Shown here one piece after another: positions 1-64,000 of a stretch of DNA of 64,000 bases (positions are counted from its first letter, which is position 1; every line of letters starts with the position of its first letter). The notes under the pieces are model-generated. The model saw only the letters and a program-made list of their open reading frames with translations, did no database searches and was not told the origin of the DNA. Position numbers and translations under genes: made by a program. The stretch is from Penicillus capitatus (taxonomy: Eukaryota > Plantae > Chlorophyta). The stretch is from positions 1,797,197-1,861,196 of the forward strand of contig OZ287694.1 in assembly GCA_965649825.1 (NCBI GenBank), in the 5' to 3' direction.

Positions 1-1463
1 GCATAAGCAATTCGCTCAAACGTGCGCCTATCATTTTGTGAATCTCTCAATGAACGCTTCTTTGTTTCGTTTTTGTATGTTTTTTCTGTCTGCTCATGGC
101 ACATGTGAAAGCAAACGCCATGTAAATAAGGAATTATATATATATAAGCCTCGTGAAAAACAAGTGTCTCTTCGTCGACCACGGAGTCGTCGTGATGTTC
201 TAGAAACACACACCGCCCAGCCGCACGATGACTCGTGAGACGAAAGAGATAGCTAGTTTCCTAATGCGTTACCTTCTGTCGGTCCTCTTCTTGCCAGGTG
301 CGTTATCTCAAGATCGTCGTCGCCGTCATCCTCGTGCGCGTGAAGTGGCTGCATCATGTCTTCGTTGTCTTCGCGAATTTCGCTTCCGCCGCTTGAAAAC
401 ATTCTGTCTGGCGACGTCACTGTAGCGAAGTGTTTAAAAGGGAAAGGTTGAGTATGGGTCGCGCGTCTTGAGTATGGTTCACGCAGGGGCCTCTCTCAAA
501 ATCAGGCTGTGGTCGGGTTATTATCCGTTGTAGAGCGAAAAATGTTAGGTTTTGCAAGGCAGAATCTCGCGTCTATATCATCGTCTTCAGTGCATGCAGC
601 TTAAGGTACATCATTTCCATTGACAAACGATGATGCTTTGCTGACCATGAACTCGAGATAAATCTCCAGGCGAGCTTCCTTCAAATCCGGCTGCGAATTC
701 CTAGTTGTTCTAAATACCACTAATTGACTCACAGTGGCTGTCTTTCGAGCAGATATTATGCGTTCGCCTGCAAAGCACTGCAGCGGACAGTTTGTTTTCT
801 CCGAGGTTTCAGCCTTGATCGTGCTTTAGTTGTTCGAAGTTAAGTACTACACACGGGGTGGAAAAGTCGACAAAAACGTTAAGAAGAACATCGATGATAA
901 CGGTAATTGTCTAAGGGAGAAGACGCAGAATATAAACAACGCCTTAACAGTTCGCACGTCTTTATTGCATCCGTGCAACGATGCTCTTTGTACAGTTCTC
1001 ACCTCCAGAAGAGACTGATGAGAGGAACAGTTACTGACAAGATATGAAAAGACGCCCGATGGACGCTCAAAAGCGATGTCCACTCTGTGTTCTGCATCAA
1101 AACGCAGTGAAAGGCATACACCATTGTTGCGCATTATCGCTCAAGGACAGTCATTAACAAAACACGATGCTGTCTTCACAAGTGAACGTCTGCAGATAGC
1201 TATCCGAGTTGAGATCGCAGAGACGGAGGACGGTGAGAGCGTAAACCAATGAGGTTACGCTCTTTACCCGTTATCAGCGAGAAGTCCGTGCAGCATCCAG
1301 TTCTGTGTCGGCACAGTCTCAGCGACGGTCTGTCCCATCCGTGCCGATCCTGTGCAGAGTTCGCAGCCGAAACAGTCGGCACTATCTCCTGTGTGGAGCC
1401 AGTCGACGCTGGCCGGTTGACTTCGGATTCGAAAGAGCCTTCGATTCTATTACATCATTGATC

Positions 1464-2939
1464 CTATGCCGCTCTGTAGATGATATACGTATTGACAGCC
1501 AGACTCGCCAAAACCAGAAGACAGATGAGGCACTCCGTCAAGTACTTTGACAACCTCTCTATCAACCAATCGAGGTTTCTTCTGTCGAAGATCTTGATCA
1601 GGATGGCCACTTGCTGGCCAACGAGTTTCATCACGGCCAAGGGTGTGATCCCTTTCATCGCCACGTCCAGTTCAAAAAGATAGAAGACAAAGTACCAATG
1701 GAATGCCACCGTCAGCATCCCGGCAGCGAAGTACCTGATGATATCCGTCGCGCGCTCGTTGAGGGTGTAGTAATACCCGAATGCCACGATGCCATAGATA
1801 GGTACCCCCACAAACACGAAACCCAGTGCTTCCTTCGCCAGAAACTTCGATCTGCCCTCTTTGCACCAGGAAATCCAGTGCATAGGAATCTCGTGCGCAA
1901 TGCGCAGTGCCAGCATGGAAGCAAAGAGGGACAGGTTGCCGAAGGCCAGTATAGCAGATAGCTGCTGCGCGCCGTCGTCTGGACGGCTGATCAGCAGCAC
2001 GAGGATCGCTTGAAGTCCGCCAGGAAGCGCCGTCAACAGCGCAGACAGTATGCAGTCAAAACCGCCGGTTAAGAGGTAACCTCCCGCTCCATACCGGCTG
2101 TACTGGCAAGCAGGACTGACGTGATCCTTGAGGCTGTTCCAGACCATGATCATCCAAAACAGATAGGCGGCAAAAATCTTCTCGGACACGTTGACAGCGT
2201 TGACGACTTCGACCAGGGCGGAGACTTCGTTGAGGACATCTCTGAACATGTTGATGGTCTTCCATCCGAAGCCATGCCGACTCAGTGCCGTGCCGAGTGT
2301 CAGGTTCCGATCCAGCTGATCCGGATTCCAGACGGACGCGCCGACGGAGACCTGCGATCCGACGGGCAGCAGGATCCTCGGATAGAGTTGCTGGTTGGTC
2401 TTGATCTCGAAGCGAGGGAGGCCATACCATGCCGGATTGACATACTCGTATCCGCAGATGCACTCCCCCACTCTCAGAGACGTGTTGACGCTCAGAGTAG
2501 GTCGTATCTCGACCCACCTTGGAACAAAGCTGTGCCGCGTCGACCACAGCGCCACGAACTTGTCCAGCAGGTGTCTCTGGTATTCTTCGGTGAGAGCACC
2601 TCTGTACTCTTTCGTGTCGGCGCAGTTCCTGAGGTAGTACTTAAAGTTGTTCTCGCTGCCGAGGATGATCAGGGAAGTGGAGAAGGGCAACATGAAACTC
2701 CTGCGGCGTCGAGGGGAGATGGTCCAGAAGGGGACCTTGCTGGGAATCACGTCTCTTGCGCCGTCCACCTGCCATGTCCTGTCTGCGTATCCGCGAGGAC
2801 CCACATTGGTCGAGTACAATGTGATGCCCAGAACTTCGTCGCTTCGGTTTGAGATGACAACGACTGTCCCCAGAAACAGTGAAGACATCAGCCAGCGACA
2901 GAGAAAGGCGATGCAGTCGTACACCGCATACGGCACCAC
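1464..2939 (-). CDS. Uncharacterised intronless membrane protein (soluble N-terminal half plus ~6-7 hydrophobic segments)
   Basis: 491-aa ORF with protein-like composition; C-terminal half has repeated ~20-aa hydrophobic stretches (IFAAYLFWMIMVW, ALGFVFVGVPIYGIVAFGYY, YFAAGMLTVAFHWYFVFYLF, LICLLVLASLAVNTYII). No family recognised; true start uncertain. Confidence 0.6.
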   Translation of the reverse strand: MVPYAVYDCIAFLCRWLMSSLFLGTVVVISNRSDEVLGITLYSTNVGPRGYADRTWQVDGARDVIPSKVPFWTISPRRRRSFMLPFSTSLIILGSENNFKYYLRNCADTKEYRGALTEEYQRHLLDKFVALWSTRHSFVPRWVEIRPTLSVNTSLRVGECICGYEYVNPAWYGLPRFEIKTNQQLYPRILLPVGSQVSVGASVWNPDQLDRNLTLGTALSRHGFGWKTINMFRDVLNEVSALVEVVNAVNVSEKIFAAYLFWMIMVWNSLKDHVSPACQYSRYGAGGYLLTGGFDCILSALLTALPGGLQAILVLLISRPDDGAQQLSAILAFGNLSLFASMLALRIAHEIPMHWISWCKEGRSKFLAKEALGFVFVGVPIYGIVAFGYYYTLNERATDIIRYFAAGMLTVAFHWYFVFYLFELDVAMKGITPLAVMKLVGQQVAILIKIFDRRNLDWLIERLSKYLTECLICLLVLASLAVNTYIIYRAA

Positions 2940-3946
2940 TGTCCACCATCTCTGCGCCCTCTGAACGCCACTCCCTGCATCGACGCGTTATACAGAGAGT
3001 GCGCCGCAGATCGGATAAACGGGAATGCACCTGTGTGTGGCAACAACGGTGTCGACGCCGACGACGAAGCTCGCTCTGCAGGAACGCAGCGTTCACCGAG
3101 GACGACGCGTGAATCGCACCGTAGGCGTTCATTGGACGGTCTTCGGCGAAGGCGGGCGGTCCAACGATTCGGTTCGTCTGGAGCTTCGTCCGAACAGGCA
3201 GCCGCCGTCTTCGATGATGCGACAGCTTGAACAGTCCGTACCATTGAGCTTCAGAAGACGACTTGCTCGTCGAATTCTCGGTCGTCCGCCATGTTTGAGT
3301 GTTCTCAGAAGATGCGTTGCGGGCGTTGTCGCCACACAGCCGAAATGGAGATTTGCAACCGACTGTGGATTTTTGAAGTGCGGAACTGGTATATCGAAAC
3401 GGCGAAGAACATGCGACGCTGTCCGCGTTGCGGCCACCAGACGTACGCCATTAGCGCGTACGACGCATCTGGACTGAGGGACCTTCGCTCGAAGGCAACA
3501 TTGAATGGCGTTCACGACATTCGAGGCGCATGGTACTGTGACCTTGAAGGCCATCTTCTGCAGTATGAGTGACATCAAACTCATGCGCGCCGCGAATGAC
3601 ATCGTTTATTAGCTCTTGGTGGGTATTGACCTCGTCAGTCTTTGTGAATGGATGATGTCCAACGGATCGACACTCGCTGCCGATACTGCGAACGAAGACA
3701 CAGGAACCTCGAAACGGGGAGCAGTGAACGATGTCCAGTCTGCAGTCTGGTTTCGTACGCAAACGCTGCAGTTAAATAAGCATCATATCAAAAGCGTTTC
3801 GCTGAAGTGCTTCCGCGATCCCGGCCACGGCGATGCACATCCAGCACAACTGGCGAATGGATCGTTCCACAGTTACTGATACGGCAAACCAAGAAAACGT
3901 TCATTGACAGGTGCAGCTCTGCTTATGTGTTTGATCTTCATCCTTG

Positions 3947-5143
3947 TCAGATATGTGTCTGCGTTCCTTGGAAGAGAATGGTCCCGTCTGCTTCGTCCAC
4001 GATGAAGTAGAGAAAAGGACGGTCGACGATGATTTCATGCTGAGGAGAACGGAGACCTTTGGCGTACATGCACGTGGCCGTCGCCACTGCCGCTTCAGTA
4101 CCCTACAAGCAACTTCACTCATCGTCAAGGCCACAAAAAAGTCGTTCGACCTCTTCGTCCACTATGATCTTGGCCTTGTGAATGACTTTGGAGATCTCCA
4201 ACGGTGCATCTTGCGTGATTCCAGAGAAATCCGCCTCGGACGACAGGGCAGTTGCCAGGCCGAGCTTGACAAGCATTCCGCTCAGCGGTTCAAGCGTCTG
4301 TTCCATTTCCCACTTGGGCACTTTGAGGTGGTCAACTTCCCGCTTGACGAACCCGCCACCGAACAGTGAGCCAAGGTGACCGGCGAGGCCCTCTTCTGCT
4401 TTCTTCCATCCGTCGAGCTTGTTCGGCAGCAGGACGTACATCGTGAATGCATCGCCCTCGTATGGCATGGCAAACAGAAGGGCGTCCAGCGCAGCCACAT
4501 CCTTGACGCGAAATCTCTTTCCGATGAGGGACATGAAGGGCACCGTCTGGTCGCCGCCGACTGCGTGGAAGGTGTCGTCTTTTGTCCTGTGTTTAGGGAA
4601 ACGCGTCTCCCAGTTGCCCTTGAAGTAGAGGGCGTTGACGGCGACGAGGGCCGTGTCGGGCGAGAGGGCTCCGGCAGGAACAAGATCCGGAATCAGCCCC
4701 GCCGTTTTCGAACTGACCCATGCGTTGATTCGGACGCGGGCGTCTTCGGCGGCTCGAACGAAATCCGCCAATCCAATGTTGTCCGAGCCAACAATCGACA
4801 CGTAGGTGTCCTCGAGGGTCAGAGACTGTTCGACGTAGATGCGATTCGCCATCTTTGCAACGGAATTGCCGGAGTACTTGGTCAGTTTGGAGGAAAGGCC
4901 GCGACGGATGCGTTTATCCTAGACACGCGTCCTCAGCCCAGTTGAACGCGCGGGAGAGCATACATCGAAATCGAAGAGTGTCTCCAGTTCTGTCTTGGTT
5001 TTGCCGCGAGCGCCGTTGTGAGCGAGGAGGAAGCATGCGGCTATGGACAAGGGCGAGAAGATGAGGTTATCGCCGACGTGGTGCTGTCGCCACTCCGACA
5101 GGAGCTTCTGCCCGAAAACGTTCACCGCATTCGTCGTCGTCAT
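3947..5143 (-). CDS. Serpin (serine protease inhibitor), 3 exons, ~367 aa
   Basis: Exons 5143-4964, 4918-4151, 4102-3947 joined by GT-AG introns of 45 and 48 nt, both phase 0. Motifs NLIFSPLSI, INAWVSSKTAGLI, VNALYFKGNW, HKAKIIVDEEGTEAAVAT hinge, DRPFLYFI. Confidence 0.95.
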
Positions 5144-5460
5144 GGTAAAAACGATGTGCCGTGGATATCCACGAACGTGTTCTTTCTGCGAGGATTCGCG
5201 GAAAACTCCGTCACGGAGGGAATGACTGCGAATAGGATACGAGGACGGATAACCGCTGCGACAGGTGTCTTCATAGCCCGGTTCTGACGTGACCCGGAAG
5301 CTAGCAGGTCTACCGCGTGTTATTACAATGTACCTGTCGACTGTTCTTTATTTCGACAGTGACGGACGCAGAACAAAACCGCCGCTCTTCCTCAAGATCT
5401 CCTCATTTCTTCCCAGTCAGTTGCGCAACGGCGACGCGTTGGCTGCGGTGTTCGACACGT

Positions 5461-5566
5461 GTCGGAAAGCATCAACAGAGATTTACAAAGACGACAAGCC
5501 GTTTCTCGGCAACGGCCATACACCAGCAAATAGGCTACTCATTCATCCAAGTCAAATCAAAATGAC
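5461..5566 (+). repeat. Diverged direct repeat, copy 1 (partner at 10558-10666)
   Basis: gtcggaaagcatcaacagagatttacaaagacgacaagccgttt...cattcatccaagtcaaatcaaaatgac aligns by eye to 10558-10666 at roughly 80% identity with one 3-nt indel. Confidence 0.75.
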
Positions 5567-5965
5567 ATACACACGACATGGGCCCACCAAATCCCTGCGC
5601 CTCCGAAAATCCCATACAAAGAAAACAAATAAACAAACAGAACGGAGGGATCAAATCACTTTCAGTTCCTATCATAGTATCGACGCAGTTGATGGATACG
5701 AACACGCCAGATGAGACGGCCAGTTTGCTTGTGTTTATGTCCCAAATGAAACGCGATTCTCTAGTGACACACTCACAAGGACCATCCCACAATGCAGAAA
5801 AGGGCTTCGGCGACCGGTGTTTTGGCGACATCTTCCACATGACGATCTTCAACTTCTAAGGGTCATCGACGGCGTGCCGCTTACGGAAACGACGTTCTTC
5901 GTATTCTTGATCCTTCCGAGTGTTTTCGATCGCCTTGCGGCTCCATTCTTGCAGCGTTCCCTTTG

Positions 5966-8900
5966 TCACGATTCTCCCGTTCTTCGACAACCGAACACCA
6001 ATTCGTTTGGAGAAAAGGAGGTAACCCTGTGAACAGAGTCATTGATCAGGTTAGTGGCAGACGTGACATTCCTGGTCCACGAAGTCGGGGATGCAACTTC
6101 CAACTTCTTGAGACGGAGCTTAAGTCCGCCCGTGGCTCTTTCGACCATGCCACCAGAATGTGCCTCGCACGTTGAACTGAGGATATGTTCGATGTTCCGT
6201 ACTGCCAGCCATTCTGGAATCTCGTTGCCCGTGAAGCAGGATGCGTTGTCCGTTTGCACTGCCTCTGGACGGCCAAGTTCTCGATCCCATTCCCTGAGAG
6301 CCTCGACAACCACGGAGGGAGTTGGTTGCGAGAGGACTGTCGCCCTCGTCAGTCTGGAAAAAGCAACCACCGGCACCAGAACATATCTGGTGGTTCGTCC
6401 ATGTGGCAACGGATAAGGTCCGGCGACATCCATGAAGACGAGCTGGTTGACACGTGCGGGCAGCTTTCCCTGAATCGTGTCGTGAACTTGCCGGAGAACC
6501 GTTGACAGCGAGGACAACGTGAATCCAGTCCCGCGCTTGCTGAAGCATTCTGGGCCACCGATGTCCCCACGATGAGGGTGCGCACACGTAGTCCCCGCAA
6601 GTGACCCCGGGAATGAACTCTGTCGACGATTTCCTTCTCCGCGTCGGTCATGCCTTGCACTGCATGATTGGAGGCCAGGGGCCTCTGTCGGCGATCGGGT
6701 CGGACGAAAGATTACCACAGCGGAAGACTTTACAAACTGTTTGGAGCAAGGTCTCGAATCGTCTGGTTTCTCCCTTAAGTACCCTCTCAGTGAGGTGACT
6801 TCTATAAGCAGGTGAATCACCCTAGCGCCAGAACCAGGGAAAAGCGCCTCGGATGATTCAACCTGCACCCCCTTGAGACATGAACCCCTTAGAAACAAGA
6901 CAGTCGCATCGGCAGATCGCCATCTTGCCGACAGCCTCATCCTTGACAAAAAATTCGCCAACTCGTTGTGCTCACTTGGCACGAACTTGTACTGCAGCTG
7001 AGGTACATCAGACACGATCCAGGAATCCGGACGAGTAACTCGCACGTCGCTGCGATCAACCTCGAATCCCGAAAGCCGTTCCACAAGAGCCTCGTTGTCG
7101 GAGTAGAGTGTCACGCGGCGAAAGCCGATAAGGCGACGCGTCGCTTCCGGACCGAACTTGGCGGTCCGCAGTTCGCCAAGGAGAGAACTCGCCGATGACA
7201 TCTGGCACGGACACCGAATTGAAATCGGTGAGGCACATGCGCCCTTTGGCGTCCTCAAAGAAAAGCGCGCAGCCACAGCCACGAGCCGACCAATCCGCGC
7301 AGAGATGGAAGCGAGTGACGGAGTTTCCAGTTGTAGTGTACAGAGCCCTTCGAAAATCTGTAACCAGATCCGTCACACGAGAGGCATCGAATGGTTCCTT
7401 GCGCTCGAGACATTCCGCGAGTGGCGAGAGTTTCGTTGCCACCGAGTGGGGTACGTGCCGGCGCAGCAGATCGAATATTCCGAGTTTGGACTGGAGGTCT
7501 CGAGTGGTGGAGATGGGCGTGAGCAGATCATGCTCCCCAGCCTTGATGCATGAGGTGGAAGCGATGCGTCCGTGGGGTTGAGGATCAAATCCGAGACACT
7601 GAACGGACGAAGAAGAGAAGCGAATCTTCCGTTGTCGAATAATCTGGATCCCGTGTTCGTCGAAGCGCTCGAGAACGTCATGCATGTTCGCTGAGAACTC
7701 GGCCTCGGACGATCCACCGATGATGGCGCCGTCCACATAGTTTAGAGCGCCGCTGTCTCTCAGTATACGGCCGACGCGGTCGTGGAACAATCCACTCGAG
7801 AGGCACCATCCCCGCGGGATCACACACCACTGGTACCTGTCAGTGCCGAAGCCGAAGCCGAAGATGTGTCGGATGGACGGCGCCAGGGGAACGGAGAAGA
7901 ATCCGTTGGCGACATCCAGGACACAGAAGTGTGTCCACGTCTCAGGCACTCTCCGAAGGATCCTGCCGATGCTCGCGAGGTCGCCCGGCGGTACCTCAGA
8001 GTGGGCATCGAGCTTGCGATAATCGCTGACCAGTCGCGTCCGCTTTCCTTGGTCCTTCGAGAGGAACATGACTGTGCTTTTGTGTACAGCCGGGACAGGC
8101 TCGAAGAATCCTGCGTCGAGATACTCCTGAGTGGCCCCATCGGCTACGTCGTCTCCGGCCATCCTCATCGCATCGAATGATGATCCGTACTCGGTCTTCA
8201 ACTCTCCGTGGATCCTGGAGTCTCTCTCGTGGACGGACAGGTCCCTCATCTTCTCTGTCATGGGAGGCTTGGTGGAGGAGAGCAACAGAGGATGGGATGC
8301 CCGGCATTCGACGGTGAACATTTCGGACTCCGGGGGCTGCGCATGTTGAGATTCCCTCTGCCCGGCGAGGCTGTGTTCATTCAGATGGCGAACGTCAAAT
8401 CCGACCGGCGAGACGACTGCGACGGCCGATGTCTTTGATGAAATGACGGCTTCGTGTCTTGAAGTGTTGAAGAGCTGCATATTTGTTTCGCCAGAGCGGG
8501 CCGAGTATCGATACGAGCTCATGACACGAGGAATGTGACACGAATCGAACAAACTGAACCGAGTGCCTCGGACGTGCCAAGGCAAGAGAACCCGCTGCCC
8601 ACGCGGCGGCTTGAGAGAGTATGTTTGCCAAACGGAATGACAGTTGAGGTCTCGGCCTTCCTCAATCGCCGGCCACGCTCGAAGAGCCAACGCTGTCCCA
8701 AAACCGTCACGCCGTTGGCTCCGGCCCTCTCGGGCGTGGCGGACTGCCCACTCAGTTCTTGGCAGACGAACCAAGTTGCACAGCACCTTTTCGGCGGTGC
8801 GGGTCTCGAGGTACCGCTCACCGCGGTTCAGTCGAAACTGAAACTTCTCCAAGGCGGGGCTTCCCAGGACAATCCTGCTGGCCTCATTCATCACAAGGCA

Positions 8901-10547
8901 TGTCGCTGGCTCCTGCTCAGGTCCCATCTTCGTCTGCACGACGACCCTTCCCAGCACGTCGGCGGACTCTCCATCGAAACCAGAGACGGACTTCGTGTCG
9001 GAAGGAGAAATGGGGATGCCGTGAGATTCCGCCACCCTTTTTGGCAGGATATCGATGCTTGACCACCCGGAATCATTGAGCACTTTCCTCTTTGCTTCTC
9101 TTCATGGAGGTACCTAGCCACCTCAAACAACGGACGCTGCTCGATGGCATCCACGCCGACGCTGCCCCGCGGAGAGCCTGTTTCCCGATCGAAGATTGAA
9201 TCGCAGCCGGCAGACAGCCGAAGAGATGGATTCTGACCCAGACTTGGTCGCCCTGGAAACGTGAGATGTCGCAGATCTCGTCTCGGACAGTGAATCATCT
9301 TGAATCTCGTTCGCCGCGGCGATGCATCGCCCCTGAGCGCACTCCGGAGATCGCGGTCCGACACGGTTGCACCTTGGACACACATACCGTGGACAGTTTG
9401 TGTTCCAATGGTTTCCTCCGCGGCGGCGACAGGGCGAGGGAGGAGCTTCTGGCGGCGAGAGACATTGGTCTTCCCCAGTTCGATGCCCGTCGGTTTTGTT
9501 GGGGTCGAAGAGATCTCCCGTCAGGCGCCTGGCACTGAGTTTGGGACGGCGTCCTCCTCCTCGTCCATCCAATAAAGTTTCTGAGTCTTTTCAGTGTGTC
9601 TTCGACGGATGCTTCATCCACATTTACGTCAAGCAATGGCATCATGAATTCCTCCGGCAGCTGCAACTTCTATCAGCTGCATCGCCATCGCTTCCGAAAC
9701 TCTCGGTTGGGTGCGGTGCCTGCCATGCGCTTTGCGGTCTCGCCAAGAACGGAAGCAGCTGTTCCTTGTCTTGACGCTTTGCGTCATGCAGATGACGGAA
9801 GGCCCCGATCTCGTCCGCCACAACCTATGGCTTCGATCTGGACCATACCCCAACGGAGACGCTGGCGGCCAGCCAATGAACGCACCAGAGTGACGCTCGC
9901 CCTCACAGAGACATCAGCCGCCGCGAATTCTTGAGTGTCTTCCACAGGGTCCAGGTGTCGTGGAGGCTAAGATAAGGCAGAACGATCCTGACGCCAAGGG
10001 AGCTTCTGTCCCAGCTCTGAAGGATCTCCACAGCAGTGTCTCCGAGCATCCGCACGATTCGCCGCGAGAAGCCTTCGAGGCATCCGTGGACACAGAGTGC
10101 TACCACGTCTTGGAAAACGGCGAAGCGTTTCTTGAGCGCCTCTCCTTCAGTCGCGTTTGCTTGACGGGACGCGTCTTCTTCGCGTGTTTCCTCGAGGATC
10201 TTCGCGGCTTGAAGTACGTCTCGCACGAGCATTCCCCGAACGTCGGTGTGCGACTCGATTTCGACTCGAACCTGTTGTATTTCCGCATTCAGTTTTTCGT
10301 TGTCCCGACGAAGCTGCTCCTCGACTCTGAGCATCCCGGCTTCGAGTTGCTTCACGTCTTCGCGTCCACGTCCAAACACACGCTGCCACATCGCCATTTG
10401 CTCATTTTCGACGATGCCGTTATCGACGTTTCTTCGTTTCCCGATGTTCCAGACGAAGAACAGAACCAACAGCCTCAGAATCGAAGATGATGGACGCAAT
10501 TTCTTCATACTTCCGGTCGAGGCTGGGAGCCCTGCCAGAGTCGGCAT
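5966..10547 (-). mobile_element. Degenerate Ty3/Gypsy LTR retrotransposon (gag zinc knuckle, protease, RT, RNase H, integrase)
   Basis: Minus-strand frames in Gypsy order: CCHC-like knuckles (CRRRGGNHWNTNC, 9123-9572), protease LNDSG, RT LDVANGFFSVPL and NYVDG (YVDD eroded), RNase H ADWS / TLYSDNEAL / NELANFLSR, integrase FMDVAGP, QTDNAS, GMVER. Multiple frameshifts. The 9903-10547 coiled-coil ORF is tentatively included as a gag N-terminus. Confidence 0.9.
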
Positions 10548-10557
10548 GTTTGTTCTT

Positions 10558-10666
10558 GTCGGAAAGCATCAACAGCGATCTACAAAGACGAGAAGCCGTT
10601 TATCAGCAACGGCTGTATATCGAACAAATTGAGGCGACGCATTCATCCAAGTCGAATCAGAATGAC
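10558..10666 (+). repeat. Diverged direct repeat, copy 2 (partner at 5461-5566)
   Basis: Same orientation as copy 1; the two copies bracket the Gypsy remnant about 5.1 kb apart. Confidence 0.75.
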
Positions 10667-13004
10667 GAGGACACGACGACGAGCTAGGATTCCATGAAGG
10701 CGAATGGCAGTCGACTACGAGTAGCTAGACCTGCGTTTCGGTTTGTCCAGTTCATGCGAGGCGCGAGATGACTGGGATACCATACGGATACCGACAGCAG
10801 AAGCCTGTCGGCGTTTCCGAATTGGGAGAAGAAATGGACAGTGAAGACGGAGGAACTCTTACCGTGTCCTTCAGAAGATAGCCTGTGCAGAGCAAAGCGC
10901 TGAGGTGAAGGGTCGAACATCCGAGGGATCCATCCTTCGTGCGGATCGCAAACGCAAGTGAGAATCACTTTTGGTGCCGGAGAACGAATCGTATCTTCTG
11001 TTCTTTCACAGGCAACTCTGTCTGTGATTCCTCTGCGCCGAGGAGTCACGTTTTTGTGCGATGTCTTCAAGATAGCCCTGAGACCAGGAAACTCCCGTCA
11101 CGACAGATTTCAGAGAGTCGTGGGCGCGCTCGGGATGGAGCCATTAGTCAGATCACGACACGCGGCTCTCTGGTATTGGATCCGATGGATCTTACCAGAG
11201 TCTCGCCCTTTCATCCATTTCCTAGCCGGAGATGCACGATGTGTCAGCCGTGTTGCTCGGAACCCATGCCTGGACAGCTTCCGAAGCATCATGCGACCGC
11301 TCTCCTGCTTCGTTCTTCCCAACGTCCGTGTCCCCGGAAAGAAAACGATCGTCCTCCGGTGTCCGATCCCTCAGGACATACCGAACAGAGAAATGCTTCA
11401 AGCATCTGTCTAACTGGATCTGCGCGTTGAATGCAAACCGTTGAATGAAGATGAGATCGGATGAACCGTCGTGACGTTATTCTTCGGGTGGAGCATCCTG
11501 CCCTGTCTATGTCGTACGAACAGCAAAGCAGATCTCTCCGTTTGTCGATTTTCTCGCCGCAAACGCCCTTCGACGTGACTCCGAAGAGCGGCGGCGATCG
11601 AACAGAGGACGCATGCCGAAGCAGCCAGAAGAGGTTCTCTCTGTGAGCGCCTGCGGTCAGTGGGACGCTGCTCTGTTTGGCATAGATTGTCGAAACCTTG
11701 GCGGTATCTCGGTGTCAGATGTCGACCCCTGCCGGTCAGAAGATCCCTCGTCCGTTCGTCGTATCGGATGTGTTGCACAGCAGCTCCACATTACATTGGT
11801 AGGCGATGCCTCACAGTACAGGACCTGAATCGAAGAAAAGCTCCCAGATGACATCGAAAGCTTTCGATCTGTTCGTACCCCATCGCGCGACAAGAAAGGC
11901 GATCAAGAAACGGTCAATAAGCACGAGCTTGTCAAACGGCCACTCCGTGCTCTTAGACGGTGTGGGATCGTAGGTATGTTGTGAAGGATCTTGATAACGT
12001 GGCGCAACGGGTATGTGTTCTCTGGCGGCTGCCTTGACGGACTGCAGTCAACGTTTCTGGTACCGGATCCGCCTGAATAGGAGACGGAGCAACAGATGAA
12101 GGACGTAAAGGACGGCAGAAGATGACGCGGAGGGAGGATGCCGATTCAATGGACTGACTGTCTTTGCGAGGTGGGTGCACACAGCAGTGCATGCGGTGTG
12201 TGCGGCTGGAGGCCTATCCACATAAACTTCGAATTCGACTGCAGCTCAGAGAAAGTCGACCTAACTGCCAAATCGCCGAAAACATCAGCCACTAGGCGAT
12301 GCGACCAATCCCATCGAGACGACGGAGGCGAAGACGGGGGACTAGGTGAGGGTGAGCAAGAGAAGAAGCTTCCAGTGCCCATCGCACAGTGGCTTCTGGA
12401 GAAGCGGCACGCGATTTCCATGGAGAGCATTCCCATCGCTAGCATGAGACTCCTGACTGCAGGTGCCGGAAAAGCTGTCGAGAGAGCAGTGGACCATTCA
12501 CTCTGTGTCCTTGCAGCCTGTCAAGGTCAATCTGTCTACGCTGCCCGAGGCACGTGAGACCTGCATCTGGTCTTGCCCATCTCTGGTTCAGCCAGCCTCG
12601 TTTCCCGTATGATGTGACAGCTGTGTGTAAAAGAAGGTCCGATCCGACCGTCTGTTGTTTTCGGCGCCTGGCGACCGCTTCTACTGCGTTTCATCACGCT
12701 GCTTTTTGTTCGGTTCTTGCATTCTCGAAGGCATTGTGCTGTCTAGATTTTCATGGCCACCTGGCTGTCTTGTTCAGGACGGGTTCACGTGCTGAAGGGG
12801 CGCTTATGCCTTGTCAGAGGAAGCTCCCGTGCTTCGACGGGCGCTGCTCTGTGGTTCTGGTGACGGACTGACGCATCTGCCTAGAGAAGTCACGTCACAG
12901 CACGAGTATTTGAGGGGCAATCAGAACCGTGAATCGTCCAGCTGTGAACACTTGTCGAGTCTTTCGCTGTTATTGCTTTTGCTGCGCGGCACACCGGCGA
13001 CACA

Positions 13005-16000
13005 ATGAGCGACAAAAGCTCCGAAGGGATCTCCCGCGAAGATTACAAACCGACCCCTTTTCTTATCAGCAACATCAAGCTGAAGTTCAGTATCAAGGAC
13101 AAGGTCACGACCGTTCTCGCGACATCAGACTTCACACCCAACCCCGAGTACGAGGATGGCAGTGGCAATGATGGCAGCGCCAAGGATGGCAGCGACGAGT
13201 GCGCGGTTCCCTGCTGCGATGTCGTTCTCAACGGACACGCTGACATGACACTCGTATCCGTTAAAATCGACGATGTTGACGTTCTCGAGAAGGATAAAAC
13301 GTCGACGCCGAACAGTTTGACCCTGCTCAAGGTGCCAATCTGCGACTTCGTTTTGCAAGTGGAGACCGAAATCAAACCACAAGACAACAAGTCGAAGGAA
13401 GGACTTTACATGTCGGGCGGGACTTACACAGAGTCGACTAAAAAGTTGATTCAAGAAGGACTTCAAAAGTCGGGCGGGACTTACGACAGCGAGTCGATTG
13501 AAAAGTTGATTGAAGATGGATTTCAGATGTCGGTCAAGACTTACGACAAAAAGTCGATTGAAAGGTTGATTATAGCACTAGTTCGAAAGTCGGGCGGGAC
13601 TTACAACAGCGAGTCGATTGATAAGTTGCTTGAAGAAGAATTTCAGATGTCGGTCAAGACTTACGACAAAGAGTCGATTAAGAAGTTGATTAAAGAAGCA
13701 ATTCAAAATTCGGGCGGGACTTACAACGAGTCGATTGATAAGTCGCTTGAAGAAGAATTTCAGATTCCGGGCGGGGCTTACGACATAGAGTCGAGTGAAA
13801 AGTTGATAAAAGAAGGAATTCGCATTTCGGGCGGGACTGACAACAACGAGTCGATTGAAGAATTGATCGAAGAAGAAGGACTTTACATTTCGGGCGGGAT
13901 TTTCTGCACGCAGTGTTCGCCGGAAGGATTCCGCCGTATTACGTTTGCGCTCGATCGTCCAGACGTCTTGTCCACTTACGAAGTCCGCATTGAAGCCGAC
14001 AAGGAAAAGTATCCGGTTCTGCTGTCGAATGGCAACCGTACTGGACATGGTGATCTGGAAGATGACGATGGCCGTCATTTTGCTGAATGGCATGACCCCC
14101 GTCCCAAACCATGCTATCTCTTTGCCTTGGTGGCAGGCGATTTGAAATGTGAGAAAAATACGGTTAAGAGAACGAAAGGAGGCGATTTGGAACTGTGTAT
14201 CTACACAAAGAAACCCGACGAAGATGATGAAGAACACGACGAAGATGAAACCAAGCATGCCATGGCATCGCTAAAAAACGCCATGTTATGGGATGAAAAG
14301 CATTTTGGACGCGAGTATGACGATAAATTGACGATGTACAATATTGTGGTGGTCGATGATCTCAAGTTCGAAGCGATGGAAAACCAGTCGCTGAACATTT
14401 TCCAGTCGAGAAATCTGCTGGCATCCTCTAAAAAGAAGACAGATGATGGTTTTTTCTTAGCTCAAGCTACCGTGGCACATGAGTACTTTCACAGTTGGAC
14501 GGGAAATCGCGTCACTCTTCGAGACTGGTTTCAGCTGACGCTGAAAGAAGGACCTACCGTGTGGAGAGAACAGGTAAAGGATCAATCGGCACAAGACTCT
14601 GCACAACCATCACCAGCACCCGATGTTAACAACACGTGTGTGATGCAGGAGTTTTGTTCTGATCAGAATTCGCGTGTTGTCGAGCGCATAAAAAATGTGC
14701 ATAAATTGCGTACCGTAGTGTTCCCCAAAGAATCTAAACCCTCGGCGCATCCGATTCGTCCTCAGTCCTACACCGTGATAGATGACATTTTTAACCCAAT
14801 CACTTACCGAAAGGTTAGATGGAGATCCATCACGAATGTATGCGTGCGGGATCTGGAGTGAGATTTGAGTTTTAGGGTGCAGAAGTGATCAACATGTATC
14901 GCACGATCTTGGGCGATGTCGGATTCCGCAAAGGCATGGATCTGTACTTTGAGCGCTGCGATGGCAAGGCCGCTAGATGCGAAGACCTTCGCGATGCGAT
15001 GTCTGCAGCCAACGGCGACAAAGATCTGTCCACTTTGTTCAGGTGGTATGATCAGGCAGGAACGCCGAATGTCAAGATCAAGACGACCTATAACGAAACC
15101 GATCACACGTACACATTGCATGCGACGCAGCAGACGCCGCCGACAGATAAACAGCCGGAGAAGATCCCTGTGCTCATTCCTCTCCAAATGGCTCTCTTGG
15201 GAAAAGATGGCAAAGAGATGCCACTCAAGTTGAGAGCCGATCCGGTCACTCAGGTCGATCAGGCCGATCCGGTCACTGAGATTGTTTTGGAGTTCGATAC
15301 GGCAGAAGCGACATATGTTTTTGAAGATGTGCCCTCCAAGCCAGTCCTTTCCATTCTCCGTTCCTTCTCGGCTCCAGTGAAGCTCGAGATCGAAGGACAG
15401 ACGGAAGAAGATTTACGTTTCCTTGTTAAAAACGACAGTGACGGGTTCAATAGGTGTCCCTACTGACAGAATGATGTGACGTTTTCGATCCGGTGTGCTT
15501 CTCAGGTGGGATGCAGCTCAACGTCTGTGGAAAGGTATCATTAAGAAGCTCTATGAAGAAGCCCAGAAAGCAGGCCTCGATGCGCCGGAGGGCGAGGTCC
15601 CTCAGGACCTCATCAATATCTACGAATCCGTCTTGAAAGATGAAGATGAAGATGGACAGTTTCGCGCGCTGATTCTGGAACTTCCAAGCAAAAAAGAAAT
15701 GGCCAGCGAGATCCTTGATGTGGATAGAAAGCTGCTGGACAAAGCGATAGAGCATTTTGAGAAAGAATTGGGGACGCGTCTAGAGAACACCTTTCTCGCA
15801 GTCTGGCAAAAGAACATGGCCAAAGGTAATGCATCTTTTATGCATGGATCTCTCACGACAAGCGCTCCTGTAGGTGAAAAATATGAGTTCATTCCTAGCC
15901 AGGTGTCCAAACGCGCCATGAGGGGGATCTGCTCGTCCTATTTGGCCGCGGCCAAGAATACGATTCTTGCCAATCAACTCGAGGATGCCTTTTTAAAAGC

Positions 16001-16666
16001 AGACAATATAACAGATGAGGGTATAATGTCCAATGCCTTGATTAACATGGGCCGCAAGCAGGAGTATGTCAAACTGAGAGACTCTAAGGCAAATTCTTAG
16101 GAAACGTCACATCATTACAAGACACGATGATGACGTGAAGCATGACGTCGTGTCCGAATGTAACAGGGGGTTTTAGAAAACAAAGCCCGATGTTTAAAGA
16201 GCTCTGTTATCTTACCACATGACTGTCTGCGCGCATCGGTACTGATATGCTGAACGAGTTCTACGACAAGTCGAAGGGAGGATTCAGGCCGGAAATGTAT
16301 TGGATCAAGCTGCAGGTCGCGCCTAACACTGAGGGCAACACCGATGCTGTCGAGGAATTGTTTGAGCATCCGGTACACCGTGTGGACAGTCTCAGCAGGG
16401 ACATTGCGATCCTCCAAGGATTTGTCTGCGTCGATTGCTGATAACTCTCACGCGGCAGATGGGTCTGGATACTCCTTCCATTCGACTGAGATCGTCGAGC
16501 TGGCCAAAAGCAACCGTCAATTTCCTGCTGAACTCAGCACGTCGTTGAGACGATGGAAGAAATGGGATCCTGAAGGCCGGGAATGGGTGAAGAGGTACAT
16601 TTAGCAGATCGCAGAGACGTCTGACCTCTCCGATACCATGAAATAGAGCTCGTCGGCCTGAAGTGA
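13005..16666 (+). CDS. pepN: M1-family aminopeptidase N (PepN/alanyl aminopeptidase)-like, with internal repeat insertion and apparently decayed C-terminus
   Basis: [58 protein letters not shown]-x18-[47 protein letters not shown]. Introns 14574-14648, 14814-14875, 15454-15505. After ~16100 the conserved frame needs a frameshift and passes in-frame stops. Confidence 0.9.
13398..13874 (+). repeat. In-frame coding tandem repeat, 8 units of 57-63 nt (477 nt, 159 aa) inside PepN
   Basis: Units start at 13398, 13455, 13515, 13575, 13635, 13695, 13752, 13812 (57,60,60,60,60,57,60,63 nt); consensus E-G-(F/L/I)-Q-x-S-G-G-T-Y-(D/N)-x-E-S-I-(E/D)-K-L-I-E; bounded by two copies of gaaggactttacat(g/t)tcgggcggga. 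Confidence 0.95.
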
Positions 16667-17489
16667 AGGTGGATGCCTGTTTTTTGTGTGTGCGGCAGGA
16701 GGTCGGTCGTCCCGCGCGCCTCCACATCTATTCTGTTATTGTCGGATCGTTGATGGATCAAGCGGTCGTCTCTAAGTCGTGTGTGCTGGTGACGCGTCGT
16801 CATTAAGTCATTAAGGATGTGGCGGTATCGACCGCTCGCGTTCGTTTGTTCTTCGTCTGTGCTCAGTCGTAGCCTCTCGTCTGACGATCTTCTTTGAAAT
16901 CGAAGCTTATGGGCAGTCGTCGGTCGCGTTACCGTGCAATTGATGCCGTCGTTGCAGGCGCATTCCTAATGAGATCGGTGCTTGCGGCGCAGCTCTTTGC
17001 AGATATCGTCCCGCAAGCCGCCGAGAATCTCCTTGCTCTCTGCACTGGTCGTCGCGGCGGACATCGAAGAGGTGTTTGTACATTCGTTTGTGAGACGACA
17101 GGCGAGAATGGCCAAGGAAGAAGCAAAAAGCCATTGCACTATAAGTGATCTACCTTTCACCGCGCTATTCCAGACTTCGTGTGCCAGTAAAACGCGCCGC
17201 CGTCGAGACAAGCGACCGAGTCAGTCATTCAGGAGAGCAAGTAAGATGAAGCTAGTTCGCAGTTCCGAGATACGGAGAGCGCGCTAATGCGACGAGCATG
17301 CTCGGACGGCATCCGACACATGTAACCCTCTTACAGACTACTTGTCCAGAATAGATAGCTGCTCATCCTTCCTTTAGACGAAGTCTTCACTTAAACGCAA
17401 GCGGCGTTATTTTTCTTCTTTAAGTCACCGAAAAAATCTCTGTTTTAAAAGAATACCCACAACAACTGCGTGTTTCAGTAGGACAGAGA

Positions 17490-18896
17490 TCAAGTGGATG
17501 AAGAAGGCGCCTGCAAGTCAGACAAGTCCTCATCCGGTTTGCCCGCCTTGTTTTTCAAAAGCGGATCTTCGACTCTCGCGATAAGCAGAGCCGCGACGAG
17601 ATAGGCTCCCCCGACCATAGGAACGGCAACATTGGATCCCAATGCATCCGTCACTCTTCCGTAAATCATTGGAATCACAATGCCTCCAATCGTCGCTGCT
17701 GAGCTTAACATAGAGGCAGCCACAGAACGCGCCGATGCTTCGCAAGACATAGTTGCCAGCGCCAACACATAGCACCCGCAAACACGCACCGCACTTATAG
17801 CTCCTGTCAGCACCAGAAATCTCAGGAAAAACCCAGTACGTTGTATTCCTATCAAGGAAATCAACATCACGCCTCCAACAGCATACACCGCAGAAGCGAC
17901 TCGGGGTCGATTGCGTACATTCAAACGACGTATCCACAGGGAAAGAAATCCAGAGACGAGAAACGGGATGGCTGTCATAATGATCGCCAGCGTTGCACTG
18001 CTGTGTTTGGAGCCGCACGTCTTGGTGTCTTCGTCGTCTTCGTAGAGCATGTTCTGAATGATGAGTGTTGCCCAGAACATGAGGGTATTGTTCACGCCAG
18101 AAACGATAAGGAAGCTGAATGCGCATACTCTCCACGTTCCATTGGAGACAACGCGTTTCACCGCTTCCCAAAACGATACGTCACACTCGTTCTGGTGGCC
18201 CTCTTGACTCTCGGCAATCCACTCTTTCTCCGCCGTTTCCAGGAAGGGAGCTGTCTGGGGAGAGGCTGGCAAAAAGAAATACACTAATACGGCATACAGC
18301 ATCGGCATGATGCCCTCGACAACGAAAAGCAATCGCCACCCCTTGACGTTCACGTAGGGGCCAAGGCTCAGCAAACCTGCAGAGAGAGGAGACGAAAGCG
18401 GCATCGAGAATGAAATGGTTCCGATAATCACACTGTATGCATTCGTAACATGTTCTGGAGGGTAGAACACGGGGATAATATACCACATTGCTGGAAACGT
18501 GCCACCCTCGGCAATTCCCAAAACAAAGCGAAGGACATAAAACTGCATGGTGTTCTGAATAAACCCCAATGCCGCAGCAACACTGCCCCAAGCAAAGAGG
18601 ATGAAAGAGATCCATGCAGGCGCGCCGAAGCGCTGAAGCATGACGTTGCCTGCCACTTGCGACAGCAGGTAGCCGACGTAGAACAGACTGACCCCTTTGC
18701 CGTAGTCTTCGTGGGTCAGCTTCAGGTCATGACAGAGGTCGTTTGCCGCGTAGCCAATGTTACTGCGGTCGACATAGGACAGGAAGGTGACGCCGGCAAG
18801 GAGAAGCAGAAAACGGCGGTCGAGTTTCCGAATCGTCGAACGAGCGGCGTCCTCTGCTAGAGGAACGTAGGCCACTTGCGACGTTGGCGACCGCAT
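17490..18896 (-). CDS. MFS transporter, anion:cation symporter (TtuB/allantoate permease-like) family, paralogue 1, intronless
   Basis: RKLDRRF, LSYVDRSNIGYA, LFYVGYLLSQVAGN, FYVLRFVLGIAEGGTFP; about 12 hydrophobic segments in 468 aa. Confidence 0.9.
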   Translation of the reverse strand: MRSPTSQVAYVPLAEDAARSTIRKLDRRFLLLLAGVTFLSYVDRSNIGYAANDLCHDLKLTHEDYGKGVSLFYVGYLLSQVAGNVMLQRFGAPAWISFILFAWGSVAAALGFIQNTMQFYVLRFVLGIAEGGTFPAMWYIIPVFYPPEHVTNAYSVIIGTISFSMPLSSPLSAGLLSLGPYVNVKGWRLLFVVEGIMPMLYAVLVYFFLPASPQTAPFLETAEKEWIAESQEGHQNECDVSFWEAVKRVVSNGTWRVCAFSFLIVSGVNNTLMFWATLIIQNMLYEDDEDTKTCGSKHSSATLAIIMTAIPFLVSGFLSLWIRRLNVRNRPRVASAVYAVGGVMLISLIGIQRTGFFLRFLVLTGAISAVRVCGCYVLALATMSCEASARSVAASMLSSAATIGGIVIPMIYGRVTDALGSNVAVPMVGGAYLVAALLIARVEDPLLKNKAGKPDEDLSDLQAPSSST

Positions 18897-19299
18897 CGGG
18901 AAAAACGTTTGCGGACAACAAGACGGCGGATCAACCGAATCTTGACGCGGCGACGGTGGCAGTCGCTCTCAGTATACGATTCTGTTCGTCTGTGGCTGTC
19001 AGCGCGTGCGCGATCACGTCCCGTCATTCAATGTCTTGTCGACGTCGTCTGTCGCCAGTCGTAACGTCACATCCGTCACACGAAAGAATACGTGAACATG
19101 TCAGTCGTGCCTGAATGGTTACACAGAGATGCGACAGACAGTTCGTCCGACCTGAAAGCATGGTAGAAACCAGAAACTACAAGGGAATCTTGAAACCGTA
19201 GATTTTGATCGATCGATCGATCAACTGGATCCATCCAGACATCTCTCGAGGACATGTCGACCATCCAGCAGCGACAAACGAGGATTCGTGCGGCACTCT

Positions 19300-20800
19300 C
19301 TGCTGCATTTGTCAAGAGCACCACTCGATAAGGGTCTGTTTTTCGTCTTCCTAGATCCCTTGGTTGAAACCCCATCAACAAGTTGGCTGGCGACGTCCTG
19401 AGAACCGAATGCTGCGCAGTTCGGACTGCATAGAGTGCGTGACGTAGACTAAGATCCCAATCTGCCTTGTTCGCGACGTGTGCTCTGATAGCCTCTATTA
19501 TAGTTCGGTTGCACCTCTCGACCATCCCGTTGCTTTTAGGTGTCAGTGCCCCCGACGTCATGTGCCTTATCCCATTATTGTCCTTTTCCTTGACACATTC
19601 CACCTCCAAGCAGTAGTCCCTTTACGAGAGCGGACCATCGAGCTAGCCTTCCTGACAGATCATCCTGTTTGAGTAACCAGAGTAGCGGTCTGTGATCTGT
19701 TCCGAGCTTCACGGTCTGCCCTTGAATCAGGTGCCGGAATTTCTTGAGCGCGCACACCAGTAACTCGCGTTCCACGGTGCTGTAATTCTTTTCGGGTTTT
19801 GAGAGCTTCCTGCTGAGAAACTGGATCGATGTAACCGACCAGGCCCATCCCTTTGCTGCAGAACAGCGCCGATACAAACTGCGCTGGCGTCGACTGCTAC
19901 TATCCAAGGTCTGTCAAAACGAGGTTCCGCCAAAGTCGTCATTGCCGAGAGTACCGCCTTCAATTTTGCGAACGCGTTTTCAGCCGCTTCCGTCCACTGA
20001 AACTTTGATGACTTCCGCATCATCTCAGTCAATAGAACTGCCAGCTCTGCAAACTGAGGTACCATCTTCCGGTAAAACCCGATCAGACCGAGGAAGGAAG
20101 AGATCTCCTTCTTGCCCTTGGGCCCTCGCCCATGCTTGAATGACTGAAACCTTCTCTGGACCTGGATGTAGTCCTTCGTTATCGCAGACAAACTCGAGTC
20201 GAGCGCTTGGATAGCCAAACTTGCACTTGGATGGGTTGAGTGAGACGTTATGGGCTTCGAATGCTTCGAGTACCTGACCCAAGAGACTTAGGTGTTTCTC
20301 CCATTCCTTTGTGCCAATGCCAATGTCATCAAAGAAGTTTGCCACTGCTGCATCAGTGTTGTTTCGAGCACGGATTTTTCACGACACAACATGTTGCAGT
20401 TGGGCATAGACTGCTGGTGCACCCTGGAGACCGAATGGCATCACTAACCACCTGAGCCGCCCAAAAAGTGTGAAGAACGCAGTCTATCCTGCCGACGCAC
20501 GATCCATCTTCACGCAGAAGTACCCTCGATACCTATCAACGACGCTATAGAATTGGTGCTGTTAACGCATACACGAGCGGCCGACATCAGACTGAAACTT
20601 AGTAAACACGAACGAACCTCATCTAACAATCGCATCAAATTGACCAAGGCCTTCACAGGTGCCCACTTAGATCCTCGCAGCACTGTTCTAGGTTCGGTAC
20701 GGGCCAAACGGTGCTTACGGTCTTCGCGTTCCACTTCGCGTAGTTCACGCACATCCTTAACTGTCCGTCTTTCTTCCGGGCAAACACGAGGTTTGCTCCT
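19300..20800 (-). mobile_element. Second degenerate Ty3/Gypsy remnant (RT, RNase H, C-terminal integrase fragment)
   Basis: VFARKKDGQLRMCVNY, FFDDIGI, LNPSKCKFG, FLGLIGFYRK, VDASAVCIGAVLQQ, KNYSTVERELL, GTDHRPL, LARWS, then PKSNGMVERCNRTI...SPANLLMG. Many frameshifts; integrase core missing; no LTR seen. Confidence 0.9.
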
Positions 20801-21637
20801 GCGTTTAAGCCACGGGAAACGAGATCCAGTATTAAAAAGGATGAACGCTCACTGTGTCTCACTGAGAACGATTCCACAAAACAAAGCGCAGAGGCCAAGG
20901 GTCGAGCATCCGAGAGATCCATCAATCTTTGTGCGGATCACAGACTCAAGTAAGAATCGTATTTCTGCGTGTTGTATACGAAGTGAATGCCGACGAGCTG
21001 AGCGAACCTTCATTGCGAGCGCTGTTCGCCTGTCATGATGCTATTCTTTGGCGGCGCGTCACCTTGTCTTGTCTGTGTTGTATGAACAGGCAAAGAAGAT
21101 CTCTCTGCGTCGATTTCCTGTGCGCAAACGCACTATGACTCGACGATCAAGAGCAGCAACGACCAAACAGAAGAAGCGTGAACTTGTGCAACGAGGAGAT
21201 CGGAATCTGCGGGGTACTGCATTTTTCTTTCAAAAACGACACCTAGTGGAAGTTACTTCGTTTAGAGAAGTGTTTGGAATACGTTGTATAATGTTTGGCT
21301 TGACGTGTGCTGAATCAAAGTGTCCAAACTGGATGTCGGATTAACAAACTCCGAGTAAACTGGCGTGTCAGAAATGCGCATTCAAGGCATTTGCTAATCG
21401 ACGAAAGAGCAAAAGCTTAGAGAATAAACAAACAATGCATGAGATCGAGGGAATTTCTGTTGGTGAAAACAAATCGGATCCCAATAACTGCGTTCCTTAC
21501 ACACAAGTAAAGTCTAGGCGGATTCGTTCGGTAAACAAGCAATCAAGGCAATGCTTCATTTCACTAACCACAAAATGATAAGGTAAAGAAGCCGGCTACA
21601 AATTAGAGGGACCTTCGTCCGGTCTTTTCGAACCCCT

Positions 21638-22999
21638 CTATAAAAGGGGATCTTTGACGAGCATAATGAGCACAGTCGCAATCAGAAAGAAGCCTCCGAA
21701 CAATGAAATAGAGATATTCGTGCCCACCACATCCATAAGCTTGCCAAAGATCATTGGAAACACGATGGCGCCAATCGTCGCTACCGAATTGTACAGAGAG
21801 GTCGCCACAGAATGCTCCGATACATCGCATGACGTAATCGCCAATGCCACCACATAGCAGAAGCTAACATACCCCGCAGTGATCGCTCCTGTCAACAGCA
21901 ACAGCCGGACTACAAATACGATGTGTGATGTTCCGATCCACGAAATCATCAACGCGCCGCCAACTGTGTAAACGATGGCGGCGGCTCGGGGTCGATTCTG
22001 TACATTCAAGCGACGCGTCCACAGGCAAAACACTCCGCAGACGAGATAGGGAATGGCTGTCATAATGATGGCCAGTGCTGCGCTGCCGTGTTTGGAGCCG
22101 CATGTCTCGGTGTCTCCGTCTCCGTCTCCGTCTCCGTCTCCATAGAGCATGTCTTGAATGAGGAGTGTTGCCCAGAACATGAGGACGCTACTCATGCCAA
22201 AGGCAATCACGCAACAGGCTGTGCACACTCTCCATGTTGCGTTGGCGACAACTCTCTTCATGGCTTCCCAGAACGATACGTCACACTCGTTCTGGTGGCC
22301 CCCTCTACTCTCAATAATCCACTCTATCTCCTCCGCCGTCAAAAACGGAGCTTTTTCGGGAGAAGCTGGCAAGAAGAGGTACACTAACACGGCATACAGC
22401 ATCGGGATGATACCCCCGACAACAAACAGCAATCGCCATCCCTTGACGTTTACGCTGGGGCCGAGGCTTAGCAACCCAGCAAAGAGAGGCGATGAAAGCG
22501 GCATTGAAAATGAAATGGCGGCGAAGATTACGCTGTATGCATCGGTGACATAATCTGGCGGATAGAACATAGGTATAATGTACCATATCGCAGGAAACGA
22601 GCCGCCATGGGCGATTCCCACAGCAAAGCGCAGAACGTAGAACTGCTTCGCATTCTGAATAAACCCCGTTGTCGCGCCGACACAGCCCCAGGCAAAAAGG
22701 ATAAACGAAATCCACGCCGGCGCGCCAAAGCGATTAAGCATGACATTGCCTGCCATTTCTGACAGCAAGTAGCCGACATAGAACAGACTGACCCCGTTGC
22801 CGTATTCCTCGTGGGTCAGCTTCAAGTCTTGACAGAGGTCGTTAGCTGCGTAGACGACGCTGCTGCGGTCGACGTACGACAGAAAAATGACACCGGCACA
22901 CAAAAGCAGAAAACGACGGTCGAGTTTCCGTATCGTTGGAGCGGCGACATCTTCAACGAGTGGAGCCTGCGAACTTTGCGAATCCGTTTCGTCGTTCAT
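21638..22999 (-). CDS. MFS transporter (ACS family), paralogue 2, intronless
   Basis: Clearly homologous along its length to 17490-18896 (RKLDRRFLLL, LSYVDRSSVVYA, LRFAVGIAHGGSFP). ORF track starts at 23095; the ATG at 22999 (MNDETDS) matches paralogue 1 better. Confidence 0.88.
   Translation of the reverse strand: MNDETDSQSSQAPLVEDVAAPTIRKLDRRFLLLCAGVIFLSYVDRSSVVYAANDLCQDLKLTHEEYGNGVSLFYVGYLLSEMAGNVMLNRFGAPAWISFILFAWGCVGATTGFIQNAKQFYVLRFAVGIAHGGSFPAIWYIIPMFYPPDYVTDAYSVIFAAISFSMPLSSPLFAGLLSLGPSVNVKGWRLLFVVGGIIPMLYAVLVYLFLPASPEKAPFLTAEEIEWIIESRGGHQNECDVSFWEAMKRVVANATWRVCTACCVIAFGMSSVLMFWATLLIQDMLYGDGDGDGDGDTETCGSKHGSAALAIIMTAIPYLVCGVFCLWTRRLNVQNRPRAAAIVYTVGGALMISWIGTSHIVFVVRLLLLTGAITAGYVSFCYVVALAITSCDVSEHSVATSLYNSVATIGAIVFPMIFGKLMDVVGTNISISLFGGFFLIATVLIMLVKDPLL
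22112..22141. repeat. (GTCTCC)5 hexamer microsatellite encoding a GD repeat in MFS paralogue 2
   Basis: gtctcc repeated five times; translates as GDGDGDGD on the minus strand where paralogue 1 has EDDED. Confidence 0.9.
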
Positions 23000-23318
23000 T
23001 GGACCCCAAGACACGCGCCGACAGCAAAGAATAATCACGGCGAGCAATGATGCGAAGCGTTTTTTCACTTGGCGAAAATCGATAGCGTCGTTCACAATCG
23101 AATTGTCCGTTGTACATAAGTGTGATGATTCATACTAGTCAGTCTTATCCGTCAAATCTTTTGACGTGACAGCATCTTTCTCCGTTGAGGCAATGAATAA
23201 CGGATTCAGAAAGAGTGACAAACTGCACAGTCGTCACTTGTTTATCATTTACGTCCTGCAGCGACAATTATTTGCCTAGCGACGGCCAACCGTGCTCTCT
23301 ACTGCGTTCTTGCCAGAT

Positions 23319-26300
23319 TCAGGTCTGCGCTTGATCTGCCTGGGTCGCCAGGAGTTCGTTTTCTGGAGCTGCCTGCCGCAGTGTCTCTGCGAGGTTGCGC
23401 ATTCCCTGCCGGATTTCTTGGACTTGCCTCTCCACGTTCCCCATCCGATCGGCCAGTTTCGATTCGCTTTTTCGCAGCTCCTGTCGGATCATATTCACCA
23501 GTTCAAGGATCTTGCCCTGCCACGTCGCAATTCTGTCGGCTCCAAGCGGCTCTGCTGGCATGAGGAAATGAAAGCATCTCTGCAGTGGCTGGACAGCTAT
23601 CCCTGACGCGTGGTACATGACGGTGGAGCCTTGACCGGCCATGACAGGGGTCTTGATATCCAATAGTCTTCGCATGCACGCTTTTCTGCACAAAGAGAAA
23701 CCCCTGTCACATCATCGCCATCGTCGAAGCGTCTGTATTACATGATCTTCCTGGGAAGGCCGTTCCATCCGTATCCGATGGCGATCAGTTTGGCTCGGCA
23801 CTTGATGAGCTCTGCCTCCTCTGTGAGCTTCACTCTGTCGTACGTATCGCCCAGAATGGAGATGAGCAAGCTCAGCATGACAATGCCGGCAACAATCAGG
23901 TAGCTGTCGAACAGCAACGAGCGAAAGATATCCATATAGTGCCCCGATGACCGAAACAACTAAAACAGCGTCCGATTGAGCGCGCGGCGAAACATGTTCA
24001 CGTGTACTACCTCGGCGTCAAATTCGCCCAGACCTGCGTAGAAGAGTGTTTCGAAGGAGCGCAAGGGCGAGCTGAAGTTGCTCTTGTCATCTACGCCAAA
24101 GATGTCGGCAAAGAGGACGAGGAACGAGAATCCGAATCCGATGATGACCAGAGCGCCTAAGATTCCAAACGCCAGTATGTCCTTAAACACATACTTGATC
24201 ATGGACACGAGTGGGCCAGTTGCGCTCAGGGGTTGCAGATAGAACAGAATCTGGAAGACAGTAATGTAGCCGACAGCGCGAAAAGAAGGCGTTTTCACTT
24301 ACAGTGCTCCAGAAGAACATGCACTCCACGGCAGCAACGACGGCGGCGAACTCATGTCCATAATGCTCTCCAGTGAGGACCACATCCAGAAGCAGACCAG
24401 GGATGGTAAAGAAGGAGACAATCCTAGACATATACAAACAGTCAAGATGCTTTGTAAGAGGGATGGAGGACCTGACCTTGCCGGAGGGATGATGCCAAAT
24501 ATGGTGAGGTATGCAACAAGAAAAACAGTAACGCCGGCGGAAACGCGGATAGCCGGCGGCTCTCTGAAAGATACGCAGTTTTCGATGCAAGCACCCTCGC
24601 TATCCAAATGCTCTTGCAGAACCCGGAGATTCGCAAGACAGACAGAAAAGATCAGAGCTGCCGTCACGTGCAGCACCGTACTGATCAGGAATCTTCTTCT
24701 CAACGAGGTCTGCCAGCGCCACTGAACGAGCGCCCTGATAAAGGCGGCGCTGAAGATGTCCACCGGCACGGTGTCTCGATTGATGCGCTCGATGAAGTTT
24801 CCGTTCCCCTGGTAGACCATCTCTTCGAGGCACACGAACTTGGAGACGGCCATGGCGTGCACTTCGGATTCCCTCTTCTCTAGCTCCTCCTTGAAGGACT
24901 TATCATTGTCTGTCCAGAGGGCTCTGGTCTCTTCGCTGTTCGACGCCGTCCAGCCGGACATCGGCTCCGTGACCATCGCCATCGGTCTCTCCTCCCAGTT
25001 CTTCAGCAGACTGAGTGGGACAGGAAACCGACCGTACTCGAAGCAGAGCTTGTCATCGACGAGGTAGTCGCTGAGGAGCTTTGGAAAGAGCTCCAGCATC
25101 CGGTCCAGGTGAATGGAGAGGATACCGGCCATCTCGCTCACCGTGGTGCAACGCCTCGCGAGCGTCTCCATCACGAACTCGACGCCCTCCCTCGACTCCT
25201 GGATGATGGCCCATCCCAAGAGGTCGCCGCGTTCCCAGCAAAGCGACACCGTGACGCCCTCTTCCGATGCGAAATCCAGCAGTACTGCTGCGCAGTCGTA
25301 TCGCTTTCGCATGACGGTGTGGTGCAGAAGCGTCTGCTGTCCTCTCGGCTGCTCGAACAGAGAAGGTCCAAACTCAGAGATCAACCTGCCGAAGCAACCC
25401 ATCTCTCTGATCTGGTATACTGCTGTGCTCACCTTTTCGTGATGTCTGCGTCGATTTCGATCTCCAGCAGGTCGAACAGAGCGGCGTCCGGAATCGAAAG
25501 CTGTAGATTGTGCAGTATCTGCACGCGCAGAAGATGTAGATGCTCCGTATGCGTGACCCTGTTCCAAGGGGGCTGGGCCGATTGCGCATACCACCACTCG
25601 CCCGTCTTGACAGGCTCTGTCGACGAGATAAACGTATGCTTCTCCCTGGCCACCTTATCTAGAAAGCAATTCCAGTGGATCTCCACGACATCCATCTAGG
25701 CAGCGAACTCACAGGTCACATCGTAGATGACGAGAAGACTTGATCCGTGTTCATTCCTGTGGACCATCACCCTCGAATGGTCGCGATTCATCCACAGCAC
25801 CCATTCAAAATTCGAACCCTGTAGATGGTAGTAGTTACGCACGTAATCCGCAATCATGTCTTCCCTGGCGAGATCCAGGACAAAGGACACCAGTCTGTTC
25901 TTGGAGGAATCCCATCCGACGCTGAGGCTTCTGTTGTCTTCGGAGATGTGGATAAACGAAGCGTCGATGAAGAATCCGACGAAAAACTGGATGCCGCAGG
26001 GATAGTGCAGATAGCCTTCGCTGACGACACGAATGCCGTCCTGTACATCGAACACCAGAAACTCCCAGTCTTCAAAGATGGCGAAGACTTTGGCGGCGTC
26101 CTCTGTCACTTTCATCTTCCTCAGGGGAACGCCGCTCCTCGATTCGATCCACTGGGTGATGGGATCCTCTGCACGCGTTAGGTTCAGTCGTGCGATGAAG
26201 ATGCCGTTGGCGTCGGAGCTGGCGAAGGCAAATGCTGTTTGCGCATCGATCGTGCAGAAGACGCCGAAGCTCTCGCTGGCGGATGTGGTGGTCGTGATCA

Positions 26301-28271
26301 GATCTGGAAAATCGATGGCGTTCCAGCGGAGAAAGCCGGAAGAGGAGGCATCGCTCGGCGTTCCTTTTCGGTAGATGCAGATCTTGACGTGCGTTTCCCA
26401 GAAGACCACGGCGATGTACCGTCCCTTCGGCTCGACGATCACGTGCGAGACATCCGACGCATGGCGGAGGGACTGAAGAAGGCGGCGGGCGCTGGCAAAC
26501 ACACCGGATTCGTTTAGCGATCGGGCCTCCGCCACCATCTGTCTTCGAAAAGCGTAACCGTCTGACATGCTGCGCCCGAAAGCCAAGCGATCGTATCGTT
26601 CCACGAATTGCAGGACTCTCATCGACAGTCCGATGGCGTCGTCGGAGAAATCGTCACCGCCGTCGAGCTCTATCGGTTGTGGCATGGCAAAGATCTGGAT
26701 CTTCTCCCTGCCAGCCACGGCGACAAAACGACCGAGGGGATCGAATTTGATACGTATCTGAGTGAGATCATCTGCAGCGCCGTGATCCATCGTGCCGAGC
26801 TCGCTTCCATCGACGAGGGAGTAAACCACTCCCTGTCGCTTGTCCACATCGCAGAGAAACAGCCGCCGGCCCTCTGGTGAAATGCCATAGGTCTGGCGGC
26901 GGCGAGTGTCGTCTTGTGTCGACGGCGTCGCTGAATGCAGACGCGGTCCGGATAGATCAATCTGCAACTCGACCTCACGTCTTTCTAGATCCATAAGAAC
27001 GAGCTTTGCTTGCCCAGACAGTCGCATTTCGCACAACAACGTCAGTCTGGTATAGGGGAACAGTTCTTCCGTGGACAGCTGGTCGTTGAGACACACTGCC
27101 CTCTTTTCATGCAGCAGGCAGATATCAAGGATGGTGGCGTCTCTCAAGCCGTCGTACTCATCGAGAGGCAGAGACGCGCGAAGGTTTGTCGCGATCGACG
27201 GGCCATCTGTTGACGTGGATGCATCTGAAACGCGTTCTGACTGCTTTTTGACGTCGTAGATGTAAACAGCACGCTCTCCTTGCTCAGCGTCGCTCACTGA
27301 CTCATTCCATGTGATCACAACGGACCCATCGTCTGCCAGTCTGCCGGCGCTTCCTTTGAGCAACGCCACCGGAAGCGTCGCCTGTCGAGAGAAGATCTCG
27401 TAGAAGACGGCGACGCAATGTCGGACGCCGGAGGGTCGCTGCCTCTTTCCTGTCATCAAGAGGGTGTTGGCCTGGAGCTGAACGTGGCCGTAGACGAAAT
27501 CGTGCCCAAGATATTCGCAGAGGGCCACTCTCTTCCATTTCCGTCGCTCTGCTGTCGTCACGGAGAGAACAATACCCCGTCCCGTCACCTCAGCCCCGTG
27601 CACATAGATTTTCTGAGCTCCGTCATCCAAAATGCACCGCGCTGTCACATCATTCGGCAATGTCCAGCCATCGGAGAACTGTGGATGGACGGCGCGATTC
27701 CACCCCTGACGGATGACGCATTGCGCAGACGTCTCGTTTTCGTCCACAACGAAGACAGATTGGGAGAAATCAGCGTAGAATACAATGAACTGCGAGGCGT
27801 GGTCGTCACAGAATCCGAGATCGACGACTCTTCGGTCGTTTCGGATACGCCGACGACACAGCTCACGAAAGCCATCCGTCTCCCAGACCCTATGACATCA
27901 TACCGCATGACACCTCAGTGGTACGTGATCGTGTTTGTTTACCGAAGATCGCCGTGGTCGTGCGTGACAAGACGTGTGGCATCGCTTGAGAAGCAGAAAC
28001 AGCTGTCTTCTCCCAAGACCTCCGAGGAAATCGGTCCAATAACGGCGAGTCGTCTGCTGCCGTTAAGCTGTGTACGGGAAAGGGCGTGCCGTGATGCAGT
28101 GGAAGTGATGTTAAGGCCTGACGGCGCGTCTCCGAGAGTGGTACGTCTTCGCGTGTCGCTCGTGGAGTCTAGAGTGATGCTTGATGAAATGGAAGCCGAC
28201 GAGCGTGCGGAACGATAGGAGAACGGATTCCTCCGACGTTCTTTGCGCGTTAATGGTATGTCCCTTGACAT
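23319..28271 (-). CDS. Large TRP-family cation channel with N-terminal WD40/beta-propeller region and an ankyrin-like segment (~1,500 aa, ~8 exons)
   Basis: Frame-consistent splicing: introns 27890-27942 (phase 2), 25659-25712 (GTGAGT donor, phase 1), 25386-25432 (phase 2), plus four more ~50-nt introns between 24480 and 23690. Propeller blades GDLRVWET, GISPEGRRLF, KFDPLGRFVAV, VEPKGRYIAV; ankyrin-like TLLHHTVMRKRYDCAAVLLDF; channel TGPLVSMIKYVFKDI, FETLFYAGLGEFD, IVMLSLLISILGDTYDRV, TRP-box-like ELIKCRAKLI; terminal coiled coil. Confidence 0.85.
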
Positions 28272-29062
28272 GAAGGCCAGAACGTCGAACACGGATCTGC
28301 GCGTTTTGCCGTTGTCGTACACGACATGTGTGTTGTCAAATCAGTAACTCGTGCGTCACATCAGCGACACAAAGAGAATGATGGATCTGATCAAGACGGC
28401 CTGACGGATTCCTTAAGCGATGCACTTTTCGAGCGATTCAAGCGATTTTGTTAATGATGCGGCAGGAATGGCGAAGCGACGGTTGACGACGACGAGTGAA
28501 GTGATGACGTATCGACACATCTGCAATCGAACAGTGCGACGGAACGGATAGATCGTCGCTGCTGTGGCGGTGCTTGTAGGTAGGAGCGGTCAGATGGATA
28601 GTGGACGGGACAGTGGACCTGCACATAAGGCGAATGGCATCGTCCATGACAAATCCAATCCCGACAACGGACGACATTGACACGTGCTTTGTCGCCGGAT
28701 TAACGACACGTTCAGTGGTTGTGCTCTGTTTGTGCAAAAGAAACAAACAACTGCCGAAACGGCATCATACGCTTCTAACAAGATGTGCGATGCAAGAAAG
28801 CATCTCTGTTGAAACGAGTACAGCTAAGGCAGCACTCGTATCACATTTTGAACAAAAACGCTCTAAACCGCCGCCGCCCGTCCCACTCCGTCTCGCTAAG
28901 TCTTGTCGCGTCATGATAGCGACGTGTCTTTCGAGATGGATGCCGCATTGCGCAGTCAAGTGTTGTCAAAGCAGGTTACATGGAACACGCATTCTGCTTT
29001 GTTCATAAACAAGATCCACACAAAACAGACAGACAATCCTCTCAGTCAATCTCTTTCACCTC

Positions 29063-30216
29063 TCAGTGACTGGGCGCCTACATCACACTCTCGCACACAC
29101 AGCCCCACTCTGTCTCACACTTTACTTGATTGTAGTGGACAGAATCTTTCTTTCCTTTCTTTCCTTTGTTTCGCGCTTTGGCTTCAGCCGCAGCGATCTC
29201 AACGCATTTCTTAGAACTGTTTCGTTTCTTCACAGATTTGCTCTTCTCTAATTTGCTCCTTATCTGGCCAGGAGTCAATGCTGCGCCATCGTCCTCCGCA
29301 GCTTCCTCGGTCACACTTTCCTCAGTGACGGTTTGTGTGATCGTTTCTTCTGTCCCGGCAGTGCTTCTTTTCTCGCGATTCTTCCTATTTTTCTTCTTGC
29401 TCGATGGATCTGCGTTTTTGGCATTCTCGTTGACGTCGATTCCCAGATCGGCCAACTCTCTATCGAGATCCTCCATCTCCTTCTTCTTCAGCTCCTGCAC
29501 ACCCATCCAAACAGAAATCCAGTCTCCTCAGAAGTGTGACCATCTATCCGTCACACCTTTTTCGAGACTTTGCGTTGCGGCTGGACGTGATACTTTTTTC
29601 GGTGTTCCTCCAGCAACGCCAACTCCTCTGCCACCGCACAAACAAACATCACACACTGTACAGTACAATGCTCTGTTGACGCACCCGCCGACGGTTCTGC
29701 CTTAGTTTCTTCCTTCTCTTTCTCTTTCTCTTCCTGTTCCTCATGATCGTCCTCCGGACCCAGCTCCACGCCAAAGTGCGCTTGCAGATCAATCTCCTGC
29801 ATCGCAGCATCGCCTCATGCGATCGCCTCGTCCCGATCCCTACCTCTTCACTTTCGTGGAGGTCTGTTTCAAGACTCTTCCCGTTTGACACATCGGCACT
29901 CATCTACAGTCACATCGCCGACGGTTCTCGACCCATACACGTCTCTCATCTCTCACGTGCACTCCTGGATGTGACCCCCATTCATCATCATCTGCCCAAT
30001 CGCTCACATTGGACGGTCTTTGACCTGGACCCCATGACAGACATCGTATGGGCGTCCCTCTGCAGGTCAAGTCTAACTGAATATCGCCTGTTCAAGGCGC
30101 AGGTTCTGTTCCGTCTTGGCTGCGCCTTTCTTCTTCCTGTCTTTCTCTTCTGGTTTCTTCTTTTTAGCTGTTCTGGCGCTGAGGACTTCAAATGGGTTGT
30201 TCAAGTTCAACTCCAT
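29063..30216 (-). CDS. Conserved uncharacterised Lys/Glu-rich protein of the green lineage (multi-exon)
   Basis: Pieces MELNLNNPFEVL, NVSDWADDEW, RKVSKKELKKKEMEDLDRELADLG, AAAEAKARNKGKKGKKDSVHYNQ resemble a plant family I recall as NVFAAL...SWAD...LSKKERKKKELAELEALLADFG...HYNQ. Exons joined by ~45-55 nt introns. Confidence 0.65.
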
Positions 30217-30398
30217 ATGTGGGACGCCCGCGACGGAGTCTCGAAAAACGTTGACGTCGTCGCTGAAGACACAAAACGACACTGAGAAAACGCGCAAAGC
30301 GGGAATCGATGCGGACGGAACCACAGTCGAGTTGGTAAGCAGTGGTATTTGCTGATAATATGATGTGACGTTTGTGTTGTGGGCGTGACATAAGGTTT

Positions 30399-31120
30399 AT
30401 GGCCTTTGCAGTCCATAGAGTCGCCTGTGCACAAATCGCTGCACATCTGACGAGGACCGTCGTTCGACCGAACAGCAGACGCTGCTTCGTCGTCCGAGCA
30501 GATCCGACAAAGATAGGGGACAACGACTTCGGCGCTCGGGACCCTTTTCCCGAGGAGCTTGCGAGTAACTTCGGCGATAAGGTATCTCACTCTTTTCTCA
30601 CACATTTCGCGAGCGGCGTGGGTCAGGTGATCGGTCCAGCCAACACGGAGCACCTCATCAAGCCGCCAGATCAGATGAAGAACGTCTTGGGACTGCAGGT
30701 TCGCAAATGTGTCCCTTGCGAAGGTATCTCACACTTTTCTCACACATAGATGCGATGCGCTGTTTAGGAGGCATGCCTGCGTTGAGTGAAAAGGAGATTG
30801 ATCTGCTTCGGAATCAGGTTGCCGGTTGGCAAGTGGTGACAGATGCCGACGGGCGTTCCGTCAAGATCCGTTCGGAATGGGACATGCGTGGCTTCTCAGC
30901 CGCTCTGCAGTTTTTCGAACGCATCGGCAAGATCGCCAACGCCGAAGGGCATCATCCAGATCTGCACTTAACGTCTTACAGACACGTCTGTGTGGAGTTG
31001 TCCACGCATGCCGTCAATGGTCTCACGGAGAACGATTTCATCATCGCTGCCAAAATCAACGCAATGGACGTATCGGATTTATTGAAGAAGAAGAAAGGAA
31101 ACAAAAATTATTGGGCTTAG
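30399..31120 (+). CDS. RAF2: RAF2/SDIRIP1-like plastid pterin-4a-carbinolamine dehydratase-family protein
   Basis: Transit-peptide-like N-terminus, then DFGARDPFPEELASNFGDK|VIGPANTEH, KCVPCE, EGHHPDLHL, GLTENDFIIAAKI and C-terminal WA-stop, matching the plant RAF2 pattern. Introns 30582-30626 and 30724-30767. Confidence 0.85.
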
Positions 31121-31636
31121 ATAGAGCAAAGGATGGCGGCGGCGGCGGCAGTGCGGACACAGTACACCAAACTATGAACAGGGCCAATACCAACAACAAT
31201 TGAGATACTGAGTGAGAAATCCTCTTTTTCACGCAGTGAACGAAGTGCCAACTTGTGGTGGCGGTTATTAAGAGTGGTATCCTTTTCACGAGATTCGGCG
31301 TCATGTGTCAACACAAACGATTGAACGAACGAACAAACAAACATTCGCATCTCACAGGGACAGCAACAGGAATGATGTACACAGCAATTTGGAGAAGAAA
31401 TGAAAAAACGCGTGGTGTTGTTTTTTCCAAGCTTCAGAACAGCGAGATGTGTCAACGATCGATGTCTCTGCCCTCCGAATCTTGCGGCAGAGAAGTTGGA
31501 TGTACATCTGAAGTCTTCTTCAGAGCTTCTCGAACTCCTTCCAGTCTGCGGGTGCATGCGTGCATGCCGTCTCAAGATTGTTTGTTGCCAAGAAATCATT
31601 TGAGTTATTATGGTCGTATCGTGTGTGAGAATTCCG

Positions 31637-33835
31637 TCAGCATCGGCGATCTGGAGGCAAAGAAAGAACGTTGATGAGTTGCGGAAAAACCTCGACGGAA
31701 ACGGTCTCGGAAGGGATCACTTCGCCGTCCACCGTCAGCCAGGAGGCACCCTCGATTGGCTCGAACAGCAAAGCTCTTATCTGATATCCACAAGAGTCGG
31801 CAGGCGGCTCAGCGAGGGGCGTCGAGCGAACCTTGCAGACATGGACGTTAGGAAGGGAGAGATGCTCGCCTTTTTGAGATTTGGTTAAGAATCTGTACAT
31901 CGCTCGTCGATTGGATTTCGGTGTTGGTACTTTCATCAGGTGCAGCGCTCCGTCGTTCAACCCAGCCTAGAACGGTGAGAAGAGTGTGATCACTCTTTTG
32001 GAAAGAGTGAGATGGACATGAGGCATGAAACACGAAGTTTTCGAAATGTAAGGGATGTTCAAGGCTGCGAGGAGTCGAATGTCGCAGTCGGGTTCGAGAA
32101 TCCAATTTCCGTGTCCATGCGCACTCTCCGTGCTCTTCTCTGTAAACCACTTCATCACCTGTGGCCCAATGACCTCTGATCACACATCCGCATACGGCCT
32201 CTCACTCTTTTGCCGGAATTTTACTTGATTCGAGCGTCAGGGGTCTGTCTGCACAGGAGTCGGTCTTATGGGGAACTTGTGCATTATCGCTGCCGGAGGG
32301 TGGCGGCGGAGGTGGCGGCGGCACTATTGAAGGACCTCCTGCACCCGAGGCGTCATGGCCTGAGAGATTTGGACGGTTATGAGGGATCAAGAGTGAAAAG
32401 TGTGACCTTCGGGGTGTGTTAAGGATGATCCTTCGTCCTCAGGTAAGTATGCGAGTTTCACTCTGTAGCGTTGCATACGATAGAGTTCACGAATGGCGCC
32501 TATGGTAAAGCGGCAATCTCCCATCCACCGGAGATTCTCACTTTCTATGTCAATGGCAGACAGTGCGCCATACATGATACCCAAAAAACTGTAGCATCTA
32601 CGCGACAAGGTTCTCACTCTTTTGCCTTTGGCTCTGATGTGACGTCTCACTTGTTCCCGTCTTGGTCAACGGAGAGGACATCCATTCTTTGTACATTATG
32701 TTTTGTCATGGCAATCAAAGCTGAATCTATATCCGTGATCTCTGCAGGGCAATCTCGTCAAAAGAGTGAGATCGATGTGTGAGATGACCAAGGGAGGTCG
32801 CGAGAGCGTTTCCCGATCCGATAGGGAAAGGAATAAGCGGAATATGGATACAATCCCTCCAGTCATCACGCCTCAGTAAACCCTGGAAGCTATGTGGAAA
32901 CTGCCTGTGTGGATGGGAGGGATGCTTTACCTCAAGGGCCTCATGTATGGTCCCATCACCCCCCATCAGTGCTATCATCAAGTATTCCCCCAGATTGACC
33001 CTTGTCGCAATAATTTCTTTCCCGTGACCTGTTATCACTCTTTTTTCTATGCGTCAGGCGCCGCCAAAAAGTGTGACCTCTCTCTGTGGTCGATTCGGAG
33101 TCACATCTCCATCCGAGGACATGACGGACGAACGGAAATACTTTTTCGTCGAAGATCTTCTGAGCCCTGAAGTAATAGAGTGAAAAGAGTGAGATCCGTG
33201 TGTACTGACGTACTTCCCCCTTCCTGCTTTTGGATTGATCATAACGAGTATCTTTGGTCGTTCGTTCTGGCTCCTCTGTACTTCATTTCGAGCCAACTGT
33301 CGTATCCCTGTATCGCACGAACATACATCTTACACTCCGACCGCCGCCTTTCTTTTCTCACACCTCTCACTAACCGCGGAGCCCTATCGCCAACCTGAGT
33401 GTCGATGTTCTCCGTGTGACGCAGAACGACCCTAAACGTCACATCACATCACTCTTTTCCTAGCGCCACGTCACATCACCTCCGTTGCGGAGCGCCGCTC
33501 CCTGCCGTCGCTTGATAGTGGATACGAAATTTCGAATGCGAAACAACCTCAGCTCCGATCAGATCCCTAACCCTTAACTACGTCCAGGCATGTCGCAACA
33601 TCCCCTCATTGCTTCGTCCCTTACGCTAACGTCTCTATGTCGGCCAGAGGCGCCACAGCATCTCAGTCGCGTCTCCTACAGGACGCAGCGTATCACGTCT
33701 GTCGATCGATGGCGGCGGGATGACGTGTCCTCTGTTGGGGGTCAGTTGAATTCCTGAATGGGTCATGGTGAACGAGCACGTGTCGCCACGGTACACAACG
33801 GTTTCGGTCAAGGTATCGTTCCGCGCTTCGGCCAT
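31637..33835 (-). CDS. SPHK: Sphingosine / long-chain-base kinase (DAGK catalytic domain), multi-exon
   Basis: All five SK motifs in order: INPKAGRG, GGDGTIHEAL, PIGSGNALATSL, IDIESENLRWMG, TVDGE. Start (MAEARND at 33835) is uncertain. Confidence 0.88.
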
Positions 33836-34118
33836 TGCGACAGGCGCACGTACACACGCAGAGTCGTCGAAAGAGCTGGAACAGGACGTATCGTCGTTGT
33901 CAGACGCTTCACGACAAACAGCCCCGTCAGATGTCACTTCGCTATCGCTCGTGGGAAAGATGAGGTTGAGCGGAGCCGCGAGACGCACGTTGTTTACAGC
34001 GGCGCAGCCAACGGATGCGATTAAGAATATCTGCACGAACAAACACGCGGCGCCGTGTCGAAGCCCCGCGAGCAGCTCTTGCCGTCGTCGAGGTCAGGAA
34101 ACTGCGAAGAAGCGGTGA

Positions 34119-37785
<3,667 letters not shown>

Positions 37786-37874
37786 CGTGATGGGACGTCT
37801 TCTTTTTAATGTAGCGCATACATGGCGCTCAGAATGTTCATTTTGAAATCGAGCGTTTCTGTCACGCGTTTGTC

Positions 37875-40800
37875 ATGGATCGTCCCGACGCCACATCGTC
37901 TTCCGACCATCGCCTCGTCAGCAGCGTCACTCTATCGTGATCTCTCCCACTCAAAAAGTGTGACCACTTAAAGTATTGTGTAGAACGGCGGCGGCTGGGG
38001 TGCATACCGAACGTACCAACAGCGACAGCGACGAGAACAACGTCCGTTGACACGCGACGCATCTTCTTGGCCTATCTATCGCACTCTTGCGTCATCTAGA
38101 ACGACGAGGACGACGGAGAGCCACTCAAGGCGCCGCTCTCTGAGTTCAGCAACGCCGAGCTGTTTGGTATGCCGTACGCTGCCCTTACATGATGTGACGT
38201 TTGGAACACGGTAGAATGCGTGAACAAGAATGCCGCTTCCATTCCATCTGCTGCCAAGGTGCGGTCACTCACCTTGGCGCTCCACGAACCCTCCGCGATG
38301 ACGTGTAGCAATGGATATCGCGTTTTGTTGCGGATCGCTGCGGCGGTTTCGCCGAACTGATGTCGCTTCTCTTGCAAGGCGGCGGTGTGACCTGTCCCAT
38401 CACATTCACGACCCTTAACTCAGCCCAGCTCATCCTTTTCATCCAATCCCTCACGGATCTCTCCTCTGAAGTCAGCCCTCTGCGCAAACGACCACTCTTC
38501 ATGAAGGCACGGCGTGGTCAGTACTTTAGCGATGAGCCCTTCCGAGTGAAGAAAGGACAGAAGAGCTTTCGGCTAAACTATGGTAACATGTGGCAAGCGA
38601 TCGTGCAGGAGACGATCGCCTCTGCGTTGCTCTGGGACGACGCCTTCGTCGAGCTGTTGTCCACCGCCGTCGTTGAACTCTCAAAGTCGACGTCACATCA
38701 TCGACACGTCACATCTCACTCTTTCTGTCCTATCCAGGAGTCCTATTCGTTCCTTGCGCTATGTGGCGTGCTTCGCCGCCTGGAAGATTTCACTCGGCTG
38801 GATCGCAGCCCTGGATGCCAGCTGGGATGGACTCGTCACCGTCCTTCGCCAAATCGAGATCGAGCAAAGAAAGCGCCAGAACAAGGTCGAGCACCTCTCT
38901 GTCCCCTCTCTTACTGAACCGCATCCAGATCACGATCAAAAAGATCGAGAGCTTCCAGAAGACGCAAGAGATGTACAAGCATCGCAGCCATCGGTTACAG
39001 TCGATGCTCGAGAGGCTCTTCAACGGTATCTTCGCCCAACGATACCGCGATGTCTGCGAGCGCGTCCGGGCGATCACGACGGAGGCCATCGGTCAATGGT
39101 GCCTGCAGCTGCCACGCCTCTATCTCTTTGACGAGTATCTTAAGTACATCGCCTGGTCATTGAGTGACAAAGTGTGATCAAATGGATCCTCGCTCCTTGA
39201 GAGGTGGTTCAGGTAGGGGAGGTGCGATGGACGGCGGTGGTGGGTCTGACGAAGCTGTTTGAGAAGATCTCCGATTCGATTGTCCTGTCGGAGTTCCTGG
39301 TTCGATTTCGTGGGCGATTGTGTGAGATGGTGTACGACGTGGATGACAACGTCGCCGTTCCCTGTACGAAGCTTCTGGCGCTGCTCGTGCAGAAGGGCGA
39401 GATTCCGGTGCACGATATCCAGCACGTCTACGAGATCCTGACGGACGATGCTGCAACTATGCGCCACGCTGTGGCCGATTTGGTCTGCGCTCTGCTCAAG
39501 AGCAACGCCAAAGAAAGAGTGAGAAACGCCATTCCAAATTATTTCTCACTCTTTTATCCAGATGTCTTCCGACGGAGATGTCGGCGAGCATGCCGCCGTC
39601 TTCGATGGTCTGATCAACATTCTCTGTACATTAGCCAAGAAACAGGCACGTTGCGAAAAAGTGTGACGTCTTTGACTGCGTCTTGCTGTGCAGAATGGAG
39701 AAAAGTCGTCAGAAGCTGCCGAAACGGAATGCTGGACAGAAGGCAGCGGCCCTTCCGTCGTGACCTTCTCTCTGTCGAGCGATTTCGTCCGAAGCTTCAT
39801 CACGCCACTGTTCGACAAGTGCGCCCACCTTTACGTCACTCCTTTAGGAGACGGTCCATCTCGATGCAGACTGGAGGTGTTAAAGAACTGGCCTCTGCTG
39901 TCAGAGTCCTTGCGCCAGGAGATGGACAAGGGCGTGGACAGCCGTCTCAATCTCATCCTTCAAGTACTGGACACCTGTGTTCAGCTTCTGACAGATGACA
40001 AGCTCCGAGCCACACGAGGAAGACATCGCCGAGTGGAAGCCGATGATAAGATCCGGCAGGAGATGACGCGGCATACCATGGATTCAATGGCACAGTGGAT
40101 CGACGAGTTCCAGATGGACCCAACCAAAGTCAGCCACTCCACGTATCCTGTATGATCATCAGGTGTCGTTTCTAGGCGACGTGTTTGATCCGAATGATCC
40201 GCGGAATGAAGCTGGATCTCTTTGTGCTGCGCTCGGCGACGCCGTCGTTCATCGGGATTCTGGAAAACACGGTCGAAGTGCTATTCAAGCATCACGATAC
40301 GACGATCCTGGAAGAATGCATCTGTACCCTCATCGATCTCGCATCCCGTGCGCCAGAAGAGCTCAGAGTACTAGACACTTCTATCCAGATGCACGCTGCG
40401 TCTAACCGCCGCCGCCGTTTGCTCTTGTGTTTAGAGTCTGGGAAGGGATTACATCAAAGCGACCGGCCAAAGAATAGCGCAAGACGTCGCGGAGGTCCTG
40501 CCGCGCTTCTCTTCGCTTATGTCTTTGGACGAAGGTCGCAATCTCCTCACTGCCTTTTCGGTCACCCTCGAGAGAACCAAGATATTGCTGGTCTCGGATA
40601 ATCAGGGCGCCTTGGATCGGCCCCAGCTGTCCTCGCAGATCGTCGAACTGCTCTCCCTCTGTCAGAGCGACGCAGAACTGGCATGGATCTCAGGGGTCTC
40701 GCTCAGCCAGTGTATGTTCCTCCTTCTCCTCCAAGAACAGGCAGATCATCCGCCGTCGATATCCGATGCCGCGCGTTCTGCCCTGGAGCGCCTCTTGGCG

Positions 40801-42120
40801 GTGCAGAAGATGCTGTTGGATGCCGCTGCGCCGCCGGCGGCGCGCTGTGCGGCGGCGGGTCTCATGGTAGATCTCTATCTCCTCTTCGGCAGAGAAACCC
40901 TTTCGCCGTCGGATCTGCGCTTTGAACCGGAGACCTGGATGTTTTCTCCCCTATGGCCGATCCTCTCGCAGCAGATCCAGGACACGTCCTGCTCCCTGCT
41001 GGACAGATCTCATCAGACGACGCTCTGTCAAGCGGTGGGCATCTTGGGCAAGCTCGTTCTGTATGGAGATACAGAGATGGAGGCGATAAAGGAGTTCCGT
41101 GGGCAGTTCGTTGGACTCCTGCTCTCTCCTGTCCCGTCCGTCGCAGATCTGGTCCGATCTGTTATCCGTCGACTGCGCAAGTCACATCCCGTCGCTCTCG
41201 CGGATGCCTTTCTCAGGGCACTGACCCAGTACTTTACGGCAACACATGACCCATCGCGCGCCGCCTTTGCATCTCTTGCTCAGCGCATTTGTCAGTGCTA
41301 TACCGTCTTCAATGACACCACTGCTCGATCTCAGGCACATCAGCTCGTCAGCGAAGCCATCCGGCGTGTCACGGCGGAGGAATCTGCACTCGACCTCGCT
41401 TTCATCTCCGAAGGCTTCGCGTGCTTCGTTTCGAAACTCTCGGGCAGAAGCTGCGAGAAGATTAGAGAGCGACTGCTGAGCTACAAAAGGCAAAAGGAGA
41501 TCGACGAGGACCGCTGGAAAGTCGTCGAACCTTTCATCCGTTCCCTCGCCGTCAGACATCTCACACTTTTCTCACACTTATCCAGCCGCCATGCGTGATT
41601 TAGGAACGGGCGAGGCGACTCAGAGCGGCGGCGGCGCAAAGCATCCAGTCTATGGACCCACCCAACGCAACATCCGCGGCATTGAGAGCAAGCAGCGAGC
41701 ACACCTCTCCGCCGCCAAGACAGCTGCCATCGGCGTCGTCGCATTCGCCTGCGCCTGCCAGTCCTGCCATCCAGCTCAATTCCCAGGTCATAAAGCATGG
41801 TGTGATTGCCTTCAGCTGAGGTGTTGGTTTGTGCAGGGGAACTCAGAGAGTCGGGCGTTCGATGTGATAGGTTGGGAGTTTGACACCGCTACCTCCCGTT
41901 CGTCCCCGCCGCCTTCCGATGCTCCGGCGGCGCCCTCTGTTCACCAAGCGGTCAAGATCAGCGTCGCTCGACAGTACACTCTTCTCACTCTTTTGCATTT
42001 CTCACTCTTTTTTGCAGCTTGGACGAAGACGATGCCATCGGTCCCAGAAAGAAAACCAAACGCAGCGGATCGATTTCTCATACCACTGATGCCTTCGACA
42101 GCTCCTTGCGGTTGGAATGA
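37875..42120 (+). CDS. SCC3: Cohesin subunit SCC3/STAG (stromalin), multi-exon
   Basis: SPIRSLRYVACFAA, LFNGIFAQRYRDVCERVRAITTEAIGQWCLQLPRLYLFDEYLKYIAWSLSDK, FLVRFRGRLCEMVYDVDDNVAV, followed by HEAT-like repeats. Start and end (42089 or 42120) approximate. Confidence 0.88.
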
Positions 42121-42191
42121 TGTGACAGCTTCTTATGCACCCATTCTGTTATCTTCCTCGATTCTGGCCGAACACGTCTCGTCGTTGCGTC

Positions 42192-44082
42192 ATGGAATCC
42201 GACGACCATCGCAAATCGATTTCCGAATTGCGCGCCGAACGCGACCGTCTCCACGAAATGCACAAAGACGCGAGCTCACGTCTCCCCGACGGAGGGGCGA
42301 ATCTCAAACACCGCATCGCCCGTATCGAAGAGCTCATTCAACAGAAGAGAGAACAACGCGCTAAAGTACAGTGCCCGTCTTGTCGATGCCCTCCCTTAAC
42401 GTGGAGACAGCGAGCTGGATTCCAGCGTTGGAAGACGACGGAGAGTCGAGAAGTCGTCGACGTGCAGATGGAAGGAGAGGTGTGTGCGTTGGATACGGTC
42501 GATACGGGATCACCGTTGGCTAACGTGAGCGTTCTTTTGTCACTGCCGATGACGCCAAAGTCGAAAGTGGAGCCGTTGGCGACGATTGGACGTCCCGTCA
42601 TGACGAGAAGCAAGAAAAGAGTGAGATACGCCCGTCGAAAGAGTGAGATGCCAAACCGTTTCCCACAGATGAAGCTGGAAGTGGTGGAGTTGCTGTCAGA
42701 CACGGAGATGGAGACAGAAGAGAGTCCGATGCCCATTTCTCCTCCAGTCGACCACCCTTCCGACATCGTGCGGCTCCTCGCTGTACATCCACCGCCGCCA
42801 TTTCGCCAAAGTGTGACATTTGTGTGAGATGTGATCAGAATCAACGGATCGTATATCCGCGGCACGGCGGCCGAGGATCCGTCCAGATCACTCCGTCCGA
42901 TCTGGCGCGTTTGGAACCGGATGAATTCATCAACGATACCTGCATCAATTTGTACATCAAGTGAAGAGTGCGAGGCAAAAGAGTGAGAATCGAGGTGAAT
43001 GGATATAGGAAGATCGAAATGGAGAGTAAGGGTATGGAACGGTGTTACATCTTTCGAACGTATTTCTACTCGAAGCTCGTGGAATCGACGGACACTTCCT
43101 CCAGCAGCTATCAGAAATGGACAAAGGTATGGGGAGGCCTCTTATGTGTGACCATAGAAATGGAGCTGTGCTTTAGGATGTGAATATCTTTGACTACGAC
43201 TATCTGTTTGTGCCAGTCTATGACTGCTCGCACTGGTCGCTGGCCATCGTGTGTTTTGCTGGGAGGATTGGAGAAGACGTCACCCACGAGCGACTGTTCA
43301 CTCCCTGCATCCTACACCTCGATTCTGTCGAGCGTCTCTTCTCACTCTTTCTCACACTTCCTGCTCAAAGCGTATGTATGATGTGACAGAGAGCGTGGGT
43401 CATTGTACGGCGGAAGTGGGTAATGTACTGCGATCGTATCTGCAAGCGGAATGGAATCTAAAAGTGTGACCTTGTGTGAGATGCATGTTTCATAGCGTTG
43501 TGATGTGACAGGTGGTACAATATCCGCCGATACTCAACAGTCGTAACCTCCCAGCCAAGCGGATCGCCAAAATCCCCCAGCAGCACAACTCGGCGGACTG
43601 CGGGCTCTTTCTCCTCGCCTACCTCGAGTACTTCATTTTCGATCTACCTGATCATCTCGACCACCGAAGACTACACGAGCTCAAGAGTACGGTCACATCA
43701 CAAAGTGTGAGATCGCAGACATCTGTCTGCACTAGATAAAGACCGGCCGAATTTTCTGACGTCTCGGTGGCTGAAGTCCATCCACGTGGGGCTTCTTCGA
43801 AAAGAGCTGCTGCATTTTATGTACCATCTCTATCTGGAGCAGCTGCCGGATGAGCATCCCGCCTTCGATATCCTTTTTCAGAAGCTCAGTGCATACGACG
43901 CGAGCGAAACACCCAAGTCACATCACTCTTGCATCTCACTCTTTTCGATCACATAGGTCTTTAGGTACAAAACTGCCGCACGGTTGCGTCAAGAACGACA
44001 GACGTCGCATCTGTCCTCGGCACAAAGACGGACATCGACATTCGACAATTGTGGCCATAACTGCCGCTCCGGTGGAAGATAA
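42192..44082 (+). CDS. ULP/SENP SUMO protease (peptidase C48), OTS/ULP2-like
   Basis: N-terminal RLPDGGANLKHRI coiled coil; ITPSDLARLEPDEFINDTCI, FRTYFYSKL, NIFDYDYLFVPV, catalytic SHWSL (His), HLDS (Asp), QQHNSADCG (Gln/Cys). Confidence 0.9.
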
Positions 44083-44184
44083 CAAGCGCAGGGGTGCGAT
44101 ACATCAACGGCAGGCTGTCTATGTCTGATACAATGACATCCATATTCGATAGTGGATAGAAACGCTGTAATAGAGATCGAGATT

Positions 44185-44541
44185 TCATGCGGCGGAGGAG
44201 TTGCCGTCGATCGATACGCCATCGGCGCGGAGCGACGTGACGAGATGATCGAAATCGACGTTTTCTAGGTAGTCAATCTCAGCATCGTAGTTTTCCTCCT
44301 CCAGATTCAGGCCTTCGCGTTGCGCCGCCGGCCAGCCTAGCCGCCAAACGTCGCATCACGGAGGAATGACAGAACAGATACCGCGCAGAGCGATGCATGC
44401 ACGATCGTAGGCTCGCGCCGCATCGACGCCCGTGACGAAATGCCCGAGATAACATTCGCCATCGCCCGTCCAGATACGCGCTCTCCAGTAGCGCCGGTGA
44501 CGATAGACGCCTTTGAATGGACTGGACGCCTCGGCGACCAT
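44185..44541 (-). CDS. Small AP2/ERF-domain protein
   Basis: SSPFKGVYRHRRYWRARIW...YLGHF...AARAYDRACIALRG | ...LNLEEENYDAEIDYL, with one ~45-nt GT-AG intron; upstream exons possible. Confidence 0.8.
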
Positions 44542-44669
44542 GACGACGATGTGACGTGTCGATGCGACGCGGTCAACTCGTCAGCGCCGTTTCGTCTTCC
44601 TTTTCCACTGCGTGATGTGACGTGTCGCGCTTTCCTCCATGACGTGACGTTTGAAGCCGTGCGTGTTCG

Positions 44670-47600
44670 ATGGCACTGGCCTGGCCAACGCCCACCGAGA
44701 CGTCCGCCGCCGCGCGTCTGTCCTTCGATGACGACGCCGACACCATCCCCCATCTCTGCAGCATCTGCCACGGAACGCGAGGTCGTCTGGTCACCTGTAC
44801 TGGCGGCTGTCTGCGTTCCTACCATCTGCCCGATCCCAACCAACGTCGTCCATTTCCACCCCACTCTGCTCTCTCATCGACTGGCGTTCCAGGCGATACG
44901 GATTGCGGCATTCTGAGACTCGATCCCGACGAGGCGGAATCTCTGTGGCGAATGCGAGACGCTTTTCTCTGTCCCCTCTGCACCAGAGCCGCAGACAGCG
45001 TCTGTTCGGAGTGTCGGGCGGAAGGGGAGAGCGATATGTGGCCGTGCAGTGTCGGCGGATGTTCGCACCGCTTCTGTGGGAGATGCCGTCACAATCCAGC
45101 CCTGCCAGCGAGCTACGGCTCGGACTTCTTCATCTGTCCCCAGCATTTCTGCAGCGCCTGTAAATCGGTGGAAGGCCAATCGGAGAGCAATCCGTTGATT
45201 CCTTGTCTCCTCTGCCCCAGAGCCTTTCATCTGAAGTGCCTGGCGGCGGAGAAGGATCCGATGCTGCACCAACGCATCCATCTTCATGAGAAACGCACGA
45301 ACGAACAAACACCTTTCAGCAAAGGCGTCCTCATATGCCCCTCCCACAAGATGACGCTCAAAGAGTACTGGAAGACGATTCTGGCGAAATGGAGAGCGAC
45401 ATGGCTCAGTGGGATCATCGCCGAAGCTTCCAGGCAACGAACGGTCAGCCCAGCATGCTTTCACCTGTCACATCAACGCTGCCGCCACAACAGGGCGTTC
45501 TGATGCTTCCTTGGCATAGCACGGTGGATCCCTCAACGAATGATGATCGGAATGATCAGCCGCCATCTGATGTGACGGATGCCAGAGTCGATCTCGTCTC
45601 GGTCTTGGGTCCCTCTCCCGAAGCGATGCACGAAGTGCATACGATCTTCAACGAGGCCGTCGAGTCTTCGTGGAAACGCAGAGCCTTTGCGGCCGATGCA
45701 TCGATCTTCCCCTACGACACCACACCGATGCTGATCAGTCCATCCCTGCTGACAGAATTCGAAAAGACAGTCGAACTGGCAAAGAGTCGACCACACGTAG
45801 CCCATCGCCTGATCACGCCTCAAGTCTCTCTCGACTGGCGGCTGGGATCCACCGTACATGTGTGTTGCAGTACCTGCGTCGATTCAAGCGCATCCGAGAA
45901 AGCATGCGATACTATCTCTGTCCACTCCATCATCGCGGAAACTACACGTCCTTTGGGCGGCATTTTACGAAGCCTGAGATCGTGAAGGAGATTGCCCGAC
46001 GGGTCGTAGGTTTGATGAAGACGGGGGATATGTTGGTGGATATGTCCTGTGGACGCAATGCCTTTGTCCCTTGCGTCAAAGAGCTCTGCCGCGACGAAGG
46101 CGTCGAGGTCACTCTTTCCATCTCACTCTTTCTGTCGTCCAGCATCTCCTGCAGATTATCGGGCGCGCCTACGATATCATCACGCCGTGCAACTTGGAGG
46201 ACTGGATTCGGCGAAGCTGGTTTGACGTCCATCCTGACGAGCTCTATATCGGTAAGGGGATGGAAGGGATGATGGCGTGCGAGGGCGTGGCTGCGACAGG
46301 CGATCGGTTGGTGATTGGACTGAATCCTCCTTTCGGTAAAAACGGACGACTGGCGGAGTTCTTTATACAGAAGGCCGCGGAATTCCGACCCAGACATCTG
46401 GTGCTAATCACGCCGCCAGTGACGCAGACGCCGCCGGGGTACGAACGGATCTACGAAGATCCGCATCTCTGCAGAGAAAAGTAAGATGCCACCTCTCTCA
46501 CACTTTTATCGAAGGAGAGGTGTGTATGCTCAGTGCCTTCTCGACCCCAGCCGGTAAAGATTCGAAGAATGCCGACACGCCTTGTCTGAGAATTATGGAG
46601 AGAAGAACGCCGCCGTTGCCAGCGGAATGCCGGACGGTGTGGGATTCGATGCAGATGGAAATGCCGGAGCGCGTACATAACGATACAGGAGGCATACCGC
46701 CGCCACCGCCGCCACCGCCGCCATCTCACACTTTTCAGAATTTACCAAACAGTGGTCGTGGTGTGACCCCTCCCCCGGTGGCATCGCCCACATCCGTCCC
46801 ACCGCACCAGGTGAGGTTTACGCTGTTCGCGTGCGTTCTGAGTGAGATGTGTGATGTAGATGAGTATTGATGGAGAAGAGAGGGCAACGGTGTCGGTCGA
46901 ACCGATGGCGGCTGGACAGGGCTGTTTTCAACGACAGCAGCCTTTGGTCTCGCAGGATCGACTGTTTCACAACCAGGGGCAAAACGCAACAAAAAGGAGT
47001 GAGCCTTACTCAGCGAAAAGACAACGACGCCATCGACATCCAGGCAACCAACCTGCACGCGTACAGCTACACAGACACTATCCGCCTCAGGCCAAGCGCC
47101 AAGCCGTTCGTCGATTCGATGCCTATCTTCCACCCGACTGGACCGACTCCGGCATCGGGGGTTGCGCAGGAAGGCCATCACATCGCCCTGAAAGCATAGA
47201 TTTGACGGAAGACGCCGCCGCACGGCACCAAAGAGATACCTATCTCACGGAGATGCTCAATCCGCCGCCTCCGCCGAGGATGTGCCGAGAGCCGGTGTCC
47301 GCTTTTGCTCCTCAGAGTATGGAGCACGTACGCAACAGCTTCTTCCCATCTGGTGATGAAGCCAGAGACCAACGCATACATCTCCCCTTTGCTGCCCCGT
47401 CGCCGCCGCCACCACCACCAGGAGAGGACTGGAGAAGATCCAGGAGTCCTTACGATGCCGGCGACTATGCCGCTCGTTCGCCAGACGAACTAAACCCTAT
47501 CTTCCGTGACGACCCTCTCCAGAACATCCGACGACAGGATCCTCTCCTTCGCGATCACGGCCTATCTGGCGCGTGGACGCAGGAAGCCGAATTCCAGCGT

Positions 47601-47918
47601 CCTTCGCTTTCTGGATCGTCCGCCGTGCAACCGCAGCTTCGCCAAGATGACCGTCTCCCTTCGTGGCCGACTGACCAGCGAGTGGTCGCTGCGCCAGCGC
47701 TGTATCCGGATCAGATGTCGAACGATCGACGTCTCGCCGCCGCTGTGGCGGCGCCGCCACCCCAAGGGCCCGTTCACGTACACTTTGCACCCGTGCAGCA
47801 CCACATCAACGTCCACGTGCATCCAGCGACATCCGAAACGCAGAAGCGAAGACGCCGTACCGTCTCCCATCTCCTCAAAAACATCGACGATCTCATCCGT
47901 GGCGACGCTTCACCCTAA
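44670..47918 (+). CDS. EDM2: EDM2-like protein: NSD-type PHD fingers plus C-terminal N6-adenine-methyltransferase-like domain and Pro-rich tail
   Basis: CSIC...LVTCTGGCLRSYH, FICPQHFCSAC, CLLCPRAFHLKC; then YTSFGRHFTKPE, GDMLVDMSCGRNAF, LVIGLNPPFG...LAEFFIQKAAEFRPRHLVLI, matching the Arabidopsis EDM2 C-terminal domain as I recall it (YTSFGRHFTK, DFCCGSNDF, GLNPPFG). Confidence 0.85.
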
Positions 47919-48093
47919 ACCATCCTCCCACTCTCCCCCGCGTCACATCGCTTTCAGCCAAGCGATGAAGCGCGATACATTCTTGTGGCCAATACCGGAC
48001 TCGACTTTACACAAGGACATCTGTTTACAGTTTCTCCAGAACAAGTCTATCAGGGAGATGGATCGATCTGTCCATAGAGTGGAAGCCAGTGCC

Positions 48094-48581
48094 TTAGGTG
48101 GTGAACGATTCCCCACAGCCACAGCTTCCCTTCGAGTTCGGATTGCGAAAGACAAACTCCTTTCTGCAGCACCCCATCATGCGTTGCCCAATAAACGGAC
48201 GCTCTCTACTTTAATCGGTCCTCCACGAAATCCATCGTCGTTCCCAGAACATGAATCAGCGCGCCCGGATCGATGAGCATTCGAATGCCTTTCTCCTCAA
48301 CCCGCTCATCAAATTTCCCGGGACTGTTGGCGTAGTTCAGTGTGTAGGTCAGTCCATTGCATCCCCGGCGTTTGACGCCGAGGCGTAGGTACTCCTGACA
48401 GAAGTGTGATGTGACAGCAGCGATGGAATGGTCAGGCACATGCCTTCTGTCGTGTTTGTAGCAGCGATCGAATGCGTTCGGCGGCGGAATCGGTGAGATG
48501 GATGGCAGCCTTGACTGGTTTCAGAACACGACGCGGCTGTTTCGCCGTTTCTGCGAGAGCGGCGAAGAGACGACCGACCAT
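48094..48581 (-). CDS. ISCA1: Mitochondrial iron-sulfur cluster A-type carrier (ISCA1/IscA)
   Basis: [17 protein letters not shown] | [20 protein letters not shown]...TMDFVEDRL | [21 protein letters not shown]-stop; first intron is GC-AG (48395-48443, 49 nt). Confidence 0.93.
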
Positions 48582-48584
48582 TAC

Positions 48585-50274
48585 TCAAAACATCAAACGG
48601 CTGACATCAGGATGCATCACAATGATACCATCATCTCGTGCGTCACGTCCCATCGTACAGCTACCCGAACGTACAAACGCGGGTGGATTCGAAGAGGCGC
48701 CGACATCAATCGGACGTTCGCGGAATTGACGTTCTAATCGTCGCATCTTTGCCTTGAGCGCTTCGATTTCGCGAAGGACGTTGTCTGAAGCGGCGGTGGT
48801 TAGAAATCCGGATCCTGTCCCGTCGATGGTCGGCAGCGGCGGCGGTGGCGGCGGAGGGTCGTCCATATTGTTCAGCGTTGCCTCTCTGTACTGTGACAGC
48901 GACGGATGTGACGTGCATTGCGTTGTTCTGTAATCACATGTCATTGCTTCAAAAGAGTGAGACATCTGGCGGTCCATATCCAATTTCAGTCGGTGGTGCA
49001 GATCCGTGTTCTCTTTTCGCAGATGCTTGATTTCTTCCCGCAACACGGCCCGTTCCGTTCTGGGATGCGCCGCCGTTCCCTCCAGAGACGCATCGTAGAC
49101 GATGCCTTTCGCCTTTTGCGCGTAGAGCAGTGTATTGAGTGTCTCTTCCTGATGGATGTTGCACGGAGAGCAGCACGTGATCATGAGCGTCAGTGCATGA
49201 CCACTCAATCCATCTTTGAGAAGCTTGGTCAGAACGGAATCGCGATAGGCGATGTGCACAGCGTGATGTGACGTCGACAGCGAGGCGATCACTTTGCCAA
49301 GGCAGAACAGACTCTTGTTGATCTTGGCCGTCTCGCGACGGTTCTGATCATGATCCTTTAGCCGTTCACTCCCAGCCAGATCCACAAACATCAACTTCCC
49401 GCCAGCTTCCTACAACAAACGTCAAATCACTGCCGCCGCCACGGTCCGTCATATGAGCAAGACGCTGGATTGGAGGTCGATGGTGAAGATGGTATGACTA
49501 CGACTCGAGCGGCCGTTGCGTTTATGACATCCCACTCTCCGCGTCTGCATACCGTGCTCAATCACCTCCATCACACTTTTCCCGTACACCGCACAAAAGA
49601 GTGAGATACCATGTGGACTGTGTCCATGGCCTTGCACGGGACCGTCTTGGCACCGTCCACATAGAATCCTCGATCGGCAGACCATCGAACGGCGAGTCTC
49701 GCATCGTGCGATGCCAGTAGATCGTACACCGATTCGTTATAGACCTCCACATACGTCACATCCAATCGAGCGTCCACCGCATCCTGCAAAGTGTCCAGTA
49801 CATAACGCGCCGCATACTGAATCACTCCTTCCTGTCCATCCTACACAACAGTCCTCAGTGCCCAACGAGAATCCACCGTTTCGCGACAAACGGGCGATCC
49901 AGTCATGGTATAGGTCTTGCCCGAACCGGTCGGTCCGTAGGCCAAGATGCAGACATGGTATCCGGTCATCGCTGCGTTGAGCAGCTGGTAGATGCCGAAG
50001 GCTGACAAGACGTCTTCTTGCATGGCCTCTCTGCCAAGACAGGCGTCAAAGCGCATCGTCCGTGCGAAGGGACGTCCGTAGGGCGATGCCAAGAGAACCT
50101 CCATGAAAAGACGTCAGGTGATGACGTCGGTATCGCGCAGAGGACTCTAAGGGCCTGCGGATCGTCCTCGTCCGTCTCGACGATTTCATGACGTCTCTCG
50201 CGGATCTCCATCTTCGTCGGCGGTCGGATACGGACACCGACGCGAATTCGACGCTCGTCATCGCGGGACGTCAT
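48585..50274 (-). CDS. Kinesin motor protein, KIF12/kinesin-16-like
   Basis: IRVGVRIRP, AYGPTGSGKTYTM, YVEVYNESVYDLL, LAVRWSADRGFYV, SSRSHTIF, FVDLAGSERL, INKSLFCLGKVI, IAYRDSVLTKLL, short coiled-coil tail. Confidence 0.92.
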
Positions 50275-50346
50275 GATGCGACGTGCGATCCGTCGTCGAT
50301 GGCGTTCAAAACACGCGACGCATGGACGCTGTCACATCCATCGCCC

Positions 50347-51420
50347 TTAAAAGCATTCGAGCAACGATTTGTGATGATAGGCCGAAAAAAGCAAAGCATT
50401 GTGCAGAATATGCGCTACGAGGGGAAACATGAGATTCTCCCTGGCAGTGACGGTGAGGACGCCCCACACGATTCCCGAGAACAACATTGCCAGAAACTGC
50501 CGAGTCGAGGCAATGGGTCGACTCACGTTGTCCGCCAGGGCGGCCAGCAGCGAAGCCATCGGGAAGCCGTATATGAACTCGACCGATACAACGACGATAC
50601 CACGGTAGAGGAGCTCCTGGAGCAGCGGCACAAAGAGGACGCCCGAAAGGTAGATCCAGATCATCGTCGCTCTGCGGTCCACCTTATCAATCGAATCCAT
50701 GTCGTCGGTGATGAACGGAACGAGCCATTCGACGTGGGGTTTCTGCAGTTCGGAGACAACGGTCCGCGTTCGGAACACCAGGAGCCAGTGCACAGCGGCG
50801 GCGGCGGCGGCGAACATGGCGGCGACGGGGAACAGCAACGGGTGGTAGGCGAAAAGGAAGGTGTGCAGTTGGAATGGCCCAAAGGAGAGCACCACATAAA
50901 GAACGGCGAATCGTATCGCCAGGGTGATACCCCGCCGAATGCGCCGAGGTTTTCGAAGTTCGATGACGCGCTGCGTCCAGTTCCAGAGAAGGAACGCCGC
51001 CGCCAGAATCCGAAACTGCGCTTCGCTCATCGCATCCAAGGCATTGTAAGACATGGCGATGGCGCCGAAGGTTATGCCGATGACGATAAAGGTGATCCAC
51101 AGACGCGAGAATGCCGATTCCAAACCATCTGCCAGAGTGGGGGCTGCGGGCGTGGCATCTGGGTCCGTGACCGATTCTCCGTCTGGATCTTGCTTGGCGT
51201 CATCTGTTGTCTGGACGGTGTCCTTATCGATCGGTTCATTGATGGAGACCGGCGGGTCGCAGTTCGCGACGAGCGATACCGTGGCGTTGCGTTTTGGCCG
51301 AGGGATGTGACTGGCCGTCGCGCTGAGGTGGGCGCTGCGTTTGGCTGTGGACCGTGAGCGGGAGAGCGATGCGGTCGAGGCGGAGCTGACGGGAACACGT
51401 CGTGACAGTCGCGTCTGCAT
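50347..51420 (-). CDS. CPBP (CAAX protease/Abi)-family membrane protein, probably plastid-targeted, intronless
   Basis: Ser/Arg-rich N-terminus, multiple TM segments, PLLQELLYRG (EExxxR-like) and AHILHN (HxxxN-like). Confidence 0.7.
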   Translation of the reverse strand: MQTRLSRRVPVSSASTASLSRSRSTAKRSAHLSATASHIPRPKRNATVSLVANCDPPVSINEPIDKDTVQTTDDAKQDPDGESVTDPDATPAAPTLADGLESAFSRLWITFIVIGITFGAIAMSYNALDAMSEAQFRILAAAFLLWNWTQRVIELRKPRRIRRGITLAIRFAVLYVVLSFGPFQLHTFLFAYHPLLFPVAAMFAAAAAAVHWLLVFRTRTVVSELQKPHVEWLVPFITDDMDSIDKVDRRATMIWIYLSGVLFVPLLQELLYRGIVVVSVEFIYGFPMASLLAALADNVSRPIASTRQFLAMLFSGIVWGVLTVTARENLMFPLVAHILHNALLFSAYHHKSLLECF

Positions 51421-51711
51421 CTCAACACGATGACGACGCGAACGGAGCGACCCACTCGGCGACACGCAATCGAGGTATAGGGATCGACAGATGGTGCTCA
51501 TCTGAACGCCAAGCCAGCTGTCACATCGACCTCGAAAACAAGCGACCGACGCAGCGAGCAGACTCCGCGACGCTAGACGCCAACGCGACGATTCTAACCA
51601 GTCCCTCCCTACCCTCCGCTGTAGCGACGCCTCACTGCTTCGTGTCCGGGTATGGACTCGGTGTTTTGCGCTTAGGAAACGAAGGGCGGAAAGCGGTCGC
51701 TGCGGATGGCC

Positions 51712-51783
51712 GTCACATCAGGCGCATCAGATTGGGCCACTCGCGGTCGCATCAGGCGTATCGGATTGGCCACTCGCGGTCAC
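51712..51783 (+). promoter_or_regulatory. 33-34 bp tandem duplication with ATTGG (reverse CCAAT) boxes in the CPBP/nitrate reductase divergent intergenic region
   Basis: gtcacatcaggcgcatcagattgggccactcgcg / gtcgcatcaggcgtatcggattggccactcgcg / gtcac; lies 180-250 nt upstream of the NR ATG. The repeat is seen directly; a regulatory role is inferred. Confidence 0.45.
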
Positions 51784-51960
51784 GATCGTCTGATTCCTCG
51801 TATCTACCGTATGGAGACTTCTCGTCATTATAGTGTGAAGGTTCGCGTTTACGACCAGCTACTTGACCGCTACGTCTGCCCCGTTCCAGTCTATAAAGCG
51901 CAATACGCGCAAAGGGCTGTTGTTATTAAACACGAGCTGTGCTGATTCTATTTGAACACT

Positions 51961-54795
51961 ATGGCTGCGACACTTGCTCAGAAATCTTTGGGAGCTCCGT
52001 TGGAAAAACGTAGGACGCGTGGTTCTGACGAAAACGCCTTTTGATCCACGTGTGTTTTTAGCGCTCGTCAAAGGGACGGAAGAATGGGAACGGCATCTGC
52101 CGGCAGAGAAAATTGATGACCGCGACGTGGGGACGCCCGACGGCTGGATTCCGCGGAATCCGGTGTTGCTGCGCCACACGGGCGGCACCCCTTCAACTGC
52201 GAAGCGCCGCTTGACAAACTAACGGACGCCGGGTTCATCACGCCCGTGTCGATGCACTACGTCCGCAACCACGGCGCGGTGCCGAAGATCGATTGGACGA
52301 GCCATCGCATCGAGATAAGGGGACTCGTCGGGCGACCGATGTCCCTAACGATGGAAGACCTCCTAAAGTTCCCGACCTTGACGATTCCCGTCACGTTGGC
52401 CTGCGCGGGAAACCGCCGCAAAGAAACGAACATGTTTAAGAAGACAGTTGGTTTAACTGGGGTCCAGGAGTAACGTCATGCTCCTATTGGACAGGTCGGA
52501 AAGGCAAAGGGTAAAGAGTGAGATCTGATGAGGGTTTTGGCTTAGGTGTGAGATTGTGTGATATTTTGATGTTTGTTGGGACAAAGACGCCAGACGAGGG
52601 AGCGAATCATGTCTGCTTCCGTGGGCCCACGGGAGAGGTGCCCAAGGGAGATGACGGCTCTTACGGGACGTCGATCAACTTGGGTCACGCTCTGGATCCT
52701 TCCAACGAAGTCATTCTGGCCTACAAACAGAACGGCCGATGGCTGACGCCCGATCACGGCTTCCCGATTCGCCTGGTCGTACCGGGCTTCACGGCTGGGC
52801 GCATGGTGAAGTGGCTCAGCGAGATCACAGTGTCCGACAGAGAGAGCAACAACTTCTACCACTACAACGACAACCGCGTCCTTCCTCCCCACGTGGACGA
52901 AGCCCTGTCCAAGGAAGAAGGTGAGCAGAGAAGCGCCCTTGTGCACCTGACTGAGGTGATGGGCTGCTGTTGCAGGATGGGTCTATAAGCCTGAGTTCAT
53001 CGTCAATGAGCTCAACATCAACGCCGCCGTGTCCCGACCGTGTCACGATGAGACACTGGTGCTCAAGGCGAAGAGTCCTTACACCGTGAAGGGATATGCC
53101 TACACGGGTGGCGGCCGCAAAGTGATCCGCGTGGAGGTGTCGTTAGATGCTGGCAAGACGTGGCGACTGGCTGAGATCGACCGTCTAGATGCCGAGACGC
53201 CGTTTGGCAAATCCTGGGCGTGGAGTTTTTGGCGACTGGAAGTGCACCCTTTTGATTTTCTGTACGCGGATGAGATGGTGATCCGTGCTGTCGACTCCGC
53301 ACAGAACTTCCAGCCGGATCAATTGACCTGGAACATGATGGGAATGATGACGAACTGTCACTTCAGAGTCCGCGTACATAAGAAGATGTGTGACGATGGC
53401 ACACTCTCTGTTCGATTCCAACATCCAGCGCCGCCAGAGGTAGGTGCTCTGGGGAACGTCGGATGGAGAGAGGAGGAATCCAAGGCCCGAGAACAGGAAG
53501 CACCTCCCGTAACCGTCGCACCTTTGGCCAGACTTTCGAGTCTTGCCCCTATTAAACTTCCATCATCTATATCAGACCTTCCAGGTAGCTTCTCAGTTCT
53601 ACCGAGTCTGTTCTCACTTTATGTCATGTTTAGTGATAAGGACGTATACGATGGGAGAGGTGGCGGCGCACATAACCGATGGATCGTGTTGGTTTGTGCA
53701 CGAGGGGAAGGTCTATGATGTGACAACTTACCTGGATGATCATCCGGGCGGCGCCGAGTCTATTCTGTTGGAGGCCGGAGGCGACGCGACGGTCGAATTC
53801 AACGCCATCCACTCGCTCAAAGCGAAGTCCATGCTCGAGAACTATTACATCGGAGATTTGGAGGAGTCTGAAAAGAAGGCCAAAAAGGAAGTGCCTGTGG
53901 GACGGGAACCGGTCGTCCACGTCCGAAAGCCGTCGCAAGTGCCCGAGATCGTGGAAGCTCCTTCAGCGCTCGACCCAAAGGCGAAGATCCGTTGCGAGTT
54001 GACAGAGAGAGTCGAACTAAACCACAACACACTGCTCCTGCGTTTCGCCCTGCCGTCTCCCGATCAGAAACTGGGACTGCCAGTCGGACAACACATGTAC
54101 CTCTATGCAGGTCTGCATCTCCCCCTCTTCTCATCTGGCAGTGAATTCGTGTCTGTTTTGCAGATATCCAGGGAGAGGTGTGCATGAGAGCATACACGCC
54201 GACGTGCTCCGACGAGCTGGGCTTCTTCGACCTGGTCGTCAAGATCTACCGAGCGAACGAGCATCCCGATTTCCCAGAGGGCGGCAAGATGTCTGCCTTC
54301 TTGGACAACATGAAGATCGGCGATACGATCAGCGTCAAGGGACCCACGGGTCATTTCAAGTACATTGGCAAGGGAGAGTACGTCAACAACCGACGTCCAG
54401 GAAAGGCGAAGCAGCTATCTATGATCGCGGCGGGCACGGGCATCACACCGATGTACCAAGTGATCAAGGCCGTTCTCAACGATCCCTTCGACGAGACCAA
54501 TATTAAGCTCCTCTATGTCAATCGACACGTGGAGGACATCTTACTTCGGGAGGAGCTGGATCAGCTGGCCCTCCTGCATCCGAACTTCGATATCTGGTAC
54601 ACGCTCACCGCTCCTCCTGCCGACTGGTTCTTCTCCACCGGTCGTGTCAACCTGGAAATGCTGAAGCGCACGCTCTTCCCTGTGTCTAAGGACGGTCTGG
54701 TCCTCATGTGTGGGCCGCCAGCTATGTGTGACACTGCTTGCAAGCCGAATCTGGAAAAGCTAGGGTGGGACAAGACCCAGATGATGGAGTTCTGA
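51961..54795 (+). CDS. NIA1: Assimilatory NAD(P)H nitrate reductase (Moco-dimer-cyt b5-FAD domains) with two apparent single-base deletions
   Basis: DDRDVGTPDGWIPR, HPFNCE, HYVRNHGAVP, TLACAGNRRKE, PDHGFPIR, NFYHYNDNRVLP, WNMMGMMTNC, heme domain HPGG/FNAIHS, RAYTP, MIAAGTGITPM, CGPP, MEF-stop. Frame breaks at ~52181 (ACG GG- CGG) and ~52452 (GGT TT- AAC). Confidence 0.95.
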
Positions 54796-56574
54796 TCAAC
54801 GTGCTGCTCATGACTGTCGACATCGCATGCAGAAACGGCATCAAGTGTGCGATGGTGTTACCCCTTGAGTCTCTTTGTTTCTCTGTTCAACGATATCCCC
54901 CTGTTGGCAGCAGCTCTGAACTGCTGGTGTGTGATCTGTCTCACTAGAGACGGCGGTTATGTTTTTTTGTGCATCGGTGTTTTGGCTGCTGTATCTCGGA
55001 ATTCTGCCTGTATTGGGAATTTCTGTCTTTTTAGCTGTATCATGGGCTCAATGTACGATGAAGAGTTCGTGTGATTTTGTATAAAGGTTCACCATCCCCT
55101 CAACGATGCATGCACCCGTGTATTGTTTTTCGTTTCTCAAAGGTTTCGAAAACTGTGTGATGGTTTGTTTGTGTGGGAACGATTCGAATGTCTGCTAGAG
55201 AGGTCATTGTTTCTGGAACGCTGTATGAATCTCGTTCGTCGTTTCTGACCCATTGTCTGGCAGTACCTCATGACACAAACGTTGCGTATTCTCTTCCGTG
55301 TCGTCAGAAGGTGTCGTTCAGTCGCACAGAGCAACGGCGACCCAGAGATACACTCAATCACTCACGGGGAGGGGTTCGATGAAGCATGACATCGCGAAGC
55401 CGCATATGCGTGCATCTCATTCAAGTTTAGAACGACGAGATTTGCTGTCTGTCTTACAGGAGCTGGATTGCAGTGACTGGACGACACATAGGAGTCCATA
55501 TCTGTTCATAGGATCGATGGCCCGATTCCAAAGGAAGATGCAGTCATGATGTGACTGGCTGACCCCATAATGCTTCTTCTTTTGACTTCTATTACTGGAG
55601 TGCTTCCTCTTCTCGACAGATCCCGCAATGCCATTGGATCGGAACGTCGTTCTTTGCTTGACTGGGCATCGAACCAGACGCGGATGTGTGACTTCTGTCT
55701 CTGTTGAGCCCAGCGTCATTAGCGGGTGTTCTTCAGCACGTGTGAATGGGGCTCCGGTGTCTTCATCTGTAGCTGCCCAATCATGAAGTGTGATGTGCTA
55801 TATACTCCAGAAGCCCTAAGTCGAGTGACACGTGGCACAGAGAATTATGTCTTCCTTCTCCTTACCTGTGTTCGATGCATCGAGAGATGCATTCAGACAT
55901 AAGGTCATGCTGCGTCGAATGGCACTGATGCAGTCGCTGCTGAATCAGTGCTGGTGCGTCCACGGACAGTCATTCCATCATTGAACATTCCCCATCGCGA
56001 ATGCCTCGATCAGAAATGCTGAAATTGGTTGCACTGTGAGGTCTGTTCACGAAGCTCGATTCCTGACAGCCACTGCAGCGGTAGTACTCTACTGTCCGGC
56101 AAACAAATGCTTAGACAAATCCGACCGACGGTTAGCTTGATGGGGACACATCTGCGGTGTTCAGCATCGATGGTGAGAATCCAATCGTCAGTTTGCCACA
56201 GAAGGGCGAGTTTCTTCTTCTCGATGCCAAGTGCATGCGTGAAGCACAAGGAAGGGGCAGAATGATGTAGGAGGCTGCCAATCGAACTAAACACTGGACG
56301 TCTCCTAAAAGAACTGTTATACAGAACTCGCCTAACCACTATGCGCCGCATCTGTGGCTCACTGGTGCGACAGATGGCGTAGACAATCCAACTTTATTCG
56401 TTTAACACCGTCACGCGATTCTCAATTAACGTCATCAAAACCGAACTAAAGTCCGAGCCTCTGATTCTCATTGCGAAGTTAACTGCGAACGTGTGCAACG
56501 CTAAAACGACAAGTCTGTTCTATCTTACCTTCTGCTCAATGACACGACTATTCTGTGCACAGGCTGACAAAGCA

Positions 56575-58070
56575 TGCAACCTCAAACTTCTGTCCAAGGA
56601 CCAACGGCTGGGAGACCGTCCGCATCGGGAGATGGCGGTCAACTCCGTCAGAGCAACTCGGACGTCGACGAAGTTGACAATCCGAAGCTCCTCCGCGCCG
56701 TCGCCAAAAAACACGGCATAGAGAGCACGCAGTCTCTGGTGGCGGCGTATAACGCCACTGTCGCGTAGAAACGTCCCCTGTGGCCTGGTCAACATGACTG
56801 TGTCTGGAGGTCCGGGGGAAGGTATGTCTTCCGGGCGGGGCACTACGAGGTCGATACTGGCGTCTTCTGAGCTTCGCTGCGACCCGTAGATCTCTGCGTT
56901 GTCAACGATCTGTTCGGCGCCTCGCAGTCGTAGGTCAGAAGCCTCTGCCTGGCGGAACCGATTGAGACGGTCTTCGAATGTGGGATAGAGTGGCGCGTAG
57001 GGTATGGTCGCGCGGTGAACGTCGCGTCCTGCGTTGCGATCTGCCAGGATGCAGTAAACGACAAACTTACACAGAAATCGTAAGACAAGAGTCCGTTCAG
57101 CCCCCCCTTTTTATGCGGTCCGATGATGCGACTTCCACGAAGGAGTGTGTCAGCGCGTCATCAGAACCAGAGAAAAGTGCCCCGAGACACAGCTGACAAG
57201 ACAACCAGCGCCCCCGCGCACAGCTGACCCCCATAAAACTAAGCAGTGTCACATCGCTCGGCGACAGCCACGACGGATAAGGACGAGCGTGGTGTGGTGA
57301 ACGGAAGGAGAGGAGAGACCGCATCCAAGCTGCCAGAGAGGCGTCGCATGACGTCAGCATGACGCGAGGTTTCGCGTCATGCCATTTTGGCATATAAAAG
57401 GGATTTCTCCTTGTCAAACAGTAGTCCTTTAAACACGTTTACAATTTCCACGCGCGTATACAAAACCCATTGTATCAGTGGTGTCCTCCTTCACTGGCTG
57501 CGGCAATACAACAGGCGAAATCAAGACTGCTCAAGACCCGAGGAGGTTCTCGAGTACGCGGAACTGGCAAAGATAGTTCCCCGCACAGGCCAAGAAGAAC
57601 GTCTTCTGACGGGTGTACTCGAACGGTTCTGGCCCCGCGGACCGGACACGCTGTCCGCTTCCTGATATGACAGCGGTCCGCAGGCGCCGAGGGTACTTAA
57701 GTGACTGGACTCACCATGTAATCAGTCTCTGCATTGACTCCTTACCGTTTCTCCGCATTCGCACACGCGTTGGCGCGTTCGCGTCGCGCCAGTGTCCGGC
57801 GTATTCCCGACAATGGTTCTAGCCATGGACCTCGTGTCCAGTCTATCTTGCATGCCGAGGCTCACGAAGAAAAACTTCTCCGAGCATGAAGCCACTTTCT
57901 TAGCTCTCCACCAGACGTTATTCATTTTGCACACTATTGGACGTGGAAGCCTGATCGTAGTCGAGAAGCTCAATCAGTGCGTCCACGTTTTGGAGAAATT
58001 CCCCGTGATACTCGACGACACCATTGACGAGACAAAGTCGGAGGTTCGTGACTTTGACCACATCTGAATC
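56575..58070 (+). pseudogene. Interrupted, frameshifted paralogue of the gene starting at 62584
   Basis: LRQSNSDVDEVDNPKLLRAVAKKHGIESTQSLVAAYNAT (56575-56768), then after ~700 nt GVLLHWLRQY...EYAELAKI and KKNFSEHEATFLALHQT; all align to the 62584 protein in order. Confidence 0.8.
56775..57477. other. ~700-bp insertion splitting the pseudogene (unclassified)
   Basis: The homologous codons NAT..ERGVLL, adjacent in the 62584 copy, are separated here by ~700 nt. Contains a TATA-like catataaaag and ends in ...tgtatca; no convincing TIR or TSD. Confidence 0.55.
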
Positions 58071-58769
58071 CATTCGACTTCGAGAGAGCTTCGTCGACCA
58101 CACAATTCTGATGAGCGAACGCATCGAAAGTCTGACACGTTTGAAGACCTCATTCGATCCATGAAACGCTTTGTTGTCGGCCTCTGCTCCACACATAACT
58201 CTCTCTGACTCCTTCCTTACGTAATGCACAGCGGCCCGGAAAAAAATATCACACCGGTCCCGCCACATGAACCGGCTCGACAGTTCGGCCGGATTGGAGT
58301 CGGCGTTTTCTTCAGGTGCGGCCATTGAGCAGATCAGAATCGGGCAGAAGTCGAAGCGAATGGAGCAGAAGCCGAAGCGAATTCATCCGCGTTCCTGATG
58401 AAACGCTGAACTACTAACCGCTGCACCACGGAGGCGTTCTCTGATTCCATGCTGTCGCGCTTTCCTCTTATGCAGAGGATATCTCTTAACGCGATCGAGT
58501 TGACGCAGCACAGCCAGTGTCGGGTCCCGAGTCCCATTGCGCGGTCAAGGGCGTCGTCGGCTTGTTGGAAGGAATCGACCACGATCGCGTAGTCGTCTCT
58601 GTCGTTGACACGCTTCGTTTCGATTTGGTGGTCGACGGAGAGTGTCAATGACCAGAAACGCCGTTCGATTTTCGAGGCTTCTAGATCTTCTGCGAAGAAA
58701 TTGGGAAAAGTGCGAGCACATGTATGAGAAGGGCACGCGGAGCACGTAGAGTTAAACTTCATTGGTTTT

Positions 58770-61640
58770 TAAGTTCATCGCCGATACACCAACGGGGACT
58801 ATGCACCCACTCAAAGGAATGCTTACCGTAATCGCACACGTTTCCCATCGCAGGCCATCGTCCACTGTTTGCTGCTCAAGGGCAGTCTTCCTACGCTAAT
58901 GAATGTGAGCGATAGTTTCTCTGGAAAGCAGGCCACGGAAGACACTCTCTTGAAACAGCTAAAGCAACGGGGACAGAGGCTTGTGTGGCAAACCCATTTC
59001 GGACGTCTGTGATGCACCCGAGTCGTTTTCTAGGCTTCCCTCGGGGACGACACGTGGGATGCGCTCTTCCATGACGTGCTGGACGTCTCAATACCTTACG
59101 CTTCCTTCATCATCGAAGATCTGCACACCGTCGCCAACGCTGTCCGCACGGTCTGCGTTCTGCAAGGGGTTGGGAGATCCGTGTCTGGGACGCTTCTGTG
59201 GACAGGAATTCTATCCGCCCCTGCCGAACAGATCAGATTTGTGGAATTTTGGGGCTGGACATTACGTTGGACTCGATCACGCCGGGCACATGTTCTACTG
59301 TCGAGAGTCCAGGCGTCGCAGAAAACTCGATCAGATGGACACCGAGATCTCAGGCTTTCTGATCCAGCTCATCGATCACCCACATCTCGGCCATGAGAAG
59401 ACGCTTCTCCTCCGGTTTGGCGATCGTGGAATGACACTGGATGGGGACACATGGAAGTGGAAGTCGGGAAGAAGCCGAGTCGGTGCTACCGGCCGTCGAC
59501 GTTGCGAGACTCGGAGACGAAATGCTGTCCTCGCGAACGACATCTCTGCCGTCCAGCTGTGTCGAGCATCTGCGGATCGCGAGATGGAACAGATCGACCT
59601 GCCGCCAACGTTGGCTCTCTTATTGGACGTTCCTGTCCCGTACGGAAGCGCCAGTAAACCATCTCTCCAACTCCTGAATCTGGGACGGCGAGCAGACGAT
59701 CCCCGTGATCTGCTATCCTTCCTTCGGATAAATGCTTGGCAGGTGGATTATTACTTTAACGCATGTGCCAAGGCTGCCAAGGGGTCCTTTCCGAAACGTA
59801 TTCGGGAATTCAACGATCTCTGTGCGCAAGCTGTCGGACAGACGGACAGCGCGACGTACGATGGGATTTCAGAGTGACGGATCTCTCTTCGATCCATCCT
59901 TGCAGGCTGTATGTGGAGTACCTGAATGCTGCTGCTGCTGCTGCCTTCGCTCGAACGCACTGGACACACAGTTCGATTGCGTTTCCAGTCTGTTTGGAGT
60001 AGCCCTGTTCACTACGGCACTCTGTGTCCAGACAAAGGACATCAGGCGAGGCATCGAGTATCTGTTTCTCACACGCAGACTCCGAAAAGGCGGTTGTGGA
60101 GGGGAGCATCCAGAGCAGCTCACACCCTTGTCACTCTATTGTTGCTGCATGGCTTCACCTACTCTTGAATAGGTTCATCACAGGAGGGTCGCGTCGCCGG
60201 TGCAGTTGTGCCTTGTGATGATTTGCGTGCATTGAACGACAGTGGATCTGTAGGAATGTTGCAGAGGATTCCCTGTCGTACAGCAAAAATCGCTGATTTA
60301 CTTGAATGGCAAATTAAACAGTCGTCTCCGTACATTGATGGTCGACACATCCGCCGTGACAACTTGTGCAGGCCCTTGTCAGCAACCATACATTAGGTGA
60401 AGAGTGGCCTATACTCGTTCGCGGCCGTGAAACATGTGCCCATCGCGTATCCTTACTTTGGACACTCATCATAAGGTGCATCACGTCGGAGAGGAGGTAT
60501 CTGTCGACGGCGATTGTGTACAGAAGACCATTTCCTTCGTCTTTCATTTCGGATTCGGTGATCACCAGAGTGACGTGTCAGGTGCCAGATATCATGAGCA
60601 TTAGTAGCTGTCGTGCAATGGACAATAGAGACCAAGCTATCGCTTCACGCGGAGAGGGAAGCACTGTCCAACGTCGCCAAAGAAACAGAAGATCTCAACA
60701 ATGCTGAAGGCACGAAGGAATGAGAGAAACAACAAACGAAGGTGCGTTTGGCTTTATATCCTCTCGCAACCCGTCCTCCGACGTCACATCGCGGTATCCA
60801 TCGCTGTGAAGGGCCTTGCCGATGAGCGAGATGACGCAGTGATCTCCTTCGAGTCTAAACGCTAGAGCATAAACGGCAGGTGTGTTGTCACGACAGCTGC
60901 AGACCGACCGAGAGCACTGCCCCCGGGGCAGGTCGTCGAAGAGGTCGTCCACGAGCCAGATTTCGATCTACGGTTGTATACGCTCGTAGAAATACGGAAG
61001 GCAAGTAGGACGCCTATGTGCGTTGTTGTTTGAAGCCTGGGATGGATGACAGGTTCGGTGTGTCGAAGGTATTGTTTGTAAGCGATCTACTGGACGCCTG
61101 TCGCGTCAATAAGCACAGAGGAGCCTGTTGGAATGCTGGGAGAAGACGATGGGTGCCGAGAAACGCCTCGACAGAACGCCGCATGGCGTCGACACTGACA
61201 CGTCACATCAACGTGTCCGTTGTCTGGAAGGTGACGCTTCGGCGGAGAAGGCGTCAACGTCTCGACGATGGCGTGGAATGAACGTTCTGTACGGAAGGGA
61301 TCGAATGAGAGACGTCGCGTGGCTTCTGGCATTTCGCCAAGCTGAGTGCTCAGGTTTGGCAGCAATTCGGGTACGGCCACCCACTCTTCCTCACTCTTTC
61401 TGTGTTTGCAAGTTTGTCGCCTTGTTCTTTGCGATATCCTGCAGTTCCGGAGAGATTCTCATGTTGGAAGGGGCGCAGTTCGCGATGCAATTGAGTCCTG
61501 TCGACGGGGTACGGACAACTTAAACTTACAGACAGATATCCGAATTCAAGTCCTTGGCTATGATGCTGCTCACCCCATTACGAGATGCGGCAGTCAAGAC
61601 GCGATGGAATCGAAGATACAGATAATCGCACCCCAGTGAA
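58770..61640 (+). pseudogene. Decayed GPI ethanolamine-phosphate transferase (PIG-O/GPI13-like)
   Basis: Scattered across frames in the expected order: KFIADTPTGTMHPLKG, GDDTWDALF, PYASFIIEDLHTVAN, HYVGLDHAGH, FGDRGMT (GDHGMT eroded), QIDLPPTLALLLDVPVPY, LRINAWQV, FARTHWT, ...QIIAP. Confidence 0.65.
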
Positions 61641-62583
61641 AAAAGCCCTTGAAGATGCACGCCCAACACTATCTACCAGCATGGCAATGTGTTGCACTCT
61701 ACCGAACTGCGTGCTGGACATTATCCTCCAAATCATCTGAAGTCTTGCTGCTATTCTTTGATGGAGCTCGGCCCAGAGAGTGGGATGTGGCAACAACACT
61801 CGAGATCTTCGTGGCTATACTCCTGGAAAGGCTTTGATTGGTTTCACACAGAGATCATCGACCCTTTGCTAGACACATTGAAGACTGATTGCACAATGCG
61901 AGGAGCAAAAGTGGTACCTGTTGCACAGGCACTGGCTGTGATGCAGTTTCTGGTCTACCTAAGTCAACTGCCGGCTCATCTTTCGATCGTACCTAGAATG
62001 GCTTTTCCGAAAAAGTAGACGATGGAGCTGTTTGCAATGCAGCGTTGAATTTCATACGCTGTGCTCTTTGCTGGCGACGCATCTGACAGCTGCCAGATTA
62101 GATTCAATCTCACACCATCTTATTTACAGGGCTGCAAAGAATGCTTTCGTGCAAAGTCGTTTTCATCCTCACAGGACGCAAAAGGGCTCTCATCGAAGTA
62201 GATTATACTTACATCAGGTCTTGTAAATCCTCAGCCAGATACCCAGTAAGCTCTTCAACACCCTCTATCTTTTCTTCTATTTAGTGATGGTTTAGATTGA
62301 AGGCCATTCTCACACAATTGGGAGAAACAAGGTTCGCGATAATGGTTACAAGCCAAAAAGATAAGGAGAGAACGCTGCAGACATTTGGACGCCAAACTAT
62401 CCGTCGGGAGATTTTGATTAATATCATCAACGTGCAACAACTGCAATCCACACCTACGTCCGGGTTGTCATTTCGACTACAAAGTTTATTGCCAGCCTCT
62501 TAAACGACGCCCAAACGGTAGGTTTCAAGTGCACGCGTTGTGACCTCAACGTTACCATTCTCCTTTGTGCAGGTTGTCCGAAT

Positions 62584-64000
62584 ATGGAATCTCAAGCATC
62601 GACCGAAGAACCGACGGCCGAGGGACCGCCCGCAACGGAAAATGAAAGTCGGCTCCGCCAGAGCTATTCGGGCGTGGAAGAACTAAACGACCCGAAACTC
62701 CTGCGCGCTGTCGCCAAGAAATACCGCATTGAAAGCACGAAGTCGCTGGTGGCGTCATACAACGCCACGACGGATAGGGACGAACGTGGCGTCCTCCTTT
62801 ACTGGCTGCGCAGATACGACGAGCAAAAAGATGACTGTCTCAACCCGAAGCACGTCCATGAGTTCGCGGAGTTGGCGAGGATCATGCCTTACTCGATGCA
62901 AGACAAAGAACTCCTGAAGAATCTGATCCGTGCTTTCGGTTCACGCCTTCGTCAGAGAGAGTTTCTCGAAGAGAATCTGGCCGTGGCTCTCTACAGAGCA
63001 CTCATGCATGTTGACTCTTCCGCATTTGACGGCGTGGCCGATCTGGTAGTTGTAGCAAGGAAGCTGTTAAACAGCTTATGTCCGGAACCAAAACTCTCTA
63101 GAGAGACCTTCTCAGAGCACGAAGCAACGTTTTTCGCACTTCAACAAACCTTTTTTCTGCTCAATGAAAAAAGCCATGGCAACATCAGCGAAGAAGAGAA
63201 GCAAGAGTTTCGTCGAGCCATCGCCAAGAAGCAGAACGAGATGGAGCTCTCGTGCAAGTACTACCCAGTAAACTTCTCTTTCAAGGCGCTTCGTCAAGAA
63301 GTGGAACGCCTCGATCTCAAGGGTCCATCATCGCCTCTCGCACAAGCGATGCGATGTGCCACTCTTGCACTGTGCGGAACCCTGCATGTTTTCCATTGCG
63401 TCAGAAACCTGGCGAGCTTTGATATCGATCCCTCGGAAATCGTGGATTCAAACAGAAGTCTGCGAGAGATGATTGCCGGACTTGGTGTGTCGAAGAGACC
63501 GTGGTTTGATCTGTTTCGAAATCTGATGATGGCAAGGCTTGATGCATCGAAGGACGTCACGAGTCTCGAGCTTTTCGAATCCTGTTACAACGCTGCGATG
63601 GAATATCAACGAAAGATGAGAAAAGGAGAAGACTTGAAGGCGCTTAGATTTGGCATCATTCAAGAACTTGGCGTGCTCGCAAAGAAAGGATCGGTGGAAA
63701 TCACTCGCGAAGAAGCCATAAAAAAGCTGCTGCAACTGGCAACAAAAGAAGCCGTCGACGAACGATGGATTGACGATGCAGATGTCTTACTCGCGTTCCT
63801 AGATGTCATACACAAGATCCACAAAACCAACCAAGGAGACGAAAGACCCAAAGAAACAATCCAACTCCTGCACCTGTCTTGCGAGGGCCGTGTCAATGAA
63901 GTGTTGGCGGAATGGTTGGGTGGAAGAAGCCTAGAAGACAAGCTTCGAGTCAGAGGCCCGCAAAGGCCAGTGCTGGTGCGTAAGGAGTTGTTTGTCGCGA
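62584..64000 (+). CDS. Large intronless alpha-helical (ARM-like) protein, 5' partial; resembles N-terminal regions of NACHT/NLR-like proteins
   Basis: Open frame from ATG 62584 to the window edge (about 472 codons, read by hand; missing from the ORF track because it has no stop). MESQAST...PKLLRAVAKK...RGVLLYWLRRY...YYPVNFSFKAL...PWFDLFRNL...RFGIIQEL...TREEAIKKL...WIDDADV. The family resemblance is from memory only. Confidence 0.75.
   Translation, partial: MESQASTEEPTAEGPPATENESRLRQSYSGVEELNDPKLLRAVAKKYRIESTKSLVASYNATTDRDERGVLLYWLRRYDEQKDDCLNPKHVHEFAELARIMPYSMQDKELLKNLIRAFGSRLRQREFLEENLAVALYRALMHVDSSAFDGVADLVVVARKLLNSLCPEPKLSRETFSEHEATFFALQQTFFLLNEKSHGNISEEEKQEFRRAIAKKQNEMELSCKYYPVNFSFKALRQEVERLDLKGPSSPLAQAMRCATLALCGTLHVFHCVRNLASFDIDPSEIVDSNRSLREMIAGLGVSKRPWFDLFRNLMMARLDASKDVTSLELFESCYNAAMEYQRKMRKGEDLKALRFGIIQELGVLAKKGSVEITREEAIKKLLQLATKEAVDERWIDDADVLLAFLDVIHKIHKTNQGDERPKETIQLLHLSCEGRVNEVLAEWLGGRSLEDKLRVRGPQRPVLVRKELFVA

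Follow-up and report, generated by a model that had tools for sequence, protein, structure and literature searches.

What is the short motif that recurs in the ultra-short introns of unrelated genes in this DNA, and is it the debris of a mobile repeat or an element that the introns use? The preliminary description of the window (the whole stretch of 64,000 nucleotides that was analysed) had reported it from dozens of tiny introns, in both orientations and as an inverted repeat, and took it either for an ageing MITE-like introner family or for hairpins or sites that define the introns.

The conserved unit proved to be a motif, M1, with the core AAG[A/T]GTGA and a full form of 13 nt, AAAAGWGTGAGAT. 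The long composite consensus initially proposed does occur, but its GTCACATC/GATGTGAC part behaves largely as a separate second motif, M2 (GATGTGAC, also written TGATGTGAC or TGAT-GTGAC), which is also present in promoter-like spacers. Third-order Markov simulations predicted 6.1 ± 2.4 sites of AAG[AT]GTGA, and 63 were found, bearing out the claimed enrichment; perfect M1 13-mers numbered 13 versus 0 expected. Likewise, GATGTGAC had 46 sites versus approximately 5 expected, GTCACATC 46 occurrences versus 3.9, and TCACTCTTTT 23 (both strands counted) versus 0.21, with all its copies confined to 30587-49604. M1 and M2 words rank highest in the unbiased k-mer list of the window, and the M1 logo is sharp over 13 nt, with mismatches nearly all at the edges. 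In three homology-verified genes, M1 density was 11.4 per kb in introns and 0.45 per kb in exons (about 25 times lower; p = 5e-11). Nearly all the remaining sites between 29 and 55 kb lay inside predicted introns, and the promoters and intergenic spacers of this region had almost no M1. M1 is strongly intron-specific and tolerant of orientation.

The intron set comprised 59 introns, 33 of them defined on protein homology and 26 on codon-model prediction, the latter with partial backing from Pfam continuity and the locus of a relative and at least two with doubtful boundaries. Their length was 49.8 ± 3.6 nt, their G+C content about 50%, and their 5' consensus beyond GT nearly nil. M1 was present in 30 of the 59 (14 of the 33 verified ones), that is, in dozens as described but only in about half. 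The other half, ancient introns included, presumably splice without it. Both orientations relative to transcription were confirmed, with 17 purine-sense and 23 pyrimidine-sense copies occurring singly, in tandem or inverted. Like the BOC1 introns of Mamiellophyceae, which are AT-rich (<43% GC) and described without conserved signals (PMC3491373, PMC3879977), these introns of 40-65 nt are dense in clusters of housekeeping genes adjoining intron-poor genes; unlike them, they have a G+C content of about 50% and a strong motif in half, and the host is no mamiellophyte, its best named nitrate reductase match being Ostreobium at 58%.

The AlaRS examples first described (34897-34947 and 35125-35171), and likewise 34744-34799, are true introns by protein-to-genome alignment. 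The AlaRS introns are as follows (a slash within a sequence marks an intron boundary):

34465..34518 (+), AlaRS intron 1, 54 nt, from spliced alignment to AlaRS homologues; GATGTGAC and branch-site-like GTGTGAC, without M1; position common to Astrephomene
34744..34799 (+), AlaRS intron 2, 56 nt, from spliced alignment to AlaRS homologues and the motif table; begins GTCACTC, M1 purine copy AAAAAGAGTGAGAT, 3' end GATGTGAC/AG; lineage-specific position, absent from Astrephomene and Rosa
34897..34947 (+), AlaRS intron 3, 51 nt, from spliced alignment; pyrimidine copy GTCACACTTTT at +2 and purine copy 7 nt before the 3' end, the centre bases of the two arms non-complementary
35125..35171 (+), AlaRS intron 4, 47 nt, from spliced alignment; inverted pair TCACTCTTTT / AAAAGAGTGA, perfect over 10 bp; fold of -11.4 kcal/mol, z -1.8, with a predicted stem that would mask the 5' splice site
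35321..35367 (+), AlaRS intron 5, ancient contrast intron with no motif; GTATGG, CTATGAC and a T/C-rich tail; position common to Astrephomene and Rosa
35836..35886 (+), AlaRS intron 7, 51 nt, from spliced alignment; purine copy and a second, degenerate one; CAAAAGAGTGAGATGCGTT in common with intron 4
37302..37354 (+), AlaRS intron 15, 53 nt; AAAAGAGTGAC inside, and a second copy, AAGTGTGA at 37300-37307, carrying the 5' splice site GT

On the opposite strand, the reading frame of a sphingosine-kinase-like (SPHK-like) gene is open once 13 introns are removed by spliced alignment to P0241. The inverted pair originally reported at 31990-32012 falls inside its intron 12.

33432..33479 (-), SPHK-like intron 3, 48 nt, from spliced alignment to P0241; GATGTGACGT, AAAAGAGTGA and again GATGTGACGT
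33167..33213 (-), SPHK-like intron 5, 47 nt; pyrimidine copy ATCTCACTCTTTT at mid-intron, then a T/C-rich tail and AG
33029..33077 (-), SPHK-like intron 6, 49 nt; GTCACACTTTTT ... AAAAAAGAGTGAT-AACAG, one arm per end with a mismatch at the centre
32742..32788 (-), SPHK-like intron 8, 47 nt; degenerate copy GTCATCTCACAC at the 5' end, followed by one core pyrimidine copy, ATCTCACTCTTTT
32598..32650 (-), SPHK-like intron 9, 53 nt; GTCACATC and purine copy AAAAGAGTGAGAA
32360..32406 (-), SPHK-like intron 10, 47 nt; two pyrimidine copies in direct repeat, from +2
32176..32224 (-), SPHK-like intron 11, 49 nt; M1 in purine sense, 3' end GATGTGTGATCAG
31967..32017 (-), SPHK-like intron 12, 51 nt; close inverted pair ATCTCACTCTTT-CC-AAAAGAGTGAT, fold z -3.3

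The evolution of these copies was followed in a syntenic ENA contig (L020) of a close relative, with 91% amino acid identity in nitrate reductase and a four-fold third-position identity of about 0.68. In a sample of about 20 sites from one 13-kb stretch of this one relative, 78 of 80 motif columns were identical, versus 547 of 711 other intron columns (Fisher p = 6.5e-7), and exact 8-mers were conserved at 14 of 22 motif sites versus 66 of 622 controls (p = 1e-8). All 20 M1 sites of L020 had a positional counterpart of the same orientation in the window, and the spacers lying between conserved copies had diverged. Since the motif cores are far better conserved than the remaining intron, the new result of this comparison is that the M1 copies are held by selection, which fits the looser suggestion of sites defining the introns better than an ageing MITE. 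No clear presence or absence difference of introns was seen with respect to L020, in which 16 introns are at identical positions; the few exceptions resemble boundary or alignment problems. The introns of the remaining genes, where the spliced proteins match Pterin_4a (PCD/DCoH) and the STAG and SCD domains (SCC3), are the following:

29495..29556 (-), unnamed-gene intron, predicted by the codon model only; pyrimidine copy
30582..30626 (+), PCD/DCoH intron, predicted; GTATCTCACTCTTTTCTCACACAT, with 23 of the 24 leading nt identical to the following intron
30724..30770 (+), PCD/DCoH intron, predicted; GTATCTCACACTTTTCTCACACAT
38692..38737 (+), SCC3/STAG intron, predicted; GTCACATC ... GTCACATCTCACTCTTTC, the composite form first described
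39519..39561 (+), SCC3 intron, predicted, 43 nt, fold z -4.4; purine copy spanning and supplying the 5' splice site (AAAGA/GTGAGAA), pyrimidine copy preceding ATCCAG; previously placed at 39513-39560
39650..39700 (+), SCC3 intron, predicted; AAAAAGTGTGAC close to the 5' end
41540..41585 (+), SCC3 intron, predicted; two pyrimidine copies in tandem; 3' boundary doubtful because the corresponding AG is missing in the relative
42621..42668 (+), predicted intron; two copies, the first, in purine sense, supplying the 5' splice site (AAAAGA/GTGAGAT) and the second internal, both kept in the relative with a diverged spacer
42783..42838 (+), predicted intron; AAAGTGTGAC ... GTGAGATGTGATCAG
42961..43008 (+), Ulp1-protease intron, predicted; purine copy
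43327..43370 (+), Ulp1 intron, with Peptidase_C48 continuity; two pyrimidine copies in tandem, motif columns identical in the relative (16/16)
43464..43511 (+), Ulp1 intron; AAAA/GTGTGAC holds the 5' splice site, 3' end GATGTGAC/AG; two ends kept in the relative, middle diverged
43687..43741 (+), Ulp1 intron; GTCACATC and a purine copy, retained in the relative despite a centre-base difference (T versus A)
43917..43964 (+), Ulp1 intron, predicted; two pyrimidine copies, both retained in the relative, and a leading GTCACATC, which the relative lacks
46108..46154 (+), PHD-protein intron; two pyrimidine copies in direct repeat, in the relative the second conserved and the first degenerate
46481..46533 (+), PHD-protein intron, predicted; pyrimidine copy, kept in the relative
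49566..49609 (-), kinesin intron, 44 nt; arms GTATCTCACTCTTTT ... AAAAGTGTGATGGAG, each kept in the relative, where the T/T mismatch at the centre is the same

More distant comparisons were possible for AlaRS and nitrate reductase. The positions of their M1-bearing introns are absent in Astrephomene, Rosa, Ostreobium, Chlamydomonas and Physcomitrium, and those introns shared with distant green plants are all without M1. These motif-bearing introns are lineage-specific with respect to those plants and do not occupy ancient positions, although the contrast (0 of 3-4 ancient versus 5 of 9-10 new positions) is not significant (p ~0.1-0.2).

52495..52545 (+), nitrate reductase intron 2, 51 nt; M1 as purine copy AAAGAGTGAGAT; position lineage-specific when set against distant plants, 8/8 motif columns unchanged in L020
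52921..52975 (+), nitrate reductase intron 3, ancient contrast intron with no motif (GTGAGC..CCTGAC); position common to Ostreobium, Chlamydomonas and Physcomitrium

In promoter-like spacers M2 takes the form TGATGTGACGT, and two such regions were located:

51520..51719 (no strand), divergent Rce1-like/nitrate reductase spacer; two GATGTGAC sites (51520, 51712), both at corresponding places in the relative (colinear offset)
44548..44621 (+), promoter-like region upstream of the PHD-protein gene; two TGATGTGACGTGTCG, kept in the relative

As the motif is almost confined to introns, sharply bounded, free in orientation and conserved in place and orientation, we read M1 and partly M2 as functional cis-elements of the ultra-short introns and not as neutral repeat debris, with a probability of about 0.45. 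M1 probably has a role in splicing. In introns of about 50 nt without 5' consensus beyond GT, the motif would supply or strengthen signals for the spliceosome. Its purine strand would make a good 5' splice site, some introns beginning at its GT (AAAAGA/GTGAGAT), and a purine copy in the 3' half may serve as a TGAG or TGAC branch-like site. The pyrimidine strand would offer a branch-like CTCAC and then a pyrimidine run before AG, or could be placed immediately after the first G of the intron (G/TCACWCTTTT). Intronic M2 (TGAT-GTGAC) resembles an extended branch site, and as TGATGTGACGT it appears to act as a putative promoter element. An RNA-level role leaves unexplained the retention of the A-run in internal purine copies and the exact 13-nt reverse-complement relation. 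This symmetry fits recognition of double-stranded DNA or copying equally well.

It seems unlikely that M1 is instead the site of a sequence-specific dsDNA-binding protein in gene bodies, marking chromatin or acting as an enhancer within genes, for instance, with introns as merely the sole unconstrained DNA there. Orientation independence, sharp edges, clustering of like copies, tolerance of A or T at the centre and cross-species conservation typify protein-binding sites, and M2 is clearly present and conserved in promoter-like spacers too. However, M1 is almost missing from such spacers and is too frequently in register with splice sites: pyrimidine copies often give the opening bases of the intron (G/TCAC[A/T]CTTTT), five introns open G/TCACWCTT, 5 of the 23 pyrimidine copies begin at +2, and several purine copies give the GT, at least four introns taking their donor from the motif itself. 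In addition, purine and pyrimidine forms are distributed differently along the introns. The Arabidopsis intron-mediated-enhancement (IME) motif TTNGATYTG is similarly short, enriched in introns and of possible DNA-level action, but IME signals concentrate near the promoter, whereas M1 is spread along genes in splice-site register.

The introner proposal would make the motif part of an ageing or active MITE-like palindrome of about 48 nt (GTCACATCTCACTCTTTT ... AAAAGAGTGAGATGTGAC) inserting at AG, its left end supplying GT and its right arm the branch site, and the present copies functionless decaying relics. Introners are transposon-derived intron families of Micromonas pusilla, Aureococcus and Nephroselmis and Tetraselmis MAGs (PMC9860276, PMC3879977); families in the two latter average 55 nt, and Table S6 of PMC9860276 marks the Tetraselmis family as having both TIRs and TSDs. 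The likenesses are real: a green-alga host, short introns of unrelated genes with common sequence, positions missing in distant orthologues, and inverted termini able to supply a splice site (GTCAC starts). The palindromic composite exists, the arms lie at exact intron ends in 34897, 33029 and 49566, GATGTGAC/AG ends occur, and a few intron pairs have 19-28 nt in common. However, intron alignment gave generally no similarity beyond the 13 nt, and mismatches spare the core, unlike neutral decay. No locus-specific target-site duplication was detectable beyond AG, and no longer or autonomous copy was found in the 64 kb, its retroelement-rich first 12 kb included. Several introns do hold both arms, but they are 5 of the 30 with M1, the chance level (5.2 expected, P = 0.66), and direct tandem pairs are no rarer than inverted ones. 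Inverted pairing is not what organises these copies. The 16 orthologous introns at identical positions and the purifying selection on motif cores also oppose decaying relics, which we consider distinctly improbable. Fungal introner-like elements, as reportedly described by van der Burgt and colleagues in 2012, are short, some with unusually stable predicted folds, and were proposed to decay into ordinary introns. They have full-length similarity. Here stable folds occur in only about 6 of the 59 introns.

That M1 is simply the branch-point and polypyrimidine signal of the species is very doubtful. Pyrimidine copies of the 3' half, ahead of T/C-rich tails and AG, do resemble CTCAC plus T-run plus AG, and M2/GTGAC variants resemble the CTGAC/GTGAC sites of motif-free introns, but 17 of 40 copies are in purine sense with a distance to the 3' end of 5 to 34 nt (no fixed branch distance), 10 pyrimidine copies lie ≤8 nt from the 5' end, and half of the introns lack M1. 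The extended, highly conserved 3' motifs found in introns of compact or intron-poor eukaryotes, such as GACTGACG in Ostreococcus (Irimia and Roy, 2008, PMC2483917), are also strong, short and in small introns, and M2 (TGATGTGAC) partly fits them; unlike M1, they have a single orientation and a fixed distance from the 3' splice site.

An RNA hairpin of the two arms, defining the intron or joining its ends, is largely refuted: five or six introns fold into predicted stems of 8-11 bp (z -1.8 to -4.4), but these scores are modest and limited to those few introns, the arms co-occur at chance and do not covary, only 2 of 5 two-arm introns have complementary bases at the variable centre, the T/T mismatch of the kinesin intron is identical in two species, one-arm introns have a mean z of -0.4, and the predicted stems would occlude the 5' splice site. 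For two-arm introns, that concealment also counts against a splicing role.

Regarding the origin of the elements, the exact reverse-complement forms and the lineage-specific positions of M1 suggest that the copies, now held by selection, may go back to an old introner-like palindrome inserted before the two species separated.

The window is green-alga nuclear DNA. In protein searches the alanyl-tRNA synthetase (AlaRS), which is of the chloroplast/cyanobacterial type, gave best matches only about 64-66% identical, and the nitrate reductase (NR) was nearest to core chlorophytes (Logan transcripts at 59-65%, next Ostreobium at 58%). By these matches the organism would be a core chlorophyte. The region at 29-55 kb is a dense run of intron-rich housekeeping genes.

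Genes at 29-55 kb of the window, assigned by Pfam and homology
30.4-31.1 kb, plus strand, PCD/DCoH
31652-33823, minus strand, sphingosine-kinase-like (SPHK-like) gene
34315 to about 37846, plus strand, AlaRS
from 38.3 kb, plus strand, SCC3/STAG
42.9-44.0 kb, plus strand, Ulp1 protease
44.4-48.2 kb, plus strand, PHD protein
48.2-50.1 kb, minus strand, IscA and kinesin
50347-51501, minus strand, Rce1-like gene, without introns
51961-54795, plus strand, nitrate reductase

The first 29 kb contain long-open-frame genes and a retroelement with reverse transcriptase and integrase ORFs; the long ORFs with both domains lie at 1464-9160 on the minus strand. Two gene classes adjoin, one of long uninterrupted frames (12954-28000) and the other interrupted at intervals of 100-250 nt by introns of about 50 nt (29000-55000). 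The uninterrupted class comprises two MFS transporters, the Rce1-like gene and several unnamed ORFs, and the same split was seen in the syntenic locus of a close relative (L020, positions 1-6700). The SPHK-like and AlaRS genes are arranged head to head, with at most about 500 nt between the 5' exons of the former (33432-33823) and the earliest conserved AlaRS exon (34315) on the opposite strand; taking that exon rather than the start codon as reference, SPHK introns probably fall in the AlaRS promoter or transit-peptide region.

Introns were called with a purpose-written protein-to-genome aligner, which accepted GT/GC-AG introns, permitted frameshifts and used no transcript data. Five introns were found in NR, with three different homologues, and 13 in AlaRS by direct alignment, together with two backed by an open spliced frame. 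The SPHK-like gene has 13 introns according to its alignment with P0241, an orthologous protein derived from transcripts in a Logan assembly, and once they are removed a single open frame of over 500 codons remains. Another 26 introns were obtained by a codon-model dynamic programming run gene by gene and blind to intron content. These are backed by Pfam domain matches in the spliced products, and most of those inside the relative's locus were independently recovered there at the same positions. Boundaries are doubtful for at least two of the predicted introns, 41540-41585 and 45467-45519. The AG of the window model is missing in the relative at 45430-45540 (L020 15960-16070) and at 41540-41620 (L020 19880-19990); either the prediction misplaced the boundaries or the splice site slid between the species. 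Joining open frames ab initio was abandoned, as at 53% GC it gave 557 clusters evenly distributed on both strands, and a first codon model, which fused genes into chains, was replaced by the spliced aligner and the per-gene programming. The 59 introns are 49.8 ± 3.6 nt long (43-62 nt) and share the context AG/GT ... T-N-Y-AG/G (here and in the splice junctions below, a slash outside brackets marks the boundary), with positions +3 to +6 nearly devoid of consensus and no clear pyrimidine tract. One of 48 nt (32883-32930, minus strand), in frame and stop-free inside a 108-codon ORF, came to light only through an alignment gap against homologues. A transcript-like contig (L006, Logan SRR28002514) carries an SPHK orthologue which aligns end to end over all 13 window introns, so that a third related species with expression data exists.

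Two word families lead an unbiased k-mer ranking of the window, where TCACTCTTTT occurs 23 times (0.21 expected) and GTCACATC 46 times (3.9 expected). They correspond to M1, a 13-nt motif, and to M2, GATGTGAC. Against third-order Markov simulations, the M1 core AAG[A/T]GTGA had 63 sites (6.1 ± 2.4 expected) and M2 had 46 (4.6 ± 2.2), confirming the preliminary description in its observation of a recurrent motif. The M1 logo, AAAAG[A/T]GTGA[G/c]A[T/a], shows only background signal directly beyond its 13 positions; that of M2 reads T-GATGTGAC with GT or AG after it. Perfect, one-mismatch and two-mismatch copies of the 13-mer number 13, 14 and 21, with 0, 0.4 and 3.3 expected, and the mismatches are confined almost wholly to outer positions. 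By region, motif sites range from none in 0-12 kb to a maximum of 19 in 32-36 kb; the 12-kb retrotransposon stretch has neither M1 nor M2.

In the three homology-verified genes M1 is far denser in introns than in exons (11.4 and 0.45 per kb; 19 and 3 sites; binomial p = 5e-11), and so, to a lesser degree, is M2 (3.0 and 0.45 per kb; p = 0.01). Nearly all the remaining M1 sites in 29-55 kb lie in predicted introns or span a 5' boundary, and the inter-gene spacers of this region are nearly M1-free. M1 is carried by 30 of the 59 introns and by 14 of the 33 verified ones, its share differing strongly by gene (SPHK 8/13, AlaRS 5/15, NR 1/5). Its occurrence in both senses relative to transcription, also proposed earlier, was borne out by 17 purine-sense (AAAAG..) and 23 pyrimidine-sense copies. 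Pyrimidine copies concentrate at the extreme 5' end, where five introns start G/TCAC[A/T]CTT and others GTATCTCAC; the rest are mid-intron and precede a T/C-rich tail and AG. Relative positions of pyrimidine copies extend from 0.1 to 0.78. No purine copy falls in the first 9 nt: the copies are either internal, at 5-34 nt from the 3' end, or supply their own GT as the donor.

Purine-sense M1 copies used as donors (window position, junction)
42621, AAAAGA/GTGAGAT
39519, AAAGA/GTGAGAA
43464, AAAA/GTGTGAC
37302, AGAA/GTGTGAC

M1 does not fit a plain branch-point or polypyrimidine signal, as it keeps neither a single orientation nor a constrained distance to the 3' splice site. Past the apparent end of AlaRS there is an intron-like 58-nt segment (37926-37983; GTCACTCTATCG ... 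AAAAAGTGTGACC ... GTGTAG), a possible UTR intron or else a copy of the motif pair that lies outside introns.

The decisive result is the sequence comparison with the close relative. A search with the intronless Rce1-like ORF gave one match, 72% identical, on a 1.18-Mb ENA contig, whose 21-kb locus L020 is syntenic for nitrate reductase, Rce1-like, kinesin, IscA, the PHD gene, Ulp1 and SCC3. The NR proteins are 91% identical and identity at four-fold third positions is 0.50-0.76 (about 0.68 overall). Enrichment in L020 is alike, with 20 M1 sites (1.8 expected) and 23 M2 sites (1.4 expected). Both loci have sixteen introns of NR, kinesin, Ulp1, the PHD gene and SCC3 in common, which agree in position and phase and retain GT-AG. 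Over these 16 no clear presence/absence difference was detected, the few apparent exceptions resembling boundary or alignment problems, a result that goes against the introner reading of the preliminary description. Within the shared introns, 78 of 80 columns of window motifs are identical and 547 of 711 others (Fisher p = 6.5e-7); exact 8-mers are kept at 14 of 22 motif sites and at 66 of 622 non-motif intronic sites (p = 1e-8). Among the eight failures, several come from toggling of the A/T centre or from slips of the local alignment, and the motif is actually there. All 20 L020 M1 sites have a same-orientation counterpart in the window by position (colinear offset about 61,480-61,545), and the spacers separating conserved copies have diverged. 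This conservation indicates that the copies predate the species split and are under purifying selection; no sign of recent mobility appeared between the two loci. Relative to the intact L020 gene, the window NR frame is broken by two single-base gaps, at 52170-52180 (ACAGG against AC-GG) and 52448-52455 (GTTGGGTTT against GTT-GGTTT), which are either long-read assembly indel errors or marks of a gene decaying in the strain.

Gene structures were also derived for five distant orthologues (AlaRS of Astrephomene and Rosa; NR of Ostreobium, Chlamydomonas and Physcomitrium). AlaRS intron 34465 is common to Astrephomene, AlaRS intron 35321 to Astrephomene and Rosa, and NR intron 52921 to Ostreobium, Chlamydomonas and Physcomitrium; NR intron 53585 is possibly shared with distant plants too. 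None of the distantly shared introns carries M1, and they have conventional features: GTATG or GTGAG, C/GTGAC (here C or G) and a T-rich tail. All five M1 introns open to this comparison (34744, 34897, 35125, 35836 and 52495) are lineage-specific, as an introner origin would have it, and so are four motif-free introns. The link of M1 with new positions (0 of 3-4 ancient and 5 of 9-10 new introns) is not significant at p about 0.1-0.2 and only suggestive.

The inverted repeat described earlier does not seem to be the organising feature. Pyrimidine copies are present in 18 introns, purine copies in 17 and both in 5, with 5.2 expected under independence (P = 0.66; 59 introns), and direct pyrimidine pairs are equally found in 5; the reported inverted repeats can thus be explained as the chance outcome of two orientation-free copies within 50 nt. 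Some arms are placed at exact intron termini. The RNA-hairpin alternative fared no better. Covariation or compensatory change between arms was not found: among the five two-arm introns only two have a complementary variable centre base, and an identical mismatch is retained in both species. Predicted folding is of modest strength (-7 to -12 kcal/mol; z -0.4 to -4.4 against dinucleotide shuffles), with mean z of -1.8 for two-arm, -0.4 for one-arm and +0.4 for motif-free introns, and the stems would cover the 5' splice site. Hairpin function was therefore rejected.

The classical marks of a transposon family are mostly absent. The introns lack end-to-end similarity, the logo being at background past 13 nt and few pairs sharing 19-28 nt. 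Flank identity among copies is slightly above a column-shuffled null (five left-side pairs with at least 6 matching bases, 0.5 expected), an excess traced to a few recurring double units such as GTATCTCAC[T/A]CTTTTCTCACACAT in two introns of one gene and CAAAAGAGTGAGATGCGTT in two AlaRS introns. The target-site duplication suggested as a check gave no locus-specific match in the intron flanks past the universal AG/G, and an AG-only duplication is indistinguishable from a protosplice site. No longer, non-genic or autonomous copy with the same ends was present in the 64-kb window and the 21-kb L020. A metagenome scan for TCACTCTTTT-N(4-30)-AAAAGAGTGAGA yielded 13 loci, all chance-like or bacterial terminator-like hairpins. 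Among them, a bacterial-looking contig (L017) has two intergenic hairpins of ~80 nt (1180-1260 and 5400-5480) between convergent ORFs, with arms ATCTCAC[T/A]CTTTT / AAAAG[A/T]GTGAGAT and compensatory centre bases; these terminator-like structures were judged unrelated to the algal motif. Introner families averaging 55 nt occur in Nephroselmis and Tetraselmis MAGs, the Tetraselmis family scoring positive for TIRs and TSDs (PMC9860276, Table S6), and family medians extend from 30 to 654 nt (PMC9860276), so that size alone is no objection to an introner. A first guess, the low-GC outlier region BOC1 of Ostreococcus and other Mamiellophyceae, was rejected. Its introns are short (<75 nt), AT-rich (<43% GC) and described as lacking conserved signals (PMC3491373, PMC3879977). 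The window introns agree in length, but their GC is too high (mostly 0.40-0.65), the AlaRS and NR searches gave no close mamiellophyte match, and protein matches place the host among core chlorophytes. Neither the window nor L020 had any hit in Rfam and tRNA scans, hence no snRNA for complementarity.

M2 (TGAT-GTGAC) resembles the C/GTGAC (C or G) branch sites of motif-free introns and is often 8-30 nt before AG; GATGTGAC/AG ends at least two curated introns (34744 and 43464), and GATGTGACAG occurs 11 times in the window. A longer form, TGATGTGACGT, is found in promoter-like spacers and conserved in the relative, so M2 is probably also a promoter element.

Sites of TGATGTGACGT
Window: 29815-30369, 38191, 44548-44621, 51520-51719, 19066, 28355
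L020: 9792, 9998, 16861-16935

These sites lie closely before start codons and in the spacers of divergent gene pairs, and the relative keeps them at corresponding places. TGATGTGACGT contains a TGACGT core and has the look of a promoter or transcription-factor element, one that differs from the intron motif. GATGTGACGT occurs 18 times (0.44 expected).

Taken over the two loci sampled, M1 is most likely a selected cis-element of ultra-short introns. A putative role in splicing is suggested by its near-confinement to introns and its precise register with splice sites; one strand would give a good donor (GTGAG) and the other a branch-like CTCAC with a T-run. Perfect reverse-complement symmetry over 13 nt is more than a pure RNA model can accommodate and argues for copying, from an old palindromic insertion, or for recognition of duplex DNA. 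Our working model, to which we give a probability of about 0.45, combines an ancient introner-like origin with later selection on the arms as splice signals. A further reading is less probable: a reversible module of 13 nt able to seed or sustain a 50-nt intron either way, AAAAGA/GTGAGAT on one strand reading as 5' splice site and the complement ATCTCAC-TCTTTT as branch site and pyrimidine tract. On this view the copies would derive, by domestication, from the arms of a palindromic introner of ancient date, and selection would now retain them since the introns offer hardly any other signal. That M1 is a DNA-binding site is unlikely; recognition of duplex DNA would suit its symmetry, and its splice-site register speaks for splicing. 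An introner still neutral or mobile is quite improbable given the purifying selection seen against L020, even if its size would be acceptable. The preliminary interpretation is supported in part: the motif is real and orientation-free, and the comparable M1 introns occupy lineage-specific positions. Locus-specific target-site duplication, hairpin function and recent mobility are unsupported over the two loci, and inverted pairs stay at chance level. The nearest known kinds are introners and the conserved motifs of compact introns, and M1 is not a new category beside them.

If M1 works in splicing, it would offer a handle on how the spliceosome recognises 50-nt introns whose 5' sites have little beyond GT, and would be a rare intronic signal tolerant of inversion. 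If M1 descends from an introner, it would show the fate that follows a burst, with the arms kept by selection and the remainder free to drift, and would join the states of introner and ordinary intron.

Follow-up and report, generated by a model that had tools for sequence, protein, structure and literature searches.

Polycistronic loci in the nucleus of green algae were discovered only recently; they have been reported from Chlamydomonas, Chromochloris and Auxenochlorella (Gallaher et al., 2021, PMC7896298; Duenas et al., 2025, PMC11892635). In the first survey, the median length of ORF 1 was 444–600 nt. The curated bicistrons display inter-ORF medians of 40–183 nt, whereas ordinary colinear pairs lie more than 2.5 kb apart, and the hallmarks of loci that use leaky scanning are a short ORF 1 (medians 291–357 nt) and a depletion of AUG before ORF 2 (PMC11892635). 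Leaky scanning is the only mechanism demonstrated for green-algal polycistrons, and it demands upstream ORFs that are short and poor in AUG.

Spliced-leader operons occur in nematodes and tunicates, namely in C. elegans, Ciona and Oikopleura; we know of no spliced-leader trans-splicing in green algae or plants. For the compacted genomes of microsporidia and nucleomorphs, overlapping transcription was reportedly described by Williams et al. in 2005 (PNAS 102:10936). Overlapping transcription in compacted eukaryotic genomes is also treated elsewhere (PMC6009652). In viruses, termination-reinitiation is represented by the TURBS of caliciviruses (PMC6393290) and by the UAAUG of influenza B M1/BM2 (PMC3035654), and has been reviewed (PMC10275272).

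Here, a trio of genes from Penicillus capitatus is compared with these systems. The window, i.e., the whole stretch of DNA analysed, has a length of 64 kb, and within it the genes for a CPBP protein, a kinesin and an ISCA protein lie head to tail on the minus strand, to which all coordinates below refer, with gaps of 72 and 3 nt. The CPBP ORF ends in TGC TTT TAA with the TAA at 50349–50347, and the kinesin ATG is located at 50274–50272, which leaves a gap of 72 nt (50346–50275). The kinesin frame ends in ATG TTT TGA GTA ATG GTC, where the TGA at 48587–48585 is separated by GTA (48582–48584) from the ISCA ATG at 48581–48579. The stop of ISCA, a TAA, is found at 48096–48094. The junctions were checked in two ways, by pattern location and by direct reading of the sequence, and the positions of both given in an earlier note on this DNA were exact to the base. 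The note had further claimed that too little room is left for a 3′ UTR, a promoter and a 5′ UTR, which spacers of 72 and 3 nt bear out; its proposal of a 40-nt intron near the 3′ end of the kinesin has to be given up, as the AG acceptor is lost in the relative introduced below.

The neighbourhood of the trio is tight in every direction, with a convergent gap of 175 nt, stop to stop, to an EDM2-like gene and a divergent gap of at most ~550 nt to nitrate reductase. Elsewhere in the window, same-strand gaps of ~500 nt, multi-kb gene-poor stretches without long ORFs and remains of LTR retrotransposons are present. Within the window the compaction is local and not a genome-wide style, and since the rest is not compact, the trio is not accounted for by a general compaction of the genome. 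Like microsporidia and nucleomorphs, the trio has spacers too short for UTRs, promoters and terminators, and mRNAs would therefore be expected to start in the upstream gene and to end in or after the downstream gene. This is in contrast to the overall architecture of these genomes, which are compact throughout, whereas the trio is compacted locally, lies near retrotransposons and contains several spliceosomal introns.

The first gene (50347–51420) encodes in a single exon a CPBP protein (Rce1-like, CAAX protease family) of 357 aa plus stop. A Pfam profile search yielded a PF02517 Rce1-like match (E 4.8e-6, residues 279–370 of 384), and an in-frame ATG at 51501 would extend the protein by 27 residues. 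The sole homologue found, P0241, is 71% identical and covers 100% of the query. S, R, A and T are frequent at the N-terminus, which resembles a plastid transit peptide.

The second gene (48585–50274) encodes a kinesin of 497 aa in five exons (50274–50146, 50098–49892, 49840–49610, 49565–49464 and 49409–48585), and splicing of the introns of 47, 51, 44 and 54 nt yields an intact model. Four exon ORFs match PF00225 with E values of 5e-16 to 3e-33, together covering profile positions 41–327, and the translation contains the P-loop GPTGSGKT as well as switch I (SSRSH) and switch II (DLAGSE). The motor starts 8 residues past the ATG at 50274, and no in-frame ATG is present upstream. The best homologues show 42–44% identity, and 'Kif12 type' is the name given to some of them; the nearest named matches ('Kif12 type' or KIF12) are 40–44% identical, and the placement in the KIF12 subfamily follows homologue names only.

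The third gene (48094–48581) encodes an A-type iron-sulfur carrier of 130 aa, ISCA, which is a housekeeping mitochondrial protein. Its three exons (48581–48444, 48394–48210 and 48163–48094) are separated by introns of 49 nt (intron 1, GC-AG) and 46 nt, and the spliced model is intact with a PF01521 Fe-S_biosyn match of E 1e-6. The model aligns without gaps to 12 ISCA proteins from green algae and plants of 124–131 aa, C58, C122 and C124 of the three-cysteine Cx...CGCG motif are invariant, and the N-terminal 'MV' is common to 10 of the 12. Because of this gapless alignment and the common 'MV', the ATG at 48581 is the true start of ISCA. Judged by the Pfam matches, the intact spliced models and the homologue-like N-terminus of ISCA, all three genes are real.

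The comparison with a relative was based on an ENA contig with the loci L012 and L013, which share ~82% DNA identity with the P. capitatus window. The order CPBP-kinesin-ISCA is kept there on two contigs or haplotypes, so that the arrangement is not an accident of assembly; synteny in relatives had been suggested as a check, and the packing is indeed kept in this one close relative. The C-terminus and stop of CPBP are kept in L012. Its kinesin uses identical splice sites, resulting in an intact protein of 498 aa with 84% identity, and 17, 11 and 57 differences fall on codon positions 1, 2 and 3 of the motor. For ISCA, 123 of the 130 residues are identical and the GC donor is kept. Farther away, the adjacency of kinesin and ISCA is absent in Coccomyxa viridis and Bryopsis as well as in Trebouxia sp. 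C0006, where they are found on separate contigs.

At the junction of L012 and L013 a deletion of 1 nt has occurred. In L012, this indel shifts the kinesin stop and turns UGA-GUA-AUG into UAAUG, and in both loci the stop of the kinesin overlaps the start of ISCA by one base (TAATG). The stop-start juxtaposition has therefore persisted through ~18% DNA divergence and one indel. The same deletion bears on the common frame of kinesin and ISCA, which the earlier note had observed: the frame is common in the window and is not in the relative, where ISCA is out of frame in both loci. A fusion of kinesin and ISCA by readthrough of the TGA, also proposed in the note, would draw on exactly this geometry, as only the TGA and one sense codon separate the two ORFs in the window. 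However, a common frame is expected by chance in one of three cases, and the conserved N-terminal presequence of ISCA, which in most homologues likewise starts with 'MV', presumably must be free for import. Since ISCA does not follow the kinesin frame in either L012 or L013, readthrough was rejected as a conserved mechanism, and it is hardly credible as an explanation of the locus.

The trio shares several features with the green-algal polycistrons. It is colinear on one strand with very short spacers, contains introns, encodes functionally unrelated proteins, displays colinearity across species and, like them, comes from a lineage that is probably green-algal. A polycistron of this type would consist of one capped mRNA with two or three ORFs, and ribosomes would get to the downstream ones by leaky scanning, in which a weak start further upstream is passed over. 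The gaps of 72 and 3 nt lie in the range of the curated bicistrons (PMC11892635), the colinearity is kept in the relative, and a single TGTAA region is present, after the last ORF. In contrast to the published loci, the upstream ORFs of the trio are 3–5 times longer and rich in AUG. The CPBP ORF has 1074 nt and the spliced kinesin CDS 1494 nt, against published medians of 291–357 nt, and the observed/expected ratio of AUG amounts to 1.65 for CPBP, 3.4 for the spacer and 2.0 for the kinesin, against ~0.5 or less. Before the ISCA start, 19 AUGs are located in the CPBP ORF and 42 in the kinesin ORF, several of these in good context; among the start contexts of CPBP (gagATGc), kinesin (atcATGa) and ISCA (gtaATGg), that of the kinesin carries an A at −3 and is not obviously weak. 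Because these 42 and 19 AUGs intervene, ribosomes that scan from a cap in front of the kinesin or of CPBP could not reach ISCA, and with upstream ORFs rich in AUG instead of depleted, leaky scanning could not deliver ribosomes to it. This route is therefore considered very improbable. The bicistronic or tricistronic mRNA suggested by the earlier note loses its leaky-scanning form due to these long, AUG-rich upstream ORFs, and a kinesin-ISCA bicistron would need termination-reinitiation.

The comparison with the relative also revealed that the DNA around each ATG is conserved. Similar conserved blocks, from ~−100 to +50 of each ATG, lie at 51541–51383, 50368–50229 and 48681–48522. The block at the start of CPBP (51383–51541) is 90–97% identical by sliding identity and includes one copy of GATGTGACAGC (51527–51517) as well as the in-frame ATG at 51501, and upstream of ~51560 the identity drops to 50–65%. 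Within 51501–51421, only 4 of 81 nt differ, with one synonymous and three nonsynonymous changes. Since only a divergent, oppositely oriented gene lies upstream, CPBP needs a start region of its own. The spacer between CPBP and the kinesin (50275–50346), which contains GATGTGACAGC (50338–50328) and three ATGs, has an equal length of 72 nt in L012 and is 93% identical in comparison to ~76% for the pooled introns (binomial P = 1.5e-4 against a neutral rate of 0.24).

The third block (48522–48681, ~−100 to +60 of the ISCA ATG) displays 85–100% identity in 40-nt windows and is a candidate start region of ISCA or, alternatively, a candidate element for reinitiation. Within it lie GATGTCAGC (48609–48601) and UGGGA (48652–48648). 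On the ISCA side, 3 of 72 nt differ within the first 24 codons, with a third-position divergence of 0.04 in comparison to 0.26 in the remaining ISCA. On the kinesin side, the last ~36 codons (48588–48699) are conserved between the two species as nucleotides and not as protein: 7, 5 and 2 differences fall on codon positions 1, 2 and 3, and of the changed codons one is synonymous and ten are nonsynonymous. The preceding 33 codons of the coiled coil show 3, 1 and 11 differences by position and a ratio of synonymous to nonsynonymous changes of 8:5, as typical for normal purifying selection, and the two substitution patterns differ (Fisher P = 0.0025). The divergence of the tail, 0.13 per site, is lower than that of introns and third positions (P = 0.003). 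With one synonymous and ten nonsynonymous changes, the tail is constrained as DNA or RNA and not as protein. An open run of 36 codons has a chance probability of 0.21, and the shift of the kinesin stop by the indel is as expected if the exact C-terminus is unimportant.

Such a block would also fit to a mature bicistronic, or tricistronic, mRNA, on which ISCA is made by termination-reinitiation after the kinesin stop. After completing the kinesin ORF of 497 codons, ribosomes would remain bound to the RNA and resume translation at the AUG located 3 nt further on, assisted by the conserved upstream element in analogy to the viral TURBS. The distance of 3 nt in P. capitatus and the UAAUG overlap in L012 and L013 reproduce the geometry of influenza B M1/BM2 (PMC3035654), as known likewise from calicivirus VP1/VP2, and a TURBS of 45–80 nt in the upstream ORF would resemble the ~100 nt before the kinesin stop that are conserved without protein constraint (PMC6393290). 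Thus the locus shares with TURBS systems a stop-start distance of at most 3 nt or an UAAUG, a conserved stretch in the range of 45–100 nt and an UGGGA, the motif-1 pentamer, which is found 67 nt upstream of the ISCA AUG in both species. In addition, each reading frame is closed by a stop codon in the 20 nt that precede the ISCA AUG, the approach rich in AUG hurts scanning ribosomes and not translating ones, no TGTAA is present from the kinesin stop to the end of ISCA, and green algae are known to make polycistronic mRNAs (PMC7896298).

Several observations speak against this route. In a TURBS, motif 1 is complementary to the 18S rRNA, and a stem of motifs 2* and 2 presents it in single-stranded form. 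The UGGGA could be chance, with a probability of 8% in such a stretch, the motif 2*/2 stem is without support at the kinesin tail, and the predicted RNA structure of the ISCA block gave no signal beyond shuffled controls (z = −0.25). In the consensus fold, which was built on two sequences and thus offers no usable covariation, most of the UGGGA is paired and thus not exposed; an Rfam search of this block gave no match. In contrast to the viral examples, the kinesin-ISCA pair would be a cellular case with a spliced upstream gene of 497 codons. The 72-nt gap between CPBP and the kinesin is not a reinitiation geometry, and the ATG of CPBP lies in the same type of block without any upstream ORF, so that reinitiation is not needed to explain this type of block. 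Furthermore, reinitiation that follows a long ORF is an exception in cells, has a low efficiency even in viruses, with ~10% for BM2 (PMC3035654), and would be a poor way of making a housekeeping protein. Altogether, reinitiation on a mature polycistronic mRNA is the main rival of the reading preferred below and is rather unlikely. By analogy with the viral systems, a conserved cellular cassette, in which the spliced kinesin mRNA would also deliver ISCA with a TURBS-like element of 100 nt as a guide that would have displaced the protein constraint on the kinesin tail, is regarded as doubtful.

A primary polycistron might also be cut to monocistrons, e.g., by a trans-spliced leader added at the sites GATGTGACAG|C and GATGTCAG|C. 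The trio shares with spliced-leader operons the same-strand genes, spacers of 0–100 nt, as in operons with almost no spacer, and AG-ending, acceptor-like motifs just before each ORF. These are located 15–55 nt before the ATGs at 51501, 50274 and 48581 and are kept in the relative. However, the motif is found 46 times on both strands, coding sequence included, and is thus not specific to sites before an ATG; in contrast to a dedicated acceptor it is a genome-wide 8-mer. A search of the 64-kb window found no SL RNA or other Rfam family, and trans-splicing is considered very unlikely.

At the 3′ end, two TGTAA pentamers were found by a motif scan 65 and 83 nt past the ISCA stop (48007–48029). They are the only sense-strand TGTAA between 51500 and 47000 and likely represent the poly(A) signal shared by the trio; five other ORF ends in the window display a sense TGTAA 0–155 nt past the stop. 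The second pentamer is kept in position and context in L012 (TGTAAAG, 70 nt past the ISCA stop), and in both species no TGTAA follows the CPBP or kinesin stop until past ISCA. This suggests that at least the kinesin mRNA likely carries the ISCA ORF and would be structurally bicistronic.

The best reading, which is proposed tentatively, is that each of the three genes has its own start region and that the transcription units overlap. The trio would then consist of three independent nuclear genes that have been packed closely at this locus, each of which keeps a short start region of ~150 nt, a core promoter and/or a 5′ leader, centred on its ATG. For the kinesin this would be the 72-nt spacer together with the last CPBP codons, and for ISCA the final ~100 nt of the kinesin ORF. 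As a functional protein, the kinesin would effectively stop at the coiled coil (~48700), and beyond this point its ORF would simply continue across the start region of ISCA as far as the stops before the ISCA ATG. As the gaps leave no space for terminators, transcription of the upstream genes probably runs into the downstream gene and ends at the poly(A) signal past ISCA. Long RNAs with kinesin and ISCA may therefore occur side by side with a short ISCA mRNA, which would account for most ISCA translation. Transcription start sites within the blocks and 3′ ends near the TGTAA pair are predicted on this basis.

Several points count for these separate starts. The CPBP block coincides with a start region that is necessary in any case, and the kinesin and ISCA blocks look alike. 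Furthermore, the three proteins appear to be functionally unlinked and bound for different compartments, and as ISCA is a housekeeping mitochondrial protein, its own mRNA would be the simplest route to it. In other green algae, nine assembled ISCA transcripts are monocistronic with 5′ leaders of 72–218 nt, and these leaders contain no ATG and no upstream ORF entering the start. The sequence evidence thus speaks more for separate start regions that lie within the upstream genes than for a polycistronic mRNA in the manner of green algae. The promoter for ISCA within the kinesin CDS, one of the possibilities raised in the earlier note, fits best to the conserved, non-protein-like blocks at each ATG and is retained as a prediction. 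Against this reading, the 100 nt upstream of the ISCA ATG contain 6 ATGs here and 4 in the relative, and the scanned leader of ISCA must be shorter than ~10–25 nt or tolerate short uORFs. Also the kept juxtaposition of stop and start is predicted by termination-reinitiation and merely tolerated by independent promoters, and the structurally bicistronic kinesin mRNA that the position of the TGTAA pair makes likely counts against separate units as well. Furthermore, the over-represented motif GATGTGAC, which is present in two of the blocks, failed to behave as a marker of transcription start sites in one crude test.

Since the trio combines the spacing of a polycistron with upstream genes that are long and rich in AUG, it represents a clean test case. 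If the own-start reading is true, promoters and 5′ ends can hide within the final codons of the preceding gene even where the genome is otherwise not compact, which would bear on the annotation of algal genes and on the definition of a promoter. If reinitiation is true, cells would use a virus-like termination-reinitiation after a long ORF, and a TURBS-like device in an algal nuclear gene pair would provide a second route to eukaryotic polycistrons besides leaky scanning. The constraint on the kinesin tail and the survival of the junction through an indel define ~160 nt (48681–48522) as a candidate compact expression element.

The three minus-strand genes CPBP (50347-51420), kinesin (48585-50274) and ISCA (48094-48581) lie head to tail, and both junctions are as the earlier note had described them. 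By sequence reading and location of the junction strings, the CPBP stop codon TAA was placed at 50349-50347 (...TGC TTT TAA) and the kinesin ATG at 50274, which leaves 72 nt between them. At the second junction (...TTG ATG TTT TGA GTA ATG GTC) the kinesin TGA occupies 48587-48585 and the ISCA ATG starts at 48581; they are separated by one codon, GTA, so that both ORFs are in a common frame.

The three gene models are sound, and so is the placement of their ends. In CPBP, a Pfam Rce1-like/CPBP domain covers residues 279-370 of the 384-codon ORF, which shows that the stop is the natural end of the protein; the N-terminus is high in S, R, A and T. Pfam distributes the kinesin motor domain across four exon ORFs, and the spliced model consists of five exons (50274-50146, 50098-49892, 49840-49610, 49565-49464 and 49409-48585, minus strand) separated by introns of 47, 51, 44 and 54 nt. 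It encodes 497 amino acids including the P-loop, switch I and switch II, and only eight residues separate the ATG from the motor start. The closest homologues, some KIF12-type by name, are just 42-44% identical. ISCA is spliced from three minus-strand exons (48581-48444, 48394-48210 and 48163-48094, with the stop TAA at 48096-48094) into a protein of 130 amino acids with a Pfam Fe-S_biosyn match; the first of its two introns is 49 nt long (GC-AG), the second 46 nt (GT-AG). Against twelve plant and green-algal ISCA proteins (124-131 amino acids) the alignment is gapless, with the initial M in the same column in all and the next V common to 10 of the 12. Therefore, the ATG at 48581 is the ISCA start codon. 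For kinesin as well as ISCA the best matches are from Viridiplantae, which together with TGTAA past several ORF ends and the CPBP N-terminus points to a chlorophyte-like green alga. The three proteins have no pathway in common.

In a protein search a sole CPBP homologue was found (P0241, 71% identical over the full length), located on the 1.18-Mb ENA contig L012 of a related organism. A second contig from the same sample, L013, is 0.8% divergent and probably represents the other haplotype (ENA analysis ERZ26696514, ctg303793 and ctg303802). The window is colinear with L012 from 55293 to 40317 at about 82-84% DNA identity. The synteny that the earlier note wished to see in a relative is present, with an identical order of nitrate reductase (divergent), CPBP, kinesin, ISCA and an EDM2-like gene (convergent). 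Applying the splice sites of the window to L012 yields intact proteins, the ISCA GC donor included, with 84% identity for kinesin and 123 of 130 residues for ISCA. This donor, in ISCA intron 1 (48395-48443, GCATGT...CAG), is retained in the relative (L012 13090-13141, GCATGC...CAG), hence the intron is a genuine GC-AG intron. The CPBP-kinesin spacer of L012 is likewise exactly 72 nt. The three-gene anatomy is confirmed and stable in evolution.

At the kinesin-ISCA junction, a run of four T in the window corresponds to three T in the relative. There, kinesin ends with ...LMFE-TAA (...HPDVSRLMF in the window), and the final A of the TAA also belongs to the ISCA ATG (TAATG, L012 12950-12954). The abutment of the two genes is conserved but the common frame is not. 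This rules out readthrough of the TGA into a kinesin-ISCA fusion, one of the readings offered earlier, as a conserved device, and such a fusion is barely credible overall. The 40-nt intron that had been considered near the kinesin 3' end was rejected, as its acceptor is lost in the relative, where the AG is GA. A 74-nt intron (GTACGT...CAG) was considered as an alternative and found no support: although conserved, it exceeds each of the six verified introns in length (44-54 nt) and also in degree of conservation. With or without it, the ISCA ATG lies within 25 nt of the kinesin stop.

In neither Coccomyxa viridis nor Bryopsis does a kinesin adjoin ISCA, and the kinesin and ISCA genes of Trebouxia sp. 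C0006 are on separate contigs. Two metagenome scans, one for the final kinesin exon and one for the conserved DNA of the junction, gave no match, and in exact look-ups with the spliced ISCA and two CPBP start variants no assembled transcript or contig matched. L013 carries an LTR retrotransposon of ~6 kb (aspartic protease, reverse transcriptase, integrase; L013 3511-8927) between nitrate reductase and CPBP, which is absent from the other contig; the CPBP-kinesin-ISCA run is unaltered.

For the region 51900-47600 (minus strand) aligned to L012, identity was determined per feature. The intergenic DNA upstream of about 51560 is about 50-65% identical and that 3' of ISCA 52-62%, the introns reach 67-89%, the CPBP coding sequence 79% and the kinesin exons 87-93%. 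Values of 93% for the 72-nt spacer, 86% for the last 115 nt of kinesin and 93% for ISCA exon 1 were obtained. A sliding profile revealed three blocks of 90-100% identity at 51541-51383, 50368-50229 and 48681-48522, each extending from about 100 nt before to about 50 nt past an ATG. The same type of block thus occupies the 5' end of each of the three genes, and CPBP has just a divergent gene upstream. A second in-frame ATG lies 81 nt 5' of the annotated CPBP start without a stop in between; this stretch (51421-51501) is 95% conserved, its changes are 3 nonsynonymous versus 1 synonymous, and it may be a leader or an N-terminal extension of CPBP.

Differences to L012 by codon position were used to tell protein constraint from nucleotide constraint. 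In the kinesin motor they amount to 17/11/57 at positions 1/2/3 (synonymous to nonsynonymous codons 51:26) and in the coiled coil (48799-48700) to 3/1/11 (8:5). The last 36 kinesin codons show 7/5/2 (1:10), a pattern distinct from the preceding coiled coil (Fisher P = 0.0025), and a total divergence of just 0.13 per site, which is under the neutral proxies (P = 0.003). In the first 24 ISCA codons 3 of 72 nt differ, and third-position divergence is 0.04 versus 0.26 in the remaining gene. Codon-position pattern, low divergence and identity blocks together argue that the last part of the kinesin ORF is kept for its nucleic-acid sequence rather than for the encoded protein. An antisense ORF over the junction (48472-48729, plus strand) was rejected as the source of this constraint, as the 1-nt indel of the relative would shift its frame.

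In chlorophytes, TGTAA serves as poly(A) signal. On the sense strand it is missing from 51500 to the ISCA stop, after which two copies follow 65 and 83 nt past the stop, the second being kept in the relative. Elsewhere in the window, a TGTAA follows the stop of five ORFs at a distance of 0-155 nt. The motif is not universal, since L012 has one inside the kinesin coding sequence and nitrate reductase lacks one within 2.9 kb in both species and must therefore use another 3'-end signal; TGTAA is informative, not strict. The latter gene is a complete assimilatory nitrate reductase (51974-54795, plus strand, divergent from CPBP) with Mo-co, cytochrome b5 and FAD/NAD domains and several short introns. 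The simplest reading is that RNAs begun at CPBP or kinesin would continue to the ISCA poly(A) site.

Comparative sequence tentatively favors, as the most likely mechanism, three genes that are each initiated separately, from short start regions that would be situated within the tail of the preceding gene. Transcripts of the upstream genes would then read through to a 3' end common to all three genes, and long reads would reveal a mixture of monocistronic and multi-ORF RNAs. A polycistronic precursor that is processed appears quite improbable.

The main rival, unlikely but weightier than the others, would be a genuine kinesin-ISCA bicistron with ISCA translated by termination-reinitiation; for a cellular gene pair this would be new. 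The stop-start distance is short (3 nt in the window, UAAUG in the relative), and the UAAUG geometry resembles that of influenza B M1/BM2 (PMC3035654). Furthermore, the conserved 100-nt stretch within the kinesin ORF end looks like a viral termination-reinitiation element, TURBS (PMC6393290), and contains the pentamer UGGGA 67 nt 5' of the ISCA AUG, although such a pentamer is expected by chance at 8%. Another point for reinitiation is that the 100 nt 5' of this AUG hold 6 ATGs (4 in the relative), while ISCA leaders in nine assembled transcripts of other green algae (72-218 nt) hold none. However, folding of the junction is not above that of shuffled sequence (z = -0.25), cellular ribosomes seldom restart after a long ORF and do so inefficiently, and CPBP has an equivalent block without any upstream ORF. 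The junctions of the window and the relative differ by just one compensatory pair, and two sequences are too few to reveal covariation. Nothing relevant came from Rfam on the window at gathering thresholds, from permissive Rfam settings on the locus (lone match, E = 0.66) or from a search for tRNAs. A scan for further stops lying close to an ORF-opening ATG, a few nt apart, was uninformative, as this GC-rich DNA has many such pairs when any two frames are combined. The choice between separate starts and reinitiation is an inference from comparative sequence.

Known green-algal polycistronic loci have inter-ORF medians of 40-260 nt, a short ORF 1 (curated-set medians 291-357 nt) with weak start contexts, and AUGs depleted before ORF 2 (observed/expected about 0.5); experiments have demonstrated leaky scanning for them (PMC7896298; PMC11892635). 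The earlier suggestion of a polycistronic mRNA of this class stands for the inter-ORF spacing, but fails for ORF 1 length (1074 and 1494 nt) and AUG depletion. The CPBP ORF contains 19 AUGs and the kinesin ORF 42 (observed/expected 1.65 and 2.0), with 3 more in the spacer. These AUG-rich ORFs would put ISCA beyond the reach of ribosomes scanning from a cap 5' of kinesin, so that a leaky-scanning polycistron is very improbable. The remaining probability belongs to explanations other than these five readings.

The tight packing is local: elsewhere in the window, same-strand neighbors are ~500 nt apart (the alanyl-tRNA synthetase-like and STAG-like genes, and the latter and the ORF that follows it), and remains of retrotransposons occur as well as multi-kb stretches that lack long ORFs. 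A bacterial promoter/terminator scan returned nothing useful, the method not being applicable to a eukaryote. The 8-mer GATGTGAC (consensus T-GATGTGAC-(G/A)(T/G)) occurs in 46 copies on both strands versus 4.1 +/- 2.0 in shuffles, and at comparable density in the relative (23 copies in 21 kb). It includes AUG-UGA, a start followed by a stop, and lies in exons, introns and intergenic DNA, frequently paired; copies at the locus are at 51719, 51527, 50338, 49762 and 47949 (minus) and 51304, 49265, 48905 and 48408 (plus). A role as transcription-start mark gained no support, since the first ATG after a copy opens a long ORF in 11 of 46 cases versus 11.7 in random controls. Four copies lie within 43141-44655, a region without long ORF yet 75-97% identical to the relative, which may contain short exons that are unannotated, or non-coding DNA under conservation.

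The retrotransposon remains at 5969-9101 (minus) comprise Pfam reverse transcriptase (7059-9101) and integrase (5969-7372) domains. By translation alone, a reverse transcriptase/integrase fragment was recognized at 19079-20287 (minus), flanked by paralogous MFS transporter genes (17493-18968 and 21641-23134). An M1 aminopeptidase gene carries an in-frame tandem repeat (13398-13877, plus; 60-nt units, 8 copies, 74% matches, with periods of 120 and 237 nt too), which places repeated '...SGGTY..ESI.KLI.E..' units between the N-terminal domain and the catalytic one.
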